NCBI GenBank assembly: GCA_964202905.1
Contig: CAXNJO010000002.1
Coordinates: forward strand, 672,001 to 736,000
Reading direction: 5' to 3'
Source: Polyangiales bacterium
GTDB lineage: Bacteria > Myxococcota_A > Polyangia > Polyangiales > JADJQN01
DNA length: 64,000 nucleotides
The position numbers were made by a program, and so were the translations under genes. Numbering within the stretch: the first letter of the stretch is position 1; each line of letters starts with the position of its first letter. The notes under the pieces are model-generated. The model was not told the origin of the DNA. It saw only the letters and a program-made list of their open reading frames with translations, and did no database searches. Shown here piece after piece: positions 1 to 64,000 of the stretch.

Positions 1-1
1 G

Positions 2-1351
2 CGCGCGCTGCTGCGCGTGCCCGAGGTCATCCGCGCGAGCCACCGCATCGGCAGCCCCAACGTCGCCACCGACATCATGGGCATCGAGCAGTGCGACCTC
101 TTCCTCTCGATGCGGCCGCGCGCTGCGTGGCGCCCCGGTCTCACCCGCGACGCGCTGATCGAGGAGCTCGACGCGGCGATCGCGAGCGTCGATCCCGCGC
201 TCGATACGAGCTTCACGCACCCCATCCAGATGCGCTTCAACGAGCTGCTCGGCGGCACGACGAGCGACGTCAGCCTCGCGATCGAGGGCCCGGATCTCGA
301 GCCGCTGCAGCGGCTCGGCGAGTCCTCGGCGGCGGTCCTGCAGCGCGTCGCGGGCGCCGTCGACGTGCGCGTCACCTCGCCGCCCGCGGTGCCCGTGCTC
401 GACGTCGTGCCGCGCGCCTTCGACGCCGCGCAGCTCGGCCTCGACGATCGCGACGTGCTCGACGTCGTCGCCGCGCAGCGCGTCGGGCTCACCGTCGGCA
501 CCACGAGCGACGGCCCCGTGCGCATCCCCGTGCGTGTGCGGCTCTCGGGCACCACGACGGCCTTCGACCTCGCGCGCGCGCCCATCGCGACGGAGTCGGG
601 TGACGTCGTCCCGCTCTCGCGCGTCGCCGACGTGAACACCGTGCAGACGCCGGCGATGGTCGACCACGCGCAGGGCGAGCGCCGCATCGTCATCGCCTTC
701 AACGTGCGCGGTCGTGATCTCGGCTCCGTCGTCGCCGAGTCACAGCGGCGCTTCGAGCGCGAGGTGCGACTGCCGCCCGGCTATCTCCCGCGCTGGGGCG
801 GCCAGTACGAGAACCTCGAGGCCGCGCGTCTCCGCCTCCTCGTCGTCGTGCCCGGCGTGCTGCTCGGTGTGCTCGTGCTGCTGTACCGTGCGCTCGGCCG
901 CTGGCGCAGCGCGCTGCTCGTCTTCGCAAACGTGCCCTTCGCGGCGGTCGGCGGGCTCGCGCTCCTCACGCTGCGCGGCCTGCCGATCTCGATCTCCGCG
1001 GCGATCGGCTTCATCGCGCTCTCCGGCATCGCGGTGATGAACGGCGTCGTGCTCGTCTCGCGCGTGCACGCCGAAGAAGAAGAGGGCGCGACCCCCGCCG
1101 AGGCCGCCGTACGCGCCGCGCAGAGCCGCCTGCGCCCCGTGCTGATGACGGCGCTCGTCGCCGGGCTCGGCTTCGTGCCGATGATGCTCGCGCGCGGCGT
1201 CGGCGCCGAGGTGCAGGCGCCGCTCGCGACGGTCGTCGTGGGTGGTCTCGTGACCTCGACGCTGCTCACGCTCGTCGTGCTGCCGGCCGTCTACGCGCGC
1301 TTCGCCGGCACCCGCCGCGCCGCGCCTCCCGCTGAGCCTGCGGCGCACTGA
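2..1351 (+). CDS. CzcA/CusA-family heavy-metal RND efflux permease, C-terminal part (5' end outside window)
   Basis: Motifs FTHPIQMRFNELL, WGGQYENL, GFIALSGIAVMNGVVL and RLRPVLMTALVA..GFVPM are typical of HME-RND pumps; frame is open from the window start. Confidence 0.92.
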   Translation, partial: RALLRVPEVIRASHRIGSPNVATDIMGIEQCDLFLSMRPRAAWRPGLTRDALIEELDAAIASVDPALDTSFTHPIQMRFNELLGGTTSDVSLAIEGPDLEPLQRLGESSAAVLQRVAGAVDVRVTSPPAVPVLDVVPRAFDAAQLGLDDRDVLDVVAAQRVGLTVGTTSDGPVRIPVRVRLSGTTTAFDLARAPIATESGDVVPLSRVADVNTVQTPAMVDHAQGERRIVIAFNVRGRDLGSVVAESQRRFEREVRLPPGYLPRWGGQYENLEAARLRLLVVVPGVLLGVLVLLYRALGRWRSALLVFANVPFAAVGGLALLTLRGLPISISAAIGFIALSGIAVMNGVVLVSRVHAEEEEGATPAEAAVRAAQSRLRPVLMTALVAGLGFVPMMLARGVGAEVQAPLATVVVGGLVTSTLLTLVVLPAVYARFAGTRRAAPPAEPAAH

Positions 1352-1358
1352 GCGCGCG

Positions 1359-1724
1359 TCAGCGGGGCACGCAGATCACGCCGGGATCGCACTCCGGCTC
1401 GAACTCGCCGCGTACCTCGCAGCGAAATCCCTCGCTGCAGAAGCAGTGATTGCCGAACACGCATTGGGAAGCAGAGTCCCCGCGCGCCGTGCAATCGACG
1501 GGCACGAGCCTCTGATCGGGCGCGCCGCAGCTCGTCGGGACGGTCCCGACGAGCGCTGGGTCGATGGCCGCGTCGCGCATCGCCGCGTCGTGCGCCGCTG
1601 CATCGCGCATCGCCGCGTCGGCGACGGCGGCATCGTCGGACGGCTCCGTGCGCCGGGACTCCGGGCAGCCCGCGAGCAGCGAGACGGCGAGGAGCGAGAC
1701 GGCGACGGGGACGACTCTGCGCAT
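1359..1724 (-). CDS. Small Cys-rich lipoprotein (121 aa)
   Basis: ATG at 1724; signal peptide with lipobox LLAGC, DAA-repeat linker, then an 8-Cys C-terminal module. Confidence 0.7.
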   Translation of the reverse strand: MRRVVPVAVSLLAVSLLAGCPESRRTEPSDDAAVADAAMRDAAAHDAAMRDAAIDPALVGTVPTSCGAPDQRLVPVDCTARGDSASQCVFGNHCFCSEGFRCEVRGEFEPECDPGVICVPR

Positions 1725-1880
1725 CGCGCGGGACGCTATCACGGGGAGTGAACGCGGCCGTGGAGGTCGTGCCTCTCCCGCGTCGCAGCGCCCATCCACC
1801 TCGCCTCGTACGGGCTCACGCCGGTTGCGCAGCTCCGTCGGCGTCGACGGGAGAACGATCGATTCTGGTAGCCTCGCGCG

Positions 1881-4198
1881 ATGGCATCGCTGCAGGCCGG
1901 CCAGATCATCGCCGGAAAATATCAGCTCCTCTCGCCGATCGGCGAGGGCGGCATGGGCGTCGTGTGGCGGGCGCGGCATCTCGCGCTCGGTCGCGACGTG
2001 GCGATCAAGCTGATTCACGAAGCCAGCGTCGATGGGACCCTCCGCGAGCGTTTCCTCCGCGAGGCGCGCCACGCCGCGTCGGTGCGCCATCCGAACGTCG
2101 TCGACGTGATCGACATCGGCTCGACGGAGGCGGGCCTCCCCTTCTTCGTCATGGAGCTGCTCGAGGGCCGGACTCTCGGTGCGCGTCTCGCTCTCGGACG
2201 CCTCCCGCTCGAGGAGGTGCTCTGGATCGCGGTCGGGACGCTGCGCGGACTCGCTGCCGTGCACGCCGCGGGGCTGCTTCATCGCGATCTCAAGCCGGAG
2301 AACATCTTTCTCGCCGTGGAAGGCGGGGAGACGGTCGTGAAGCTCCTCGATTTCGGCGTCGCCCGCAGCCAGCGCGAGCCCGCTGCGGCGGCGCTCCTGA
2401 CGCAGCCCGGGACGATGCTCGGCACCCCCGCGTACATGTCCATCGAACAGCTCCGCGGCGCCGAGGATCTCGACGCGCGCAGCGATCTCTACGCCGTGGG
2501 CGCGATTCTCTACGAGGCGCTCGCCGGACAGCGACCGCACGGCGGCGCGACGGTCGCGCTGCTGATCGCCGCCAAGCTCGAGCGCGACCCCGAGGCGCTC
2601 CTCGCCGTGCGGCCGGACCTCCCCGGCGCGCTCTGCGGAATCGTGCATCGGGCCCTCCATCGTCAACGGGCCGAGCGGTTCACGTCGGCCACGGAGATGT
2701 TGCAGGCGCTGCTCGGCGAACCCGACCTGGCCGCGCTCCTCCAGCGCGACGGGGCGTCGTTCCCGCGGACGCCGACGCCGGTCGCCGCGGCTGCAGCGCG
2801 TGAGTTTCCGACTTCTCCGCCGTCGCCCGTGGCGCGCACGGAGGCATGGAGCGTGACGCCTGCCGCGGGCGCGCCTCCGAGCGGCGTGGCCGTGACCGCG
2901 CCCTGGACGCCCCCCGATGCGGGGATGCCTGCCCCGCTGCCTCCTTCCGCGGTCGCCTCGCCGACCACGTCGAAGACACCGATGTTCCTCGCGGCCGCGT
3001 TGGCGCTCGGCGTGCTCGGGGTGTGCGGGCTCGGCGCCCTGCTGTTCTGGATGCGTGGCGACGCGGGCGACGAGGCGTCACGCGTCGCGGAGGCCGCGGC
3101 TCCGGCAGCGGGTCATTCCGCGAGCTGGATCCTCGGGGAGGCCGCCGCGCTGTCGATGCTCGCCGCGCAGTGGCGGGCGATCCAGTCCGATTCGGCGCGC
3201 GACGCCATCCGTCTCGTGCGGCAATCGGACGATGGGAGATATCTACCCATCATGGTCGAGGGTAGTGATGCGGAGTGGGCGACTCTCGCGGCGCGTCGCT
3301 TCGGGGGCACGCCCGTGCGTGCCGAGGTGCCCGCGGGCGAGCAGGTGTCTCTCACGCTGTTACGAACAGGAAGCGTGACCCTGCGCGCGGGGCCGACGAA
3401 ACGCACGGAGCGTGTCGATGCGCTCCAGTCGGGTGTCCTCGTTGCCGGCGTCCGGGGCGCGTCGGCGGGACGGAGTCGCCGACCGAAGGTCCGAATCCTT
3501 GGGCGTTCGTCGTCTCGGACGGCGAGCGGTTGGGGTGGGTGTCCGTCCCGGAAGGCCGCCGCAATCGACAACAACCCGCTCCCCTCGAGGCCTACGGAGG
3601 TTGTGCACCGGAGTTCGATGCGTTCCTGAACGAGCTGCCGAGCGAATACCGTGCTTCTGCGCTCGCGGAAACCTCCATCCGCACGACCTCCGACATCGCG
3701 AGTGCCCCGGGACAGCAAAGCGGGTTCGTCATGCGCTTCAACCTCCCGGGCGACGACGGCGCCTACGTCGGTCTGTTCGCGTCGTCGGCGGATTGTCGTC
3801 TGTCGCTCCTCGGTCTTCATCGCGTCGATCATCCCGTTCACCTGACCTACCTCTGCGACGCCATCCCCAACATCGGCCCCAAACTGCTGATCGTGCGAGG
3901 CCCCGCCCTCACGCAGGGTTACGAACACTGGCAGGCGTTCGTGGTCGGCGAGCCCGGCACGGTGTGGAGTACGTCGTTGCTTTCGGACGAGAGTCTCGGT
4001 CGGCGGAGCGTGCGAGTCCGAATTGCCGCGACCACGACTCAAGGTCTGTACGCGCCGGTCTCCGTGCAACGGCCCGAGGCGCCCTATCCAGAGCTGTTCG
4101 TGTGGGATGGCTCCCAACTCCGCTCTTCGGACATGGCCGCTGGGGGCAACTACTTTGGCGACGAGGGCTCGGGCGACGAGTTCGGCGAATTCGAATAG
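1881..4198 (+). CDS. Membrane Ser/Thr protein kinase with extracellular C-terminal region (probable frameshift near 3465)
   Basis: GEGGMGVV, VAIK, HRDLKPEN, DFG and GTPAYM kinase motifs; Pro-rich linker and TM helix. An SH3-like segment (LRAGPT...) continues in the 3275..4198 frame (W.FV..DG..LGWV). Confidence 0.85.
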
Positions 4199-4264
4199 AC
4201 CTCATTCCATCACCCCTCCATCGTCACCGGAAGTCGGTATTCCCGCGTCGAGAGCCTCCAATTC

Positions 4265-6937
4265 ATGACGCCACGCCTCTCTCGCTCGACACTCCCTTGC
4301 GAGCCGCCGCACCTCATCGTCGTCGGCCGCGACCCGGCGCGCGTGCACGTGGTCGTCGAGCACCCGAACGTCAGCGGCGCGCACCTGCGCCTGGACCTCG
4401 CCGCGGGGACGATCACCGACCTGCAGAGCTCGGCGGGAACGTACGACTCCAGCACACGTCGACTCCCGCCCGGACAGCCCGTTCCGCTCGATGCGGCCGG
4501 CAGCGTCGCGCTCGGTCCCGTCCGGCTGACCGTCGCGGACATCGTGGCCGTCGTACGGGGGGCGATACCATCCAATCCCCCGGAAGCCTCCCGTACGCCT
4601 GCGCGCGCGACGACGGCGGCGGGATCTGCGGCGCAGGTGTCTCCGTCCGCGGCCCACGTTTCTCCGCCTGCGGCGGCGGGGCCGACGGTGCTCGGCCGCT
4701 CGCGGCTCGGCGCGCATTCGGGGGCCGCCGTCGTCCTCGGCCGAAGCCCGGACAACGACATCGTGTTGCCCTATCCGCAGGTGTCGGCGCGCCACGCCCA
4801 GGTGACGCGCGGCGCGGATGGGCAACTCCGCATCGTCGACCTCGGGAGCTCCAATGGGACCTACGTGGAGGGGCGGCGATTGCGCTCGGGAGAGAGCGCT
4901 GCCCTCGCACCCCAAATGCGCGTCTGGCTGGGGCCCTATGCGCTCGTCATCGACGACGACGACGGCTCCATCGTCACCTCCGTCCAGCGCAGGAACGATT
5001 TCGAGAATGCCAACGTCGTCGAGATCGAGGCGCTTGGCCTGGGCCTGCAAGTTCCTGATCGCACGCGCAAAGGCACGCAGAAGGTGCTGCTGAACGACGT
5101 CACCTTCAAAGCGCTGCCCGGCGATCTGATCGCGCTGATGGGCCCGTCCGGCGCGGGGAAATCGACCCTCCTGACCGTGCTCAACGGCTCACTCCGGCCC
5201 ACTTCGGGTGAAGTGCGCGTCAACGGCGAGAACCTCCACGCGATCTACGACGCGCTGCGCGGCAGCATCGGTTACGTCCCGCAGGACGATCTGCTGCACG
5301 CGGAGTTGACGGTGCGCGAGGCCGTCTCGTTCAGTGCGCGCGCGCGTCTGCCCCCGGATTTCTCCCGAGAAGAGGTCGACCGTCGGGTCACGAAGACGCT
5401 CACCGATCTCGGACTCGAGCACGTGGCGGACACGGTGATTGGCTCGCCGACGCACAAGATCCTGTCGGGAGGGCAGCGCAAACGCGTGAACATCGCGCTC
5501 GAGCTGGTCACGGATCCGGCGCTGCTGTTCCTCGACGAGCCGACCTCCGGGCTCGCCGCCGACGACACGGTGGCACTGATCGACCTCCTCGCCGGCCTCG
5601 CGAATCGCGATGGCAAGACGGTGGTCGTCACGATTCACCAGCCCGCCCGGGAGGAGTTCGAGAAGTTCAATCTGGCGCTCGTGCTCGGGTTCGGCGGTGA
5701 GCCGGTGTATTTCGGCCCGACCGGCCGCGCTGCGTACGAGTTCTTCGCCGGATATCGGGGGCGACCGACGGAGAACCCCCGCGACATGTTCTTCCAGCTC
5801 AAGAGCCGGGAGGACGACGCCGTCGCGCGCGGTCAGCTCTCGAGTCGCTCGGAGGCCCGTCTCGCTGCGGCGCGCGAGTGGCGGGGCGAGTTCTTCCGAC
5901 CGGACAATCCGATCTACCGAAGCATGTATTCGGGCCGTCGCGAGCCCGGCACACCGGGGACGGTGCGTCCGTCGACGCGCTCCCGACCGTCGCGTGCAGG
6001 GCAGTTTCTCCTCCTGCTCACCCGCTACGCCACCATCAAGGTTCGTGACGTGTCGGGATTGATGGTGATGTTGCTCCAGGCACCGTTGATCGGAGGGATT
6101 CTGTCGGCCGTCTTCTCGGAGACGCCCGCGGTCCCGCAGCTCTGGTGCCAGAACGAAGTCCTCACGATCGAGCGCAATGCGCGTTGTGCGGCGTCGTTGA
6201 CCGAGCGATTCCTGCCCGTGCGGGATATGAAGGCAGCGCTCTTCATTCTCACGATCAGCGCGCTCTGGTTCGGTGTGAGCAACGCGGCCCGGGAGATCGT
6301 CTCCGAGACGGCGATCTACCGCCGTGAGCGGATGGTCAACCTCTCGGTTCTCAGCTACGTCGGGTCCAAGTTCGTCCTGCTGGCTGCGTTCTCTCTCGTG
6401 CAGTGTCTGGTCTTGCTCGGTTTCGTCTACGTACCTTTGGAGCTCGGGTCCGGGACGTTTGCAGCGTTTCTACCGATGTTCGTCTCGATGGGTTTGACGT
6501 CGACGTGCGGGGTCGCGCTCGGCCTGTTGATCTCGACGGTCGTCCGTTCCGCCGAAGCCGCCATGGCGCTGACGCCGATCGCCTTGATTCCACAGATCGT
6601 CATGGGTGGCCTGCTCGTGCCGATGACGAACAAGGCGTGGCTGGAGTGGCCGATGGCGGCGATGCCCTCGCGCTGGGGATTCGAGAGCATGGTCGCCGCC
6701 GAGCGCGAGACGCTCCGCGAGGGCTGGGACGTCGCGACCTGCGCCACCGGGGCCGAGTTCGTCGACCTGCGCGGCCAATTCGACTGCGCCGTGGCGGAGA
6801 TCGCCGGCGGTCACAGGGGTGCGCTTGGATTCGCGAGCTGGGATTCCGCGCTCACGCACCACGGCGCGCTCGTCGCGATGTGCGTCGTGTGTCTCGTCGC
6901 GGTCGTGGTGTTGCTGCGCCGACGCGACGCGATCTGA
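4265..6937 (+). CDS. FHA-domain ABC transporter (two FHA + ABCG-type ATPase + ABC-2 permease; Rv1747-like architecture)
   Basis: Two FHA motifs (GR...VSGAH; GRS..ND...VSARHA..DLGSSNGT), Walker A GPSGAGKS, LSGGQRKR, DEPTSGL and C-terminal TM helices. Confidence 0.92.
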   Translation: MTPRLSRSTLPCEPPHLIVVGRDPARVHVVVEHPNVSGAHLRLDLAAGTITDLQSSAGTYDSSTRRLPPGQPVPLDAAGSVALGPVRLTVADIVAVVRGAIPSNPPEASRTPARATTAAGSAAQVSPSAAHVSPPAAAGPTVLGRSRLGAHSGAAVVLGRSPDNDIVLPYPQVSARHAQVTRGADGQLRIVDLGSSNGTYVEGRRLRSGESAALAPQMRVWLGPYALVIDDDDGSIVTSVQRRNDFENANVVEIEALGLGLQVPDRTRKGTQKVLLNDVTFKALPGDLIALMGPSGAGKSTLLTVLNGSLRPTSGEVRVNGENLHAIYDALRGSIGYVPQDDLLHAELTVREAVSFSARARLPPDFSREEVDRRVTKTLTDLGLEHVADTVIGSPTHKILSGGQRKRVNIALELVTDPALLFLDEPTSGLAADDTVALIDLLAGLANRDGKTVVVTIHQPAREEFEKFNLALVLGFGGEPVYFGPTGRAAYEFFAGYRGRPTENPRDMFFQLKSREDDAVARGQLSSRSEARLAAAREWRGEFFRPDNPIYRSMYSGRREPGTPGTVRPSTRSRPSRAGQFLLLLTRYATIKVRDVSGLMVMLLQAPLIGGILSAVFSETPAVPQLWCQNEVLTIERNARCAASLTERFLPVRDMKAALFILTISALWFGVSNAAREIVSETAIYRRERMVNLSVLSYVGSKFVLLAAFSLVQCLVLLGFVYVPLELGSGTFAAFLPMFVSMGLTSTCGVALGLLISTVVRSAEAAMALTPIALIPQIVMGGLLVPMTNKAWLEWPMAAMPSRWGFESMVAAERETLREGWDVATCATGAEFVDLRGQFDCAVAEIAGGHRGALGFASWDSALTHHGALVAMCVVCLVAVVVLLRRRDAI

Positions 6938-6966
6938 GCGGAGTTCCGAGAGGGGAGCCCGGCCCC

Positions 6967-7611
6967 TCAACGCCGCCGCGGCGCGCGGAGCTGGAGGCGC
7001 AGCGGGACTTCGTCGCGGATGAGGTCGTCGGGCATGCCCGGGTAGACGATCCCGAAGTCGCGGCGGTTGATCGTGAGTTGCGCGTCGGCCTCGACGGCGT
7101 CGGGCGTGACGCGGATCGTCGCGGGGAAGCTGAGCGGCTTCGTGACGCCGTGCAGCGTGAGATCACCGCTGATGACGTGCGTCGCGCCGGGCGTCGTCGC
7201 GGTCGCGATCGTCCGCGAGACGAACTTCGCGCGTGGGAACTGCGGCGCGTCGAAGAGATCGGCGCTCAAGAGGTGCGTGCGCAGCCGCTCCGGCTCGATC
7301 ACGACGGAGTCCATCTCGATGTCGATCGAGACCTTGCTGCGCTCGGGGGCGCCGTCGACGAGCTCCACGGTGCCGGTGAAGCGCGAGAACGTGCCGTCGT
7401 GGCTGCCGGTGATCTTGCTGCCGGTGAAGCCGATCGACGACGTCGCGAGGTCGGCCTGGAGTGTTTCGGTGCCGGTCGCGGGCGCGGCTGCGGGCGGGGC
7501 GGCTGCGGCTGGCGGGGGCGCTGCAGGCGGCGTCGGTGTCACCGTCGCAGGGCTGCTCGACGCGGCGGGAGCACTCGATTCGCTGCCGCAAGCGCCGAGG
7601 AGGGCGGCGGC
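6967..7611 (-). pseudogene. YceI-family lipoprotein, 5' end split off by an insertion (rest of signal peptide at ~8759-8794)
   Basis: YceI motifs HLLSADLFDA..FP, GDLTLHGVTK and INRRDFGI; lipobox LGAC. Removing 7612-8758 restores the in-frame reading V/M-GPPLARLSFAAALLGAC. Confidence 0.75.
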
Positions 7612-8345
7612 GCGTAGGACATTCGAACCCCTGATCTGCGCCCGCTCCATGCACGGAGGAACGCTACGCGGCTCAGTTGCCCCCCACCGGAGCCCGCGCC
7701 CGTTTGCCCGCCGGCGCCGATCTGCCCGCCCGAGCGACCGACCGCACCCGTCTTTCGCGAATGCGACCACCTTCAGCATTGCGTCGAGACGATCCGCCAC
7801 GGACACCCCGTCGGCGAAGGCTGACCCATGCCGCTCGACGACAACTACGCCCGCTGCGGTATCGCCACCGCACGCGTCGAAACGCCTGTCGAATGCGCCA
7901 ACCTCGGAAGCTGCATCTTGTCCGTCCGCGGCGGCCTCAAGCCCGGACTCGGTTGCCCACACGAAGGCTCCGCCCTCTACGAAGAGTGCGGCCGCTGGCA
8001 GCCGCCTCGACCTCGCGCCGCACGACGCGGGAGACGAGCGGCGTCGCGCCAGACGACTCCGCCTACGGACGCGCGCTAGAGCCTCAACCGTTCAAGCCCG
8101 TAGTCTTCGCGCCGCGGGCTTTCGGCATTCGTGCCGCGCCGGCACCTCGGGGAGCACGTCGTCGAACAGGTGCGCGGCCAGTGCGCGCGCAACACGCGAT
8201 GCAGCACAGTGTCCTCCGGACGCCGCCGCGCATAGCCGTCCGCACGAGGTGCGTGAGCAAGAGCAGAACAAGCAGCGGCAACGGCAGACACCGCCGCTCA
8301 TCGGCGCATCATCTGGCGCAGTGCTCAGCGTGCTCGGCGGCGTCA
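7612..8345 (-). mobile_element. Internally deleted, non-autonomous IS91/ISCR-family element, copy 1
   Basis: The minus-strand end GGGTTCGAATGTCCTACGC resembles ISCR oriIS (as recalled for ISCR1, GCGTTTGAACTTCCTATAC). It carries transposase remnants. The right boundary is approximate. Confidence 0.65.
8076..8291 (-). pseudogene. IS91-family transposase N-terminal remnant
   Basis: YARRRPEDTVLHRVLRAHW matches the IS91-family N-terminus. It is joined across a deletion, in another frame, to AAHLFDDVLPEVP, the motif that follows the Zn finger. Confidence 0.7.
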
Positions 8346-8568
8346 GTCGCTCGCGGCGCGCGAGGGCGAGCTCGGACGGGTGCGCGCGGACGAAGAGCGC
8401 CTCACGCGCGAGCTCGCGGAAGCGCGCAGCGACGCGGCGAGTGCGGCCGCGCAGATCGCCGCCGCCGACGCGCGCCGCGCCGACGCCGAGCGCGACGTGA
8501 GCGAGCTGCGCCGCGAGCTCGAGCGGCTGCGCAACGCCGAGCCTGCGCCCGCGCCCGCGGGGCCCTGA
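8345..8568 (+). pseudogene. 3' fragment of a coiled-coil protein gene (copy 1)
   Basis: Heptad-rich reading ...RADEERLTRELAEAR...ERLRNAEPAPAPAGP* with host-like codon usage; no intact 5' part. Confidence 0.5.
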
Positions 8569-8593
8569 GCCGCGCGGCGCGCTCGCTCGCGCG

Positions 8594-8756
8594 TCAATAG
8601 CCCCGATACGCGGGCCCGGCTTCCTTGCGGAGCGACATCACCGAAATCAGCTCCGCGCGGTCCTGCGCGAGGTAGTGACGCGGGATCATCTGTTGGTGCA
8701 GCACCTTCCCGAGTCGCGTGAGGGAGAAGGTGCCGAGCACGGGATTCGACGTGCCG
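8594..8756 (-). pseudogene. Duplicated 3' end of the HemN-like radical SAM gene
   Basis: GTSNPVLGTFSLTRLGKVLHQQMIPRHYLAQDRAELISVMSLRKEAGPAYRGY*, near-identical to the C-terminus encoded at 11263-11425. Confidence 0.9.
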
Positions 8757-8772
8757 GCAAAAGACAAACGCG

Positions 8773-9525
8773 CTAACGGCGGCCCCACCACCACGATGCG
8801 TGCACGACCGCCTGATGGCGCGGCTCGGGGAGAAAGTCGACCGTGCCGATGGCGCCCAAACCGAAGCTCCCGGACGACGTTTCGAGGAGCGGCAAGTCGA
8901 CGCCCATCGCGAACTGCACGACGAAGGTATCGGCGAATGTCGTCGGGCGATCTTCGTACGACGAGCAGCCGGTGCGACGTGAACATGACGTCATACGCAC
9001 TTCATCGAGACCTGAAAAACGCGCGTCGACCGCTCGGTAGCCGACGAGCGTCGAGAGATGCAGGACGATCGGGCCGATCTCCACAGCAGCGCTCGGCCCC
9101 GCCGCGATCTGAGAGGCGAGTCGGCCTTCGGGCCCGGCTTCGACGAAGTTCGGTGCGACCGCCCCATCGCGCTCAAACCAACCGACTCCAAACGAAAAAC
9201 GCCCGCCGAACCAATGGTTCGGCAAGTACACAGCGGCGTCGATCGCCACGCCGTTTGACGACGGTGAGAGAAAGCCGAGCTCGCGCCCGGTTGCGTCTGG
9301 ACCTGCTCCTTCAACGACAGTGCGAAAGCGCGAATCGGCCACCCCCAGCGCCGCGTGCCACCAGCCGACACGAAGCGCGAGCGTGACGGGCTGTCCCTCT
9401 GCGGCGGCGATCCCGACGAGAGGCGTGGGCGCCGTGGTCTGCGCGAAGCTCGACGTCGGCGCGACGAACGAGATCGCGGCGAAGAGAACGAAGACGAAAC
9501 ATGCGGCGTTGCGATGGTTCCTCAT
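8773..9525 (-). CDS. Hypothetical secreted / outer-membrane beta-rich protein
   Basis: ATG at 9525, Sec signal peptide (..PTSSFA-Q), alternating beta-strand pattern and Trp-rich C-terminus. Confidence 0.6.
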   Translation of the reverse strand: MRNHRNAACFVFVLFAAISFVAPTSSFAQTTAPTPLVGIAAAEGQPVTLALRVGWWHAALGVADSRFRTVVEGAGPDATGRELGFLSPSSNGVAIDAAVYLPNHWFGGRFSFGVGWFERDGAVAPNFVEAGPEGRLASQIAAGPSAAVEIGPIVLHLSTLVGYRAVDARFSGLDEVRMTSCSRRTGCSSYEDRPTTFADTFVVQFAMGVDLPLLETSSGSFGLGAIGTVDFLPEPRHQAVVHASWWWGRR

Positions 9526-9529
9526 CGAT

Positions 9530-10280
9530 GCGTATAGCCCATCCGATCGCCCCTTCGGTCGTGCTCCGTGACGCTGCATCTTCTCCGAACGCTACGCGAG
9601 CGCGCCGCGGAGCACAATCTCGACGTCAATGCTGCTCTGCCGGAGGCGCGTCGACGTGCCTCGAGCGCCCACTTTCAGCGCATGTTCGCGCAGCGAACGC
9701 ACGTCTCCCTGACCGCGCTGTGCGCAGCCGCTCGACTCACGGTGCTCTCCGCTCAACCGAACACGAGCCGCAGCTGCCCGTGCGCGGACGCTCGCGGCTC
9801 GGCGTCGGGCGGCGCTCTCGGCGGCGCTCTTGCATAGCCGCGCTCGCTGAGCACGCGCGCTATCTCGCCGGGCTTCTTCGCGATCTCGACGATGCGCAGC
9901 CGGCCGCCGCACTTCTCGCACTTCAAGATATCGACCGCGAACACCCGCTGCAGTAGCCAGCTCCACGGATGTCGCGACGGCTCGGCCGTCTTCTTCTTCG
10001 TGGCGCTCTTCGCTGACATCGTCGGCTCGTCCGTCTCATCGAACAGCGAGAGCTGCTTTGGCGGCGCGGCCGGCTTCTTCGGCACGACCTCGGCACGCAG
10101 CGACGAGTGCCCGGCGAGCACGCCGAGGTAGCGCATCAAATGAAAGCGCGGAGGCGGTACCAGCGCGCAAAGCCGCGCGATGAAGTCCGCGGGCGAGAGC
10201 ACGACGGCGTGCGTCCCGTCCCTCCACGCCTTCTTGAAGCGATAGACGACCTGTCCGTCATCGCGCAGCGACAGCCGAGC
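9530..10280 (-). mobile_element. Second IS91/ISCR-family element, 3' half with putative oriIS at ~9530-9550
   Basis: Transposase C-terminus followed by minus-strand GCGATCGGATGGGCTATACGC. It shares the 12-mer GAACGCTACGCG (9587-9598) with the other element end (7659-7670). Confidence 0.6.
9753..10280 (-). pseudogene. IS91-family (Y2) transposase C-terminal fragment
   Basis: VVYRFKKAWRDGTHAVVLSPADFIARLCALVPPPRFHLMRYLGVLA and WSWLLQRVFAVDILKCEKCGGRLR; truncated at the repeat boundary. Confidence 0.88.
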
Positions 10281-11425
10281 GCGTAGGACATTCGAACCCC
10301 TGATCTGCGCCCGCTCCATGCACGGAGGAACGCTACGCGGCTCAGTTGCCCCCCACCGGAGCCCGCGCCCGTTTGCCCGCCGGCGCCGATCTGCCCGCCT
10401 GAGCGACCGACCGCACCCGTCTTTCGCGAATGCGACCACCTTCAGCATTGCGTCGAGACGATCCGCCACGGACACCCCGTCGGCGAAGGCTGACCCATGC
10501 CGCTCGACGACAACTACGCCCGCTGCGGTATCGCCACCGCACGCGTCGAAACGCCTGTCGAATGCGCCAACCTCGGAAGCTGCATCTTGTCCGTCCGCGG
10601 CGGCCTCAAGCCCGGACTCGGTTGCCCACACGAAGGCTCCGCCCTCTACGAAGAGTGCGGCCGCTGGCAGCCGCCTCGACCTCGCGCCGCACGACGCGGG
10701 AGACGAGCGGCGTCGCGCCAGACGACTCCGCCTACGGACGCGCGCTAGAGCCTCAACCGTTCAAGCCCGTAGTCTTCGCGCCGCGGGCTTTCGGCATTCG
10801 TGCCGCGCCGGCACCTCGGGGAGCACGTCGTCGAACAGGTGCGCGGCCAGTGCGCGCGCAACACGCGATGCAGCACAGTGTCCTCCGGACGCCGCCGCGC
10901 ATAGCCGTCCGCACGAGGTGCGTGAGCAAGAGCAGAACAAGCAGCGGCAACGGCAGACACCGCCGCTCATCGGCGCATCATCTGGCGCAGTGCTCAGCGT
11001 GCTCGGCGGCGTCAGTCGCTCGCGGCGCGCGAGGGCGAGCTCGGACGGGTGCGCGCGGACGAAGAGCGCCTCACGCGCGAGCTCGCGGAAGCGCGCAGCG
11101 ACGCGGCGAGTGCGGCCGCGCAGATCGCCGCCGCCGACGCGCGCCGCGCCGACGCCGAGCGCGACGTGAGCGAGCTGCGCCGCGAGCTCGAGCGGCTGCG
11201 CAACGCCGAGCCTGCGCCCGCGCCCGCGGGGCCCTGAGCCGCGCGGCGCGCTCGCTCGCGCGTCAATAGCCCCGATACGCGGGCCCGGCTTCCTTGCGGA
11301 GCGACATCACCGACACGAGCGCGGAACGATCCTTCGCGAGGTAGTGACGCGGGATCATCTGTTGGTGCAGCACCTTCCCGAGTCGCGTGAGGGAGAAGGT
11401 GCCGAGCACGGGATTCGACGTGCCG
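10279..11425. repeat. 1147-bp direct repeat, copy 2 (probable donor: deleted IS91 element + coiled-coil fragment + 3' end of HemN-like gene)
   Basis: Matches 7610-8756. Confidence 0.95.
10745..10960 (-). pseudogene. IS91-family transposase N-terminal remnant (copy 2)
   Basis: Identical translation to 8076-8291. Confidence 0.7.
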
Positions 11426-12683
11426 AGCCCGAGCGATTCCCAACGTGCGAGCAGCGTTCGGTGCGCGGTCATCGTCTCGGCGCCGTACTTCTTCGCGCGT
11501 GAGCGCACGCGCGTCATCGGCGAATACAGCAGATCGAACGTGACGTCGCGCGTCGCGCGCTGGTGCGCGTCGAGCCGCGCGAAGCGAGAGATGGGCAGAT
11601 TCCCCGCCTCGACCGCGTCGCAATAGGCGTGGATATCACGGTGATTGAGGTAGGTCGCGCGGTCTCCGATCGAGAAGCTCGAGTGTCCGAAGCCGTGATA
11701 GAGCACCTCGCCGTACGCGGGATTCACGCGCGAGGTCGCGAGCTCCCACAGCTCGCGGCGCACGTGGCGCGGCGACCGATAGAAGCGCGCCCCGAGCTCG
11801 CTCCAGCCGAGCTCGTCGGCGAAGACCTCGCGGGCGAGGGCGTCGCTGTGCGCCGTCTCGAGAAAGGGCGGCACACGCCGCGCGTCGCGGAAGGTGCGTG
11901 AGCGCGGGTCGTCGTGAAAGGGATACAGAAACACGCTGTCAACCGCTCCCGTGCGCGCGAGCTCGCGCGCCGCGGCGAGCGAGGCGGCGAAGGACGCGGG
12001 CGTCTGCCCTTCGAGCCCGGTCATCAGATCGATGTTGATGAAGTCGAATCCCGCGCTGCGGGCACGCGCGATGGCCTCGAAGACCTCGCGCAGCGGCTCG
12101 CCGTGGTGGTGAAAGGCGTAGAGCTCCGGGTCGAGCGTCTGCACGCCGAGGCTGATGCGGCGGAAGCCCGCGGCGACGAGCGCGTCGAGCTTGTCGCGCT
12201 CGGCGGTGATGGGCTTGGCCTCCGCGGTGCTCATCGTGCGGGGCGGGCCAAGCGCAGGAGCAGCGCGCCGAGGAAGCGCTCGAGCAGCCGCCGCGGGAGC
12301 GCGGTCGGCGTGCCGCCACCGAGGAAATACAACGCCGGGCGAAGATGCGGCGCGATCGCACGGACGCGCGCCATCTCGGTGTCGAGCGCATCGACGTAGC
12401 GCGCCATCAGCGCCTCGTTGTCCTTCGTCGTCAATTCGTAGTGGAAGCAGTAGCGGCAGCGATAGCGGCAGAAGCCGAAGTGGAAGTAGAAACCTGCGTT
12501 GCGAAAGTCGCCGACCGCCTCGGCGAGAAAGGCGCCATCCGTCGGCGCACCGCTCGCCGTGCGCTCGAGCGTCACGGCGGGCGGGTATGTGAGCTGATAA
12601 TCGTGCATGTCCGGTGCAGGCACGAGCGCGGGATCGGCCGCGAAGACCGCGCGCAGATCCGATTCGAGCTTCATCCGATTCAT
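11263..12683 (-). CDS. HemN-like (class C-type) radical SAM enzyme (frameshift near 12245)
   Basis: YFHFGFCRYRCRYC, YFLGGGTPT, RISLGVQT and INIDLMTGL are HemN-family motifs, split between two ORFs. Start ATG at 12683 overlaps the upstream stop. Confidence 0.85.
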
Positions 12684-13459
12684 AGGAACCGCCTCGCTCT
12701 CGACATCGCGTCGAGCTCCGTCTGCATGGCCTCGCGCACGCGCGCGTCGACGTCTTCCACGCGGCCGTCGTGAGGATCGATCGGCGGCAGCACGCGCGTC
12801 ACGATCTTCGTCGGCAGCGGGAGATAGCCGGGGAGCGGGCCCACCCAGAAGCCCCACGGCACGCTCCACGTGAGCGGCAGCACCTTGATCCGGCGGGCGC
12901 TCGCCACCCCCAGCCGGCGCGCGAGGGCGCGCCCCTCTGCGAAGATGACGAGCGCCTCGTGTCCGCCGACGCTGACGACGGGTACGATCGGCACACCCGC
13001 CTCGCGCGCGAGTTCGACGTAGCCCGTGCGCCCCGCGAACTCGATGCGGCCGCGGCGCCAGAAGCTGCGGCACGCGTCGTGATCGCCGCCCGGATAGACG
13101 GTGACGGCACAGCCCGCGCGCAGCGCCGCGAGGCCGCGCGCGTGGCTTGCGCGCAGCGCCCCCATCTTCGCGACGAAGCGCGCGACGCGCGCGGGATACA
13201 CCGAAAACATCGCGTCGTGCGCGAGCGTGCACAGGGGCGTCGTGCGGCCCGCGGTGTGGTACGCGGCGACCCACACGAGCGTGTCGGGGATCATCGCGGC
13301 CCCCGAGTGGTTGCCGACGAAGAGCACGGGGCGATCGGGCACCGCCGCGAGACCGTGCACCTCCGCGCGAAACCAACATCGCAACCAGCGCGCGGTGCGC
13401 GGCGCGTGCCGCGCGACGTACGCGGGATCGTAGGCGCCGACCTCCCCGAACTCCGTCAT
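12680..13459 (-). CDS. Lysophospholipid/DAGAT-like acyltransferase
   Basis: VGNHSG....D, VYPGG, GYVELA..AGVPIVPV; start MTEF at 13459 has an ATGA overlap. Confidence 0.88.
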   Translation of the reverse strand: MTEFGEVGAYDPAYVARHAPRTARWLRCWFRAEVHGLAAVPDRPVLFVGNHSGAAMIPDTLVWVAAYHTAGRTTPLCTLAHDAMFSVYPARVARFVAKMGALRASHARGLAALRAGCAVTVYPGGDHDACRSFWRRGRIEFAGRTGYVELAREAGVPIVPVVSVGGHEALVIFAEGRALARRLGVASARRIKVLPLTWSVPWGFWVGPLPGYLPLPTKIVTRVLPPIDPHDGRVEDVDARVREAMQTELDAMSRARRFL

Positions 13460-13815
13460 CGGTAGAAGTCCAGCGGCGGCCAGTCGGGCAGCGTCGCGCA
13501 CCAGGCGGCGAAGCCGACGAGGGTGACGAAGCGCGGGTCGAGATCGAGCGGATCGGGATAGCGGAACTGCTCGGCGTCACCCGCGAGCTCGACGAGCCGC
13601 GCGTGGTAGCCGGGCCAGCTCGTGAGCGAGACGAGATAAGGCGCCCAGCGCGTCTCGCCGTCGACGACCCGGCGCGCCTCGTCGCGCAGCAGCGCCAGCC
13701 CGCCGGGGTGCGATTGCAGGAGTTGCAGGTCGTAACCGAGGAAGGCGTCCTCGTGATAGACGCTGAGCAGGTGCCGCACGATCTACGCGGGCCGCTCCTC
13801 GCGACCGCCGCTCAT
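13456..13815 (-). CDS. Small hypothetical protein (in-frame TAG at 13783-13785, or GTG start at 13779)
   Basis: Lies between two operon genes with ATGA overlaps at both ends; host-like codon usage. Confidence 0.6.
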
Positions 13816-14834
13816 CGCATCCCTCCCGCGTCATGGGCCAGGCCGCGCCGGACGACGCCCACGAGATCCGGCCCGAGCAGCGACGAGAACGGCACGCCGC
13901 ACGCCTCGACGAAGACCTGCACGACGCGCGGCGCGAAGCGCGTGAAGCTCGCGAACGCACGCGGCTCCCACGTACCCGGCAGCGTGGATTTGAGCGCATC
14001 CAGGCGGCGCAAGTAATCCACGTGCGAGAGGCGCCGTTCCATCCAGTCGAACCGCATCGCGAGCGCACGCGACGCGCCCTCCGGGTGCGCGAGCCGATGC
14101 AGCGGCGCGAAGCCCACCGCGAGCGACGTGCCCTCCGCAGCGAGCGTCGCGGAGAGCGTATGCACGACGCTCCACCACACGCCCCACTGTTTCGTCCTGC
14201 GAAAGCGCAGCACGTCCATTAGCCCCCCGCATACGACACCCTCTTTCCAGATGGCGTTGATGACCGCGAAGCCAAGGATCGATTCGCCCTGCGCGAGGAG
14301 GAACATGCGCCGCGTTCCGTCGTCGACACTCGACCAGGGTCGATTGAGAAACACGATCTCGCGACCGACATCCGTCCGATCGATGGACTCGCGCGAGATG
14401 GCATCGAGTTGCTCACGCAGGCCTGCATCGAGTCCCGCGAGCGACACTTCGCGCAGCGCGAAGTCGTGCCGCGTCGCGTGGCGGAGGGCGCCGCGCACCG
14501 CCTTCGGCGGCTCGCGGAGCAACGCATCCGCGTCGAGCACGCGATCCTGCCCCATCGCTGCGGTGTGCAACCCTTCCCGCGCGCACGCCTCGGCGAACGG
14601 CGCACGCAGATAGAAGAGCATTGGTTTCCGCGCGACGCGCAGGAAGCGCCGCAACATCTCCGCGCGATCTCCGGGCGCGCACCAGGGCCCGCCGAGCGTC
14701 GCGTGCACGTCGCCGACGCGCCGATACGCCCAGCAGCCGAACGACGTCTCGAAGTGCGCGAGCCCCGGCGCGAGCGTCGCGCAGGCGATCAGATCGCCGT
14801 CGCCGAAGCGCTCGACGAACGCGCGTGCGCCCAT
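13812..14834 (-). CDS. MprF/LPG-synthase C-terminal-like (DUF2156) aminoacyl-transferase domain protein
   Basis: TLGGPWCAP, MGQDRVLD, DVLRFR and GFAPL follow the DUF2156/MprF-C motif pattern; soluble, with no flippase domain. Confidence 0.65.
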   Translation of the reverse strand: MGARAFVERFGDGDLIACATLAPGLAHFETSFGCWAYRRVGDVHATLGGPWCAPGDRAEMLRRFLRVARKPMLFYLRAPFAEACAREGLHTAAMGQDRVLDADALLREPPKAVRGALRHATRHDFALREVSLAGLDAGLREQLDAISRESIDRTDVGREIVFLNRPWSSVDDGTRRMFLLAQGESILGFAVINAIWKEGVVCGGLMDVLRFRRTKQWGVWWSVVHTLSATLAAEGTSLAVGFAPLHRLAHPEGASRALAMRFDWMERRLSHVDYLRRLDALKSTLPGTWEPRAFASFTRFAPRVVQVFVEACGVPFSSLLGPDLVGVVRRGLAHDAGGMR

Positions 14835-15769
14835 CAATCCGGCTCCGCGAGCACCTTCCGCACGATGTCGTCCTTCGAGACGAAGACGGGATGGAGCTCG
14901 CCGAGGTCGTAGTGATCGCCGAGCTCGAAGAGGCCGCCGCACACATCGTTGAGCGTGCACGCACCGCAGACATCCGCCTTCGGGTGCGTGAAGTCGGTCT
15001 GCCGGATCGTCCCCTTGTCGTCGAGGAAGTGCACGATGCGCTCCTCGCCCTTCACGATCTTGCGCGTCTCCGTGGAGCAGTGCGCGAACTCGGTCATGTA
15101 ACAGAGCGGCACGCGCTCGACGCGGAAAGAGCGGCCCGTGCGGTGCAGGTGGCGCATCGCGCGCGCGAGCGAGAGCTCGAAGTCGGCGAGGCGGTGCGCG
15201 GTGTCGCGGTTCGTCTCGGCGCGGCCCATCGACGGGTCGAGATTGTTCCACACGAAGTGGCGCAGGAAGGGGAAGCGCGCCGTCCAGCGCTTCACGTTCT
15301 CGTCGAGGTGATCGGCGTTGAACTTGTTGATGACGGTGTTGATGTTCACCGTCGCGCCGACGCGGCCGAGGTTCTCGAGCGCGTCCATCGCGAGCGCGTG
15401 GCTGCCTTTGACGCCCGTGAGGAAGTCCTCGAGGTCGGGGCGGCACGAGTGGATGCTCACGTGGAAGTGGCGCAGCCCCGCGTCGAGGTACGACTCGGCG
15501 ACGCCCGGCTTCGCGAGTCGCGAGCCGTTCGTGATCATGCGGACGTGCAGCCCCTTGGCGCAGGCGTAGCGCGTGATCTCGGGGATCAGCTCCGAGAGCG
15601 AGGGCTCACCGCCGGTGAGGATGATCCCGAAATAGCCGCGCGCGACGAAGTCGTCGACCTGTCGCTGCGCCGTCTCGAGGTCGAGCATGTAGCCCGACGA
15701 GGGATTCGAGCAGAAGCGGCAGTACTGGTTGCAGTGCCGCACGATCTGCATGTAACCGAGGTTCGCCAT
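14834..15769 (-). CDS. Radical SAM protein, HxsC-like
   Basis: CNQYCRFC, TGGEP, ITNG, VPLC and C-terminal CGACTLNDVCGG. Confidence 0.9.
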   Translation of the reverse strand: MANLGYMQIVRHCNQYCRFCSNPSSGYMLDLETAQRQVDDFVARGYFGIILTGGEPSLSELIPEITRYACAKGLHVRMITNGSRLAKPGVAESYLDAGLRHFHVSIHSCRPDLEDFLTGVKGSHALAMDALENLGRVGATVNINTVINKFNADHLDENVKRWTARFPFLRHFVWNNLDPSMGRAETNRDTAHRLADFELSLARAMRHLHRTGRSFRVERVPLCYMTEFAHCSTETRKIVKGEERIVHFLDDKGTIRQTDFTHPKADVCGACTLNDVCGGLFELGDHYDLGELHPVFVSKDDIVRKVLAEPD

Positions 15770-15787
15770 GCTGCTCCGCGGACGGTA

Positions 15788-16930
15788 TCACCCGCGCTCG
15801 TCGTCGTCGCCGCGAACGTCGTCGCTCTGCGCGGGCGCGTCGCCCTCGAAGAGCGCCGGAAAGAGCGAGCGCAACGCCTCGCCGCTGAGCCGCTCACCGC
15901 GACCGACCTCGGCGACGGCCGGCACGCTGCGCCCGAGCATCGGCAACGCACGCCGCACCTTCGCGGGGGAAGGCTCGCTCGCCTCCGCACGGCGCGGCGC
16001 CCGCTCACCCGGCCCGACGAAGGCCGACGCGAGCGGATGCGCGCGCGTCTCCGCGGCCGGCGCGACGGCGGTGTCGCGCGGCGCGAGCTCGTCGCCGTCG
16101 AAGCGCGCGAGGTAGGCCACGTCGACGCCGGGGCACAGAGGCCGTAGCGCGCACGCGTCGCAAGCAGGCGCGAAGGCGCGCACGCCGTCGCCGAGCGCGT
16201 CGCCGGGGATCGCGTGGGCGCCATAGGGCCCGAGCAGGCACAGCGGCGCGCCTGCGACGAAGGCCGTCAGCCCGCGCGCGCGCGCCGCAGCGAGGGCGCG
16301 CACGGCGAAGGGCAGCGCGAGGCCGAGGCGCGGGTACACGCGATCGAAGCGCTCCTCCGCGCGCCCGGCGACGACGGGCACGGCGATGCACCAGGCCGCG
16401 ACGCCGCGGGCCACGACGAGCGCCGCGAGCGCGTCGAGCGCGCGGTAGTTCGAACGGGTGAGCACGGTCGCGACGACGACCTCGAGTCCGGCGGCGCGCG
16501 CCGCGGCGAGCGCGCGCAGCACGTCGTCGAAGCTGCCTGCGCGCCCCGTGTGGTAGTCGTGCACGGCCGCCTCGGCGCCCAGCAACGTCAGGTGCACGTC
16601 GGTGAGCCCTTGCTGCGCCAGCCGCTGCCAGCGCGATGCATCCATGAGATTCGACGCATTGCTCTGCACGCCGATCCGCGTGAAACCGAGCGTGCGCGCG
16701 GCGTCGACGCGCCCCTCGAGCGACGCGTCGAGCCCCGGCTCACCGCCGACGAAGCTCACCTCGTCGTGGGTCGCGCGGAGCGACGCGAGGGCCGCGCGCG
16801 CACCGTCCGCGTCGAGCGACTCGCGCGGCGCGAGTCCGTCCTGATCGCAGAACACGCACGCGTTCGTGCACGCCTGCGTGAGCGTGACGAGCCCGCGAGA
16901 CCGCGGCGCCGGAGGTGAGGAACTCGACAC
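15788..16930 (-). CDS. Radical SAM protein, HxsC-like
   Basis: CTNACVFC, VGGEP, APLC and CDACALRPLCPG; the GTG start is approximate. Confidence 0.85.
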   Translation of the reverse strand: MSSSSPPAPRSRGLVTLTQACTNACVFCDQDGLAPRESLDADGARAALASLRATHDEVSFVGGEPGLDASLEGRVDAARTLGFTRIGVQSNASNLMDASRWQRLAQQGLTDVHLTLLGAEAAVHDYHTGRAGSFDDVLRALAAARAAGLEVVVATVLTRSNYRALDALAALVVARGVAAWCIAVPVVAGRAEERFDRVYPRLGLALPFAVRALAAARARGLTAFVAGAPLCLLGPYGAHAIPGDALGDGVRAFAPACDACALRPLCPGVDVAYLARFDGDELAPRDTAVAPAAETRAHPLASAFVGPGERAPRRAEASEPSPAKVRRALPMLGRSVPAVAEVGRGERLSGEALRSLFPALFEGDAPAQSDDVRGDDDERG

Positions 16931-16997
16931 GCACCGCGACTCTACGGGGGCGCGACGCGCACGGTCAACGCGACGCGCTGCTACGCTGCGCCTCCGC

Positions 16998-17924
16998 GTG
17001 GCGCTGCTCGACGTCATCCTCGGCTACGACTGCAACCTCGCTTGCGACTACTGCACGATCACGCCCGCGATGCGCGCGCGGGCGCTGACGACGGAGCAGG
17101 TCGTGCGCGAGCTCCGCGCGGGGCGGGACGCGGGCTTCGACGCCGTCTCGCTGACGGGCGGAGAGCCGACCATCCGCCGCGATCTGCTCGGCCTCGTGCG
17201 GGCCGCGCGGCAGCTCGGCTATGCGTCGATCAAGGTGCAATCGAACGGCCTGCTCTTCGCGCACGCGCCCAACGTGCAGCGCCTCGTCGAGGCGGGCGCG
17301 ACGCTGCTGCACGTCTCCATCCACACGCACGAGGCCACGCGCTACGACGCGCTCGTGCGCCGCGAGGGCAGCCATCCGCAGATGGTCGCGGGGCTGCGAA
17401 ACGCCGTCGCGACGGGCGCCGAGGTCGTCGCCGACCTCATCCTGAAGGCCGACACCCACGCCGCGCTGCCCGACGCGCTGCGGTGGGTGCACGCGCAGGG
17501 CGTGCGCGCCGCGCACCTCTGGTTCGTCTCCCTCACGGACGGAAACCGCGACAACGTCGCGTCGCTGCCCCGCATGGGCGAGACGCTGCCGGCGGTGCAC
17601 GAGGCGCTCGCGTACGCGCGCGAGTCCGGCATGGACGTGCGCTCGCTGCACATCCCGCGTTGCCTCCTCGGCGCCGATCACGGACACGCGTGGGACCCGG
17701 GCAGCGTGCGCGTGCGCGTCGTGACGCCGGAGGCGACCTTCGACCTCGCCGACAGCAAGCTCGCGGGCAGCGTGCACGTCGCGGCGTGCGAGGGCTGCAC
17801 GTTCCGCGCGGTGTGCCCCGGGATCCGCCGCGACTACCTCGAACACGTGGGCGACGCCGAGTTCGCCGCTGCGCGCGGACAGCCGGCGACCCATGCCGGA
17901 CGCGTGCGTCTGCCCGTGGCGTGA
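16998..17924 (+). CDS. Radical SAM protein, HxsC-like
   Basis: CNLACDYC, TGGEPT, QSNG, IPRC and CEGCTFRAVCPG; GTG start at 16998. Confidence 0.88.
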   Translation: MALLDVILGYDCNLACDYCTITPAMRARALTTEQVVRELRAGRDAGFDAVSLTGGEPTIRRDLLGLVRAARQLGYASIKVQSNGLLFAHAPNVQRLVEAGATLLHVSIHTHEATRYDALVRREGSHPQMVAGLRNAVATGAEVVADLILKADTHAALPDALRWVHAQGVRAAHLWFVSLTDGNRDNVASLPRMGETLPAVHEALAYARESGMDVRSLHIPRCLLGADHGHAWDPGSVRVRVVTPEATFDLADSKLAGSVHVAACEGCTFRAVCPGIRRDYLEHVGDAEFAAARGQPATHAGRVRLPVA

Positions 17925-17942
17925 CGCGCGGCGCTGCGCTGC

Positions 17943-17987
17943 GATCGGCGACCGCGAGCGGTGACCGAGATCGGCGACCGCGAGCGG
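17943..17987. repeat. Short intergenic direct repeat GATCGGCGACCGCGAGCGG x2
   Basis: Copies at 17943-17961 and 17969-17987, between convergent genes. Confidence 0.7.
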
Positions 17988-18001
17988 CGATGAATGGCGG
18001 T

Positions 18002-20369
18002 TCAGCGCGCGAGCGGCAGGCGGAACGGCACGGGCCGCACGCGGTCTCCCTCGTCGACGAGCCAGGGCGGCTCGGGTACGTCCTCGAGCTCGTAGAAGCC
18101 CCCGCAGAAGACGCGGTGCGGGCACGGGCCGCATTCTTCTTTGTGCACGCGCCGCTCCGCGAGGTAACCCGCGAGGTTCACGTCCTCGTTGTTCACGAAG
18201 ATCATGTGGCGGGAGAGCTTCGCGATGTCCCCGGCGAGGTAGCGCTCGTAGCCGGGCATGAAGCAGAACGGGAGGTTGATGACCTGGAAGCGGATGCGGT
18301 CCTTCCACGCGTCGATCACGCGCATCGCGATCTCCGCGGCCTCGCGCGTGTCGGGGTTCACCCAGCGCGTCGCGCGGCCGAAGGGCGTGAGGAACTGGAG
18401 GTTCAACCACCGCAGCCCGAGGTCGAAACAGAGCTGCGCGAGCGCCTCGAGCTTGCGGTGGTTCCCCTTCGTGAGGGTCACGTTCATCCCGAGCTCGAGC
18501 GTGTCTGGCGCGTGGCGCAGGCAGTTGCGGATGCCCGCGATCGTCTGGTCGAAGGCCTCGGCGACGCCGACCTGCTGCGCGTGCGTCTGCGCGTCGGGGC
18601 CATGCACGCTGAAGAGCAGCGTGGTCACGCCGCTCGTCGCGAGCTTCCGCGCGAAGTCGTCGTACGCGCAGAGCCGGCCGTTGGTCGTGACGTTGACGCG
18701 CTCGTAGCCGATCGCGCGCGCGTAGCGGACGAGCGGCACCAGCTCGGGGTTGAGCGTCGGCTCGCCACCGTCGAAGTCGACCATGGCGCACGCCCGGCGC
18801 GGCGGTACTTCGCGAGGTGCTCGCGCTGGCGCGTCGGGTGACCGTCGACCTGCGTGCGCGTGCCGACCGCACAGAACGTGCAGTGGTTGTTGCACACGTA
18901 GGTGACGTTCATGATCACCTTCTGCGGGCCCTCGCGTGGCGCGCAGCCGCTGGTCGAACGTCCACCGGAAGCGGCGCGAGCGCCTCGGGCGTGACGGCTC
19001 ATGTCGGGCTGGCGCGGGCACGCGTCTGGAAGCGCCGGCCCCCAGTCGTCGCACGACGGGGAGCGCGCGGCCGTGCGCGAGCTGCCGTGCCCGGCAGCGG
19101 CGTCGCGAACTGCACCGCGGGGAACGCGCCGTAGCGCTCGTAGAGATCGATGCGCGACGCGCGAGCGTCGCGTTGATCTCCTCGGCGCTCTCGCCGGGCA
19201 GCCCGATGATCCAGTGGATCAGCAGCGGCGACGCCCGCGGCCTGTGCGCGTTCTGCGCGGCGGCGTACGATGGCACGCGAGGTCGAGCCGCTTCTTCACG
19301 ACCTCCGTCACGACGCGCTGCGACGCCGCTCTCGGCGCTCACGCTCACCGTCGTCGACGCGGCCCGCGCATGCGCCCGAAGTGGCGCGGGCTCGAGGTAG
19401 TCGGCGCGCATGCCGTTCGGCACGTCGAAGCGCACGTCGAGCGCGTCGACGGCGTCGAGCACGGCTTCGAAGTGGCGCTCGCTCACGTTGACGAGCTCGT
19501 CGAGGACCTCGAGGCGCGTCGCCCCGTGCTACGCGACCACGAGCTGCTCGAGGTACGCGCGCAGGCGCGCCTCCGGAGTAGCGGCGCTGCGTCTTCGGGG
19601 CGCCGCGGCAGCGCGCTCCGGGTTCGAGCGAGCAGTGGACGCACGTGAACGGACAGCCGCGCGAGGTGACGAGCGGCAGCGTGCGACCGTCGATCGGGAA
19701 GGCCCAGCGCGCGCGTCCGAGGTTCTGGACCGTGCGCGCGCAGAAGGCGCTCGTACGCGGCCGAGATCGACGAGATCCCACGCGGGGAACGGCAGCGTGT
19801 CGAGCGAGGGGCGACGCGCCGCGGTGCGCGCCACAACGGACGCTCGCCGCGCGCGACGAAGGCCTCGAGCGAGCGCGGGCACCGTCACCTCCGCCTCGTA
19901 CTTCACCCACGCGGAGGCCTCCGGATAGGCCGCAAACAGCGCCTCTGCGGCGGCACTCGACGTAGTGCTGCCCGGACTGGTAGCAGTCCGCGAGCAGGCG
20001 CGGCGCCTCCGGCCACGCGTCGCGCAGGGCGGCGAGCACGTCGCCGAGCACGTCGTCCCGCGCGGGCGGGCGGTGGAACGGCGTCAGCGCGACGACGACG
20101 AGCGCGGGTGCCTCCGCGCCGAGCGCGGCGCGACACGCGGCGATCGTGTCGACCACGGGCGCGCCGAGGTGAAAGCGGCCGTCGTCCCGCGGCGCGAGCG
20201 TCGAGGAGGGCAAGGCGAAGGCATCGACGAGCGCGACGGGATGCCCCGCCTCGCGGAGCACCGCCGCGAGCTGCACGGCGCCGAGGTCGGAAAAATAAGG
20301 GTAATCGATGAAGTCGCGCGCGATGCTGGTGGGCGGGTGCACCACGAGGACGCGAGCATGGGGCGACAT
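18002..20369 (-). CDS. Cobalamin-binding radical SAM domain fused to a second HxsC-like radical SAM domain (multiple frameshifts)
   Basis: N-terminal VLVVHPP...LGAVQLAAVLREAG (B12-binding-like), LPFPAWDL, TSRGCPFTCVHC, PNGMRAD, WIIGLPGE; then CNNHCTFC, DGGEPT, TTNG, LPFC, CGPCPHRVFCGG. Pieces are spread over several frames. Confidence 0.75.
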
Positions 20370-20404
20370 CACCGACAGTCTATCGGATTGCCCGCGCCGC
20401 GAAT

Positions 20405-22282
20405 ATGATGACGGCAATGCTCACCGAAGAAGCGCACGCCGCAGGGGTCGCGGACAAAGTCCGCGGGCACGAAGAGGCCGCGCACGAGAAGCGCAACTGG
20501 GTGAGGCTCACCTACGACTGCAACAACCGCTGCGTGTTCTGCCTCGACTCCGACACGCACGATGGCGAGATGCGCGACCGCGAGGACGTGAAGCGCCAGA
20601 TCCTCGAGGGCCGCCGCAACGGGGCCGAGCGCCTGATCCTCTCGGGCGGCGAGCCGACGATGCACCCGGACTACGTCGCGTTCATCAAGCTCGGCGCGCT
20701 CGCCGGCTACAAGAAGGTCCAGACCGTCACGAACGGCCGGATGTTCATGTACGAGCCGTTCCTCAAGCGCTGCCTCGACGCGGGCCTCTCGGAGATCACG
20801 TTCAGCCTCCACGGCCCGAACGCGCGCATCCACGACGCGCTCGTCGGCGTGAAGGGCGCGTTCGACGAGGAGATGCGCGGCCTCGAGAACGTCTTCGCGG
20901 ACGGTCGCCCGATCGTCAACGTCGACATCGTCATCAACCGCGGGAACGTGAAGCAGCTCCCCGAGATGCTCCGCACCTTCTACGACAAGGGCGTGCGCGA
21001 GTTCGACCTGTTGCAGGTCGTGCCGTTCGGCCGCGCGTTCACCGAGGGACGCGACACGCTCTTCTACGACCTCGAGGCGATGCAGCCGTACCTGCGCGAG
21101 GCGCTCGAATTCTCACGACGCCCCGACGTGCACATCTGGATGAACCGCTTCCCGCCGAAGCACCTCGAGGGCTTCGAGCACCTCATCCAGGACCCGTACA
21201 AGCTCAACGACGAGGTGCGCGGCCGCAAAGAGGAGTTCGCGCGGCTGCTCGACGAGGGCGTCGCGCTCGATTGCCGCGACCCCGGACGCTGCCGCTACTG
21301 CTACCTCGAGCAGCTCTGCGACACGCTCGATCAGGTCCGCGCGACGGTCGCGGCCCAGCGCTTCGACGTCGTGCGCGTCGACACGGCGTGGGAGGCGCAG
21401 CAGGGCCCCGTCTTCGGCGGCGATCCCGCGAGCGCGCGGCGGGCACGCCACATGACGGACGATGCGGAGAGCCCCTCCGCAGGCACGAGCATCGCGGGCG
21501 ACGCGGAGGGCTCCCGGCGCGCGCTGCCCGAGCGCCGTCCCGATGGGCGCGTGGGTCTTCCACTCGCCGCGGGCCCGGCGCCGCGCACCGCCCCGACGCC
21601 GACCGAGCTCGTCGCCGCCGCGGGCGCCTCGACACTGCGCCTCGCCGCGCCGGACCTCGCGCGCGCGCTCGCGGAGCTGCCGCGCGTCCCGACGCCCGCA
21701 ACGCTCGAGCTCGAGCTCGACGACTACACGGGGCTCGCCGAGTCGCTCGCGGCGGACGGCACGCTCGAGGGCCGCAGCCTCGTCCGCGCGCGCGTGCACC
21801 GCAGCGCCGACGCGCGGGCGCTGCTCGCGCTGCCCTTCGACTTCGAGGTGCAGGTCGCGCTCACCGTCGAGACGACCGCGTGGCTGCGCACGCTCGCGGA
21901 CGCGCCGGCGCGCGTGTCGCTCGTGCAGCCGACGTACGAGCGCCTCACCGAGAGCCGCGAGAACGACGTCGATCTGCGCGCGTTCTTCGCGGAGTTCCCG
22001 TACGCCGTGCCCGTCGAGGGCGTGCCGGCGTGCGTCACCGGACGGGCCCCGCGCGACGAGCGCGCGACGCTGGACACCGCGATGATGGACGCCGCCGGGC
22101 GGCTCGAGATCTTCCGCTACACGCGGCGCTACATCCTCGCGCACTACCGCACGAAGTCGCTCCGCTGCGGCCCCTGCGCGCACTTCGCCCGCTGCGCGGG
22201 CATGCACGTCAACTACGTCCGCGCGCACGGCTACGAGCTGATGCAACCCATCACGACGACGACGGCCACCGACGCGGCGTGA
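20405..22282 (+). CDS. Radical SAM protein (HxsC-like) with long C-terminal extension
   Basis: CNNRCVFC, SGGEPT, TNGR, mid-protein CRYCYLEQLC, and terminal VPAC...CGPCAHFARCAG. Confidence 0.9.
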   Translation: MMTAMLTEEAHAAGVADKVRGHEEAAHEKRNWVRLTYDCNNRCVFCLDSDTHDGEMRDREDVKRQILEGRRNGAERLILSGGEPTMHPDYVAFIKLGALAGYKKVQTVTNGRMFMYEPFLKRCLDAGLSEITFSLHGPNARIHDALVGVKGAFDEEMRGLENVFADGRPIVNVDIVINRGNVKQLPEMLRTFYDKGVREFDLLQVVPFGRAFTEGRDTLFYDLEAMQPYLREALEFSRRPDVHIWMNRFPPKHLEGFEHLIQDPYKLNDEVRGRKEEFARLLDEGVALDCRDPGRCRYCYLEQLCDTLDQVRATVAAQRFDVVRVDTAWEAQQGPVFGGDPASARRARHMTDDAESPSAGTSIAGDAEGSRRALPERRPDGRVGLPLAAGPAPRTAPTPTELVAAAGASTLRLAAPDLARALAELPRVPTPATLELELDDYTGLAESLAADGTLEGRSLVRARVHRSADARALLALPFDFEVQVALTVETTAWLRTLADAPARVSLVQPTYERLTESRENDVDLRAFFAEFPYAVPVEGVPACVTGRAPRDERATLDTAMMDAAGRLEIFRYTRRYILAHYRTKSLRCGPCAHFARCAGMHVNYVRAHGYELMQPITTTTATDAA

Positions 22283-22391
22283 TCACGGCGCCGCGCCCGG
22301 CCCGCGTGCGGTCGCTGCGGATCGGCCGCGCACCGCGTCGCTGGCCGCGGCCGCGCGCCGCGCGATCCGCGACGCAGTTCGGCCACCGCGG

Positions 22392-23480
22392 TCAATACAC
22401 GCCGTTGGAGAGCTCGACGATGTAGCCCGCACACGCGAGCGGCGCGGACGGCTTGCGACGCACGCGCACGAAGTAGTCGGCGCTCTGATCGCCGCAGACG
22501 TTCGCCCCCGGGACCGGCGACGGCGCGCACGGGCACTCGCCCGTCGAGCCCGGGCCAGTGCCGGAGAGGAAATCCGTGAAGAACGAGAAGTCCTGATAGC
22601 CCGTGTCCGCGCAGCCCATCGGGAGCACGCCGCACCCGCCGCGGAACACGGTGAACTCGAACGCTGAATCGGGATTCATCAGGAACTGCACGCGCACGTG
22701 GAGCGCGTCGCAGCTCGTGTCTGCGGTGTCCACCCCGCGGAAGCGGTACCAGACCTCGCGCGCCGCCGGGAGGGCGTTGCCCGTGACCAGCTGCATCTGC
22801 CCCGTGTCGGCGAGCTCGCCGAGGTCCTGCGCACCGGCGCAATCCGCCGCGACTCCGTCGGCCGGGACCGCGGCGCACTCGCAGCCCGTGTCGGCGCGCG
22901 CGTCGAGATCGAACTGCCCCGGCGGACAACCGCACGCGCCCGAGAGGCAGATCCCCTCACCGGGCGCGCAGAGCACGGAGGGCGCGGCGTCGTCGGTGCC
23001 GCCGCTGCAGTCGTCGTCGAGCGCGTTGCAGACCTCCGGTCGCCCGGGCGCGATCGCGGGGTTCGTCTCGTCGCAGTCCGTCGCCGCGGTCACGCCGTCG
23101 CCGTCGATGTCGCGGTCCCGCGGCACGCAGTAGCGCGCGCGGCAGAGGTCGGCGGGGTCCGGGCAGCCGCCCGCCGGCGTGCAGGCGTCGTACGGCACGC
23201 ACGTCCCGCGCTCGCAGACCTCGAACCCCATGCAGACGACCCCGCGGCACGGATCCGCGGGTCCCATGTCCACCGGCGAGGCCGCGTCGTCTGCGGCGTC
23301 CCGCGACGCGTCGCGCGGCCCCCCTTCGGCCAACGCCATGTCGCGTGGCGCACCGCCCGCATCGCCGCCGTCCCCGGCGCCGCTCGCGCACGCCGCCAGG
23401 CCGGTGAGGGCCGCGACGAGCAGACCGAGGGCCCCTCGACGTGGGGACGAAGCCGCGGGGTGCAGTGCGCGTGTCCTCAT
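22392..23480 (-). CDS. Cys-rich lipoprotein with MopE-like putative metal-binding repeat
   Basis: Lipobox LAAC; DIDGDG...[24 protein letters not shown] motif. Confidence 0.85.
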
Positions 23481-23562
23481 GCTGCCGACGATACCCCGCT
23501 GCGCGGAGCGCCGGCAAACATGTCACGTGGGAGTCGGAAGCCGTGCCCCGCTCCCGGACGGA

Positions 23563-23853
23563 TCACCAGCTGCCGTGCGAACCGTGCGAGCCGTGCGAGC
23601 CGTGCGAGCCGTGCGAGCCGTGCGAGCCGTGCGAGCCGTGCGAGCCGTGCGAGCCGTGCGAGCAGTGCTGCCCGCTTCGCTGCGCGTCGCCGGGATCACC
23701 CTTGCCCCCCTCGTCCGCCGCAGCGAGCGCGCGCGCCGAGACCTCGTGCTGGGTGTCGGAGAGGGTTCCCGTCACGTCGGCGCGGAAAGAAGGGAGGGAC
23801 TCGCCGTCCTCCGCCGAATCGTCGTCGTTGCCGTTGCGTCCGGGTCCTGCCAT
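23563..23853 (-). CDS. hxsA: His-Xaa-Ser repeat precursor peptide (HxsA-like)
   Basis: 96 aa with an acidic leader then HCS(HGS)10W; GGAG RBS 8 nt upstream of the ATG; directly downstream of hxsB on the same strand. Confidence 0.88.
23569..23667. repeat. 9-bp tandem repeat (CGAGCCGTG)n encoding 11 His-Xaa-Ser triplets
   Basis: Seen directly; variant units at the array ends keep H-x-S on the minus strand. Confidence 0.95.
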
Positions 23854-23928
23854 GTCGATGCTCCGCGAAGGTGGGGGGGCAATTGTAGGTCGAGCGAGGC
23901 CGCGCTGTCACGCGGTCGCGAAAATAAC

Positions 23929-25443
23929 TCAGGGCGCGGTGGCGGCGCCCTGCAGGAAGTGGTCGCGGCTGCGAACGGTCGTCCACCGCTGCAGCACCGC
24001 CATCGTCGCCGGGTCGCCCTCCGCGAGCTTGCCGAAGAGGTAGTCCTGGATGCCCTTGTGCACCGCGCACAAGGAGCTGAGGCGCATCGATCCCCAGATG
24101 TGGCCGAGCGCTTTGTGGCTGTGCACGGGCGCGACGCCGCAGTACGGGTTGTACGTGCAATCCACGCAGTCCGGCTGGCTGTCGCGCTGCGACGCGATCA
24201 CGAGGGCGCGCACCGTCGCGTGGCCCGTGATGTCGCGGTAACGGCTCGTGCGGACGTCGCCGAGGAGGAAGGTGTCGTCCCCGGTCTCGTGCAGCATGCG
24301 GCCCTCGTCGCACGTGAAGATGCGGCCGTCGTAGCTGTAGGCGAGCTGACCGATGCCCGCGCCGCCCGGGCTGCGGATGTCGAGGAAGTTCGGGTCCTCG
24401 CCCGCGAGGATCTTGGTGAGGAAGATCGCGGCGTAACGCTCGAGAATCTGCACGCCCTGCTGGTTCAGCTGGAGCATGTAGTCGGTCGCCTGCCGGTAGA
24501 AGTCGAGGTACTCGCTGCGCGGGTACTCGACGCGCGCGCCGGTCTTCTCGACGAAGCCGAACGGGTCGATCGGGCGCAGGAAGAGGGCCTTGCAGCCGAG
24601 GGCGACGTAGGTGTCGACGACCTCCTTCCAGCGGGGGAGCGTTTCGCGCGTCGTCGTGAGCAGCGCCTCGACGTGGTAGAGCGTCGGGTCGAGGCCCATC
24701 TCGGCGTAGGCCTCGTTGATCCGGGCGATCCAGCGCGTCGCGGCCTTGTGCGACGAGAGCCCCGGCAGCTTTCGCTGCTTGTCGTGCAGGTGCTCGGGGC
24801 CGTCGATGCTCGTGCAGATCTGCACCTTGTGCGCGAGCAGGAAGGCGAGCTTCTCCTCGTCCATCAGGGAGAGGTTCGAGACCATCGTGAACTCGAGCTG
24901 CTTGCCGACGTCTTCGTTCTTCTGCTTCGCGTAGGTGATCGCGTGCTTGACGACCTCGAAGTTCACGAGGGGCTCGCCGCCTTGGAACTCGATCGTGATC
25001 GACGGGCTGGTCGAGCGGAGGATGAAGTCGATCGCGCGCTCGGCCGTCTCGCGCGACATGTCCGTGTGCACGGCCTCCATGTCGGCACGCGACGCGTGGC
25101 AGTACACGCACGTCTCGTTGCAGCGGAGCGTGACGACGAGGATGTGGAGGTTCGGGCCGAGGTGGAGGAAGGACTTCCGCGCGCGCACGCGGGCGATGGC
25201 CTTCTGCACGTCGTACTCGGCGCGGACGAAGTTCGCGTCGCGGAGGCGCGCGTGAAGCGGCTCGTCCGCCTTCACCTCGCCGCGCGCGAAGCGGCCGAAC
25301 TCGTCGTCCGAGAGGAGCAGCCAGTTCCCCTCGAGGTTCGTGATCAGGATCTTCTCGCCGATGCGCCGATGCCGGAAAAACGCCGGATAGCGCGTGTCGA
25401 GGCGGGCGCCGGGGCCGACGAGCGCGCGGAGATCGACCGTCAC
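23929..25443 (-). CDS. hxsB: His-Xaa-Ser system radical SAM maturase HxsB
   Basis: [53 protein letters not shown] and [14 protein letters not shown] start overlaps the upstream TGA. Confidence 0.88.
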
Positions 25444-25661
25444 GACCGCCCCCCACGCTCGCGGATCGTCGTGCCGAGCGCGTAGTTGGCGAGCTCGCGC
25501 GCGATCTGCGTCGCGCGGGCCTCCGACTTCGCCGTCACGCGCACCACCCAGTGGGTCGGCTCCTCGCGCAGCTCGAACTCCGCGAAGCGCGCGTAGGTCT
25601 TCACGGCCGCGTCGACGGCCGTCCCCGCGTAGAGCTCGCGGTGCAGGCGCAGCTCGGTCAC
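25440..25661 (-). CDS. Short HxsD-like protein
   Basis: 73 aa; LY...AV..A...Y and ELANYAL resemble the adjacent HxsD; coupled by GTGA overlaps. Confidence 0.7.
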   Translation of the reverse strand: MTELRLHRELYAGTAVDAAVKTYARFAEFELREEPTHWVVRVTAKSEARATQIARELANYALGTTIRERGGRS

Positions 25662-26167
25662 GGCTCGCCCCCGGGCTCATCGCCGGACGGTGCGGCGGCG
25701 CCCTCGGCGGGCGCGACCTTCTTTTTGTACTTCTCTTCCCAGCTCATCGCGATGCCGAGCGGATCCTCGAAGGACTCGTCGCCGAAGTCGAACCCGGCGA
25801 GGTCGTCGAGCGAGGGCGCGCCCATGGCCGCGGAGATCGCCTGCGACGTGACCATCTCGATGACGGCGCGGTTGTCCTGCGCGATCTGCTGGCGCCACGC
25901 CGCCGAGAGGAGCTCGTTCGAGAACTCGCCCACGAACGCGCGCAGCACGGCTTCGTCCGCGCCCGCTTTGCGGGGCGCGAGCGTCACGCGGACCGTGTGC
26001 GCATCGGGCTTGTCGAGCAGCACGAAGCAGCGGTCGAGGAAGACGTACGCGGACGCGTAGACCGCTGACAGCGGGTAGAGCGTGAGGTCGACGCGGAGGT
26101 GCACCGCGCCGGACACGAGGTCGGCGGTGACGAGCTCCGAAGGGAGGGCTTCGAGGGGAGAGGACAT
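25658..26167 (-). CDS. hxsD: His-Xaa-Ser system protein HxsD
   Basis: LYPLSAVYASAYVFLDRCFV and GEFSNELL...RQQI...NRAVIE fit the HxsD pattern; located upstream of hxsB. Confidence 0.75.
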   Translation of the reverse strand: MSSPLEALPSELVTADLVSGAVHLRVDLTLYPLSAVYASAYVFLDRCFVLLDKPDAHTVRVTLAPRKAGADEAVLRAFVGEFSNELLSAAWRQQIAQDNRAVIEMVTSQAISAAMGAPSLDDLAGFDFGDESFEDPLGIAMSWEEKYKKKVAPAEGAAAPSGDEPGGEP

Positions 26168-26215
26168 GGGGATGGAACTCCAGGGCCGTGCGGATCGGCC
26201 CGACGACGGGCAGGG

Positions 26216-28534
26216 TCAGCGCGTGAGGGTGAGCTGGTATTGCGCGGCGCTCGTCCCGCTGGTGGTGCGGAAAACACGAACGTAGATGGGGCTAGGCCAG
26301 GTGACGTTGCGGCTCGACCACTGACGGACCCCGGGGATCGACTGGTCGTCGACGAACGCCCACTCTTGCAGGCTCGTGGCGGTGCCGCCGCTGCCGCAGC
26401 CGAGGGGCGCGGCGGGGCAGCCGCTGGTCACCTCGAAGCGGAACGCGGAGCCGTCGTTGCGCGTGAACCGGATGCGCGGCGTGCCGCCGCCGTTGGCGCC
26501 GAGGGGCGGGAAGGATGCGAAGAAGTAGTCGCTGGCGCCCACGCTCGCGATGCTGCCCGCGAGGGTGTTGACCGCGCCGCCGACGCTGATGGAGCCGAGG
26601 GAGGTCGCGGTGCCGCACGACGCGCCGTTGCCCTCGTCGACGACCTCGCAGCCGTTCGCGTAGGTGCCGTCGACGTCGACCGCGTTCGCGCTGCACGCGC
26701 CGATCGAGCACCCCGCGCCGCCGCCACAGACCGTGGACGACACATTCGCCGTGGCCGGACAGAGCGACGCGATGGGCGCGTTGTCCGTGACGCCGTCGCA
26801 GTTGTCGTCGACGCCGTTGCACGCCTCGAAGGCGCTCATGCCCGCCATGCACATCACCGGCACGCCCGCGCTGCACATCGCGACGCTGACGCTGCAGAGG
26901 CCGAGGCCGCAGGTCTGCGTGCCCGCGGGCGCATCGGTGCACGCGCCCGCCGTCATGCCGTTGCAGGTCCCGACCGTCGGGCTCTGACAGACGTCGTTGC
27001 AATCGATTTGCACTTCGGTCCCGGCCGGACGCGAGGGGCACAAGTCCGCGGGCGCGAGGCAGGCGCCGATCCCGTTGCAGGCCGCGAGGTCGCCATCGAC
27101 GGCCGCGCGACGCCGACAGGCGCCGAGGCCATCGAAGCCGCCGTAGTAGTCGGAGCACGAGAAGCCGGGGCACTCTCCGTCCGGATCGCGGCCGAGCGCG
27201 ACGGGCGTGCACGTCCCGCGCGTGTCCGGGAGGTCGCAGCGCTCGCACTGCCCCGAGCAGGCCGACGTGCAGCAGACGCCGTCCACGCAGGAATTGCCGT
27301 CCTGACAGTCCTGCACACGCGCGCATCCGCCGCCCGGCGGCCGGTCGAGCGCGCAGACGCCGAGCTCGCAGTGCGCGGACGCGACGCACTCGGCGTCGGC
27401 CACGCACGCGGTCGGGCACGTCGGCGCGGACTGGGCGACCTCGCCCGTGCAGTAGACGGGCAGGTAGAGCCCGCAATCGCGCGCGAGGACCGAGGGGACG
27501 CACGCCGAGTCGTCGGGGACACCCGCGATCACGACGCAGGAGTTCGACTCGCAGGCCGTGTCACCGCGCGTGCCCTGGCAGGTCGACGCGGAGTCGCACG
27601 CCGCGCCCGTGCCGCCGCCGCAGTCCATCGGCGTGCGGCAGCACTGGCCCGAGTCGCAGCAGTAGCCGTTGTCGCAGTGGCCGGACGCGCAGTCGGAGTC
27701 CTCGTCGCACGTGCCGCCGTTCGACTCGTCGTTGAGGCAGGTCATGCCGTCGCAGTGCGCGGCCGCGATGCAGCGCTCGTCGCCCGTGTTCGGGCCCGTC
27801 GAGGGGCAGTCGAGCGCGCAGCGGCTGCCGAGCCCGCCGCCGAGCTCGCAGCTGAACAGCCCGCACGACGTGAGCGTGCCGCTCGTGCACGCGGCGTCCA
27901 CGCACATCGCGCTGCGGATGTCCTCGTAGGTGCCGGGCATCGCGACGTTGGGCCGACACACGCCCGAGACGCAGTCCGTCATGGTCCCATCGGTCGTCCC
28001 GTCGCAGTCGTCGTCCGTGCCGTTGCAGCGCTCGGGCTCGCCGGGGTTCACGTCGGCGCTCGCGTCGTCGCAGTCGCGACCCATGCAACCGACGCCCTGA
28101 CCGTAGGCGTCACGGTCCTCGTCGACGCAACAGGTCGCGCCGAGCGGCGCGCAGACGTACTCGTCGACCTCGAGGGCCGAGCTCAGCGTGCAGCCGAAGT
28201 TGCCGGGGCAGGAGGGCAGATCGGGGATGCAGCCCGGCAGGCATGCACGACCGCCCGTCGCGAGCGCGGCGCAGAACGAACCGGGGTTGCAGTCACCGTT
28301 CGTCTCGCACGCCTCGCAGGTGCCGGCGCGCGTGGTCGGCCCCATGTCCACCCCGGCATCGGCGCCGAGATCCGCGCCGCCGTCCATCTCGCCGAGGTCG
28401 GCCATGCCACCGTCCGCCCCGCCGTCGCCGGGCCGCACCGGCGGCGCCGCATTGCTGGCGCACGCGCCGAGCGAGAGCAGCGCGGCCGAGAGCAGACCCC
28501 GCACGAGCGGTTTATTGAGGACGGGCATCCGCAT
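26216..28534 (-). CDS. Large Cys-rich lipoprotein with MopE-like repeats
   Basis: GGAGGAG RBS, lipobox LGAC, many Cys modules, DCDDASADVNPGEPERCNGTDDDCDG and EACNGVDDNCDG. Confidence 0.88.
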   Translation of the reverse strand: MRMPVLNKPLVRGLLSAALLSLGACASNAAPPVRPGDGGADGGMADLGEMDGGADLGADAGVDMGPTTRAGTCEACETNGDCNPGSFCAALATGGRACLPGCIPDLPSCPGNFGCTLSSALEVDEYVCAPLGATCCVDEDRDAYGQGVGCMGRDCDDASADVNPGEPERCNGTDDDCDGTTDGTMTDCVSGVCRPNVAMPGTYEDIRSAMCVDAACTSGTLTSCGLFSCELGGGLGSRCALDCPSTGPNTGDERCIAAAHCDGMTCLNDESNGGTCDEDSDCASGHCDNGYCCDSGQCCRTPMDCGGGTGAACDSASTCQGTRGDTACESNSCVVIAGVPDDSACVPSVLARDCGLYLPVYCTGEVAQSAPTCPTACVADAECVASAHCELGVCALDRPPGGGCARVQDCQDGNSCVDGVCCTSACSGQCERCDLPDTRGTCTPVALGRDPDGECPGFSCSDYYGGFDGLGACRRRAAVDGDLAACNGIGACLAPADLCPSRPAGTEVQIDCNDVCQSPTVGTCNGMTAGACTDAPAGTQTCGLGLCSVSVAMCSAGVPVMCMAGMSAFEACNGVDDNCDGVTDNAPIASLCPATANVSSTVCGGGAGCSIGACSANAVDVDGTYANGCEVVDEGNGASCGTATSLGSISVGGAVNTLAGSIASVGASDYFFASFPPLGANGGGTPRIRFTRNDGSAFRFEVTSGCPAAPLGCGSGGTATSLQEWAFVDDQSIPGVRQWSSRNVTWPSPIYVRVFRTTSGTSAAQYQLTLTR

Positions 28535-28587
28535 CGGCTCCTCCGCTTTCGAGACTTCGTCGATTAACGTAACAGTCCGCGCGCGCG

Positions 28588-30435
28588 CTAGACAAGGATC
28601 ACGTGCGCGCGCTTCCAGCGGATCAACCACTGATTCGAGGTCGCAGGACCGACCTCGCGCCGCTCGAGGACGTCGAGCGGGATCGCCAGCGCATCGGCCG
28701 CACGCGCGACGTGCGCCGCGGCCGCCCCGGCGTCGTCGTTGCGGTGATGCTCGAAGCCCGCGCGCGACCGCTCGGCGCGGCGGGCGTGGGCGGGCGTACG
28801 CGCGAGACCGAACGCGACGTTGTCGACGACGGTGATCGTGCCACCCGGCCGCAGCGCGGGGAGCAACTGCGAGAGCGCCGCGTCCGGATCGGCGAGGTGG
28901 TTCCAGCTGCGGAGCACGAGGACGTGATCGAACGACGCAGGCTCGAGCGCCGCCGTCTCCGCGGTGCCCTCGCGCACCTCGCCCCAGGGTCGACGGACGC
29001 GGAGCCGGGCGCACGCGGCGGCGTCCGGCTCGAGGCCGACCCACGCGATCCGGCCCTCTCGCGCGAGCGGCGCGAGCACGTCGTCGTAGGGCCCCTCGCC
29101 GCAGCCGACGTCGAGCACGCGCCCGCCGAGGGTCGAGAGCAGCGCGCGCACGAGGGCGTCGTCACGGCCGAACACATCCTCGAGGCGCGGCTCGAAGAGC
29201 CCCGTGCACGCATCCCGCGCGCTGCAACCCGTGCAGAGCGCGCTGCGCGAGAGCTGCACGAGATCCCGCGCGAAATCGTCGGGCGCGGCCTTGCGGGAGA
29301 CGTCCACGTACACCTGTCCGAGCCTGTGCTTGAGGTGCTCGAGCTCGACGTCCGCGAAGTCGCGCGTCTCGGTGCGGTAGCGCGCGACGCGCCCCTGGTG
29401 GCGCACGAAGAGGTGGCGACCGCGATCCCACGGCGTGACGCCCTGCGCGCCGTCGCGCAGCGGACAATGCGCGGGATCGGCCTCCGTCGGCACGAGCGCC
29501 TCGAGCACGTAGTGGAACGAGTTCGAGCGCGCGCGCGGCGCGGGCGGTCGCAGCTCGTCGGCGCCGAAGGCCTCGAGATAGCCGCGAAAGAGGCCCGGAC
29601 ACGGCCCCCGCAGCGGGCAGTCGCTGCAGACCTCTTCGGGCTGGATCTTCGCGACGTCGTCGACGGGGAAGAAGTCCGGCTCGCCGACCTCGACCATCGT
29701 CGCGAAGCGATCGGTGCGGAGATCGTCGTAGTCACCCTCGAGCCCCGGCAACAGGCAGAGCGGGAGCCCGTCGTGCGTGAAATGCGGCCCGGCGGCCCCG
29801 CGCGCGCGCACGCCATCACGACCATGGAAGATGGCATCTCTGACCCGCGAAGCGACGTGCGCGACGCGCGGCACGACGTGCTCGAAGAGCTTCTCGCCGC
29901 CGCCCTTCGGTTGCGTCATCGAGAACTTCAGCGTCAGCCGCTCGAGGGGGAGCAGCAGATCGACGAGCGGGCGGAGGTGATCGACGTTCTGGCGCGTGAC
30001 GACGCAGTTGATCGTCAGCTCGATCCCGGGCCGCGCGTGCACGTTGCGGATCGCGCGGAGCGCCTCGTCGAAGCCGTCCGCGCGCACGAGCGCGTTGTGC
30101 ACGCGCGCGCTCCCCGCGTGCAGCGACATGTACACGTAGCGCAGCCGCGCGGCGATCAGTTGCTCGAGCACGTCGTCGTAGGCGAGCAGCCGCCCGTTCG
30201 TGACGAGGCCGAGGTCCATGTCGAGCGACGCGACGTGCGTGGCCCAGCGCATCAGCTCGGGGCGGATCGTCACCTCGCCGCCCGAGAGCACGACCATCGA
30301 GTGCCCGAGCTCCTTCGCGCGGCGGATCTTGCGGTGGGTCTCGGACTCGTCGCCCTCGATGTGGCGCACGTCGAGCGTGTGGCAGAACGTGCAGTGCTCG
30401 TTGCAGCCGTAGCCGACCTTGATGAGCGCTTTCAT
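28588..30435 (-). CDS. Radical SAM (HxsC-like) fused to class I SAM-dependent methyltransferase
   Basis: CNEHCTFC, SGGE, VTNG, LPLC, CSDCPLRGPCPG and CTGCSARDACTG, then VLDVGCGEG...SFDHV...LRPGG. Confidence 0.9.
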   Translation of the reverse strand: MKALIKVGYGCNEHCTFCHTLDVRHIEGDESETHRKIRRAKELGHSMVVLSGGEVTIRPELMRWATHVASLDMDLGLVTNGRLLAYDDVLEQLIAARLRYVYMSLHAGSARVHNALVRADGFDEALRAIRNVHARPGIELTINCVVTRQNVDHLRPLVDLLLPLERLTLKFSMTQPKGGGEKLFEHVVPRVAHVASRVRDAIFHGRDGVRARGAAGPHFTHDGLPLCLLPGLEGDYDDLRTDRFATMVEVGEPDFFPVDDVAKIQPEEVCSDCPLRGPCPGLFRGYLEAFGADELRPPAPRARSNSFHYVLEALVPTEADPAHCPLRDGAQGVTPWDRGRHLFVRHQGRVARYRTETRDFADVELEHLKHRLGQVYVDVSRKAAPDDFARDLVQLSRSALCTGCSARDACTGLFEPRLEDVFGRDDALVRALLSTLGGRVLDVGCGEGPYDDVLAPLAREGRIAWVGLEPDAAACARLRVRRPWGEVREGTAETAALEPASFDHVLVLRSWNHLADPDAALSQLLPALRPGGTITVVDNVAFGLARTPAHARRAERSRAGFEHHRNDDAGAAAAHVARAADALAIPLDVLERREVGPATSNQWLIRWKRAHVILV

Positions 30436-30500
30436 GTGGGCCGCGACGCGAGCATAACAGGCGGGTGCGCGCGCGCGCCGCTTCGCGGTAGGGTCGCGGC

Positions 30501-31873
30501 ATGCGACGCCCCCCGACCGACCTCCCCGCCCGCCGCACCGGGCTCCGCCCGCTCGCCGCGACGCTCGTCTGCGCCGCGGCCCTCGTCGGCTGCGGCGACC
30601 ACCCCCCCCCGCGCCCGCCCGCGCTCGACGGCGGCCTCGCCGACCTCGGCGCGCGCGACCTCGGCGACACCGTGGACCTCGGGGGCGCAGGCGACGCCGG
30701 TGCCCCCGATCTCGGCGCAGGCGACGCAGGCCCACCGCCCGCGTGCGACGTCCCCGCGATCCCCGCGCTCGCGACGGAAGCGGTCGGCGATCGCTTCTCC
30801 GCGCCGATCGCGCTGACCTCCGCGCCGGGCGATGAGGGCGCTGTGTACGTCGCCGAGCGCGCGGGCCGCGTCCGCCGCGTCGCCGGCGGCGTCGTCACGA
30901 CCTTCCTCGACATGCGCAGCGCGATCGGCTCGGCCCCGGGCGGCGAGGACGAGCGTGGACTGCTCGGCCTCGCCTTCGCGCCGGATTACGCGACCAGCGG
31001 TCGCTTCTTCGTCGGCTACACGCCGACGACGACCGGCGCCGACGCGAACATCGTCGCGGAGTACCGCCGCTCGGCCGCCGATCCGCTCGTCGCCGATCCC
31101 ATGCAGGTCACGCGCCTCGTCGAGCAGGCAGACCCCGAGGGCAACCACAACGGCGGCTGGATCGGCTTCGGCCCCGACGGCTTCCTCTACGCGGCCATCG
31201 GCGACGGCGGCGGCGCGGGCGACCGACTACGGCGCGTTCGGCAACGGCCTCAACCCGGACACGCTGCTCGGCAAGATGCTGCGCCTCGACGTCGACGCGG
31301 CGGCGACCGGCTACGCGGCCGCCGGGCAACCCCTTCGCGGGCGGCGGCGGGCTCCCGCAGATCTGGGCGCTCGGCCTGCGCAACCCCTGGCGCAACGCGT
31401 TCGACCGCGAGACGGGCGATCTCTACGTCGCGGACGTCGGCCAGAACGAGTGGGAGGAGCTGAACGTGCAGCCGGCGACGAGCACGGGCGGCGAGAACTA
31501 CGGCTGGCGCGCGTACGAGGCGCGCTCGGTCTTCGACGCGGCGAACACGGGCCGCGTGCCGGTCCACACCGAGCCCGTCTACGTGTACCGGCACGGCTCG
31601 GACAGCGTGATGACGGGCGGACGCTCGATCACGGGCGGCCACGTCTACCGCGGCGCGGCCATCCCCGCGCTGCGCGGCGTCTACCTCTTCGGCGATCCCT
31701 ACGCCGACCACGTCGGCGCGCTGCGCTACTGCGAGGGCGCCGTGCAGGGCCCGGTGCGCGTGCCTGCGCTCGGCGGGCTCGCGAGCACGCTCGTCTCCTT
31801 CGGCGAGGACGCAGCCGGCGAGCTCTACCTCCTCTACCTCGACGGCACCGTGCTCAAGGTCGTGCCGGGCTGA
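30501..31873 (+). CDS. PQQ-dependent glucose/sorbosone dehydrogenase-like lipoprotein (frameshifts near 31225 and 31325)
   Basis: Lipobox LVGC, ERGLLGLAF, NHNGG.IGFGPDG.LY...GDGG, GKMLRLDV, ENYGW and SFGED.AGELY. Confidence 0.85.
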
Positions 31874-31902
31874 CGCGCGCCGTGGTGCTGCCCCTCGCCT
31901 CG

Positions 31903-32649
31903 ATGCGTGCGCCGGCGCGGACGGTCGGCTTCGCGGCCCTCACGGCGGGCGCGCTCGGGCTCATCCACGCGCGGGAGGCGATGCTCCCCGAGGCGGAGCG
32001 CCGCGCGATGCTCGCGCGCCACAAGCGGCGCTATTTCGCCGCGACGCTCCGGCTCTTCGGCGCGCAGCTCACCGTGCTGAACGGCCCGCCACCGCCCGCT
32101 TCGCGCGCACGGCTCATCATCGCGAACCACCGCTCCGCGCTCGACATCGGCGTGCTGATGGGGCTCTTCGACGCGCAGGCCCTCAGCCGCGGGGACCTCG
32201 CCGGCTGGCCCCTCCTTGGACACGGGGCGCGCAAGCTCGGCACGCTCTTCGTGGACCGCGCCGATCAGGCGAGCCGCGCGGGGGCCGTGCGCGTCATGCG
32301 ACGCGCGCTGCAGTCGGGGAGCTCGATCATCGTCTTCGCCGAGGGCACGACGTTCGCCGGAGACGAGGTGCGCCCCTTCCATCCCGGCGCATTCCTCGCG
32401 GCGCGCGGCCTCGACGTCGAGGTGCTCCCCGTCGGGCTCGCATACGAGTCGGGCGCCGAGTTCGTCGCACCGACCTTCCGCGCGCACCTCGCCGACGTCG
32501 CCGCGCGCCCGCGCAGCCGCGTCGTCGCGAGCCTCGGCGCGCCCGTCGCGATCCCCCGCGACCCGCGCATCGCTGCCGAGGTCCTGCGCGAGGCCGTCGG
32601 CGCGCGGGTGCGCGAATCCCGCGCCGTGCTCGACCTCCACGCGCGCTGA
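31903..32649 (+). CDS. 1-acyl-sn-glycerol-3-phosphate acyltransferase (PlsC family)
   Basis: ANHRSALD, FVDR, VFAEGT and PFHPGAF motifs. Confidence 0.88.
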   Translation: MRAPARTVGFAALTAGALGLIHAREAMLPEAERRAMLARHKRRYFAATLRLFGAQLTVLNGPPPPASRARLIIANHRSALDIGVLMGLFDAQALSRGDLAGWPLLGHGARKLGTLFVDRADQASRAGAVRVMRRALQSGSSIIVFAEGTTFAGDEVRPFHPGAFLAARGLDVEVLPVGLAYESGAEFVAPTFRAHLADVAARPRSRVVASLGAPVAIPRDPRIAAEVLREAVGARVRESRAVLDLHAR

Positions 32650-32661
32650 ATCGCGATTCAG

Positions 32662-34996
32662 TCAGGTCGAGCCCCAGCGCCACTGCTGAATCTCCGGCAG
32701 ATCCTCGCCGTGCTCGCGGATGTACGCGGTGTGCGCGGCGCGCTTCGCCTGCATCGCCGCGTCGATCGCGTCGCGACGCGGGGCGAGACGTGGGACGTGC
32801 GCGAAGACGTCCATCACGAGGCGGAAGCGATCGACGTCGTTGAGCACGCACATGTCGAAGGGCGTCGTCGTCGTGCCCTCCTCTCGGTAGCCACGCACGT
32901 GGAGTTGCCCGTGCGCGTCGTGGCGATGCGCGAGGCGGTGGATGAGCGATGGATAGCCGTGGAAGGCGAAGACCACCGGCGTGTCGGTGCCGAAGAGCAC
33001 GTCGAACGCCGCCTCATCGAGCCCGTGCGGGTGCTCGCTCCGCGGCGTGAGGCGCATCAGGTCGACGACGTTCACGAAGCGCACGCGCACGTCGGGCGCG
33101 AGCGTGCGCAGCAGGTCCGCGGCGGCGAGCGCCTCGACCGTGGGCACGTCGCCGCAGCTCGCGAGCACCACGTCCGGGTCACGCCCACCGTCGGTGCTCG
33201 CCCAGTCCCAGACACCGAGCCCGCGCGCGCAATGCGCGACCGCCTCGTCCATCGCGAGCCACTGGTGCTCGGGCTGCTTGCCCGCGACGATCACGTTCAC
33301 GTAGTGCCGCGAGCGCAGGCAGTGATCGGTGACGGAAAGCAGCGTGTTCGCGTCAGGCGGCAGGTAGATGCGCACGACCTCCGCGCGCTTGTTCGCGACG
33401 TGATCGAGGAAGCCCGGGTCCTGGTGGCTGAAGCCGTTGTGGTCCTGCCGCCAGACGTGCGAGGTGAGCAGGTAGTTGAGCGACGCGAGCGGCGCGCGCC
33501 ACGGGATCGCGCGCGTGGTCTTCAGCCACTTCGCGTGCTGGTTGAACATCGAATCGACGAGGTGGATGAAGGCCTCGTAGCTCGAGAAGAAGCCGTGGCG
33601 GCCCGTGAGCAGGTAGCCCTCGAGCCAACCCTGACACTGGTGCTCGCTCAGCATCTCGAGCACGCGGCCATCGGGGGCGAGGCCCTCAGCCGTCGCGACG
33701 GGCGCCTCCGTGTACATGCGCGACGTCGCCTCGAAGACGGCATCCCAGCGGTTCGAGGCCGTCTCATCGGGGCTGAAAACCCTGAAATTGTCGGGGTTCG
33801 CGCGGATCACGTCGCGGATGAGCCTGCCCTGCGCGCGCGTCGCCTCGGCTTTCACCATCCCAGGAGATGGCACCTCGACGGCGTACGCACGAAAGTCGGG
33901 CACCACGAGCTCGCGCAGCAGCACGCCGCCGTTCGCGTGCGGGTTGGCGCTGAGCCGCCGATCGCCCGCGGGTGCGAAGTCGCGCAGGGCCGCGACGGGC
34001 GCGCCGTCCGCGTCGAACAGCGCCTCGGGCCCGTAGCTGCGCAGCCACGCCTCGAGCGCCTCGAGGTGCCCGGGCGCGTCCATGTCGCTCAGGGGCACCT
34101 GGTGCGCGCGCGCGGTGCCCTCCACCAGCTTCCCGTCGACGAGGCGCGGCCCCGTCCAGCCCTTGGGGCTCCGCAGTACGATCATCGGCCACACGGGGCG
34201 CTGCGAGACCCCGTCGCGGCGGGCCGCGCGCTGGATCGCGGCGATGCGCGTGACGCAGCGGTCGAGCGTCTCGGCCATGCACGCGTGCATCGCGCGCGGC
34301 TCGTCGCCCTCCACGAAGTGCGGCTCGTAGCCGTAGCCGCGCAACAGCTGCTCGAGCTCGGCGCGCGGGATGCGCGCGAGCACGGTGGGCCCCGCGATCT
34401 TGTAGCCGTTGAGGTGCAGGATCGGCAGGACGGCGCCGTCGCGCGCGGCGTTCAGGAACTTGTTCGAGTGCCAGCTCGTCGCGAGCGGCCCCGTCTCAGC
34501 CTCCCCGTCGCCGATCACGCACGCGACGAGGAGGCCCGGGTTGTCGAAGGCCGCGCCGAACGCGTGCGAGAGCGCGTAACCGAGCTCGCCGCCCTCGTGG
34601 AACGAGCCGGGGATCTCAGGCGCGACGTGGCTCGGGATGCCGCCCGGGAAGGAGAACTGCTTGAACAGGCGCTGCATCCCGCGCGCGCCACGCGAGACCT
34701 CGGGGTAACGCTCCGAGTACGTGCCCTCGAGCCACGCGAGCGCCACCGCCGCGGGCCCGCCGTGCCCCGGTCCCGCGACGTAGACACAGTCGAGATCGTG
34801 CGCGCGGATCGCGCGCGAGAGGTGCGCAAAGACGAAAGTTGAGGCCCGGCGTGGTGCCCCAGTGCCCGAGGAGCCGCGGCTTGAGGTGCTCGGGGCGGAG
34901 CGGCGCGCGGAGCAGGGGGTTGTCGCGCAGGTAGATCTGCCCGACCGAGAGGTAGTTCGCGGCGCGCCACCAGGCGTCGAGGGTCTCGAGGGTCAT
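32662..34996 (-). CDS. xfp: Phosphoketolase (frameshift near 34835)
   Basis: [55 protein letters not shown] and [12 protein letters not shown]. Confidence 0.95.
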
Positions 34997-35379
34997 TGGC
35001 CGCGCATGTAAGCACGACGCGGATCGACGCGAGCGCGACGCCCGAGCGCGTGCAGGACGCGCCCGTCATCGCGCCGAGCGACCCGGTGCGCGTCGATGCG
35101 GGTCCGGTGTCGCCGGGATTGTGCTGCGGAAGCCTCTCCGTTACCGTCGCAGGGTCAGAGTCGGCGGCGGCGCATCGGAACGCGGGGAACCACGTCTCCA
35201 TGGCCGGTGCCTCGTGCGTCGGATGTGCAATGTGTGGTTCGAGCGTCCGGCCTGGGGAGCCTTCGAGCACCATGCGGTCCGCACGTGACGCGACCCGGCC
35301 GCCCCCACCGCGGCCCCCTCGAGGGTCGGTCGGCGCGGGTCTCGAGGCCCGGGAACGAACATCCCTTTTCGGAGACACC

Positions 35380-37451
35380 ATGAACCGAGCCTCGCTTCGC
35401 CTCGCCTGGATCGCCCTTCTCGCCCTCATGTTGGCCGGCCCGGGCGCCAGCCTGACGGCGGGCAAAGCGCGGGCCCAGATCCCCGGCACGATGACCGTGC
35501 AGGGCATCCTGCGCGACGACGCGGGCACGCCCGTCGAGGGCACCGTGCCCTTCGCGATGGAGCTCCGCACCGCGACGCGCTCGCTGTGGACGGAGGCGCA
35601 GAGCACGACCCTGCAGGCGGGCCTCTTCACGCTCACGCTCGGCGGCACGACGCCGATCGATCCGGCGCTCTTCGATGCCGGTCCGGTGTCGCTCGTCGTC
35701 ACCGTGGACGGCGAGGAGATGGCGCCGATCCCGCTCTCCGCCGTGCCCTACGCCTTCCGCGCAGCAAGCGCCGACACCGCGGAGAACTACGCCGGCGACG
35801 TCGACTGGGCGCAGCTCACCGGGGTGCCGACAGGCTTCGCGGACGGCACCGACGACGGCAACACCTACGCGGCGGGCGCAGGCCTCGCCCTCACGGACAA
35901 CACCTTCGCCGTCGACACCGCCACGATCCAGGCCCGCGTCACCGCGACCTGCGCGCCCGGCCAGTCGATCCGCGCGATCGGCGCGGACGGCTCCGTCACC
36001 TGCGAGATCGACGACGCGGGCGCCGCGGGCACCACCTACACCGCGGGCGCAGGCCTCACGCTCGCGGGCAGCACCTTCTCCGTCGACACCGCCGCCGTCC
36101 AGGCCCGCGTCTCCGCCACGTGCGCGCCCGGCCAATCGATCCGCGCGATCGCCGCCGACGGCGCCGTCACCTGCGAGGCCGACGACGACACCACCTACGC
36201 CGCGGGCGCGGGCCTCACGCTCGCGGGCAGCACCTTCTCCGTCGACACCGCCGCCGTCCAGGCGCGCGTCTCCGCCACGTGCGCGCCCGGCCAGTCGATC
36301 CGCGCGATCGCCGCCGACGGCGCCGTCACCTGCGAGGCCGACGACGACACCACCTACACCGCGGGCGCGGGCCTCACGCTCACCGGCAGCGACCTTCGCG
36401 GTCGACACCGCGGCGCGTCCAGGCGCGCGTGACCGGCACGTGCGCGCCCGGCCAGTCGATCCGCGCGATCGCCGCCGACGGCGCCGTCACCTGCGAGGCC
36501 GACGACTCTGGCCTCGACACCACCTGCAACGCGGGCTTGAACCGGGACGGCGTCTGTATGCTGGCGTACGATGCCACCTCGACGACGGACTGGAATACCG
36601 CTGCGTCGACCTGCGCGGGAGTCGGTGGCGATCTGTGCTCGGCGTCCCAGTACCTCGCACTCATGACCGCGAACGACGGCTGGCGACCGAATTTCTTCTA
36701 CGGACGACCGGTGTGGACCCGGAACTTCTCGGACAACGACGCCGGCCGGGTGTGGTGGCAATCGAGCAGCGACGATCCGACCATCAGCCAGAACTACAGC
36801 TACGCGTGCTGTCGCCGCGTGACGCCGACCGACATCCAGGCGCGCGCCACGCTCGTGCCGGCCACGGGTTCGACCCGCGGCGTGCTCATGACGTACATCC
36901 ACAACCGCGAGGACTCGACGTTTCCAACGGCGGCCGGTGTGTGCAACGCGCTCCGAAGCGACCTCTGCAGCACCGCGCAGTATGTCGTGTTGAACGATGC
37001 AGGGCGGTTCAGCGGCTCGATCCGCAAGGCGACGCCAGCGCTCTCCGACAACGACGTGGACTTGTTCGACTCCATCCTCGGCACGAACAATCAGGACAAC
37101 CCTGGTTGGAACGAGTACTACGCGTTCGCGTGCTGCGCGTCACAGCGTCCCGTGGACGGCTCGTGCCCCGCGGAGGGCGTTGTGCTCAACAACGTTTGCA
37201 CGGTCGATCTCCACGAGACCGAAGACGCCTCGTTCTTCGATGCCGCCCGGGGCTGCGGTCGACTCGGCGCGGACGTCTGTTCGAACAGCCAGATGCAGAA
37301 CATCCGCAACGCCGGGCGTTTCGCCGGTCGTCAGTCATGGACGAGCGAGGGCGCCGACAACGACAGCAACCGCGTCGGCGGGATCCTCGGGTCCCAACCC
37401 GACAACCCCAACCCCAGCACCAACCGCTTCGGCTACGCCTGCTGCCTCTGA
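35380..37451 (+). CDS. Secreted protein with four 53-aa repeats and three Cys-rich lectin-like C-terminal modules (frameshift near 36390-36420)
   Basis: GGAG RBS and signal peptide; TY.AGAGLTL...CAPGQSIRAI..DG.VTCE repeats; three AA..C....D(L/V)CS..Q...DND...ACC modules. Confidence 0.8.
35863..36506 (+). repeat. Four tandem ~159-bp coding repeats
   Basis: Units start at 35863, 36034, 36193 and 36352. Confidence 0.9.
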
Positions 37452-37629
37452 GCGAGGCGCGGGATCGACGGCTCGCGGGGGCTCAGCGACCGGTGCAAGG
37501 AGGGCGCCGCACCGCGAGAACGGCCCTTCAGCGTTTCCTCCCCGCGACGAGCGCGGCGTTCGCGCCGCGGGCCGCGGGAACACGTCCGCCCCCAGAGCCT
37601 CGGCGCAGCCCGCGAAACGGGCCGCGTGC

Positions 37630-38172
37630 TCAGGCCCCGATGGGCACCCGCACCACGGCGCCCTCGACCAGGGTGCCGCCGACCGTCACGTAGAGCTGCC
37701 CGCCGCTCACCGAGACGGACCAGCGGTTCATGCGATCGAGCGTCCCCGCGAGCGCGTCGAGGAACGAGGCTTCGAAGCCGTGGAGCGCGATCGCGTCCAT
37801 CCGGTGTACGCCGCGCGCCACGATGTCCCGCGCGAGCTGCTCCGGGCGCTGCCAAGCGTAGATGGCGATGCGCGCGCCGGTCTTGCTCGCCTTGTGGAGG
37901 CGATCCGGCGTCGGCGAGCCGATCTCGATCCACGCCTTCAGGTCACCGCGGAGATCGCGTTCGGTGATCGCGGGCTCTTCCGCGTCCGACAGGCCGCGTG
38001 TGAAGTCGACCCCCTCGCCGTGCTCGAGGCATCGCGCCAGCACGCGCGCCACGAGGTACCGCTCCGTCTCGCTCGGATGCTGCGCGACCCTCAGGTCGAG
38101 CGTCTCGTAGACGCCTCGGTCGGAGTCGGCGAGCTCGATCTCGAAGCGTCGCATCATCGCGGTCACAGCCAT
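37630..38172 (-). CDS. yaeQ: YaeQ family protein
   Basis: AQHPSET.RYL, FTRGLS..EEP and WIEIG.P..DRLHKA. Confidence 0.9.
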   Translation of the reverse strand: MAVTAMMRRFEIELADSDRGVYETLDLRVAQHPSETERYLVARVLARCLEHGEGVDFTRGLSDAEEPAITERDLRGDLKAWIEIGSPTPDRLHKASKTGARIAIYAWQRPEQLARDIVARGVHRMDAIALHGFEASFLDALAGTLDRMNRWSVSVSGGQLYVTVGGTLVEGAVVRVPIGA

Positions 38173-38291
38173 CGCTCAGCCTGCTTTCGTTGTTCTTGCG
38201 CGCCCGCGACCACGGCGACGCCATGCACCGGCGCACGCCGCAAAACCGTGCGCTGATGGCCGATCGACGTCGCCGTTCGACGACGGCGCCA

Positions 38292-39167
38292 TCAGGTCGA
38301 CGCCGCGTCGGCCGCGCTGCCGAGCGACTCCCCGAGCAACGCGATCGTCGCGTCCGGCGCGTCGACGTGCACCCAGTGCCCCGCGCCCGCGACGACGTGC
38401 GCGCGCACGCGCCCGGGCTGACGCAGCGCCGACGCCGCGAGCCGTGCGCGATCGGCGGCGTCGAGCACCGTCGAGCGCTCGCCGACGATCATCTCGACGC
38501 GCATCCGCCCCGGCGGCGCCTCGACGATCTCCCAGAGATCCTCGAGGAAATAGTCGTCGAGCATCGCGCGCACCGCGGCGACGTCGATGCCGAAGCGGTA
38601 ACCCGCGTCCTCCCCGGGGACACGCTCGAGGTTCATCGCGAGCCACGTCGCGAGTTCACGCGTGAGCCCCCGCGCGAGGAGCGCGCCGACGAAGTCCTCG
38701 CGCTTCGCGAAGACGCCACGCAGCTCCTCGAGCAGCCGCACGATGCGCACGGTCTCCTCGGAGCCGCGCGCCTCGGGGCGGGCGCTCGGCGTGGAGTCGA
38801 CGACGATCAGGCGCGCGAGGTCACCGTGCGCCGCGCGCGCGTAGGCCATGGCGACCTTGCCGCCGTAGCTGTGCCCGATCACCGCGTCGATGCGCAGGTC
38901 GAGCGACGCGACGAGCCGCGCGAGGTCGTCCGCGCACGCCGCGAGCGTGTGGGGGGCCGCGAAGCCGCGCGACTCACCGTGGTTGCGCAGATCGACGAGC
39001 AGCGCGCCCCACTCGGGGTGCTGCGCGACCACGCGGCGCAGCTGCGCGCGCCAGTTCGACTTGGTACCGAGGATGCCGTGGAGTACGAGCGCCCAGCGGC
39101 GCGGGTACGGCACGCCGCGCTCGTAGACGCTGGTGTAGGAGAGCAGAGGCGCGGGGACGTCGGACAC
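38292..39167 (-). CDS. Alpha/beta hydrolase (YbfF/ABHD11-like esterase)
   Basis: LHGILG...NW, DLRNHG.S, GHSYGGK and AGHWVH; start approximate. Confidence 0.88.
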   Translation of the reverse strand: MSDVPAPLLSYTSVYERGVPYPRRWALVLHGILGTKSNWRAQLRRVVAQHPEWGALLVDLRNHGESRGFAAPHTLAACADDLARLVASLDLRIDAVIGHSYGGKVAMAYARAAHGDLARLIVVDSTPSARPEARGSEETVRIVRLLEELRGVFAKREDFVGALLARGLTRELATWLAMNLERVPGEDAGYRFGIDVAAVRAMLDDYFLEDLWEIVEAPPGRMRVEMIVGERSTVLDAADRARLAASALRQPGRVRAHVVAGAGHWVHVDAPDATIALLGESLGSAADAAST

Positions 39168-39329
39168 GGCGCCGACTATGGGATCGCCCGCCCGGAGCGG
39201 CCAGCGGCGCGCCCCAAACGCCGCGGGGCCGGCCACCCCGCGGCGACCGGCCCCACTTCGTGCTGCATCGTCGAACCGCACCTCGCGACGCGCGGGCAGT
39301 CTCCCCGCGGCGCCGCGATGAACGCCCAT

Positions 39330-41216
39330 TCAGCGCGCGACGGTCAGGCGCCAGAAGTTGAGCGTGCCCATGTCCGTACGCGCCTCGTCGACGACCTTGA
39401 GCCGCCAGGTGCCGCGCAGCTCCTGGCCGACGAAGGCCGTGACGTCGAAGGTGCGGCGCACGTCGTCCGCGTCGGCGCCGTCGCCGCGGAGCAGCACGAC
39501 CTCGCTGCCGCCGACCTTCGAGAGCGCGATCGTGAGGTCGCCGCGGTACGGGTGCGTGATGTCGACGGTGACCTGCATCGTGCGGATCGCGCCCGCGTCG
39601 GCGACGACGATCTCGCGGCTCACGCCGGCGGGCGTGTTGTCGGGGATCGGCGCGGCGCTGGTGTTCTCGTACGTACGCGACGTGGGCGCGGGCATCGGCG
39701 TCGCAGTGCCGCGGGCGACTTCGAGCGTCCAGCCGTTGAGACGCCCGGTGTCGGACGCCGCGCCGTCGATCACGACGAGCGCCCAGTTGCCCGCCGCGTC
39801 GAGGCCGTTGAGGGCCGTCACGGTGAAGGATTGCCGCACGTTGTCGTCGCCCGCGCCCTGGCGGTCGAGCAGGACGGCCTCGCGGCCCGAGGGGTGCACC
39901 AGTTTCACGGTCAGGTCGCCGCGGTAGGGGTGCGTGATGTCGACGCTCACGGTGACGCCGCTGATCGCGCCGCCGGGCGACACGGTGAGGGTGCTGCGGA
40001 GGCCCGTGGCGCTGTTGTCGGGGATGGCCGCGCCGGTCGTGTTCGCGTGGCTCGTGGTGCTGCCGCTCGGCGCGCACGCCGGGACGAGCGCGCACTCGGT
40101 GTCGTCGCAATCGCTGCGGCCGTCGCGGTCGTCGTCGGTGGTGTTGTCGCAGATCTCGGCGGGGGGCGTGACCGTCGGGAGGTCGCTGACGTAAGCCGTC
40201 ATGAACTCCTTGACGTAGCGGTACGAGATCCAGCCGTAGCCGTCGCCGCGCGGGTTCTCGACGCCGAAGCTGCCCGTGCCCCAGCTGTTCTTGAAGAGGA
40301 AGAAGCCGCGCTCGACGACGGGGCGGCCCATCGCATCGACGAGCGGCTGACCCATCCCGTTGAGGCGGGGCACCTCGAGATCGTCATCCCAACCGACGAG
40401 GAGGATCGAGTGGCCCGCGGGGCGCATCGCGCTGTCGGCCTTGTCCTCGTCGTTCGGGTAGGGGACGTAGCCCTTGCGCTTGTAGGCGGAGCTGACCGTG
40501 AGGGCCGAGGCGCCGTGGTTCCACGCCTGGTAGAAGAACGAGCCGCCGATGACGACGGCGGTGCGCTTCGTCGACATGTGAGCCTTGAGGCTCGTCGCGC
40601 TCGAGTTGACCCAGCGGCCGCGCGGCAGCGTGTAGCGCTGCGCCGAACGTGCGGCGGCGGGCGGCTCGCCGTTCGTGTAGCAGCGGACGGGCATCATCGT
40701 GCCGGTGCACGCGGCGTCGTTGGCCGTCGTCCACTTCGTCGGCTCGTACGCCCACGCGCCCTCGGCGACGATGCCGAAGCGGTTGATCGCCTCGAGGTTC
40801 TTCTCGGCGCTCGAGCCCTCCGTGTCGAGGAAGGAGCGGACCTCGGACTTCGCCGACCACTGCAGGTACTGCTCGCTGAAGTCGGGGTTCGGGATGGAGC
40901 CCTCGCGGATGTAGAGGTGCTCCATCAGCGCGACGGTCGAGAAGATCGAGCAGACGCCGCGGCTCCGCTGGCTGCGGATGGGCGACTGCGAGGCGACGAG
41001 GTCGAACTGGCGCGGGTAGACCGCGTCGGCCTTGCCCTCCTCGGGGAGCATCTCGTTCGGCGGCGCACCCTCGACGAGGGTGTCGAGCGCGGAGAGCGGC
41101 TCTTCGCCCTCGACGTTGGGCGCGGGCTCGTTGGGGAAGTCTTCCGTGCCGGCGCAGCCCGGGGCGGCGAGGGCGGCGGCGAGGGCGAGCAGCAAGGCGT
41201 GGCGGGTGCGCGTCAT
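39330..41216 (-). CDS. Papain-like (C1) peptidase lipoprotein with two proprotein-convertase P-domains
   Basis: Q.SRGVCSIF, GHSILLVGW and FKNSWG; two ITHPYRGDL...G.W.L P-domains. Confidence 0.88.
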   Translation of the reverse strand: MTRTRHALLLALAAALAAPGCAGTEDFPNEPAPNVEGEEPLSALDTLVEGAPPNEMLPEEGKADAVYPRQFDLVASQSPIRSQRSRGVCSIFSTVALMEHLYIREGSIPNPDFSEQYLQWSAKSEVRSFLDTEGSSAEKNLEAINRFGIVAEGAWAYEPTKWTTANDAACTGTMMPVRCYTNGEPPAAARSAQRYTLPRGRWVNSSATSLKAHMSTKRTAVVIGGSFFYQAWNHGASALTVSSAYKRKGYVPYPNDEDKADSAMRPAGHSILLVGWDDDLEVPRLNGMGQPLVDAMGRPVVERGFFLFKNSWGTGSFGVENPRGDGYGWISYRYVKEFMTAYVSDLPTVTPPAEICDNTTDDDRDGRSDCDDTECALVPACAPSGSTTSHANTTGAAIPDNSATGLRSTLTVSPGGAISGVTVSVDITHPYRGDLTVKLVHPSGREAVLLDRQGAGDDNVRQSFTVTALNGLDAAGNWALVVIDGAASDTGRLNGWTLEVARGTATPMPAPTSRTYENTSAAPIPDNTPAGVSREIVVADAGAIRTMQVTVDITHPYRGDLTIALSKVGGSEVVLLRGDGADADDVRRTFDVTAFVGQELRGTWRLKVVDEARTDMGTLNFWRLTVAR

Positions 41217-41412
41217 GGGGGGCCGAGTGTGCAGTCCATGTGCCAGCGCTGGCAACCTCCGGGACGCGCTGATTTCGGGGTCCCGGGCGCTGCGCACGGT
41301 GGCCGGGTGGCCAACGGAGTGACCACCGCACCGGGTCGACGCTGGCGACTTCCGTCGCCAGGCGGGGGGTGGCCGACGCGCCGCGGCGTCGACAGCGCGT
41401 CGCGCGCCTCCG

Positions 41413-42528
41413 TCAGAGTTGCGCGCGGAGCGCCGCGATGCGCTGCCGCAGCGGCACGATGAAGTCGAAGCTCACCGTCGCCGTGCGCGAGCGCCGCGCG
41501 CGCGTCGAGTGCCACTTCGAGAGCGCGAGTCGCGCGATCGCGCGGACGAGTTCGATACCGAGCGGCCCCCAGCGCAGGCGCGCACGCAGCGTCCCGAAGG
41601 CCGAGCCGACGAGCGCGAACTCCTCGCGCGTGACGAAGCCGAGCGCGACCTCGTCGACGAGGTGCTCGCGGATGATCACGCCGCGCCGATGCACGAGCGC
41701 GACGACGATGAGCAGGAACACGAGCACGAAGAGCAGCCACAGCGGCAGCATCACGACGAAGAGCATCACGCCGCTCTCGCCGAGCGAGCCCGCGAGGACC
41801 GCGCTGCCGTTCCACGTCATGTGCAGCGCGACGGCGCCGACGTAGCCGAGCAGCGGCCCGGCCCAGCGGACCCACGGGCGCTCCGTCTCGCGCGCGAAGC
41901 CGAAGCCGATGCCGGTCATCGAGGTGTAGAGCGGGTGTCCCCACGGACCGAGCATGCCGCGGAGGAACAGCGTCCCGGCGAAGACCTCGCTGCTCTCGCT
42001 CGCGGCGCGCGCGTAATAGAGGACGTTCTCGACGGCCGCGAACGCGAGCGCGATGAACGTCGCGTAGATGATGCCGTCGACGAGACCGTCGAACTCACGG
42101 CGCAAGAAGTAGAAGACGCCGAAGAGGCCGAGCCCCTTCCAGGCCTCCTCGACGATCGGCGCGACGAGCACGGTGCCGAAGGCGTCGCCGCCCACGCTGA
42201 CGCAGCTCCCGCACTCGTTGATCGGGATCGAGAACGACGTCGCGCAGACGCCGCCCCACGCGAGACAGCCGACCAGCGCGTACCAGGGCTCCGGGTCGTA
42301 GCGGTCGAGGAGGCGCGGGACGGTCAGGTAGACGACCGCTGCCGGGAGCGCGAAGCCCGCACCGAGGAGCATGGTGAGGTACTGCTCTCCGGGGTCGTCG
42401 CTGAGGAGCGGTGGCAGCAGCACCTCGAAGAGCAGCAACCCCGCGCCGAACGCGAGCGCGACGAGCAGCAACCCGAGCCCGACCTGCCGGCGCGTGCGCT
42501 CCGGATCGGGCAGCGCGATGTGCGTCAT
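41413..42528 (-). CDS. PrsW-family intramembrane metalloprotease
   Basis: DRYDPEP, APIVEEAWKG, FAAVEN and LHMTWN. Confidence 0.9.
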   Translation of the reverse strand: MTHIALPDPERTRRQVGLGLLLVALAFGAGLLLFEVLLPPLLSDDPGEQYLTMLLGAGFALPAAVVYLTVPRLLDRYDPEPWYALVGCLAWGGVCATSFSIPINECGSCVSVGGDAFGTVLVAPIVEEAWKGLGLFGVFYFLRREFDGLVDGIIYATFIALAFAAVENVLYYARAASESSEVFAGTLFLRGMLGPWGHPLYTSMTGIGFGFARETERPWVRWAGPLLGYVGAVALHMTWNGSAVLAGSLGESGVMLFVVMLPLWLLFVLVFLLIVVALVHRRGVIIREHLVDEVALGFVTREEFALVGSAFGTLRARLRWGPLGIELVRAIARLALSKWHSTRARRSRTATVSFDFIVPLRQRIAALRAQL

Positions 42529-43613
42529 CCGCGGGCGCCGCGCGGCGCGATGCGCGGCGAGGAAGTCGGCAATTCGAGGGTGAACGCGCAGCCGCCGCCG
42601 AGGGGCTCCCCGACGCCGACCGTGCCGCCGTGCGCGCGCGCCGCGAGCCGGACGAACGTGAGCCCGAGGCCCTGGTTCAGGCGTCGCCGCGGCCCCGTGA
42701 GCTCGCCCTGCACCTGGGCGAACTTCTCGAAGATGCGCTCGCGCACGCTCTCCGGGACGCCCGGGCCGTCGTCGACGACGACGAACCGGAGGACACTGCC
42801 GCCCGGCTCGACGCGGATCGTCACGCGCGAGAGCGCGTAGCGGACGCCGTTCTCGACGAGGTTGTCGAGGGCGCGGCGCAGCACGCCCTCGTCGACGTGG
42901 GCGACGACGGGCGCGTCGGGCGCCTCGACGTGGATGGCGACGCCACGGAGCCGCGCGAGCGTCTGCGACTCGTGCACGGTGTCGCCCACGAGGCGGCGCA
43001 CGTCGACGTCCGCGCGCACGAGCGGCATCGAGGGGCTCTCGAGGCGCGCGACGTCGAGGAGGTTGTGCACCATGCGCTGGACGCGCGTCGTCGCGCGGAG
43101 GGCGCCGTCGAGGCACTCTCGCGCCTCGGCGTCGTCACGGACCGACGCCTGTTCGCCGAGGAGTCCGAGGTTCGTGAGCGCGACCGAGAGCGGGTTCTTG
43201 AGGTCGTGCACGAGCAGGCTGCCGAGCGTGTCCTTCATGCGCTCGACCGCGCGCTTGGCGGAGACGTCCTCGATGAGGAGGCAGCCGTACGAGGCGCCCT
43301 CGACCTCGAAGGACGTGAGCTTGACGACGACCTCGCGCGGCTGCGCGAGTTGCGGAAACGGGAACGAGAACTCGAGTTGCAGCGCGAGGGGCGTGCGGCC
43401 GATCTCGTCGTAGAAACGCCCACCGAGCTCGCGCACGTTCATGCAAGGCGCGACCTCGCGGAAGAACTCGCGGCCGAGGACGTCGTCGCGGGAGCGGCCC
43501 GCGAGGATCTCCTCGTAGCGGTTGTACTGCACGACGCGCCCGGTGGCGTCGAGCAGGACGACCCCCACGGGCAGCTGCTCGAGCAGCGACATCAGGACGG
43601 GCATCGGGACCAT
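42525..43613 (-). CDS. Sensor histidine kinase with photoactive yellow protein (PYP)-like PAS domain
   Basis: LD..G.VVQYNRYE..LAGR....VLGREFFREVAPC; HisKA HDLKNPL; HATPase NLVENG, DDGPG, GLGL. Confidence 0.85.
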   Translation of the reverse strand: MVPMPVLMSLLEQLPVGVVLLDATGRVVQYNRYEEILAGRSRDDVLGREFFREVAPCMNVRELGGRFYDEIGRTPLALQLEFSFPFPQLAQPREVVVKLTSFEVEGASYGCLLIEDVSAKRAVERMKDTLGSLLVHDLKNPLSVALTNLGLLGEQASVRDDAEARECLDGALRATTRVQRMVHNLLDVARLESPSMPLVRADVDVRRLVGDTVHESQTLARLRGVAIHVEAPDAPVVAHVDEGVLRRALDNLVENGVRYALSRVTIRVEPGGSVLRFVVVDDGPGVPESVRERIFEKFAQVQGELTGPRRRLNQGLGLTFVRLAARAHGGTVGVGEPLGGGCAFTLELPTSSPRIAPRGARG

Positions 43614-43784
43614 GGAAGCGTCGGCAGAATGCCACGCGGCGATGGGCGTCGGAAGGGGTTTCCTGCCCGGCGCGAGCCCGATCCGGGGACACGACCACAT
43701 GGCGCAGCACGCGTCGCAGCCGCCCTGCCGCGAGGCCTGCTGCACGGTCCGCTTCGCGGCCGACTTCGCGGCCTACCGCACTCC

Positions 43785-44519
43785 CTACTTCACGACGCGC
43801 AGGTACGACGGGGCGCTCGCCGCCGCGCGCCGCGCGGCCGCGTCTCCGGCGCGACCACCCGGAACGGCTCGGAGACCACCGCCGCCGGTGGGGAAGGCGG
43901 CGCGGAGGGCGGGCGCGCGCTCGCGGACGGCGCGCGTGCGCGCGCGGAGCCTTCCGCGCGGCGGTGACCGGGCGCGCAGCGGGCGGCGGCGCGGACGGCG
44001 ACTTCGCCGCGGCGCCGCGGCGGCGCGGCCGCGCGCGCGGGGTTCGGGCGCGGCTCAGGGTCGCGGCGGGCGGCGGCTGCCGACGGCTCGAGCTCAGCGG
44101 CGCCGGCTCGAGCGGGCTGTCGGGGCCGAGGTGCACTTGTCGGCGTCCGCGCCGCGACCACCGCGGTCCATCTCGGCCGACACCTCCGCCGCGATCTCGG
44201 CAGGCAGGTCCTCGGGCCACAGCACGCCCTTGCCCGCGTCATCCAGGAGCGCGAACACCGCCGCCCACGGGACCCAGCAGGCGAACGGGGTGCGCTGGAA
44301 GGAGAGCGTCGCGCCGAGCCCTGCGCTGGTGACCACGAGATCGGGGACCGGGATCGGCATGTCGAGCCCCACCTGCAGCACGAGCTGGGGCTGACGCCGC
44401 AGGTACTCGGGCACCCGGACTTCCGGGGCGCGCGGATCGAGATGCACGAACATGTTGCCGTGCGCGAGCAGCGCGCGCGCGACGTCGGGCTTGGACGGGG
44501 ATGACTTCGGCTCCGACAT
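43785..44519 (-). CDS. SspB-like (stringent starvation protein B) protein, low-complexity tail with frameshifts
   Basis: FVHLDPR...VP...ATLSF....F.C.VPW.AVFA core; terminal PSYLRVVK* at 43785 resembles the SspB ClpX-binding tail. Confidence 0.75.
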
Positions 44520-44657
44520 GGGGGCGAAGCGTAGCATCGGCGACTGCGCGGGCACGCGTGGGGGCAGTGAGACGACACGCGGCGCCGTCGTCGTGGTTGG
44601 CGCCCACCGGCGCGCCGCGGCCCGGTAGAGTGGCGGTCGCCTTCGCTGGAGCTGCCG

Positions 44658-45662
44658 TTGCCGCCTCCCCATCGCACGCCCCGCCCCGCGTCATCGTTCG
44701 ACGAACGAAGCGCGCGCGCGCTCCTCGCCCGACTCCTCGACGCCCCGCGCGTTCGTCACCCGGCTGGCGTGGCGCCGCGCGGAGACCGACTCGACGCGCT
44801 GCGCGAGGCGCTCGCGCTGCGCCCGCTGCGGGGCGGCCCCTTCAGCTCGCAGGTCGACCTCTTCGGCGAGCTGCTGCGCTGGCTCGTGACGGATCCATCC
44901 CGCGTCGACGCGCTCCTCGCCGCGCCCGAGGGCAAGCTCCGCGCGCACATCGGGCGCGTCGTGGCGCGGCTCGCGCGCGACGTCGGGATCGAGCGCGGCG
45001 ACCCGATCGCGCGCTTCCAGAAGTCGTTCGCTGCGGCGCTCCTCGCCGAGAGCCGCGCCGCCCGCCCACGCCTCGCGCGGAAGGGCGCCGACGTGCTGCG
45101 GCTGCCCGCCGCGGGAGGCGCCTCCGACGCGTGGCCCGACGATCTCGACGACGCGGGGCGCGGCACGTTCTCGCGGGAGAAGCTCGTCGCCGCGGCGCTC
45201 GCCGCGCTCGCCGCGCGACCCTCCGGCGCAGCGTCGCTCCGCGCGTTGCGGGGCGAGGTCGGCCGGCGCTACGACTTGCGTCCGCGCTTCGAGCGGGGGG
45301 AGACGCCCGACCGCGCCGACGGCGAAGGGCGCTCCGAGACGAGCGACGCATCACGCCATGCACAGGGCGACGGCGCCCGCTTCGACCCGACGCCGCGCGC
45401 GCGGGAGTTGCTCGCGCGGATCGCCCCCGCGGACGCGCCCTTCTGGATCGCGTGTTCGGAGGCCTTCCATGACGCGAACGCCCTGGGGATCGACCCGGAT
45501 CTCGCTCGGATCGCGGAGATCGTGGGGTGCAGCGAGCGGACCGTGCAGCGCTGGATCGCGCGCACGCAGGCCGAGCTCGGCGCGCTGACGGCGAGCACCT
45601 CGCTCCTCTCGATGCAGCTCTATCTGCACGCCGTGGCCGACCTGCTTCGCGCGCGCGTTTGA
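44658..45662 (+). CDS. Hypothetical protein with C-terminal helix-turn-helix
   Basis: C-terminal LARIAEIVGCSERTVQRWIAR; start uncertain. Confidence 0.55.
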   Translation: MPPPHRTPRPASSFDERSARALLARLLDAPRVRHPAGVAPRGDRLDALREALALRPLRGGPFSSQVDLFGELLRWLVTDPSRVDALLAAPEGKLRAHIGRVVARLARDVGIERGDPIARFQKSFAAALLAESRAARPRLARKGADVLRLPAAGGASDAWPDDLDDAGRGTFSREKLVAAALAALAARPSGAASLRALRGEVGRRYDLRPRFERGETPDRADGEGRSETSDASRHAQGDGARFDPTPRARELLARIAPADAPFWIACSEAFHDANALGIDPDLARIAEIVGCSERTVQRWIARTQAELGALTASTSLLSMQLYLHAVADLLRARV

Positions 45663-45714
45663 ACGGTATGTGACCCGCGACGCCGAACCCACGCGTCGGG
45701 TACCCTCGCCCGCC

Positions 45715-47490
45715 ATGCCCGAACCCGGCCTCTACCCGCGCGGCGGTCCCCGCCCCACCAGCAGCGCGGCCGAGCGCGCGACGTACGACGCGCTCGCGCG
45801 CGGCCTCCCGGCAGGCTGGTACGCGTGGCACTCGCTCCGCGTGCGCACCCCCGCCCAGGACGACGGCGAGTGCGACTTCGTGGTGGCGGTCCCGGGCCGC
45901 GGCGTGCTGCTCCTCGAGGTGAAGGGCGGGCGGCTCTGGGTCGAGGACGGACGCTGGCTGCAGAACGGGCACCCGCTCGCCGAGGCGCCGCTCGATCAGG
46001 TCTACGGTTTCCAGCGGAAGCTCATCGCGGTGCTGCGGCGGCAGGGCGCGCTCCAGATCCCATGGGTCGCGGTCGCGTGCGTGTTCCCGGAGACGTCGTT
46101 CGACGACGGGCCGCCGCAGCCGCACCTGCAGGGCTGCGTGCTCGGCGCGCTCGACATGGGGTACCTGCGCGACGCGCTGCCCGCGCTCGCGAAGCGCGTC
46201 TTCGATCGCAAGCTCGCGCCCGCGAGCGACGCCTGGATCGACGCGCTGCACGCGCTCTGGGGCGAGCGCTGGGTGCCGAAGCTCTCGCTCGGCGGCAGCG
46301 CGCGGCAGCGCGAGGCCGAGTTCGTCGCGCTCGACGCGCAGCAGCTCGGCACGCTCGACCTGCTCGCCGACAACCCGCGCGTGCTCGTCGAGGGCGCCGC
46401 GGGGACGGGCAAGACGATCCTCGCGACCGAGCTCTTCCGCCGCTGGTCCGGCGACGGCGGCGCACCCCCGCTTTTGCTTTGCTGGACGCGCCCGCTCTGC
46501 CTCGAGCTGCGGACCGCGGGCATCGCGGACGCGTGGACGATCCGTGAGCTCGGCGCGGAGCTGCTCACGCGGGCCGACCGCACCCCCCAGGGAGGCGCGC
46601 CCTCGAGCGAATGGACGCCGGAGACGTGGGAGCGCGTGACCCCCGAGGCCACGGCGCTCCTCGCCGCGCACCCCGGGGCGCCTCGGCGCGTGATCGTGGA
46701 CGAGGCGCAAGACTTCAGCGCGGACGACTGGGCGCTCCTCGTCGCGCTCGCGGGCGATGAAGCGATCTGGGCGTTCGGCGATCCGGGACAGAGCTTCTGG
46801 TCGGACGCGCGGCAGCCCCCGGCGGGGCTCTTCCCCGCGAAGGGGCGGCTCACCGCGCGCTACCGCTGCCCGGCGTCGCTCGTCGCCTTCGCCGATCGCT
46901 ACCGCGCGGGCGTCGCCGTGCCGGCCGATGCACCGCCGCCGGGTGACGCCCTGCGCGTCGTCGTGGTCGAGCGCATGCCACTGGCCCGTGCGGAGCCGGC
47001 GCGGACGGACATCTCGGTGGACGTGCGCGCAGCGGCGCCGGAATCGCCGACGGATGCCGTCGACGACGCAGCGGACGCGCCCGCGACGCCGGAGAACCCG
47101 CCAGATCCCGCGCAGACCGCGCACCGGCGCCTCGAGGCGTGCGTCGCCGCGGAGCTCGATCGGCTGCGTCGGGGGGGCGTCGCCCCCGCGGACATCGCCG
47201 TGCTCTCGCTCGCAGGGCGGTCGAAGTCTCGCATCGGGAGCGGCGCGCGCATCGGCGGCCACGAGGTCGTGCGCGCGGACGACGAAGCCGCCCCCGCGCA
47301 GCTCGTCGCCGACACCGGCCTGCGCTTCAAGGGCCTCGAGCGGCCGTGGATCATCGTCACGGAGTTGGGCCTCGGGCCGTCCCGCTACGACGTGCGCATG
47401 CACATCGCCCTCACGCGGGCCACCGTCGGCTGTGTCGTGGTCGCCACCGAGGCGGAGCTCGACGCCGATCCGCGGCTGCGCGGGGCCTGA
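45715..47490 (+). CDS. NERD nuclease domain + superfamily I helicase
   Basis: ECDFVV...LLEVKGG (NERD), GAAGTGKT, VDEAQD, FKGLE and ALTRA. Confidence 0.88.
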   Translation: MPEPGLYPRGGPRPTSSAAERATYDALARGLPAGWYAWHSLRVRTPAQDDGECDFVVAVPGRGVLLLEVKGGRLWVEDGRWLQNGHPLAEAPLDQVYGFQRKLIAVLRRQGALQIPWVAVACVFPETSFDDGPPQPHLQGCVLGALDMGYLRDALPALAKRVFDRKLAPASDAWIDALHALWGERWVPKLSLGGSARQREAEFVALDAQQLGTLDLLADNPRVLVEGAAGTGKTILATELFRRWSGDGGAPPLLLCWTRPLCLELRTAGIADAWTIRELGAELLTRADRTPQGGAPSSEWTPETWERVTPEATALLAAHPGAPRRVIVDEAQDFSADDWALLVALAGDEAIWAFGDPGQSFWSDARQPPAGLFPAKGRLTARYRCPASLVAFADRYRAGVAVPADAPPPGDALRVVVVERMPLARAEPARTDISVDVRAAAPESPTDAVDDAADAPATPENPPDPAQTAHRRLEACVAAELDRLRRGGVAPADIAVLSLAGRSKSRIGSGARIGGHEVVRADDEAAPAQLVADTGLRFKGLERPWIIVTELGLGPSRYDVRMHIALTRATVGCVVVATEAELDADPRLRGA

Positions 47491-47678
47491 GGCCACCGCC
47501 CGCGGCGGTCACGCTGCCGCGAGCGGGGCGGGCGCGCGGCACATTCGTCGTTGATTCTGGCGTTTTCTCGACCAAAGATATCGTCGCCGGGGATTTCGCC
47601 CGCTGCCGGTTGACGGAACGCTCGCGGTCCATACCTCCCTTCCAAAGATGGTGTGCACCGGGATGTAGGGGGGACATT

Positions 47679-48446
47679 ATGTATGCCGTGTCACAAACTC
47701 AGCTTTCGATGCAGGTCGCCAAGCGCATCGCGTATCTCCGTGCCGCCGGCGGCGTCACCCAGGACGAGTTGGCGCGCCGTCTCGGCATCGCCTTGAAAAA
47801 TCTGCAGCGGCTCGAGTCCGGGCGTCAGAATCTGACGCTCGGGAGCATCGAGCGAGTCGCCACCGCGCTCCGCGTGGACTGGCGCGACTTCTTCGTCGGC
47901 GAGCCCGCCGGGCAAGGCGGCACGGTGCGGCGCGCCGTGTCGACGGCGCGCCGCCTCGACGGACTCGTCGGGCCCGGCCGTGTGCTCGTGCCCGTGGGGG
48001 AGGATCCGCCACCGCAGGCGGTCCCGGTCACCACGCTCGTAGGCGCCGCGACGCGCCTGCGCGCAGGGCGCAAGGTCGAGCCGACGGCCTGGGTCATCCT
48101 GGGCCGGACGCGCCCGCCGGAGGGCGCGTTCATCGCGCGCATCCTCGGCGGCGCGATGGTCCCGGCGCTCGCCGATGGCGCCTGGGCGCTCTTCGCCCCG
48201 CCGGACACGCGCTCGCTCGTCGGCCGCGTCGTGCTCATCGCGCGCAGCGGCACCGGCGAGGGCGGCGCGCAGGGCTACCTGCTCAAGCGCGTTGCGAGCG
48301 CCGAGCCGGTCGGCAGCGGGAAACTGCGCGTGACGCTCCAGAGCGACAATCCGTCGTTCGCGCCGATCGTCCTCGAGGTGCGCAGCCTCGACGATCTGCG
48401 CGTCGTCGGCGTGTTCGTGCGCACCCTCAGCGCCTCGCCCGCCTGA
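47679..48446 (+). CDS. XRE-family HTH + S24-like domain (CI/LexA-like repressor)
   Basis: TQDELARRLG....LQRLESG; C-terminal GGAMVP...LLKR...LQSDNP.F.PI...VVG. Confidence 0.85.
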   Translation: MYAVSQTQLSMQVAKRIAYLRAAGGVTQDELARRLGIALKNLQRLESGRQNLTLGSIERVATALRVDWRDFFVGEPAGQGGTVRRAVSTARRLDGLVGPGRVLVPVGEDPPPQAVPVTTLVGAATRLRAGRKVEPTAWVILGRTRPPEGAFIARILGGAMVPALADGAWALFAPPDTRSLVGRVVLIARSGTGEGGAQGYLLKRVASAEPVGSGKLRVTLQSDNPSFAPIVLEVRSLDDLRVVGVFVRTLSASPA

Positions 48447-48829
48447 ACGCACGCCCGCGCGCCGTTCGCGGGTGACGGCAGGCGTCGGCGTCGCGCCGTG
48501 CGGCCCGGCACGTGAACCAGCGCGCTCGCTGCGCGACACGCGGCGCGCGCGGGCGCGTTCCCGTTGAGTCCGGCGGGACGCAGCGTGACGCGGGCGACGC
48601 GCGTCGACGTCGCAGGCCGCGCCGCGCGACGCGTCCGACGCGATGTTGGTCACCCGTGCGCGGCGCCGTGCTCGGTGCGGCGTCGTGCCCGGTGCGGCGA
48701 CAGCCGTGGCGGCCGCGCGGTGGCGCGTCCCGGGGCGCGCATCTCGGGGCGCGCGTCTCGGGCGCCCACGCTCGTGTCTCCCCGCGCGCCGTCGGGCGTG
48801 CTCAGCGCGGCCGGCGGGCGCGGGGAGGA

Positions 48830-49189
48830 GGTGGAGGCGGCGGGAGTCGAACCCGCGTCCGAAAGACCGTCACGGTGGCTTCTACGTGTGTGTTCCGCGT
48901 TTTGGTATCGCGCCCTCTTGCGCCCACGGACGGGCTCGCCAGAGCGCTATCGACCCTTTGATTTCGCCGCTCTCCCGGATCGCGTGGAGGCCGCTAGCCA
49001 GTTCGATGACGCCTCACCCGGGAGCACTGGCAGGCTCCCCGGCTCGACGGCTCTCTAAGCCCTACTCAGGCCGCGAGAGCAAGTGCATTATCGTTGGCAC
49101 TTGTGTTTCCCGGAAGGATTTACGTCGTTCCCGAGACCGACGACACGCGACCACCGATCGGAGTCCCCCGTCGAAACCGTGACGCCCCC
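48830..49189 (-). ncRNA. ssrA: tmRNA (transfer-messenger RNA), tag peptide ANDNALALAA
   Basis: 5' GGGGGCGTCACGGTTTCGAC and 3' GGGTTCGACTCCCGCCGCCTCCACC; G3-U70 alanine acceptor stem; tag ORF at 49066-49098. Confidence 0.97.
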
Positions 49190-49464
49190 TTGAGCTGCAG
49201 GCGCCGAGCATGGCGCGGGGGACAGGATAGGTGCGCGGACCGCCGCCGCAAGGCCTATTCTCGAGGGAGGCGCCGCACCTTCCGCGCCCCGCGTCCGGAC
49301 GCGGCCCGTGCCGCAAAGGCCAAAAGAAGGGCGGCCCGAAGAGCGTGGGGGGACGCCGCCATCGAGCCGCCACACTCGTCTGCGATTCGATTTCAGATAC
49401 GCGATGCATCCAGCGCAGTGAGCGGGCGCGATGGGCCCGGACCGCGTGATAGGCTCGCGCACCG

Positions 49465-50178
49465 ATGGCCATTGCTCCCCGGAGTCCGCTCGAGCTTCTG
49501 CGCGACGTGTCCGTGCTGGCGGACCTGCCCGCCCCCGATCTCCGCGTCCTCGCGGACGCCACCGACGTGCGCAAGGCCGCCCGCGGCACGGCGATCTTCA
49601 GCGAGGGCCAGCACGCAGAGGGGCTCTTCGTCATCCGCACCGGCGAGGTGAAGGTGATGAAGGGCGGGCGCGAGGACCGCGAGCAGATCCTCTACATCGC
49701 CAAGCCCGGCCGCGCGGTCGTCGAAGGGTTGCGCTTCGACGGGGGCGTGTACCCCGCGAGCGCCGTCGCGATGCGCGCGGCGACGGCGCTGCTCGTGCCG
49801 AACGACGCCATCGCGCTGCTCGGCGACCGCCGCCCCGCGGTGCTCCGGGCGATGTTGGATCTGCGCGCCCGGCGCGCCGACCGGGTGCTCACGCTGGTGA
49901 GCGACCTGTCGCTGCGCACCGTGCCCGCGCGGCTCGCGTCGTTCCTGTGCGCGCTCGTCGCGGCACGGCAGGCGCGCGGTGAGGAGGGCACGACGCTGGT
50001 GCGGGACCTGACCACCGAGACGGTCGCGGGCCGGCTCGGGACGGTGCGCGAGGAGATCTCGCGTGGACTCGCGTACCTCGAGCGCGAACGCGCACTCAAG
50101 GTGAGCCCCGACGTCATCGAGGTCGTCGATCGCGAGCGCCTCGAGGCCATCGCCTACGGCCCGCGCAAGGCGCCCTGA
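49465..50178 (+). CDS. Crp/Fnr family transcriptional regulator
   Basis: cNMP-binding-like N-terminus (IFSEG...LFVIRTGEVKV) and HTH GTVREEISR. Confidence 0.9.
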   Translation: MAIAPRSPLELLRDVSVLADLPAPDLRVLADATDVRKAARGTAIFSEGQHAEGLFVIRTGEVKVMKGGREDREQILYIAKPGRAVVEGLRFDGGVYPASAVAMRAATALLVPNDAIALLGDRRPAVLRAMLDLRARRADRVLTLVSDLSLRTVPARLASFLCALVAARQARGEEGTTLVRDLTTETVAGRLGTVREEISRGLAYLERERALKVSPDVIEVVDRERLEAIAYGPRKAP

Positions 50179-50193
50179 GCGGCGGCACCCGCG

Positions 50194-51051
50194 ATGTCCG
50201 CGCCCGCGTCCCCGGCGCCCGGCACGCTCCGGGTCCCTCCGTCCCCCGCGCCCACGGCCCGCGCGATCGTGCGCTGGGTGCTCGTCGCGGACGCGGCCGC
50301 GCTCGTGCTGGTGCTCGCCGCGCTCGCCGCGCCCTCCGTCCCCGCGACGCCGCTCGTCGCGTTCATCGCGGGGTTCGCGGCGGTCTCGACCTCGATGGTC
50401 GCGACGGCGCTCGCGACCCCGCCCCTGCCCCGCGCCGCGCTCTCGGGCGTGCTGCTCGCGATCGCCGCGCTCGTGCTCGTGTTCGCGCTCGATCTCGCGC
50501 GCGGCGCGAACGTCGGCGGCGCCGCGATCGTGACGATCGCGTTGCTGCTCGGCGGGACGTGCGTCGGCGCGGTGGTCGCGGGCGGCGTCGAGCATCCCGG
50601 TCACCTGCTCGTGGTCGCGGTCGTCTTCACGCTCGTCGACACCTTCAGCGTGTTCCACGAGGCGGGGCCATCCGCGGCCATCGTCGCGAGCGAGACGGTG
50701 CTCTCGCTGGTCGCCCTGCCCTGGCCGCAGCTCGGCGCGCCCACGCCGACGATCGAGCCCTTTCTCGGCGTCGGAGACGTCGTCGCGACGGCGCTCTTCG
50801 TCGGCGTCGCGCGCAAGCACGCGCTCGGGCTCGCGCGGACGGCGGCCGCTCTGCTCGTCGGGCTCGCGGTGACGATGACGCTCGTGGTCGTCATGCGGCA
50901 GGCCATCCCGGTGCTCCCGCTCCTGGCGGGCGCGATGCTCGTCGCGCACCCCGCGGCGCGCCGACTGCGACGCGAGGACCGCCGCCCCGCGCTCCTCGGA
51001 TTGCTCGCGCTGATGCTCGTCTACGTCGCCATCTGGCAGCTGAACCGATAG
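50194..51051 (+). CDS. Polytopic membrane protein, GxGD-type aspartyl protease-like
   Basis: About 8-9 TM segments; LVDTFSV, FLGVGD and IPVLP in the order of the YD/GxGD/PAL motifs. Confidence 0.6.
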   Translation: MSAPASPAPGTLRVPPSPAPTARAIVRWVLVADAAALVLVLAALAAPSVPATPLVAFIAGFAAVSTSMVATALATPPLPRAALSGVLLAIAALVLVFALDLARGANVGGAAIVTIALLLGGTCVGAVVAGGVEHPGHLLVVAVVFTLVDTFSVFHEAGPSAAIVASETVLSLVALPWPQLGAPTPTIEPFLGVGDVVATALFVGVARKHALGLARTAAALLVGLAVTMTLVVVMRQAIPVLPLLAGAMLVAHPAARRLRREDRRPALLGLLALMLVYVAIWQLNR

Positions 51052-51061
51052 GCTCGGCCCC

Positions 51062-53552
51062 GTGTCCGACGACGCCCAGCGCCCGCCCGCCGCACAGGAC
51101 GACGCGCGGCTCTTCCCGGCCGCGGGCGCCGCGCACCTCCGGCCAGCAGGGCCGCTCTTCGCGGGGCGCTACCGCATCGAGGCGCTGCTCGGGCGGGGTG
51201 GGATGGGCGCGGTGTACCGCGCGGTCGACACGCTCGTCGGGGACGTCGTCGCGCTGAAGGCGCTCGACCTCGGCGGCGCGCCGAGTGCGGCCACGATCGA
51301 GCGTTTCCGTCGGGAAGTGCGGCTCGCGCGGCGCATCACGCACCCGAACGTCGCGCGGACGCACGACCTCGGCGAGGCCGAGGGACAGCACTTCCTCACG
51401 ATGGAGTTCGTCGACGGATCGGACCTGCAGTCGGTGCTCACGCGCGAGGGGCGGCTCGCGCCCGAACGCGCGCTGGCGATCGGGCTCGCGATCGCCGAGG
51501 GCCTCGCGGCCGCACATGCCGCGGGGATCGTGCACCGCGACCTCAAGCCCGCGAACGTGCTCGTCGAACGCGGCGGGCGAGTCGTGCTCACGGACTTCGG
51601 CATCGCGCGGGCGGAGCTCGACGAACGCGCCGCGTACCGCACGGCGGGCGCGGTCGGGACGCCGATGTACATGGCGCCCGAGCAGATCCAAGGGGGCGCG
51701 ACGGACGCGCGCACGGACGTGTACGCGCTCGGGCTCGTGCTCTTCGAGCTGCTCGCGGGGGCGCCGCCCTTCGCCGGATCGACGCCGATCGCCGCCGCCC
51801 TCGCGCGGCTCGAGCGCCCTGCGCCCGATCTCCGCCTGCTTGCGCCCATCGACGATGCGCTCGCGTCCCTCGTCGCGGCCTGCCTCGCCCGCGCTCCGGC
51901 GGATCGCCCACCCGACGCGGCCGCCGTCGCGGCCCTCCTGCGTGCGCGAGACGCGAGAGACACGCCACCGACGCCGACGACGACGGCGCCCCTCCCCCCG
52001 GCCCACGACCCGCTCGCGGCGACGATGCTCTCGCTCGCACCCTCGGCCTCGGTGGCGCCCCCCGCCGCGGTGGTCGGGCCCACCTCGGCGCTCGTCCGCG
52101 CGCCCTCGCCGGGCCAGGCGACGCCGCGCACCGGCCACACGACCACGAGCGTCCCGCGCGCGCTCGCGGTGCTGCCCTTCCGCTACCACGGCCCGCCGGC
52201 GCAGGAATATCTCGCGGAGGCGCTCGCCGAAGAGGTGATCGACCTGATGTCCCACACGCGCGGCCTGCGCGTCGTGGGCAGCGGCGCGAGCGCGCGTTTC
52301 AAGGAGGACCGCGATCCGCGGCGCATCGGGACCGAGCTGTCCGTGCACTACGTCGTCGACGCGAGCGTGCAAGCGACGGCGCGCGCGCTGCGTGTCGCGG
52401 CGCGGCTCCTCGACGCCGGCACCGGCACGCAGCTCTGGTCGGAGCGCTTCGAGGGCGCGCTCGACGACGACTTCGAGCTGCAGGATTCGCTGAGCCGCCG
52501 GATGGCGGAGGGGCTGCGCGTCGCGCTCACGGCGGGCGCGGCGCAGGCCGACGCACCGGCGGAGGCGGTCGAGCAGCTACCTGCGCGGCCGCCGGGCGCT
52601 GGCGCAGAGCGCGGCTACGTCGGAGACGGGCGGATCGCGATCCCGCTGCTCGAGGGCGCGCTCGCGCTCGCGCCCGAGCTTCGCGCCGGCGATGGCGAGC
52701 TACGCGATGGCGACGGTGCGCTGCTGGTTCGTACCGGGCCTCGATCCGGCGCGCGATTGGGAAGCCCTCGCGAAGGCGAGCGTCGCGCAGGCGCTCGCGG
52801 AGGCGCCCGATCACGCCGAGACGCATCAGGCGAGCGCGCTCGTGTCGATGCAGCTCGGTCAGCTCCCCGAGGCGGCCCGCTCGCTGTGCCGAGCGATCGA
52901 GTTCGCGCCGACGTACGCCGGCGCGCACCAGTCTCTCGGCTCGATTCTGATCGAGGCGGGGCGCACGCAGGCGGGGCTCAAGCACCTGCGGCTCGCCACG
53001 CAGCTCGACCCGTCGCCGCAGCTCGCGCTCACCGCGATCGCGCGGCACCATGCGCTCGAGGGGGACTGGGAGGCGTTCGACGCCGCGTCGCGCGAGCTCT
53101 CCGCGGTCGGCTTCCTCGGATATCCCCTCCTAGCCGTACGCGCCGCGACGTGGCGCGGCGCTCTCGAGACGGTCCGCCGGATCGTCGCGGGAGAAGCGAA
53201 CACGGCGGCGCCGTTCGTGAGGGTCGCGATGCTCTACGGGCGCGCCGTCCTCGGCGAGGCCGATCCTCAGGACGTGCCCGCGATGCTCGAGAGCACCGCG
53301 AACGGCCCGATGAGCCCGCGCTTCCAGGCCCTCGTCGCGCAGTGCGTCTGCGAGATCCGCGCGGCACGCGGAGACGTCGAGGGCGCAGACGTCGAGCTGC
53401 GCAAGGCCGTCGCGTGCGAGCTCGTCGATCTCGCGTGGCTCGAGCGCTGCCCGGTGCTGGCACCACTGCGTGACCGGAGCGCGTGGCGCGAGGCGCTGCC
53501 CATCGTGCGCGAGCGTGCCGACAGGATCTGGTTCGCGACCGACCTCGTGTGA
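51062..53552 (+). CDS. Ser/Thr protein kinase with TolB-like and TPR C-terminal domains (frameshifts near 52580-52690)
   Basis: GRGGMG, HRDLKPAN, DFG, GTPMYMAPEQ and LAVLPF...QLWSERF; the TPR region continues in 52692..53552. Confidence 0.88.
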
Positions 53553-53618
53553 CGGCGGCAACCATCCGCCGTGATGGCATGGCTCTCGGCGCGAACGACG
53601 ATGACGGTCGCCGTGTCG

Positions 53619-54500
53619 TCAGCCCTTCACGCCGCCCGCGGAGAGCCCGCGGATCAGGTTCCGCTGCAACGCGTAGAAGAGCGCCATCACGGGCAGCGAG
53701 ACGAGCGTGGCGCCCGCCGCGAAGCGCCCCCAGCGCGCGTCGTACTCCCCGACGTAGCGCTGCAGGACGACGGGCAGCGTGAACGTCTCCTCGCGCGAGA
53801 GGAAGGTCGCCGCGAGCACGAACTCGTTCCACGCGGTCATGAAGGCGAAGAGGCACGTGACGGCGAGCGCGGGCCGCGCGACGGGGAGCACGACGCGGAC
53901 GAAGGCGCCGAGCCGCGTCGCGCCGTCGACCATCGCCGCCTCCTCGAGGTCGCGCGGGATGGCCGCGAACGCCCCGCGCAGCTGGAAGATCGCGAACGGC
54001 ACGGCGGTCGTCGCATAGACGAGGACGAGGCCCGTGCGCGTGTCGAGGAGCGAGAGCGCGTCGAGGATGAGGTAGAGCGGGATGCTCGCGGCGACGCCCG
54101 GGAACATCTGCGTCGCGAGCAGCGCACGCTCGCCCGCGCGCGCGCCGACGAACTCGAAACGCGCGAGCGCGTACGCCGCGGGGGTCGCGAGCGCGACCGC
54201 GACGACGGCCGTCGCGCCGCTCACGACCACGCTGTTGAGCAGCTGCCGCCCGAAGAGCCAGCCGCTCCCCGCCTCCGCGTCGAGCCCGAGCACCGCCGCG
54301 AAGTGCACGAGCGATGGCGAGGCCGGCAGCGGCAGCACGCGCGGCGCGGGCGCATCCCCCGGCGAGAGCGCGAGCGCGAGCACCCAGAGCACCGGGTAGA
54401 GCGCGAACGCGACGGCGACGAGCACGAGCGCGTGCACGCCCGCCTCGCCGAGCAGCGCGCGCGCGCCGCGCGTCCCGCGCCCCGCTGCCCCGTCGCTCAC
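53619..54500 (-). CDS. Sugar ABC transporter permease (MalG-like)
   Basis: TQMFPG, IPRDLEEAAMVDGA and WNEF. Confidence 0.92.
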   Translation of the reverse strand: MSDGAAGRGTRGARALLGEAGVHALVLVAVAFALYPVLWVLALALSPGDAPAPRVLPLPASPSLVHFAAVLGLDAEAGSGWLFGRQLLNSVVVSGATAVVAVALATPAAYALARFEFVGARAGERALLATQMFPGVAASIPLYLILDALSLLDTRTGLVLVYATTAVPFAIFQLRGAFAAIPRDLEEAAMVDGATRLGAFVRVVLPVARPALAVTCLFAFMTAWNEFVLAATFLSREETFTLPVVLQRYVGEYDARWGRFAAGATLVSLPVMALFYALQRNLIRGLSAGGVKG

Positions 54501-56753
54501 CGCGCGCCTCCCCGCGTGCCGAGCCGCTCGAGCGCGCGCGTGCCGACCGTGAGCACGCCGAAGATGAGCACCGCGTACGCCGCGGCGTAGCCGAGCTGCT
54601 GCGAGCGCGTGAACGCCCAGCGGTAGGCCTCGCTGACGAGGATGTCGGTGCTGCCATCGGGCTCGCCGCCCGAGACGAGGAAGACCACGTTGAACATGTT
54701 GAACGTCCACACCGCGCCCATGGCGATCGCGGGGCCGAGCGAGGGCGCGAGCAGCGGCCAAGTCACGAGGCGGAAGCGCTGCGCGGCGGTCGCGCCATCG
54801 ACCTCGGCGGCCTCGTAGAGATCCTGCGGGATCGCCGCGAGCGCGCCGAGCGTGACGACCATCATGAACGGGAAGCCGAGCCACACGTTGGTCGCGACGT
54901 TCGCGGCGAAGGCCGTCGACCAGCGCGCGAACCAGCTGATCGGCTCGCCGCCGAGCGCGGTGATCACGGCGTTCACCGCGCCGAACTGCCGGTGGAACAT
55001 GCCCTTCCACGCGAGCGCGGTGACGTAGCTCGGCACCGCCCACGGGAGCACCAGCAGCACGCGGTAGAGCCCGCGGAAGCGCAGCGTCGGGCGGTCGAGC
55101 AAGAGCGCGAGGCCGATGCCGAGCAGCAGATGCAGCGCGACGTTCACCGCCGTCCAGAGCACCGTGACGAGCAGCACGACCCAGAACGACCCCGTCCCGA
55201 GCAGCGCGCCGCCACGCGCGGTGAGCACGTCGACGTAGTTCGCGAGGCCCACGTAGCGCAGCTCCCCCGGTGCCCCCGCGAAGAGCGACGTGCCCGCGCC
55301 GACGGCGAGCGGCGCGATGACGAGCAGGCCCACGGCGATGGCGGCGTGCGCGACCCACGCGTACGCGGGGAGCGAGCGCCGCACCGCGCCGCGGAACTCG
55401 GGATCGCGCGCCCGCCGCACGGCGAGCGACACCGCGAACAGCAGACCGAGCGAGACCGCGAGCAGGAGCGGCGCGGGCGAGCGCGGCGCGGGCAGCGGTC
55501 GCACGAGATCCGCGAAGCGACGCGCGCCCTCGGCGAGCACGTCGTCGGCCGCGCGCCCACCGCGCAGGTAGTTGCGGATCGCGCGCTGCGCGGGCTCGAA
55601 GGTCGCGCGCATGTGCGGGTGCGTCGGCAGCGGCACGCCCGCCTCGGCGGCGCGCCGGAAGGCCGCGAGGAACGGGTCGCCCGCGATCGCCGGCGAGAGC
55701 GACGCCGTGCGCGAGGCCACGACCTGACGCGCGACGCGCGCCCGCACGACGGCGCCCTCCGGCCCCGCGAGAAAGCGCGCGAAGGCCCGCGCGCCCTCGG
55801 GCTCCCGCGCGCGCGCGGCGAGCAGCGCGGCCTCGATCGTGACGAAGGGCACGAGCGGCGCGCCCCCGCGGCCCGCAGGCGCGGCAGCGGCGCGACGTGC
55901 CAGCGCAGCCCGGGCGGCAGGTCCGGCGCGAGCCACGGCCCGCCGATGACCGCGGCCGCGCGCCCCCCCGCGAAGAGCTTCTTCACGAGGTCGCCGGACG
56001 CCTCCGCGGGCACGACGCCATCATCGACGAGGCCGCGCAGCGTCGTGAGCGTGCGCGCCGCAGCGGGGCCGACGAAGGCGTAGCCACCGTCCGCGTCGAG
56101 CAGGCGCCCGCCGAACGCGTGCAGCAGCGCCGCGTCCCAGTAGGCGCTCTCGGCCTCGAACACGAGCGGGTACGTGCCGCGCGGCAGGCGCGTGCGGAGC
56201 GCGGCGAGGTCCTCGAGCGTCGCCGGATCGGCGTCGAGCAGCGCCTCGTTCACGTAGAGCGCGCCGCACTTGAGCGCGAGCGGGAGCCCGTAGAGCGCGG
56301 GACCGACGCGCAGCGCGTCGAGGTGCGCGGACTCGTACTCGAGGCGCTCGCGGACGCTGAGCGCGTCGAGCGGCTGGACGAGTCGGCGCTCGACGTACGA
56401 GACGATGCGTTCATGCGCATCGATGAATAGATCCGGGCCCTCGCCCGTGGGGATGGCGGACTCGAGCTTCGCCGCGTAGGCGCCGAACGCGACGTGCAGC
56501 GCCTCGACGCGGTAGCCGCGCCCCTCGGGCGAGGCCTCGAAGGCGCGCGCCACGTCGCGCAGCGCGCGGGCCTCCGCCTCGTCGTAGGCGTGCCACACGC
56601 GCACCGTGCGCCGCGCGTCCTGTGCGTGGACGCCGACGGGCTGCGCGAGCGACGCGACGCCGGACGCGAGCGCCGCGAGGACGGCGAACGTGCGCGACGC
56701 GAGGGACGCGAAACCCGCCTCGCGCGTCGCCGTCCCGTACGCGCGTCGTCCGT

Positions 56754-56757
<4 letters not shown>
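54497..56757 (-). CDS. Fused sugar-binding protein + permease (MalE-MalF-like; frameshift near 55865)
   Basis: SBP motifs (VWHAY, GPDLFI.AH, GPW) run without an intergenic gap into the permease (LPWAVPSY, WLGFPFMM, LYEAAEVDGA). Confidence 0.8.
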
Positions 56758-57836
<1,079 letters not shown>

Positions 57837-57882
57837 GCGCGCCCGAGTCTATCGCAGGGGCGGCGCGGGAAACATCCCGGGA

Positions 57883-58845
57883 TCAGCGGCCGTCCCCCGG
57901 CGTCGCGTGATCGACGAGCAGCGCCCCCTGGCGCGGGTCGAGCGCGACGTGCGAGCGCGCGGCCGCGGGCGGCTCCGCGATCACGCTCCCGCGCGCGTCG
58001 GACACGTGCGCGAGCGCGACCACCACGGCCCGCAGCGCCGCGGGCGCGAGCGGCACGTGCACGTCGCCGCCCGCGCGCGCGACCTCGGCCCGCAGCGCGG
58101 CCTCGACCTCGTCGCGCGAGGGCCCCGCGCGACGCTCACCGAAGTGGGCGGGCGCATCGTGCGCGGCGACGAGCGTGACGAGCGGGACCTCGCCGCCACG
58201 CCGCTCTTCCGCGGCGATCGCCGCGCGGCCGAGGTGCGCGACGTCGTTGAGGCCGAGCACGCGGCCTTCGGGGTGCGCGTCCTCGAGGGAGAGCGTCGTG
58301 ATGGCCGTGTTCGCGAGGCGTGCGAGGCCCTGCGAGGCGCGCTGCCCGCGCCGGCCGAGCGCGCGCGCGACGAGCGCCGAGATGACGCCGCCGTGCGTGA
58401 AGACCAGCGCCCGCCCGCCGGGGGGCACGCGCCCGCGGAGCGCCTCGAGCGCCGCATCCGTCCGCGCCCAGAAGCGCGCGAGCGACTCGCCCCCGCCGAG
58501 CGCGACGTCGAGCCGTCCCGACGCGAGCGCCTCGAGCTGCTCGGGAAAACGCGCCGCGATCTCGGGGCGCGTGAGGCCCTCCCACGCGCCGACATCGGCC
58601 TCGCGCCACGCGGGCTCGATCGTCGCGTCGGGGAAGGCGGCGCGCCCCGTGCGCGACGCCCGCTGCAGGTCGGACGCGACGACGACGTCGAGCGACCAGC
58701 CCGCCTCGCGACGCGCCCGCAGCCGCGCCGCGAGCGCCTCCACCTGCGCCTCGCCGTGCGGCGAGAGGGGCGCGTCGCCCTGCCCCTGCCAGCGGCCCGA
58801 GACGTTGGACGTCGACTCTGCGTGCCGGACGAGGACGAGCTCCAC
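57883..58845 (-). CDS. Histidine phosphatase family protein
   Basis: LVRHAES, SDLQRA, E..VGAWEG, GGES and FTHGG. Confidence 0.9.
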   Translation of the reverse strand: MELVLVRHAESTSNVSGRWQGQGDAPLSPHGEAQVEALAARLRARREAGWSLDVVVASDLQRASRTGRAAFPDATIEPAWREADVGAWEGLTRPEIAARFPEQLEALASGRLDVALGGGESLARFWARTDAALEALRGRVPPGGRALVFTHGGVISALVARALGRRGQRASQGLARLANTAITTLSLEDAHPEGRVLGLNDVAHLGRAAIAAEERRGGEVPLVTLVAAHDAPAHFGERRAGPSRDEVEAALRAEVARAGGDVHVPLAPAALRAVVVALAHVSDARGSVIAEPPAAARSHVALDPRQGALLVDHATPGDGR

Positions 58846-58965
58846 GGCCGGAGGTCTACGCCGCTCACGGTGCCTTGTCGCGGCCCGCCCACCCGTGCTG
58901 CGGGTTCACGTCGAGGGCGCCGCGGATCTTGCGCGGCGCGATGGCCCCGCGCAGCATCCGCGGCG

Positions 58966-60126
58966 ATGTCCGCACGCGCCCTGCCCGCGGTCCGCGAGAT
59001 GATCGCGACGCTCGTCGCCGAACCCTCCCCGAGCAGCGCCGATCCGCGCTTCGACCGCGGCAACCGCCGCGTCGTCGAGCACCTCGCGGACTGGGCGGAC
59101 GGGCTCGGCATGCGGGTCGAGCTGCTGCCGAGCGCGACGAACGACGACAAGGTCAACCTGCTGGCGACGTTCGGCGAGGGCGACGGCGGGCTCGTGCTCG
59201 CGGGCCACTCGGACACCGTGCCCTGGGACGAGGGGCGCTGGCGGCACGACCCCTTCCGCGTGACCGAGGACGACGGCCGCCTCTACGGGCTCGGCACGAG
59301 CGACATGAAGTCGTTCTTCGCGGTCGCCCTCGCCGCGCTCGCGCGTCTCGACGCGGGCAAGCTCCGCGCGCCCGTGATGCTCCTCGCGACCTACGACGAG
59401 GAGAGCACGATGGGCGGCGCCCGCGCGCTCGTCGCGGCGGGCCGTCCGCGGGCACGGCACGCGCTCATCGGCGAGCCGACGGGCCTCGTGCCCGTGCGCA
59501 TGCACAAAGGCGCCGTCATGGAGACGGTCGTGCTCACGGGGCAGGCCGGGCACTCGAGCGATCCGTCGCTCGGGCGGAGCGCGCTCGAGGGCATGCACGC
59601 GGTGATCGGGGACTTGATCGCGTTCCGCGAGGCGTTGCAGGCCGTGCACCGCAACGAGGCGTTCGCCGTGCCCGTGCCGACGATGAACTTCGGCGCGATC
59701 CACGGCGGCGACAGCCCCAACCGCATCTGCGGCGAGTGCGAGCTGCGCTTCGATCTGCGCGCGCTCCCCGGCATGGACGTGCAGGCGCTGCGCACGGAGC
59801 TGCGCGCCCGCGTCGGGCGCATCGCGGAGGCGCGCGGGCTCGCCGTGCGCTTCCCGACGCTGCACGCGGGGACGCCGCCCTTCGAGACGCCCGCGAGCGC
59901 CGCGATCGTCCGCGCCGCGTGCGAGCTGACGGGCCACGCGCCCGGCGTCGTCGCCTTCGGCACCGAGGCCCCGTACCTCACGCAGCTCGGCGCCGAGACG
60001 ATCGTGTGCGGGCCCGGCGACATCGGCCGCGCGCACCAGCCCGACGAGTCGATCGACCTCGCCTCGCTCGCCCCGGCGACGGAGCTCCTCGAGCGCCTCG
60101 CGCGCCGCCTCTGCCTCCCCTCGTGA
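58966..60126 (+). CDS. argE: Acetylornithine deacetylase
   Basis: GHSDTVP, GLGTSDMK, DEE, IGEPT, HKG, GTEAP and AHQPDE. Confidence 0.92.
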   Translation: MSARALPAVREMIATLVAEPSPSSADPRFDRGNRRVVEHLADWADGLGMRVELLPSATNDDKVNLLATFGEGDGGLVLAGHSDTVPWDEGRWRHDPFRVTEDDGRLYGLGTSDMKSFFAVALAALARLDAGKLRAPVMLLATYDEESTMGGARALVAAGRPRARHALIGEPTGLVPVRMHKGAVMETVVLTGQAGHSSDPSLGRSALEGMHAVIGDLIAFREALQAVHRNEAFAVPVPTMNFGAIHGGDSPNRICGECELRFDLRALPGMDVQALRTELRARVGRIAEARGLAVRFPTLHAGTPPFETPASAAIVRAACELTGHAPGVVAFGTEAPYLTQLGAETIVCGPGDIGRAHQPDESIDLASLAPATELLERLARRLCLPS

Positions 60127-60146
60127 CCCCCCGGCGAGCCCCGACG

Positions 60147-61469
60147 ATGCGCACCCGCAAAGACCCGCAGATCTTCATCGACTGGTTCCGCCACTCGGCG
60201 CCGTACATCCACGCGCACCGCGCGCGCACCTTCGTCGTCGCGTTCGGCGGCGAGGCCGTCGCGGACGAGGGCGGTTTCCGCAGCCTCATCAGCGACATCG
60301 CGCTCCTGCACAGCCTCGGCGTGCGACTCGTGCTGGTGCACGGCGCGCGCCCGCAGATCGCCGAGCAGCTCGCGCAGCGCGACGAGGAGCCGCGCGTCGA
60401 GAAGGGCATCCCCGTCACGAACAAGGCCGCGCTGCTCGCCGTGAAGGAGGCGGTCGGCATGGTGCGCGTCGAGATCGAGTCGCTGCTCTCGACGGGCGTC
60501 GCGAACTCGCCGATGGAGGGCGCGCGGCTGCACGTCGACAGCGGCAACTTCGTGACGGCGATGCCCGTCGGCGTGCGCGACGGCGTCGACTACGAGTCGA
60601 CGGGCGAGGTGCGCCGCATCGACGCGGACGCGATCCGCGCGCGCCTCGACGCGGGCGCGATCGTGCTGCTCTCGCCGCTCGGCTACTCGGTGACGGGCGA
60701 GACGTTCCGCATCCCGCCCGACGAGGTCGCGCGCGCGGCGGCCGTCGCGCTGCGGGCCGACAAGCTCGTCTGCCTCATCGAGGGCCGCGGCGTCGTCGAC
60801 GCGAGCCGCCGCACCGTGCACCAGCTCACCCCCGCGGACGCCGCCCTGCTCGCCCACAAGAAGAAGCGCTGGCTCTCCGAGGACGCGCGCCTGCATCTGC
60901 GCGCCGCGTCGGCCGCGTGCGCGAGCGGCGTGCGCCGCGCGCACCTCGTGAGCCGCGCGACCGAGGGCGCGCTGCTGCTCGAGCTCTTCACGCGCGACGG
61001 CCTCGGCACGATGGTCACGAGCGAGACGTACGAGGGCACGCGCCCCGCCACGCTCGCCGACGTCGGCGGCATCGTCAGCCTGATCCGCCCGCTCGAGGAC
61101 GCCGGCGTGCTCGTGCGCCGACCGCGCAAGCAGCTCGAGATGGACATCGAGAAGTTCACCGTCGTCGAGCGCGACGGGATGATCATCGCCTGCGCCGCGC
61201 TCTACCGTTACGCGCACGTCGCGGAGCTCGCCTGCGTCGCGGTGCACCCCGAGTACCGCCGCACGGGACGCGGCGACGCGCTGCTCGACTTCATGGAGCA
61301 GCGCGCGCGCGGGCTCGGCGTCGACCGCGTGTTCGTGCTGACGACCCACGCCTCGCACTGGTTCGTCGAGCGCGGCTTCGCGAAGGCGACCGTCGAAGAT
61401 CTGCCCGTGCCGAAGCGGCAGCTCTACAACCAGAAGCGCAACAGCAAGGTGCTGCTGAAGATCCTTTGA
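60147..61469 (+). CDS. argA: Amino-acid N-acetyltransferase (two-domain N-acetylglutamate synthase)
   Basis: WFRHSAPYIHAHR..TFV, LVHGARPQI, LLLELFTRDG.GT, GNAT domain and YN..RNSKV. Confidence 0.95.
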   Translation: MRTRKDPQIFIDWFRHSAPYIHAHRARTFVVAFGGEAVADEGGFRSLISDIALLHSLGVRLVLVHGARPQIAEQLAQRDEEPRVEKGIPVTNKAALLAVKEAVGMVRVEIESLLSTGVANSPMEGARLHVDSGNFVTAMPVGVRDGVDYESTGEVRRIDADAIRARLDAGAIVLLSPLGYSVTGETFRIPPDEVARAAAVALRADKLVCLIEGRGVVDASRRTVHQLTPADAALLAHKKKRWLSEDARLHLRAASAACASGVRRAHLVSRATEGALLLELFTRDGLGTMVTSETYEGTRPATLADVGGIVSLIRPLEDAGVLVRRPRKQLEMDIEKFTVVERDGMIIACAALYRYAHVAELACVAVHPEYRRTGRGDALLDFMEQRARGLGVDRVFVLTTHASHWFVERGFAKATVEDLPVPKRQLYNQKRNSKVLLKIL

Positions 61470-61488
61470 AACACGGGGCGCGCGCCCC

Positions 61489-62253
61489 TCAGCGGCTCAC
61501 GTAGCCGCCGTCGGCGAGGAGCGCGTGCCCGGTGACGAAGCTCGCCTCCTCCGAGCAGAGAAAGAGCGTCGCGGCGGCGATCTCCTCCGCGCGCCCGAGG
61601 CGGCTGATGGGATGCAGCGTTTCGGCCGCCGCACGCGCCGTCGGGTCATCGAGCACGCCGGCCCGCGCGAGCATCGGCGTCTCGATGAAGGCGGGGCACA
61701 CCGCGTTCACGCGGATGCCGCGCGCGGCGACCTCGAGCGCGGCCGCGCGCGTGAGGCCGACGACGCCGTGCTTGGCGGCGACGTACGCGCTCGCGTCCGC
61801 GTACGCGACGACCCCGAGGATCGACGCGCAATTGACGATCGCGCCCCCCCCGCCGCGCGCGAGCATGTGCGCGAGCTCGTGCTTGAGGCAGTGCCGCACG
61901 CCGGAGAGGTTCACCGCGAGCACGCGCGCCCAGGCGTCGTCCGGCTGCGTGGCGAGCGGCGCACGCACGCCCTCGATGCCGGCGTTGTTGAAGGCGCAGT
62001 CGATCCGCCCGCCGAAGCGCACCGCCGCCTCCACCATCGCCGCGACGTCCGCGGGCTCCGCGACGTCGCAGCGCACGTAGATCGCCGAGCCGCCCACGGC
62101 GCGGATGTCGGCGACCGTCGTGGCCCCCTCGGCGGCGATGTCCGCGACGACGACCCGCGCCCCCTCGGCCGCGAACGCGAGGGCCGTCGCGCGCCCGATC
62201 CCCGTCGCCGCGCCAGTGACGAGCGCGACCTTGTCCGCGAAGCGCCTCGGCAT
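61489..62253 (-). CDS. SDR family oxidoreductase
   Basis: TGAATGIG, NNAG and YVAAKHG. Confidence 0.93.
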   Translation of the reverse strand: MPRRFADKVALVTGAATGIGRATALAFAAEGARVVVADIAAEGATTVADIRAVGGSAIYVRCDVAEPADVAAMVEAAVRFGGRIDCAFNNAGIEGVRAPLATQPDDAWARVLAVNLSGVRHCLKHELAHMLARGGGGAIVNCASILGVVAYADASAYVAAKHGVVGLTRAAALEVAARGIRVNAVCPAFIETPMLARAGVLDDPTARAAAETLHPISRLGRAEEIAAATLFLCSEEASFVTGHALLADGGYVSR

Positions 62254-62364
62254 GCCCCACTCCTTGTTGAACGCCGACGAGATACGTACCCACGCGCCTC
62301 ACGCGGGCAAGTCCGCGAGCACCCGAGACGCCGCGCGCGTCGACGCGCGGACGAGCGCGCCCTA

Positions 62365-62379
62365 TTGACCTGCGGTCAA
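62365..62379. promoter_or_regulatory. Palindrome TTGACC-TGC-GGTCAA, candidate TetR operator
   Basis: Perfect 6-bp inverted repeat in the divergent SDR/TetR intergenic region. Confidence 0.6.
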
Positions 62380-62421
62380 CGCTATTGAACGCGGGGCCCC
62401 GGGGGCGCTAGGCTGCGCCCC

Positions 62422-63093
62422 ATGACCCAGGCGACCGCACGCACGCGGCTCGGGCTCGACGAGCGCCGCGCGCAGCTCATCGAGCTCGGGCGGACGCTCT
62501 TCAACGCGCGCTCCTACGACGAGATCTCCATCGACGACATCGCGGCCGCCGCGGGCGTGAGCAAGGGGCTCCTCTACCACTACTTCCGCAGCAAGCGGAG
62601 CTTCTACGTGGAGACGGTGCGCGCGGGCGCCGAGCAGATGACGGCCCTCACCGGCGCGGCGGAGTCGTTCCCCCCGGGTGAGCGCCTCGAGCGGGGCCTC
62701 GACGCCTACCTCGATTACGTCGAGGCGAACGCCGCCGCTTACGCGACGCTGTTGCGGAGCGGGATCGGGGCGGACGCGGAGGTCGCCGCGATCGTCGAGC
62801 AGACGCGGCGCGTGCTCATCGAGCGCATCGTGCGCGGGCTCGGCGTCGGCGAGCCGGCGGCGCCGCTGCGCGTCGCGCTGCGCGCGTGGATCGGCTTCGT
62901 CGAGGGCGCGAGCCTCGAGTGGATCGATCACGGCGGCGTGTCGAAGCCCGATCTGCGCGCGCTGCTCGTCGCGGCGCTGCAGGCCGCGGTCGCCTCGGCG
63001 GCCACGCTGCGCGAGGCGCAGCTCCCGCCGCTCCGCCCGCGCAAGCGCGCCGCGGGCGCCGCGCGTCGCGCGTCGACGCGGGGGAGGCGCTGA
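62422..63093 (+). CDS. TetR/AcrR family transcriptional regulator
   Basis: ISIDDIAAAAGVSKGLLYHYFRSK. Confidence 0.93.
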   Translation: MTQATARTRLGLDERRAQLIELGRTLFNARSYDEISIDDIAAAAGVSKGLLYHYFRSKRSFYVETVRAGAEQMTALTGAAESFPPGERLERGLDAYLDYVEANAAAYATLLRSGIGADAEVAAIVEQTRRVLIERIVRGLGVGEPAAPLRVALRAWIGFVEGASLEWIDHGGVSKPDLRALLVAALQAAVASAATLREAQLPPLRPRKRAAGAARRASTRGRR

Positions 63094-63094
63094 G

Positions 63095-64000
63095 ATGGCG
63101 ACGCTCTTCCGTGGGGCGCTCGAGCGCTTCGGCCCGCCACCCGTCGCGCGACGGCGCGCCGAGGCCGCGCGACGGGCACGCGGGTTCACGGGGCTGCCGC
63201 CCGGCCCGACCGAGCCTGCGCTCGTGCAGGTGCTCCGCTGGGTGCGCTGGCCCGTGCCGTTTCTGCGCGACGCGCGCGCGGTCTACGGCGACACGTTCAC
63301 GATCCGCTTCCCGCAGACGCCACCGCTTGTGGTGTTCTCGCACCCGGACGCGATCAAGGAGATCTTCACGGGCGATCCCGAGGTCTTCCACGCGGGCGAG
63401 GCGAACACGATCCTCGAGCCGGTGATGGGGCCGCGCTCGCTGCTCATGCTCGACGGCCAGCCACACCTGCGCGAGCGCCGCCTCTTGTTGCCGCCGTTCC
63501 ACGGCGAGCGGATGCACGCCTACGGGCAGACGATGCGCGACATCACGCTCGCGGCCGCGGCGCAGATCCCCGCGGGCCGCCCGGTGCGCTTCCACGATCT
63601 CACGCAGTCGATCACGCTCGACGTCATCCTGCGGACCGTGTTCGGCGTGACCTCGGGCGCGCCCGAGCGCGCGCTCCGCGAGGCGCTGCGCGTGCTGCTC
63701 GAGGTGGGCTCGAGCCCGATCCTGATGCTGCCGCTCGCGCAGCTCGACCTCGGGCCGCGCTCGCCCTGGGGACGCATGCGGCGCCTGCTCGCGGAGGTCG
63801 ATCGCCTGCTCTACGCGCAGATCCGCGCGCGGCGCGAGGGCCGCGGCGCGTCCGAGCGCGACGACGTGCTCGCGATGCTCATCGACGCGCGGCACGACGA
63901 CGGCACGGCCATGACGGACGCGGAGCTCCGCGACGAGATGGTCACGATGCTGATCGCCGGGCACGAGACGACGGCCACGACGCTCGCGTGGATGTTCCAC
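63095..64000 (+). CDS. Cytochrome P450 (3' end outside window)
   Basis: GGAGG RBS and ATG at 63095; LPPGP, LLMLDG..H.R.RRLL.PPFHG and I-helix LIAGHETT. Confidence 0.93.
   Translation, partial: MATLFRGALERFGPPPVARRRAEAARRARGFTGLPPGPTEPALVQVLRWVRWPVPFLRDARAVYGDTFTIRFPQTPPLVVFSHPDAIKEIFTGDPEVFHAGEANTILEPVMGPRSLLMLDGQPHLRERRLLLPPFHGERMHAYGQTMRDITLAAAAQIPAGRPVRFHDLTQSITLDVILRTVFGVTSGAPERALREALRVLLEVGSSPILMLPLAQLDLGPRSPWGRMRRLLAEVDRLLYAQIRARREGRGASERDDVLAMLIDARHDDGTAMTDAELRDEMVTMLIAGHETTATTLAWMFH

What the first reader, a model, noticed from the sequence alone, without database searches (positions are those of the whole stretch)
11263..30435. Greatly expanded His-Xaa-Ser radical-SAM supercluster (8 genes, 9 rSAM domains)
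Seen: an hxsD/hxsD-like/hxsB/HxS-peptide core sits among six more HxsC-like rSAM domains, a B12-type rSAM domain, a HemN-like rSAM, a methyltransferase domain, acyl- and aminoacyl-transferases and two Cys-rich lipoproteins. Known: the TIGRFAM-defined Hxs system (HxsA-D) normally has one peptide, two rSAMs and HxsD; I know of no firmly established product. Inference: a possibly undescribed, heavily tailored RiPP pathway (crosslinking plus methylation, perhaps lipidation or surface display), potentially metal-binding. This is the best candidate for a new system in the window.
Basis: partly seen in the sequence, partly recalled or inferred. Interest (0 to 1): 0.92.

Follow-up and report, generated by a model that had tools for sequence, protein, structure and literature searches.

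The report
Expanded myxobacterial His-Gly-Ser radical-SAM cluster
A lake-water myxobacterium carries a small peptide made of ten His-Gly-Ser repeats surrounded by eight radical-SAM enzyme genes that travel together with it in many related genomes, pointing to an unusually elaborate, still uncharacterised peptide-modification pathway related to a recently described anti-phage system.

Summary
Window 11263-30735 carries 8 genes with 9 radical-SAM (rSAM) domains around an hxsD / hxsD-like / hxsB / hxsA4 core.

- **Core membership:** HxsB, HxsD and HxsA4 pass their NCBIfam cut-offs.
- **Extra rSAM domains:** the six "HxsC-like" domains score only 55-107 bits against HxsC/HxsC4, whose cut-offs are 267.9 and 500.
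- **Missing enzyme:** the genome's real HxsC4 lies on another contig.
- **Frameshifts:** two genes are frameshifted in this assembly. Public metagenome contigs lack the extra bases, so these are probably assembly errors.
- **Co-occurrence:** in 121 genomes of the order, four tested accessory genes occur almost only where HxsB does. All four together are in 30 genomes, all HxsB-positive, and they are often adjacent.
- **Not part of the set:** the acyl/aminoacyl-transferase module is in 2 of 121 genomes.

The canonical HXS system is now known as an anti-phage system (PMC13128918). This is a new, expanded variant of it, an NCBIfam-catalogued but unstudied "type 4". The scan has noted similar clusters on other DNA. 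Its chemistry and role remain inferred.

The parts
11263..12698 (-). HemN-like (class C-like) radical SAM gene. In this assembly a frameshift at about 12231-12234 splits it into an N part (12231-~12698) and a C part (11263-12234).
   Evidence: PF04055 profile positions 2-66 fall in one ORF and 84-162 in the next. NCBIfam hits to hemN, STM4012 and ChuW/HutW are all far below cut-off. Metagenome contigs X3 record 17 and X5 record 26 each carry one gap across 12200-12457. The G013 homologue reads through in one frame.
12680..13501 (-). Acyltransferase (PlsC/DAGAT-like). It belongs to a three-gene module that is not conserved with Hxs.
   Evidence: PF01553, 39.4 bits, cut-off 23. A 58% identical copy sits in the G087 triad.
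13456..13782 (-). 108-aa protein with no known family. Middle gene of the LPG_synthase_C-like / small / acyltransferase module.
   Evidence: No Pfam or NCBIfam hit. 59% identical copy in G087.
13812..14831 (-). LPG_synthase_C (MprF C-terminal, DUF2156)-like putative aminoacyl-transferase.
   Evidence: PF09924, 63.3 bits, cut-off 27.5. Found in only 2 of 121 genomes of the order.
14834..15769 (-). rSAM1, an HxsC-like radical SAM enzyme of 311 aa. It is very strongly conserved.
   Evidence: PF04055, 82.3 bits. Best NCBIfam hit is HxsC at 84.1 bits, cut-off 267.9. Contains CNQYCRFC and a C-terminal CxxCx5CxG motif. Orthologues are 57-89% identical in 37 of 121 genomes, 35 of them HxsB-positive.
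15788..17017 (-). rSAM2, an HxsC-like radical SAM enzyme. The true start is probably near 16906.
   Evidence: PF04055, 62.1 bits. HxsC4 97.3 bits, cut-off 500. Orthologues (37-53% identity) lie within 20 kb of hxsB in 5 of 10 relatives.
16866..17924 (+). rSAM3, an HxsC-like radical SAM enzyme transcribed divergently from rSAM2. The true start is probably near 16986.
   Evidence: PF04055, 78 bits. HxsC4 83.8 bits against MoaA 80.1. Orthologues (58-64% identity) lie near hxsB in 3 of 10 relatives and near rSAM-MT in 7 of 34 full loci.
18002..20369 (-). Fusion of a B12-like (class B-like) rSAM domain and an HxsC-like rSAM domain. One gene, broken in this assembly by at least eight frame switches.
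   Evidence: The intact 766-aa orthologue in G025 (L021:1898-4198) has two PF04055 stretches and motifs CPFGCVHC and CNNHCTFC. tblastn shows the frame switches. An alternative frame at 18740-18960 holds an intact VCNNHCTFC. Contigs of runs X1, X3 and X5 lack single window bases at 18793, 18924, 19230, 19267, 19749, 19759 and 19812. Orthologues are in 34 of 121 genomes, 33 of them HxsB-positive.
20405..22282 (+). rSAM5, an HxsC-like radical SAM enzyme (625 aa) with a long C-terminal region of no known family.
   Evidence: PF04055, 78.2 bits. HxsC4 106.9 bits, cut-off 500. The atlas returned only unnamed Myxococcota clusters. Orthologues of the C-terminal part are in 38 of 121 genomes, 37 of them HxsB-positive.
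22392..23480 (-). Cys-rich putative lipoprotein with a MopE-type motif.
   Evidence: PF11617, 39.5 bits. Lipobox-like LAAC seen in the translation by eye. Conserved at this position in the congener L073 (66% identity).
23563..23853 (-). HxsA4 precursor peptide of 96 aa: an acidic leader followed by the core HCS(HGS)10W.
   Evidence: NF038313, 58.8 bits, cut-off 55. Translation. Aligned with 18 homologous segments from related loci, Pro21 (of the LPSF motif), Leu31 and the HCS(HGS)n core are invariant. Repeat number ranges from about 8 to 40 in other loci.
23929..25443 (-). HxsB, the radical SAM/SPASM-type maturase.
   Evidence: TIGR03978, 551.9 bits, cut-off 370. Orthologues are 58-71% identical in relatives. 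Over cut-off in 41 of 121 genomes of the order.
25440..25676 (-). HxsD-like small protein of 78 aa. It overlaps the end of hxsD and the start of hxsB.
   Evidence: Present between hxsD and hxsB in 8 of 10 relatives. hhalign against the HxsD alignment gives probability 82.7%, E 9.5e-6 over 63 columns. BLASTP is not significant.
25658..26167 (-). HxsD, 169 aa, with a conserved acidic C-terminal tail.
   Evidence: TIGR03976, 55.1 bits, cut-off 50. 12-sequence alignment with 36 invariant columns.
26216..28534 (-). Large Cys-rich putative lipoprotein of about 772 aa with MopE-type motifs.
   Evidence: PF11617, 38.6 bits. Lipobox-like SLGAC seen in the translation by eye. Conserved in L073 (68% identity), and in 1 of 34 full rSAM-MT loci.
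28588..30735 (-). HxsC-like radical SAM domain fused to a class I SAM-dependent methyltransferase domain. The true start is probably near 30450-30500.
   Evidence: PF04055, 75.6 bits, and PF08241, 47.9 bits. HxsC4 94.7 bits, cut-off 500. Orthologues of the C-terminal half are in 37 of 121 genomes, all 37 HxsB-positive. Adjacent to hxsD in 5 of 10 relatives.

Best explanation
This is the main locus of a myxobacterial (class Polyangia, Sandaracinaceae-like) 'type 4' His-Xaa-Ser system.

Proposed mechanism:
- The ribosomal peptide HxsA4 has a conserved acidic leader and a core HCS(HGS)10W. It is the substrate.
- The SPASM-type rSAM enzyme HxsB and the rSAM enzyme HxsC4 modify it. Two small helper proteins, HxsD and HxsD-like, assist.
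- A conserved retinue of HxsC-like rSAM paralogues then tailors the same peptide by further radical chemistry and methylation. These are rSAM1-3, rSAM5, a B12-like rSAM::rSAM fusion and an rSAM::methyltransferase fusion.

In this genome the set is split. hxsC4 and five more rSAM domains lie on another contig.

Shown here: gene identities, domain motifs, leader/core conservation, genome-level co-occurrence and frequent adjacency of the accessory genes with hxsB.

Inferred:
- that the accessory enzymes act on HxsA4
- what chemistry they perform
- what the product does, whether a His-rich metal- or nucleic-acid-binding peptide or a defence effector as in E. coli

The acyl/aminoacyl-transferase module and probably the Cys-rich lipoproteins are local passengers. 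The frameshifts are most likely assembly errors.
For: Core genes: HxsB 551.9 bits (cut-off 370), HxsD 55.1 (50), HxsA4 58.8 (55). HxsC4 scores 618 bits (cut-off 500) at G000:C1:32380-33381.

Precursor: it was aligned with 18 homologous segments from related loci. Pro21 of the LPSF motif, Leu31 and the HCS(HGS)n core are invariant. The full-length ORFs end in Trp.

Shared motifs: all six HxsC-like domains and the true HxsC4 carry CX3CX2C plus a C-terminal CxxCx5CxG. The G025 orthologue stands in for the frameshifted domain.

Co-occurrence across 121 genomes of the order:
- HxsB 43
- rSAM-MT 37, all 37 HxsB-positive
- rSAM5 38, of which 37
- B12 fusion 34, of which 33
- rSAM1 37, of which 35
- HxsC4 33, of which 32
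- all four accessory genes together 30, all 30 HxsB-positive
- of the 78 HxsB-negative genomes, 76 have none of the four

Adjacency:
- Within 20 kb of hxsB in 10 relatives: rSAM-MT 5, rSAM2 5, rSAM3 3, rSAM1 2, B12 fusion 2, rSAM5 1.
- Single-contig superclusters in G113, G045, G042, G120, G071 and G067, from the coordinates.
- L043 unites genes of both G000 loci within 21.8 kb.

Helpers: in E. coli HxsC binds HxsD, and HxsB, HxsC and HxsD are all needed to mature HxsA (PMC13128918, section 9). Here complex prediction for HxsD + HxsD-like against HxsA4 gave weak support. The score was 0.38 with best control 0.02, and the partner pLDDT was at least 41. The runs agreed in at least 18% of contacts. 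In calibration 116 of 157 solved complexes and 2 of 215 mismatched pairs reached the mark. At 0.60 or under only 18 of the solved complexes did, as did both mismatches.

Frameshifts as errors: intact motifs sit in shifted frames. Contigs from two studies lack the extra bases.
Against: - No experiment or expression data exists for this subtype.
- Co-occurrence among kin is not independent evidence. It could reflect shared descent of two separate pathways.
- The accessory genes are often on other contigs or 20-120 kb from hxsB.
- The accessory enzymes score far below every curated family cut-off. For rSAM3, HxsC4 (83.8 bits) barely beats MoaA (80.1).
- Five HxsB-positive genomes have none of the four accessory genes: G018, G034, G047, G086, G091. 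Two HxsB-negative genomes have some: G033, G043.
- The complex prediction is only 'weak support', and the partner's fold is uncertain.
- The frameshifts could be real in this strain. The contigs laid may come from related strains, and 39 further indels were not listed.
Confidence: 0.55

Rival explanations
1. There are two pathways rather than one. The Hxs core (D, D-like, B, A4, C4) matures the peptide alone. The HxsC-like paralogues form a separate radical-SAM pathway for a cofactor, lipid or other protein, and that pathway merely shares ancestry, lineage and neighbourhood with Hxs in Polyangia.
For: - Accessory genes often lie on other contigs or far from hxsB.
- Their best non-Hxs hits are MoaA, AhbD, NirJ and Tes-type enzymes acting on small molecules, at similar scores.
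- The canonical HXS needs only four proteins in more than 99.8% of systems (PMC13128918, section 10).
- The window operon rSAM2-rSAM1 continues into lipid-type transferases.
- A UbiA-family gene sits beside hxsC4.
Against: - The genome-level profile is very tight: 30 of 30 genomes with all four accessory genes have HxsB, and 76 of 78 HxsB-negative genomes have none.
- Immediate adjacency recurs in different families.
- The C-terminal Cys motif is shared with the true HxsC4.
- No second conserved precursor or small-molecule pathway gene was found in the neighbourhoods.
Confidence: 0.25
2. It is an anti-phage, or anti-predator/competitor, defence system working like the E. coli HXS system. A matured His-rich HxsA4 would be exported and block entry of foreign DNA, and the extra rSAM enzymes would diversify or reinforce the effector. 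This rival concerns biological role and is compatible with the enzymology in the best explanation.
For: HxsB and HxsD are equivalog-level members of the same families as the proven defence system (PMC13128918, abstract and sections 9-11). Repeat number varies between genomes from about 8 to 40, as might be expected under an arms race.
Against: - HxsA4 is 96 aa, too short to hold a peptidoglycan-binding domain. It shows no evident signal peptide and has an acidic leader rather than a basic one.
- PADLOC gave only generic viperin-like rSAM hits at 27-62 bits.
- Distribution looks lineage-wide in some families (f11 9 of 9, f22 11 of 15). rSAM1 is 83-89% identical across families. That is unlike typical mobile defence islands.
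Confidence: 0.15
3. The cluster is decaying in this organism. The frameshifts in the B12 fusion and HemN-like genes and the missing hxsC4 would reflect real pseudogenisation, so this locus would no longer make the product.
For: - At least eight frame switches in 18002-20369 and one at about 12231, while neighbouring genes are intact.
- hxsC4 is absent from its usual place after hxsA4.
- A transposase fragment (PF04986) lies at 9753-10631.
Against: - Conserved residues and intact Cys motifs persist in the shifted frames without stops.
- Contigs from three runs of two studies lack the window's extra bases at seven listed sites.
- hxsC4 is intact elsewhere in the genome at 618 bits.
- Split arrangements of hxsB and hxsC4 are common in the order.
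Confidence: 0.07

Closest known systems
Canonical HXS anti-phage system, HxsD-HxsB-HxsC-HxsA (families TIGR03976-TIGR03979; Li et al., Nat Commun 2026, PMC13128918)
   Same: HxsB and HxsD pass the same equivalog models. A His-Xaa-Ser repeat substrate is encoded beside them. An HxsC-type second rSAM enzyme exists in the genome. rSAM-dependent maturation of the repeat protein is the likely shared principle.
   Different: - The substrate is a 96-aa leader-core peptide with 10 HGS repeats. [quoted passage not shown]
- TIGR03977 (best 91.6 bits, cut-off 267.9) and TIGR03979 (no hit) are not met.
- There is an extra HxsD-like gene.
- The order is D, D-like, B, A4, with C4 unlinked.
- Seven further rSAM domains sit in the window. 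The canonical system is a four-protein system in more than 99.8% of cases, and 99.7% of cases are in Pseudomonadota (PMC13128918, section 10).
NCBIfam 'type 4' models: HxsA4 (NF038313) and HxsC4 (NF038332, 'rSAM_rare_HxsC4')
   Same: The window peptide passes NF038313 (58.8 bits, cut-off 55). The genome's C1 gene passes NF038332 (618 bits, cut-off 500). Relatives G037 and G026 have hxsA4-hxsC4 in tandem.
   Different: The models name only the peptide and one enzyme. None of the six accessory HxsC-like domains passes them (52.9-106.9 bits on NF038332, cut-off 500). No paper in the searched library mentions HxsA4 or HxsC4.
Multi-rSAM RiPP and peptide-derived cofactor pathways with small chaperone proteins (PQQ PqqA/D/E, mycofactocin MftA/B/C). 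Recalled knowledge; only the HMM scores come from a call.
   Same: A leader-core peptide, a SPASM-type rSAM enzyme and small helper proteins. PqqE and mycofactocin maturase models give sub-threshold hits to the HxsC-like enzymes.
   Different: No membership: all scores are far below cut-offs. The repeat core and the number of rSAM paralogues have no counterpart in those systems.
Expanded Hxs-type clusters noted earlier by this scan on other DNA (e1-7112676, e1-1066106, e1-1080539 and others; unchecked AI notes)
   Same: An HGS-repeat peptide with many rSAM genes. Notes on other myxobacterial genomes describe the doubled HxsD helper and variants that lack HxsB or HxsC.
   Different: Those are other genomes, some in other phyla (Elusimicrobia, Omnitrophota), with different numbers of rSAM genes. 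Their claims were not re-tested here, except the doubled helper and the split arrangements.

Membership tests
His-Xaa-Ser system, canonical (TIGR03976-TIGR03979) | HxsB radical SAM maturase (TIGR03978 at or above 370 bits) | tested here: met
   551.9 bits, model positions 2-466 of 466.
His-Xaa-Ser system, canonical (TIGR03976-TIGR03979) | HxsD (TIGR03976 at or above 50 bits) | tested here: met
   55.1 bits, just over the cut-off.
His-Xaa-Ser system, canonical (TIGR03976-TIGR03979) | HxsC radical SAM maturase (TIGR03977 at or above 267.9 bits) | tested here: not met
   The best match in the whole genome is 91.6 bits. 0 of 16 matches are over the cut-off.
His-Xaa-Ser system, canonical (TIGR03976-TIGR03979) | HxsA of the canonical type (TIGR03979; peptidoglycan-binding domain plus five HxS repeats, per PMC13128918) | tested here: not met
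   Only NF038313 and weak collagen-like models hit at E up to 0.001. The 96-aa sequence leaves no room for a further domain.
His-Xaa-Ser system, canonical (TIGR03976-TIGR03979) | Gene order HxsD-HxsB-HxsC-HxsA with HxsB and HxsC adjacent (PMC13128918, section 10) | tested here: not met
   The window order is hxsD, hxsD-like, hxsB, hxsA4. hxsC4 is on another contig.
Type 4 His-Xaa-Ser subtype (NCBIfam NF038313 / NF038332) | HxsA4 repeat peptide (NF038313 at or above 55 bits) | tested here: met
   58.8 bits. Orthologues in G037 and G026 score 82.5 and 99.2 bits.
Type 4 His-Xaa-Ser subtype (NCBIfam NF038313 / NF038332) | HxsC4 radical SAM protein (NF038332 at or above 500 bits) | tested here: met
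   Not in the window, where the best score is 106.9 bits. Present in the same genome at G000:C1:32380-33381 with 618.1 bits.
RiPP-type pathway (leader-core precursor modified by neighbouring enzymes) | A precursor with a conserved leader and a distinct core next to the modifying enzymes | tested here: met
   The peptide was aligned with 18 homologous segments. The leader shows conserved positions (Pro21, Leu31, Ser39, Ala42) and the core HCS(HGS)n is invariant. It lies 75 nt downstream of hxsB.
RiPP-type pathway (leader-core precursor modified by neighbouring enzymes) | Demonstrated post-translational modification or product | not testable with these tools
   Needs mass spectrometry. Only the E. 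coli relative has data, a +8 Da shift (PMC13128918, section 9).
Class B (cobalamin-dependent) radical SAM enzymes | N-terminal B12-binding domain (PF02310 at or above 32.1 bits) before the rSAM core | tested here: inconclusive
   The intact G025 orthologue gives PF02310 at 17 bits, E 0.0052. B12-rSAM families NF038361 (69.6 bits, cut-off 575) and ApyD (67.1, cut-off 750) are all below cut-off.
HemN / oxygen-independent coproporphyrinogen oxidase family | TIGR00538 at or above 324.95 bits | tested here: not met
   69.6 bits for the C part and 32.3 bits for the N part. The gene is HemN-like only.
Known anti-phage defence systems (PADLOC-DB 2.0.0) | A specific match to a defence-system protein model | tested here: inconclusive
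   Only generic rSAM similarity to viperin models (27-62 bits), a PDC-M51A hit at 48.8 bits and a mad2 hit at 37.7 bits. The library predates the HXS paper.

The most novel reading that the evidence does not exclude
The (HGS)n core is a repetitive scaffold worked on by a dozen or so radical-SAM domains: nine in this window and five more, including HxsC4, on contig C1. They would turn it into a densely cross-linked and methylated histidine-derived product. That product could be a metal-binding polymer or many copies of a small excised molecule. It would serve a vertically inherited, non-defence function in Polyangia. The four-gene HXS anti-phage system of Proteobacteria would then be a stripped-down offshoot of an older and more elaborate peptide-chemistry pathway.
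Probability: 0.25. Interest if true: 0.85.

Novelty: new variant of a known kind. Interest (0 to 1): 0.62.

Why it matters
The Hxs family went without a known function for over a decade. In 2026 it gained its first one, blocking phage DNA entry in E. coli, but the chemistry of its +8 Da modification is still unsolved (PMC13128918).

The myxobacterial type 4 version differs in three useful ways. It presents the same core enzymes with a much simpler, highly repetitive substrate. It has a second HxsD-type helper. It has a conserved set of six or more extra radical-SAM paralogues plus methyltransferase and B12-like domains.

That makes it a natural experiment on what HxsB- and HxsC-type enzymes do to His-Xaa-Ser units. 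It is also a candidate source of new radical peptide chemistry. Orthologues of the rSAM-methyltransferase gene occur in cultured strains, so the questions are testable: Chondromyces apiculatus DSM 436, Polyangium fumosum DSM 14668 and Nannocystis exedens DSM 71.

Tried and rejected
- **Lipidation by the acyl/aminoacyl-transferase module: rejected as part of the conserved system.** The LPG_synthase_C-like gene is in 2 of 121 genomes. It is in 0 of 10 hxsB neighbourhoods and 0 of 75 rSAM-MT loci. In G087 the three-gene module lies on a different contig from rSAM1.\n- **Cys-rich lipoproteins as system parts: not supported.** They are conserved only in the congener.\n- **HxsD-like against HxsD by BLASTP:** no similarity, E 11. 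The relation appears only profile to profile.\n- **C-terminal region of rSAM5:** no Pfam hit, and the atlas returned only unnamed Myxococcota clusters.\n- **RNA evidence:** no RNA holder was listed among the 20 runs, so nothing can be said on expression.\n- **A second HxsA-like peptide upstream of hxsC4 on C1:** none found. The gene there is UbiA-family.\n- **Earlier notes for this place in this genome:** none.\n- **genome search with the whole 715-aa rSAM-MT protein:** no answer four times.

Full report
**What is in the window**

The window has about 72% G+C, so most long ORFs are spurious. I picked genes by third-position GC and frame tracing, then tested them against Pfam and NCBIfam.

From 30735 down to 22392 on the minus strand lie, in order:
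- an rSAM::methyltransferase fusion (28588-30735)
- a 772-aa Cys-rich putative lipoprotein (26216-28534)
- hxsD (25658-26167; TIGR03976, 55.1 bits, cut-off 50)
- a 78-aa hxsD-like gene (25440-25676)
- hxsB (23929-25443; TIGR03978, 551.9 bits, cut-off 370)
- the peptide gene hxsA4 (23563-23853; NF038313, 58.8 bits, cut-off 55)
- a second Cys-rich putative lipoprotein (22392-23480)

The HxsA4 peptide is 96 aa: an acidic leader, then HCS followed by ten HGS units and a terminal Trp.

Then come:
- rSAM5 (20405-22282, plus strand)
- a B12-like rSAM::HxsC-like rSAM fusion (18002-20369, minus strand)
- rSAM3 (16866-17924, plus strand)
- a minus-strand run of rSAM2, rSAM1, an LPG_synthase_C-like gene, a 108-aa gene, an acyltransferase and a HemN-like rSAM gene (17017 down to 11263)

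**Limits of the labels**

The six 'HxsC-like' domains score 55-107 bits on HxsC or HxsC4, whose cut-offs are 267.9 and 500. For rSAM3, MoaA scores nearly as high as HxsC4. These domains do share two motifs with a true HxsC4: the CX3CX2C cluster motif and a C-terminal CxxCx5CxG motif.

No gene in the genome passes the canonical HxsC model; the best match is 91.6 bits. A true HxsC4 (618 bits) exists, but on contig C1. There it sits behind a UbiA-family gene, in a second locus that also holds:
- a MauG/MbnH-like di-haem enzyme
- a double-rSAM protein
- two more rSAM genes
- a cupin/JmjC-like protein

**Frameshifts**

The HemN-like rSAM domain is split between two overlapping ORFs at 12231-12234.

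The B12 fusion is one intact 766-aa ORF in relative G025. In the window its alignment switches frame at least eight times. The shifted frames still encode conserved sequence without stops, including an intact VCNNHCTFC motif.

Contigs of public lake-water metagenome runs were laid on 11200-21000. Contigs from X1 and X3 (one study) and X5 (another study) lack single window bases at 18793, 18924, 19230, 19267, 19749, 19759 and 19812. Two contigs each carry one gap across 12200-12457. A further 39 indels were not listed.

I read the frameshifts as assembly errors. Strain differences are not excluded, because the laid contigs need not come from the same strain.

**Relatives**

HxsB orthologues of 58-71% identity occur in 12 of 40 relatives. 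I examined about 40 kb around ten of them.
- hxsD, hxsD-like and hxsB are together in 8 of 10.
- In G037 and G026, hxsA4 is followed directly by a bona fide hxsC4 (606 and 623 bits).
- Orthologues of the window's accessory genes lie within 20 kb of hxsB as follows: rSAM-MT in 5, rSAM2 in 5, rSAM3 in 3, rSAM1 in 2, the B12 fusion in 2 and rSAM5 in 1.
- The acyltransferase, the 108-aa gene and the LPG_synthase_C-like gene are there in none.

**Genome-level profile**

I searched 121 genomes of the order, G000 included.

| Gene | Genomes with a match | Of these, HxsB-positive |
|---|---|---|
| HxsB | 43 (41 over cut-off) | n/a |
| rSAM-MT, C-terminal half | 37 | 37 |
| rSAM5, C-terminal part | 38 | 37 |
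| B12 fusion, C-terminal part | 34 | 33 |
| rSAM1 | 37 | 35 |
| HxsC4 | 33 (29 over cut-off) | 32 |

All four accessory genes occur together in 30 genomes, and all 30 have HxsB. Of the 78 HxsB-negative genomes, 76 have none of the four.

Exceptions:
- Five HxsB-positive genomes have none of the four accessory genes: G018, G034, G047, G086 and G091.
- Two HxsB-negative genomes have some: G033 and G043. Both are fragmented assemblies, 86% and 93% complete.

These genomes are kin, so the counts overstate independence. Even so, the gene set recurs in at least ten families, and in several genomes it lies on one contig within 15-40 kb: G113, G045, G042, G120, G071 and G067 (coordinates).

The LPG_synthase_C-like gene was found in only 2 of 121 genomes. 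In G087 it forms the same three-gene module with the 108-aa gene and the acyltransferase, away from rSAM1.

**Named organisms**

A scan with the rSAM-MT protein found 75 loci. Nearly all are Myxococcota:
- Sandaracinaceae MAGs, the closest at 76% identity
- Polyangium species
- Chondromyces apiculatus DSM 436
- Nannocystis species
- Archangium MAGs

Among the 34 loci with full 10-kb flanks, hxsD is present in 15, hxsD-like in 14, rSAM5 in 11, hxsC4 in 10 and hxsB in 9.

The congener's locus (L073 = G001:C18) is syntenic with the window, from the phosphoketolase gene through to the B12 fusion. There is one reciprocal difference. It has hxsA4-hxsC4 and no hxsB there; its hxsB is on another contig. 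The window has hxsB and no hxsC4.

Locus L043, from another Sandaracinaceae MAG, unites genes of both G000 loci in 21.8 kb.

**The peptide and the helpers**

38 HxsA4-like ORFs were recovered from the loci. An alignment of the window peptide with 18 homologous segments shows:
- a conserved leader of the form LP(S/T)(F/Y) ... Q(R)EIS.RA ... AD
- an invariant HCS(HGS)n core

The full-length ORFs end in Trp. Repeat number ranges from about 8 to 40, and several genomes have two tandem copies.

HxsD-like is a remote paralogue of the HxsD N-terminal domain (hhalign probability 82.7%, E 9.5e-6). BLASTP alone shows nothing.

A complex prediction of HxsD + HxsD-like with HxsA4 gave weak support:
- score 0.38, best control 0.02
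- partner pLDDT at least 41
- runs agree in at least 18% of contacts
- in calibration the mark was reached by 116 of 157 solved complexes and 2 of 215 mismatches
- at 0.60 or under, only 18 of those solved complexes passed, as did both mismatches

**Literature**

The canonical HXS system was shown in 2026 to block phage DNA entry in E. coli (PMC13128918; abstract and sections 9-11 read).
- HxsB, HxsC and HxsD mature HxsA. [quoted passage not shown]
- Maturation comprises N-terminal processing and a +8 Da change at an SHRSS motif.
- HxsC binds HxsD.
- 99.7% of systems are in Pseudomonadota.
- More than 99.8% have just four proteins.
- 99.6% have the order D-B-C-A.

PMC9062424 mentions HxsB and HxsC only as putative maturases (passages read).

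No paper in the library holds 'HxsA4' or 'HxsC4'. None holds 'HGSHGS' in a relevant sense. Five papers hold 'His-Xaa-Ser' together with 'radical SAM'.

The library lacks most subscription journals. The Haft and Basu 2011 description of the families was not read.

**Reading**

The most economical explanation is one extended pathway. HxsA4 is matured by HxsB and HxsC4 with the two HxsD-type helpers, and is further tailored by the conserved HxsC-like paralogues, the methyltransferase domain and the B12-like domain.

The chemistry and the biological role are inferred, not shown.

A defence role like that of E. coli HXS is possible. It is not favoured by the peptide's architecture, by the unlinking of hxsB and hxsC4, or by the lineage-wide distribution. 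PADLOC gave only generic hits.

The rival that the accessory enzymes form a separate pathway cannot be excluded without experiments.

**Earlier notes of this scan**

Earlier notes describe similar clusters in other genomes. I saw them after forming this reading. They agree with it and were only partly re-tested here.

Noticed in passing
G000 contig C1, about 19400-33400 (L041:7421-19662, L042:284-1387, L036:103-1377): A second radical-SAM locus in the same genome. It holds a MauG/MbnH-like di-haem enzyme, a 627-aa double-rSAM protein, rSAM genes of 448 and 368 aa, a cupin/JmjC-like protein, a UbiA-family membrane protein and the genome's only true HxsC4. In another Sandaracinaceae MAG (L043), genes of this locus and of the window sit together.
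   Followed up: partly
L073 (= G001:C18) against window 18002-34746; G001:C115: The congener's syntenic locus has hxsA4-hxsC4 but no hxsB, which is on another contig. The window has hxsB but no hxsC4. This is a reciprocal split of the two core enzymes between two species of one genus.
   Followed up: partly
window 18002-20369 and about 12231; also 30501-32649: Single-base indels cluster in a few genes while their neighbours are intact. Public contigs lack seven of the extra bases. A GSDH-like ORF (30501-31463) matches only profile positions 3-135 of 332, and the frame changes again before the acyltransferase at about 31940-32649. This looks like local assembly error.
   Followed up: partly
L017 (G016), L093, L095, L098, L074: Some genomes carry two tandem hxsA4 genes. 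Repeat number ranges from about 8 to about 40 HGS units between genomes.
   Followed up: no
L036:103-1377; L026:2870-3610 (G032); L067:12283-12840; L079:8049-8573: A UbiA-family prenyltransferase-like gene lies directly beside hxsC4 or hxsA4 in G000 contig C1, G032 and L067. One is also present in the rSAM-MT locus L079, where its neighbours were not checked. An earlier scan note reports a prenyltransferase-like gene in a giant Hxs operon of another phylum.
   Followed up: partly
window 13456-14831 and 12680-13501; L122 (G087:C214): A three-gene module recurs at 45-59% identity in one distant genome of the order and nowhere else among the 121 searched: LPG_synthase_C-like gene, 108-aa unknown gene, acyltransferase. 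In the window it lies about 1.6 kb from a transposase fragment at 9753-10631.
   Followed up: partly
window 14834-15769: rSAM1 is 83-89% identical across different families of the order, far more conserved than HxsB (58-71%). A second group of orthologues sits at 57-63%.
   Followed up: no
L041:10462-11088 and relatives (L118:2308-2880, L080, L089, L057): A 208-aa protein of no known family lies beside rSAM2-type genes in the congener (61% identity), in Nannocystis (43-44%) and in L057. It may be a further member of the gene set.
   Followed up: no
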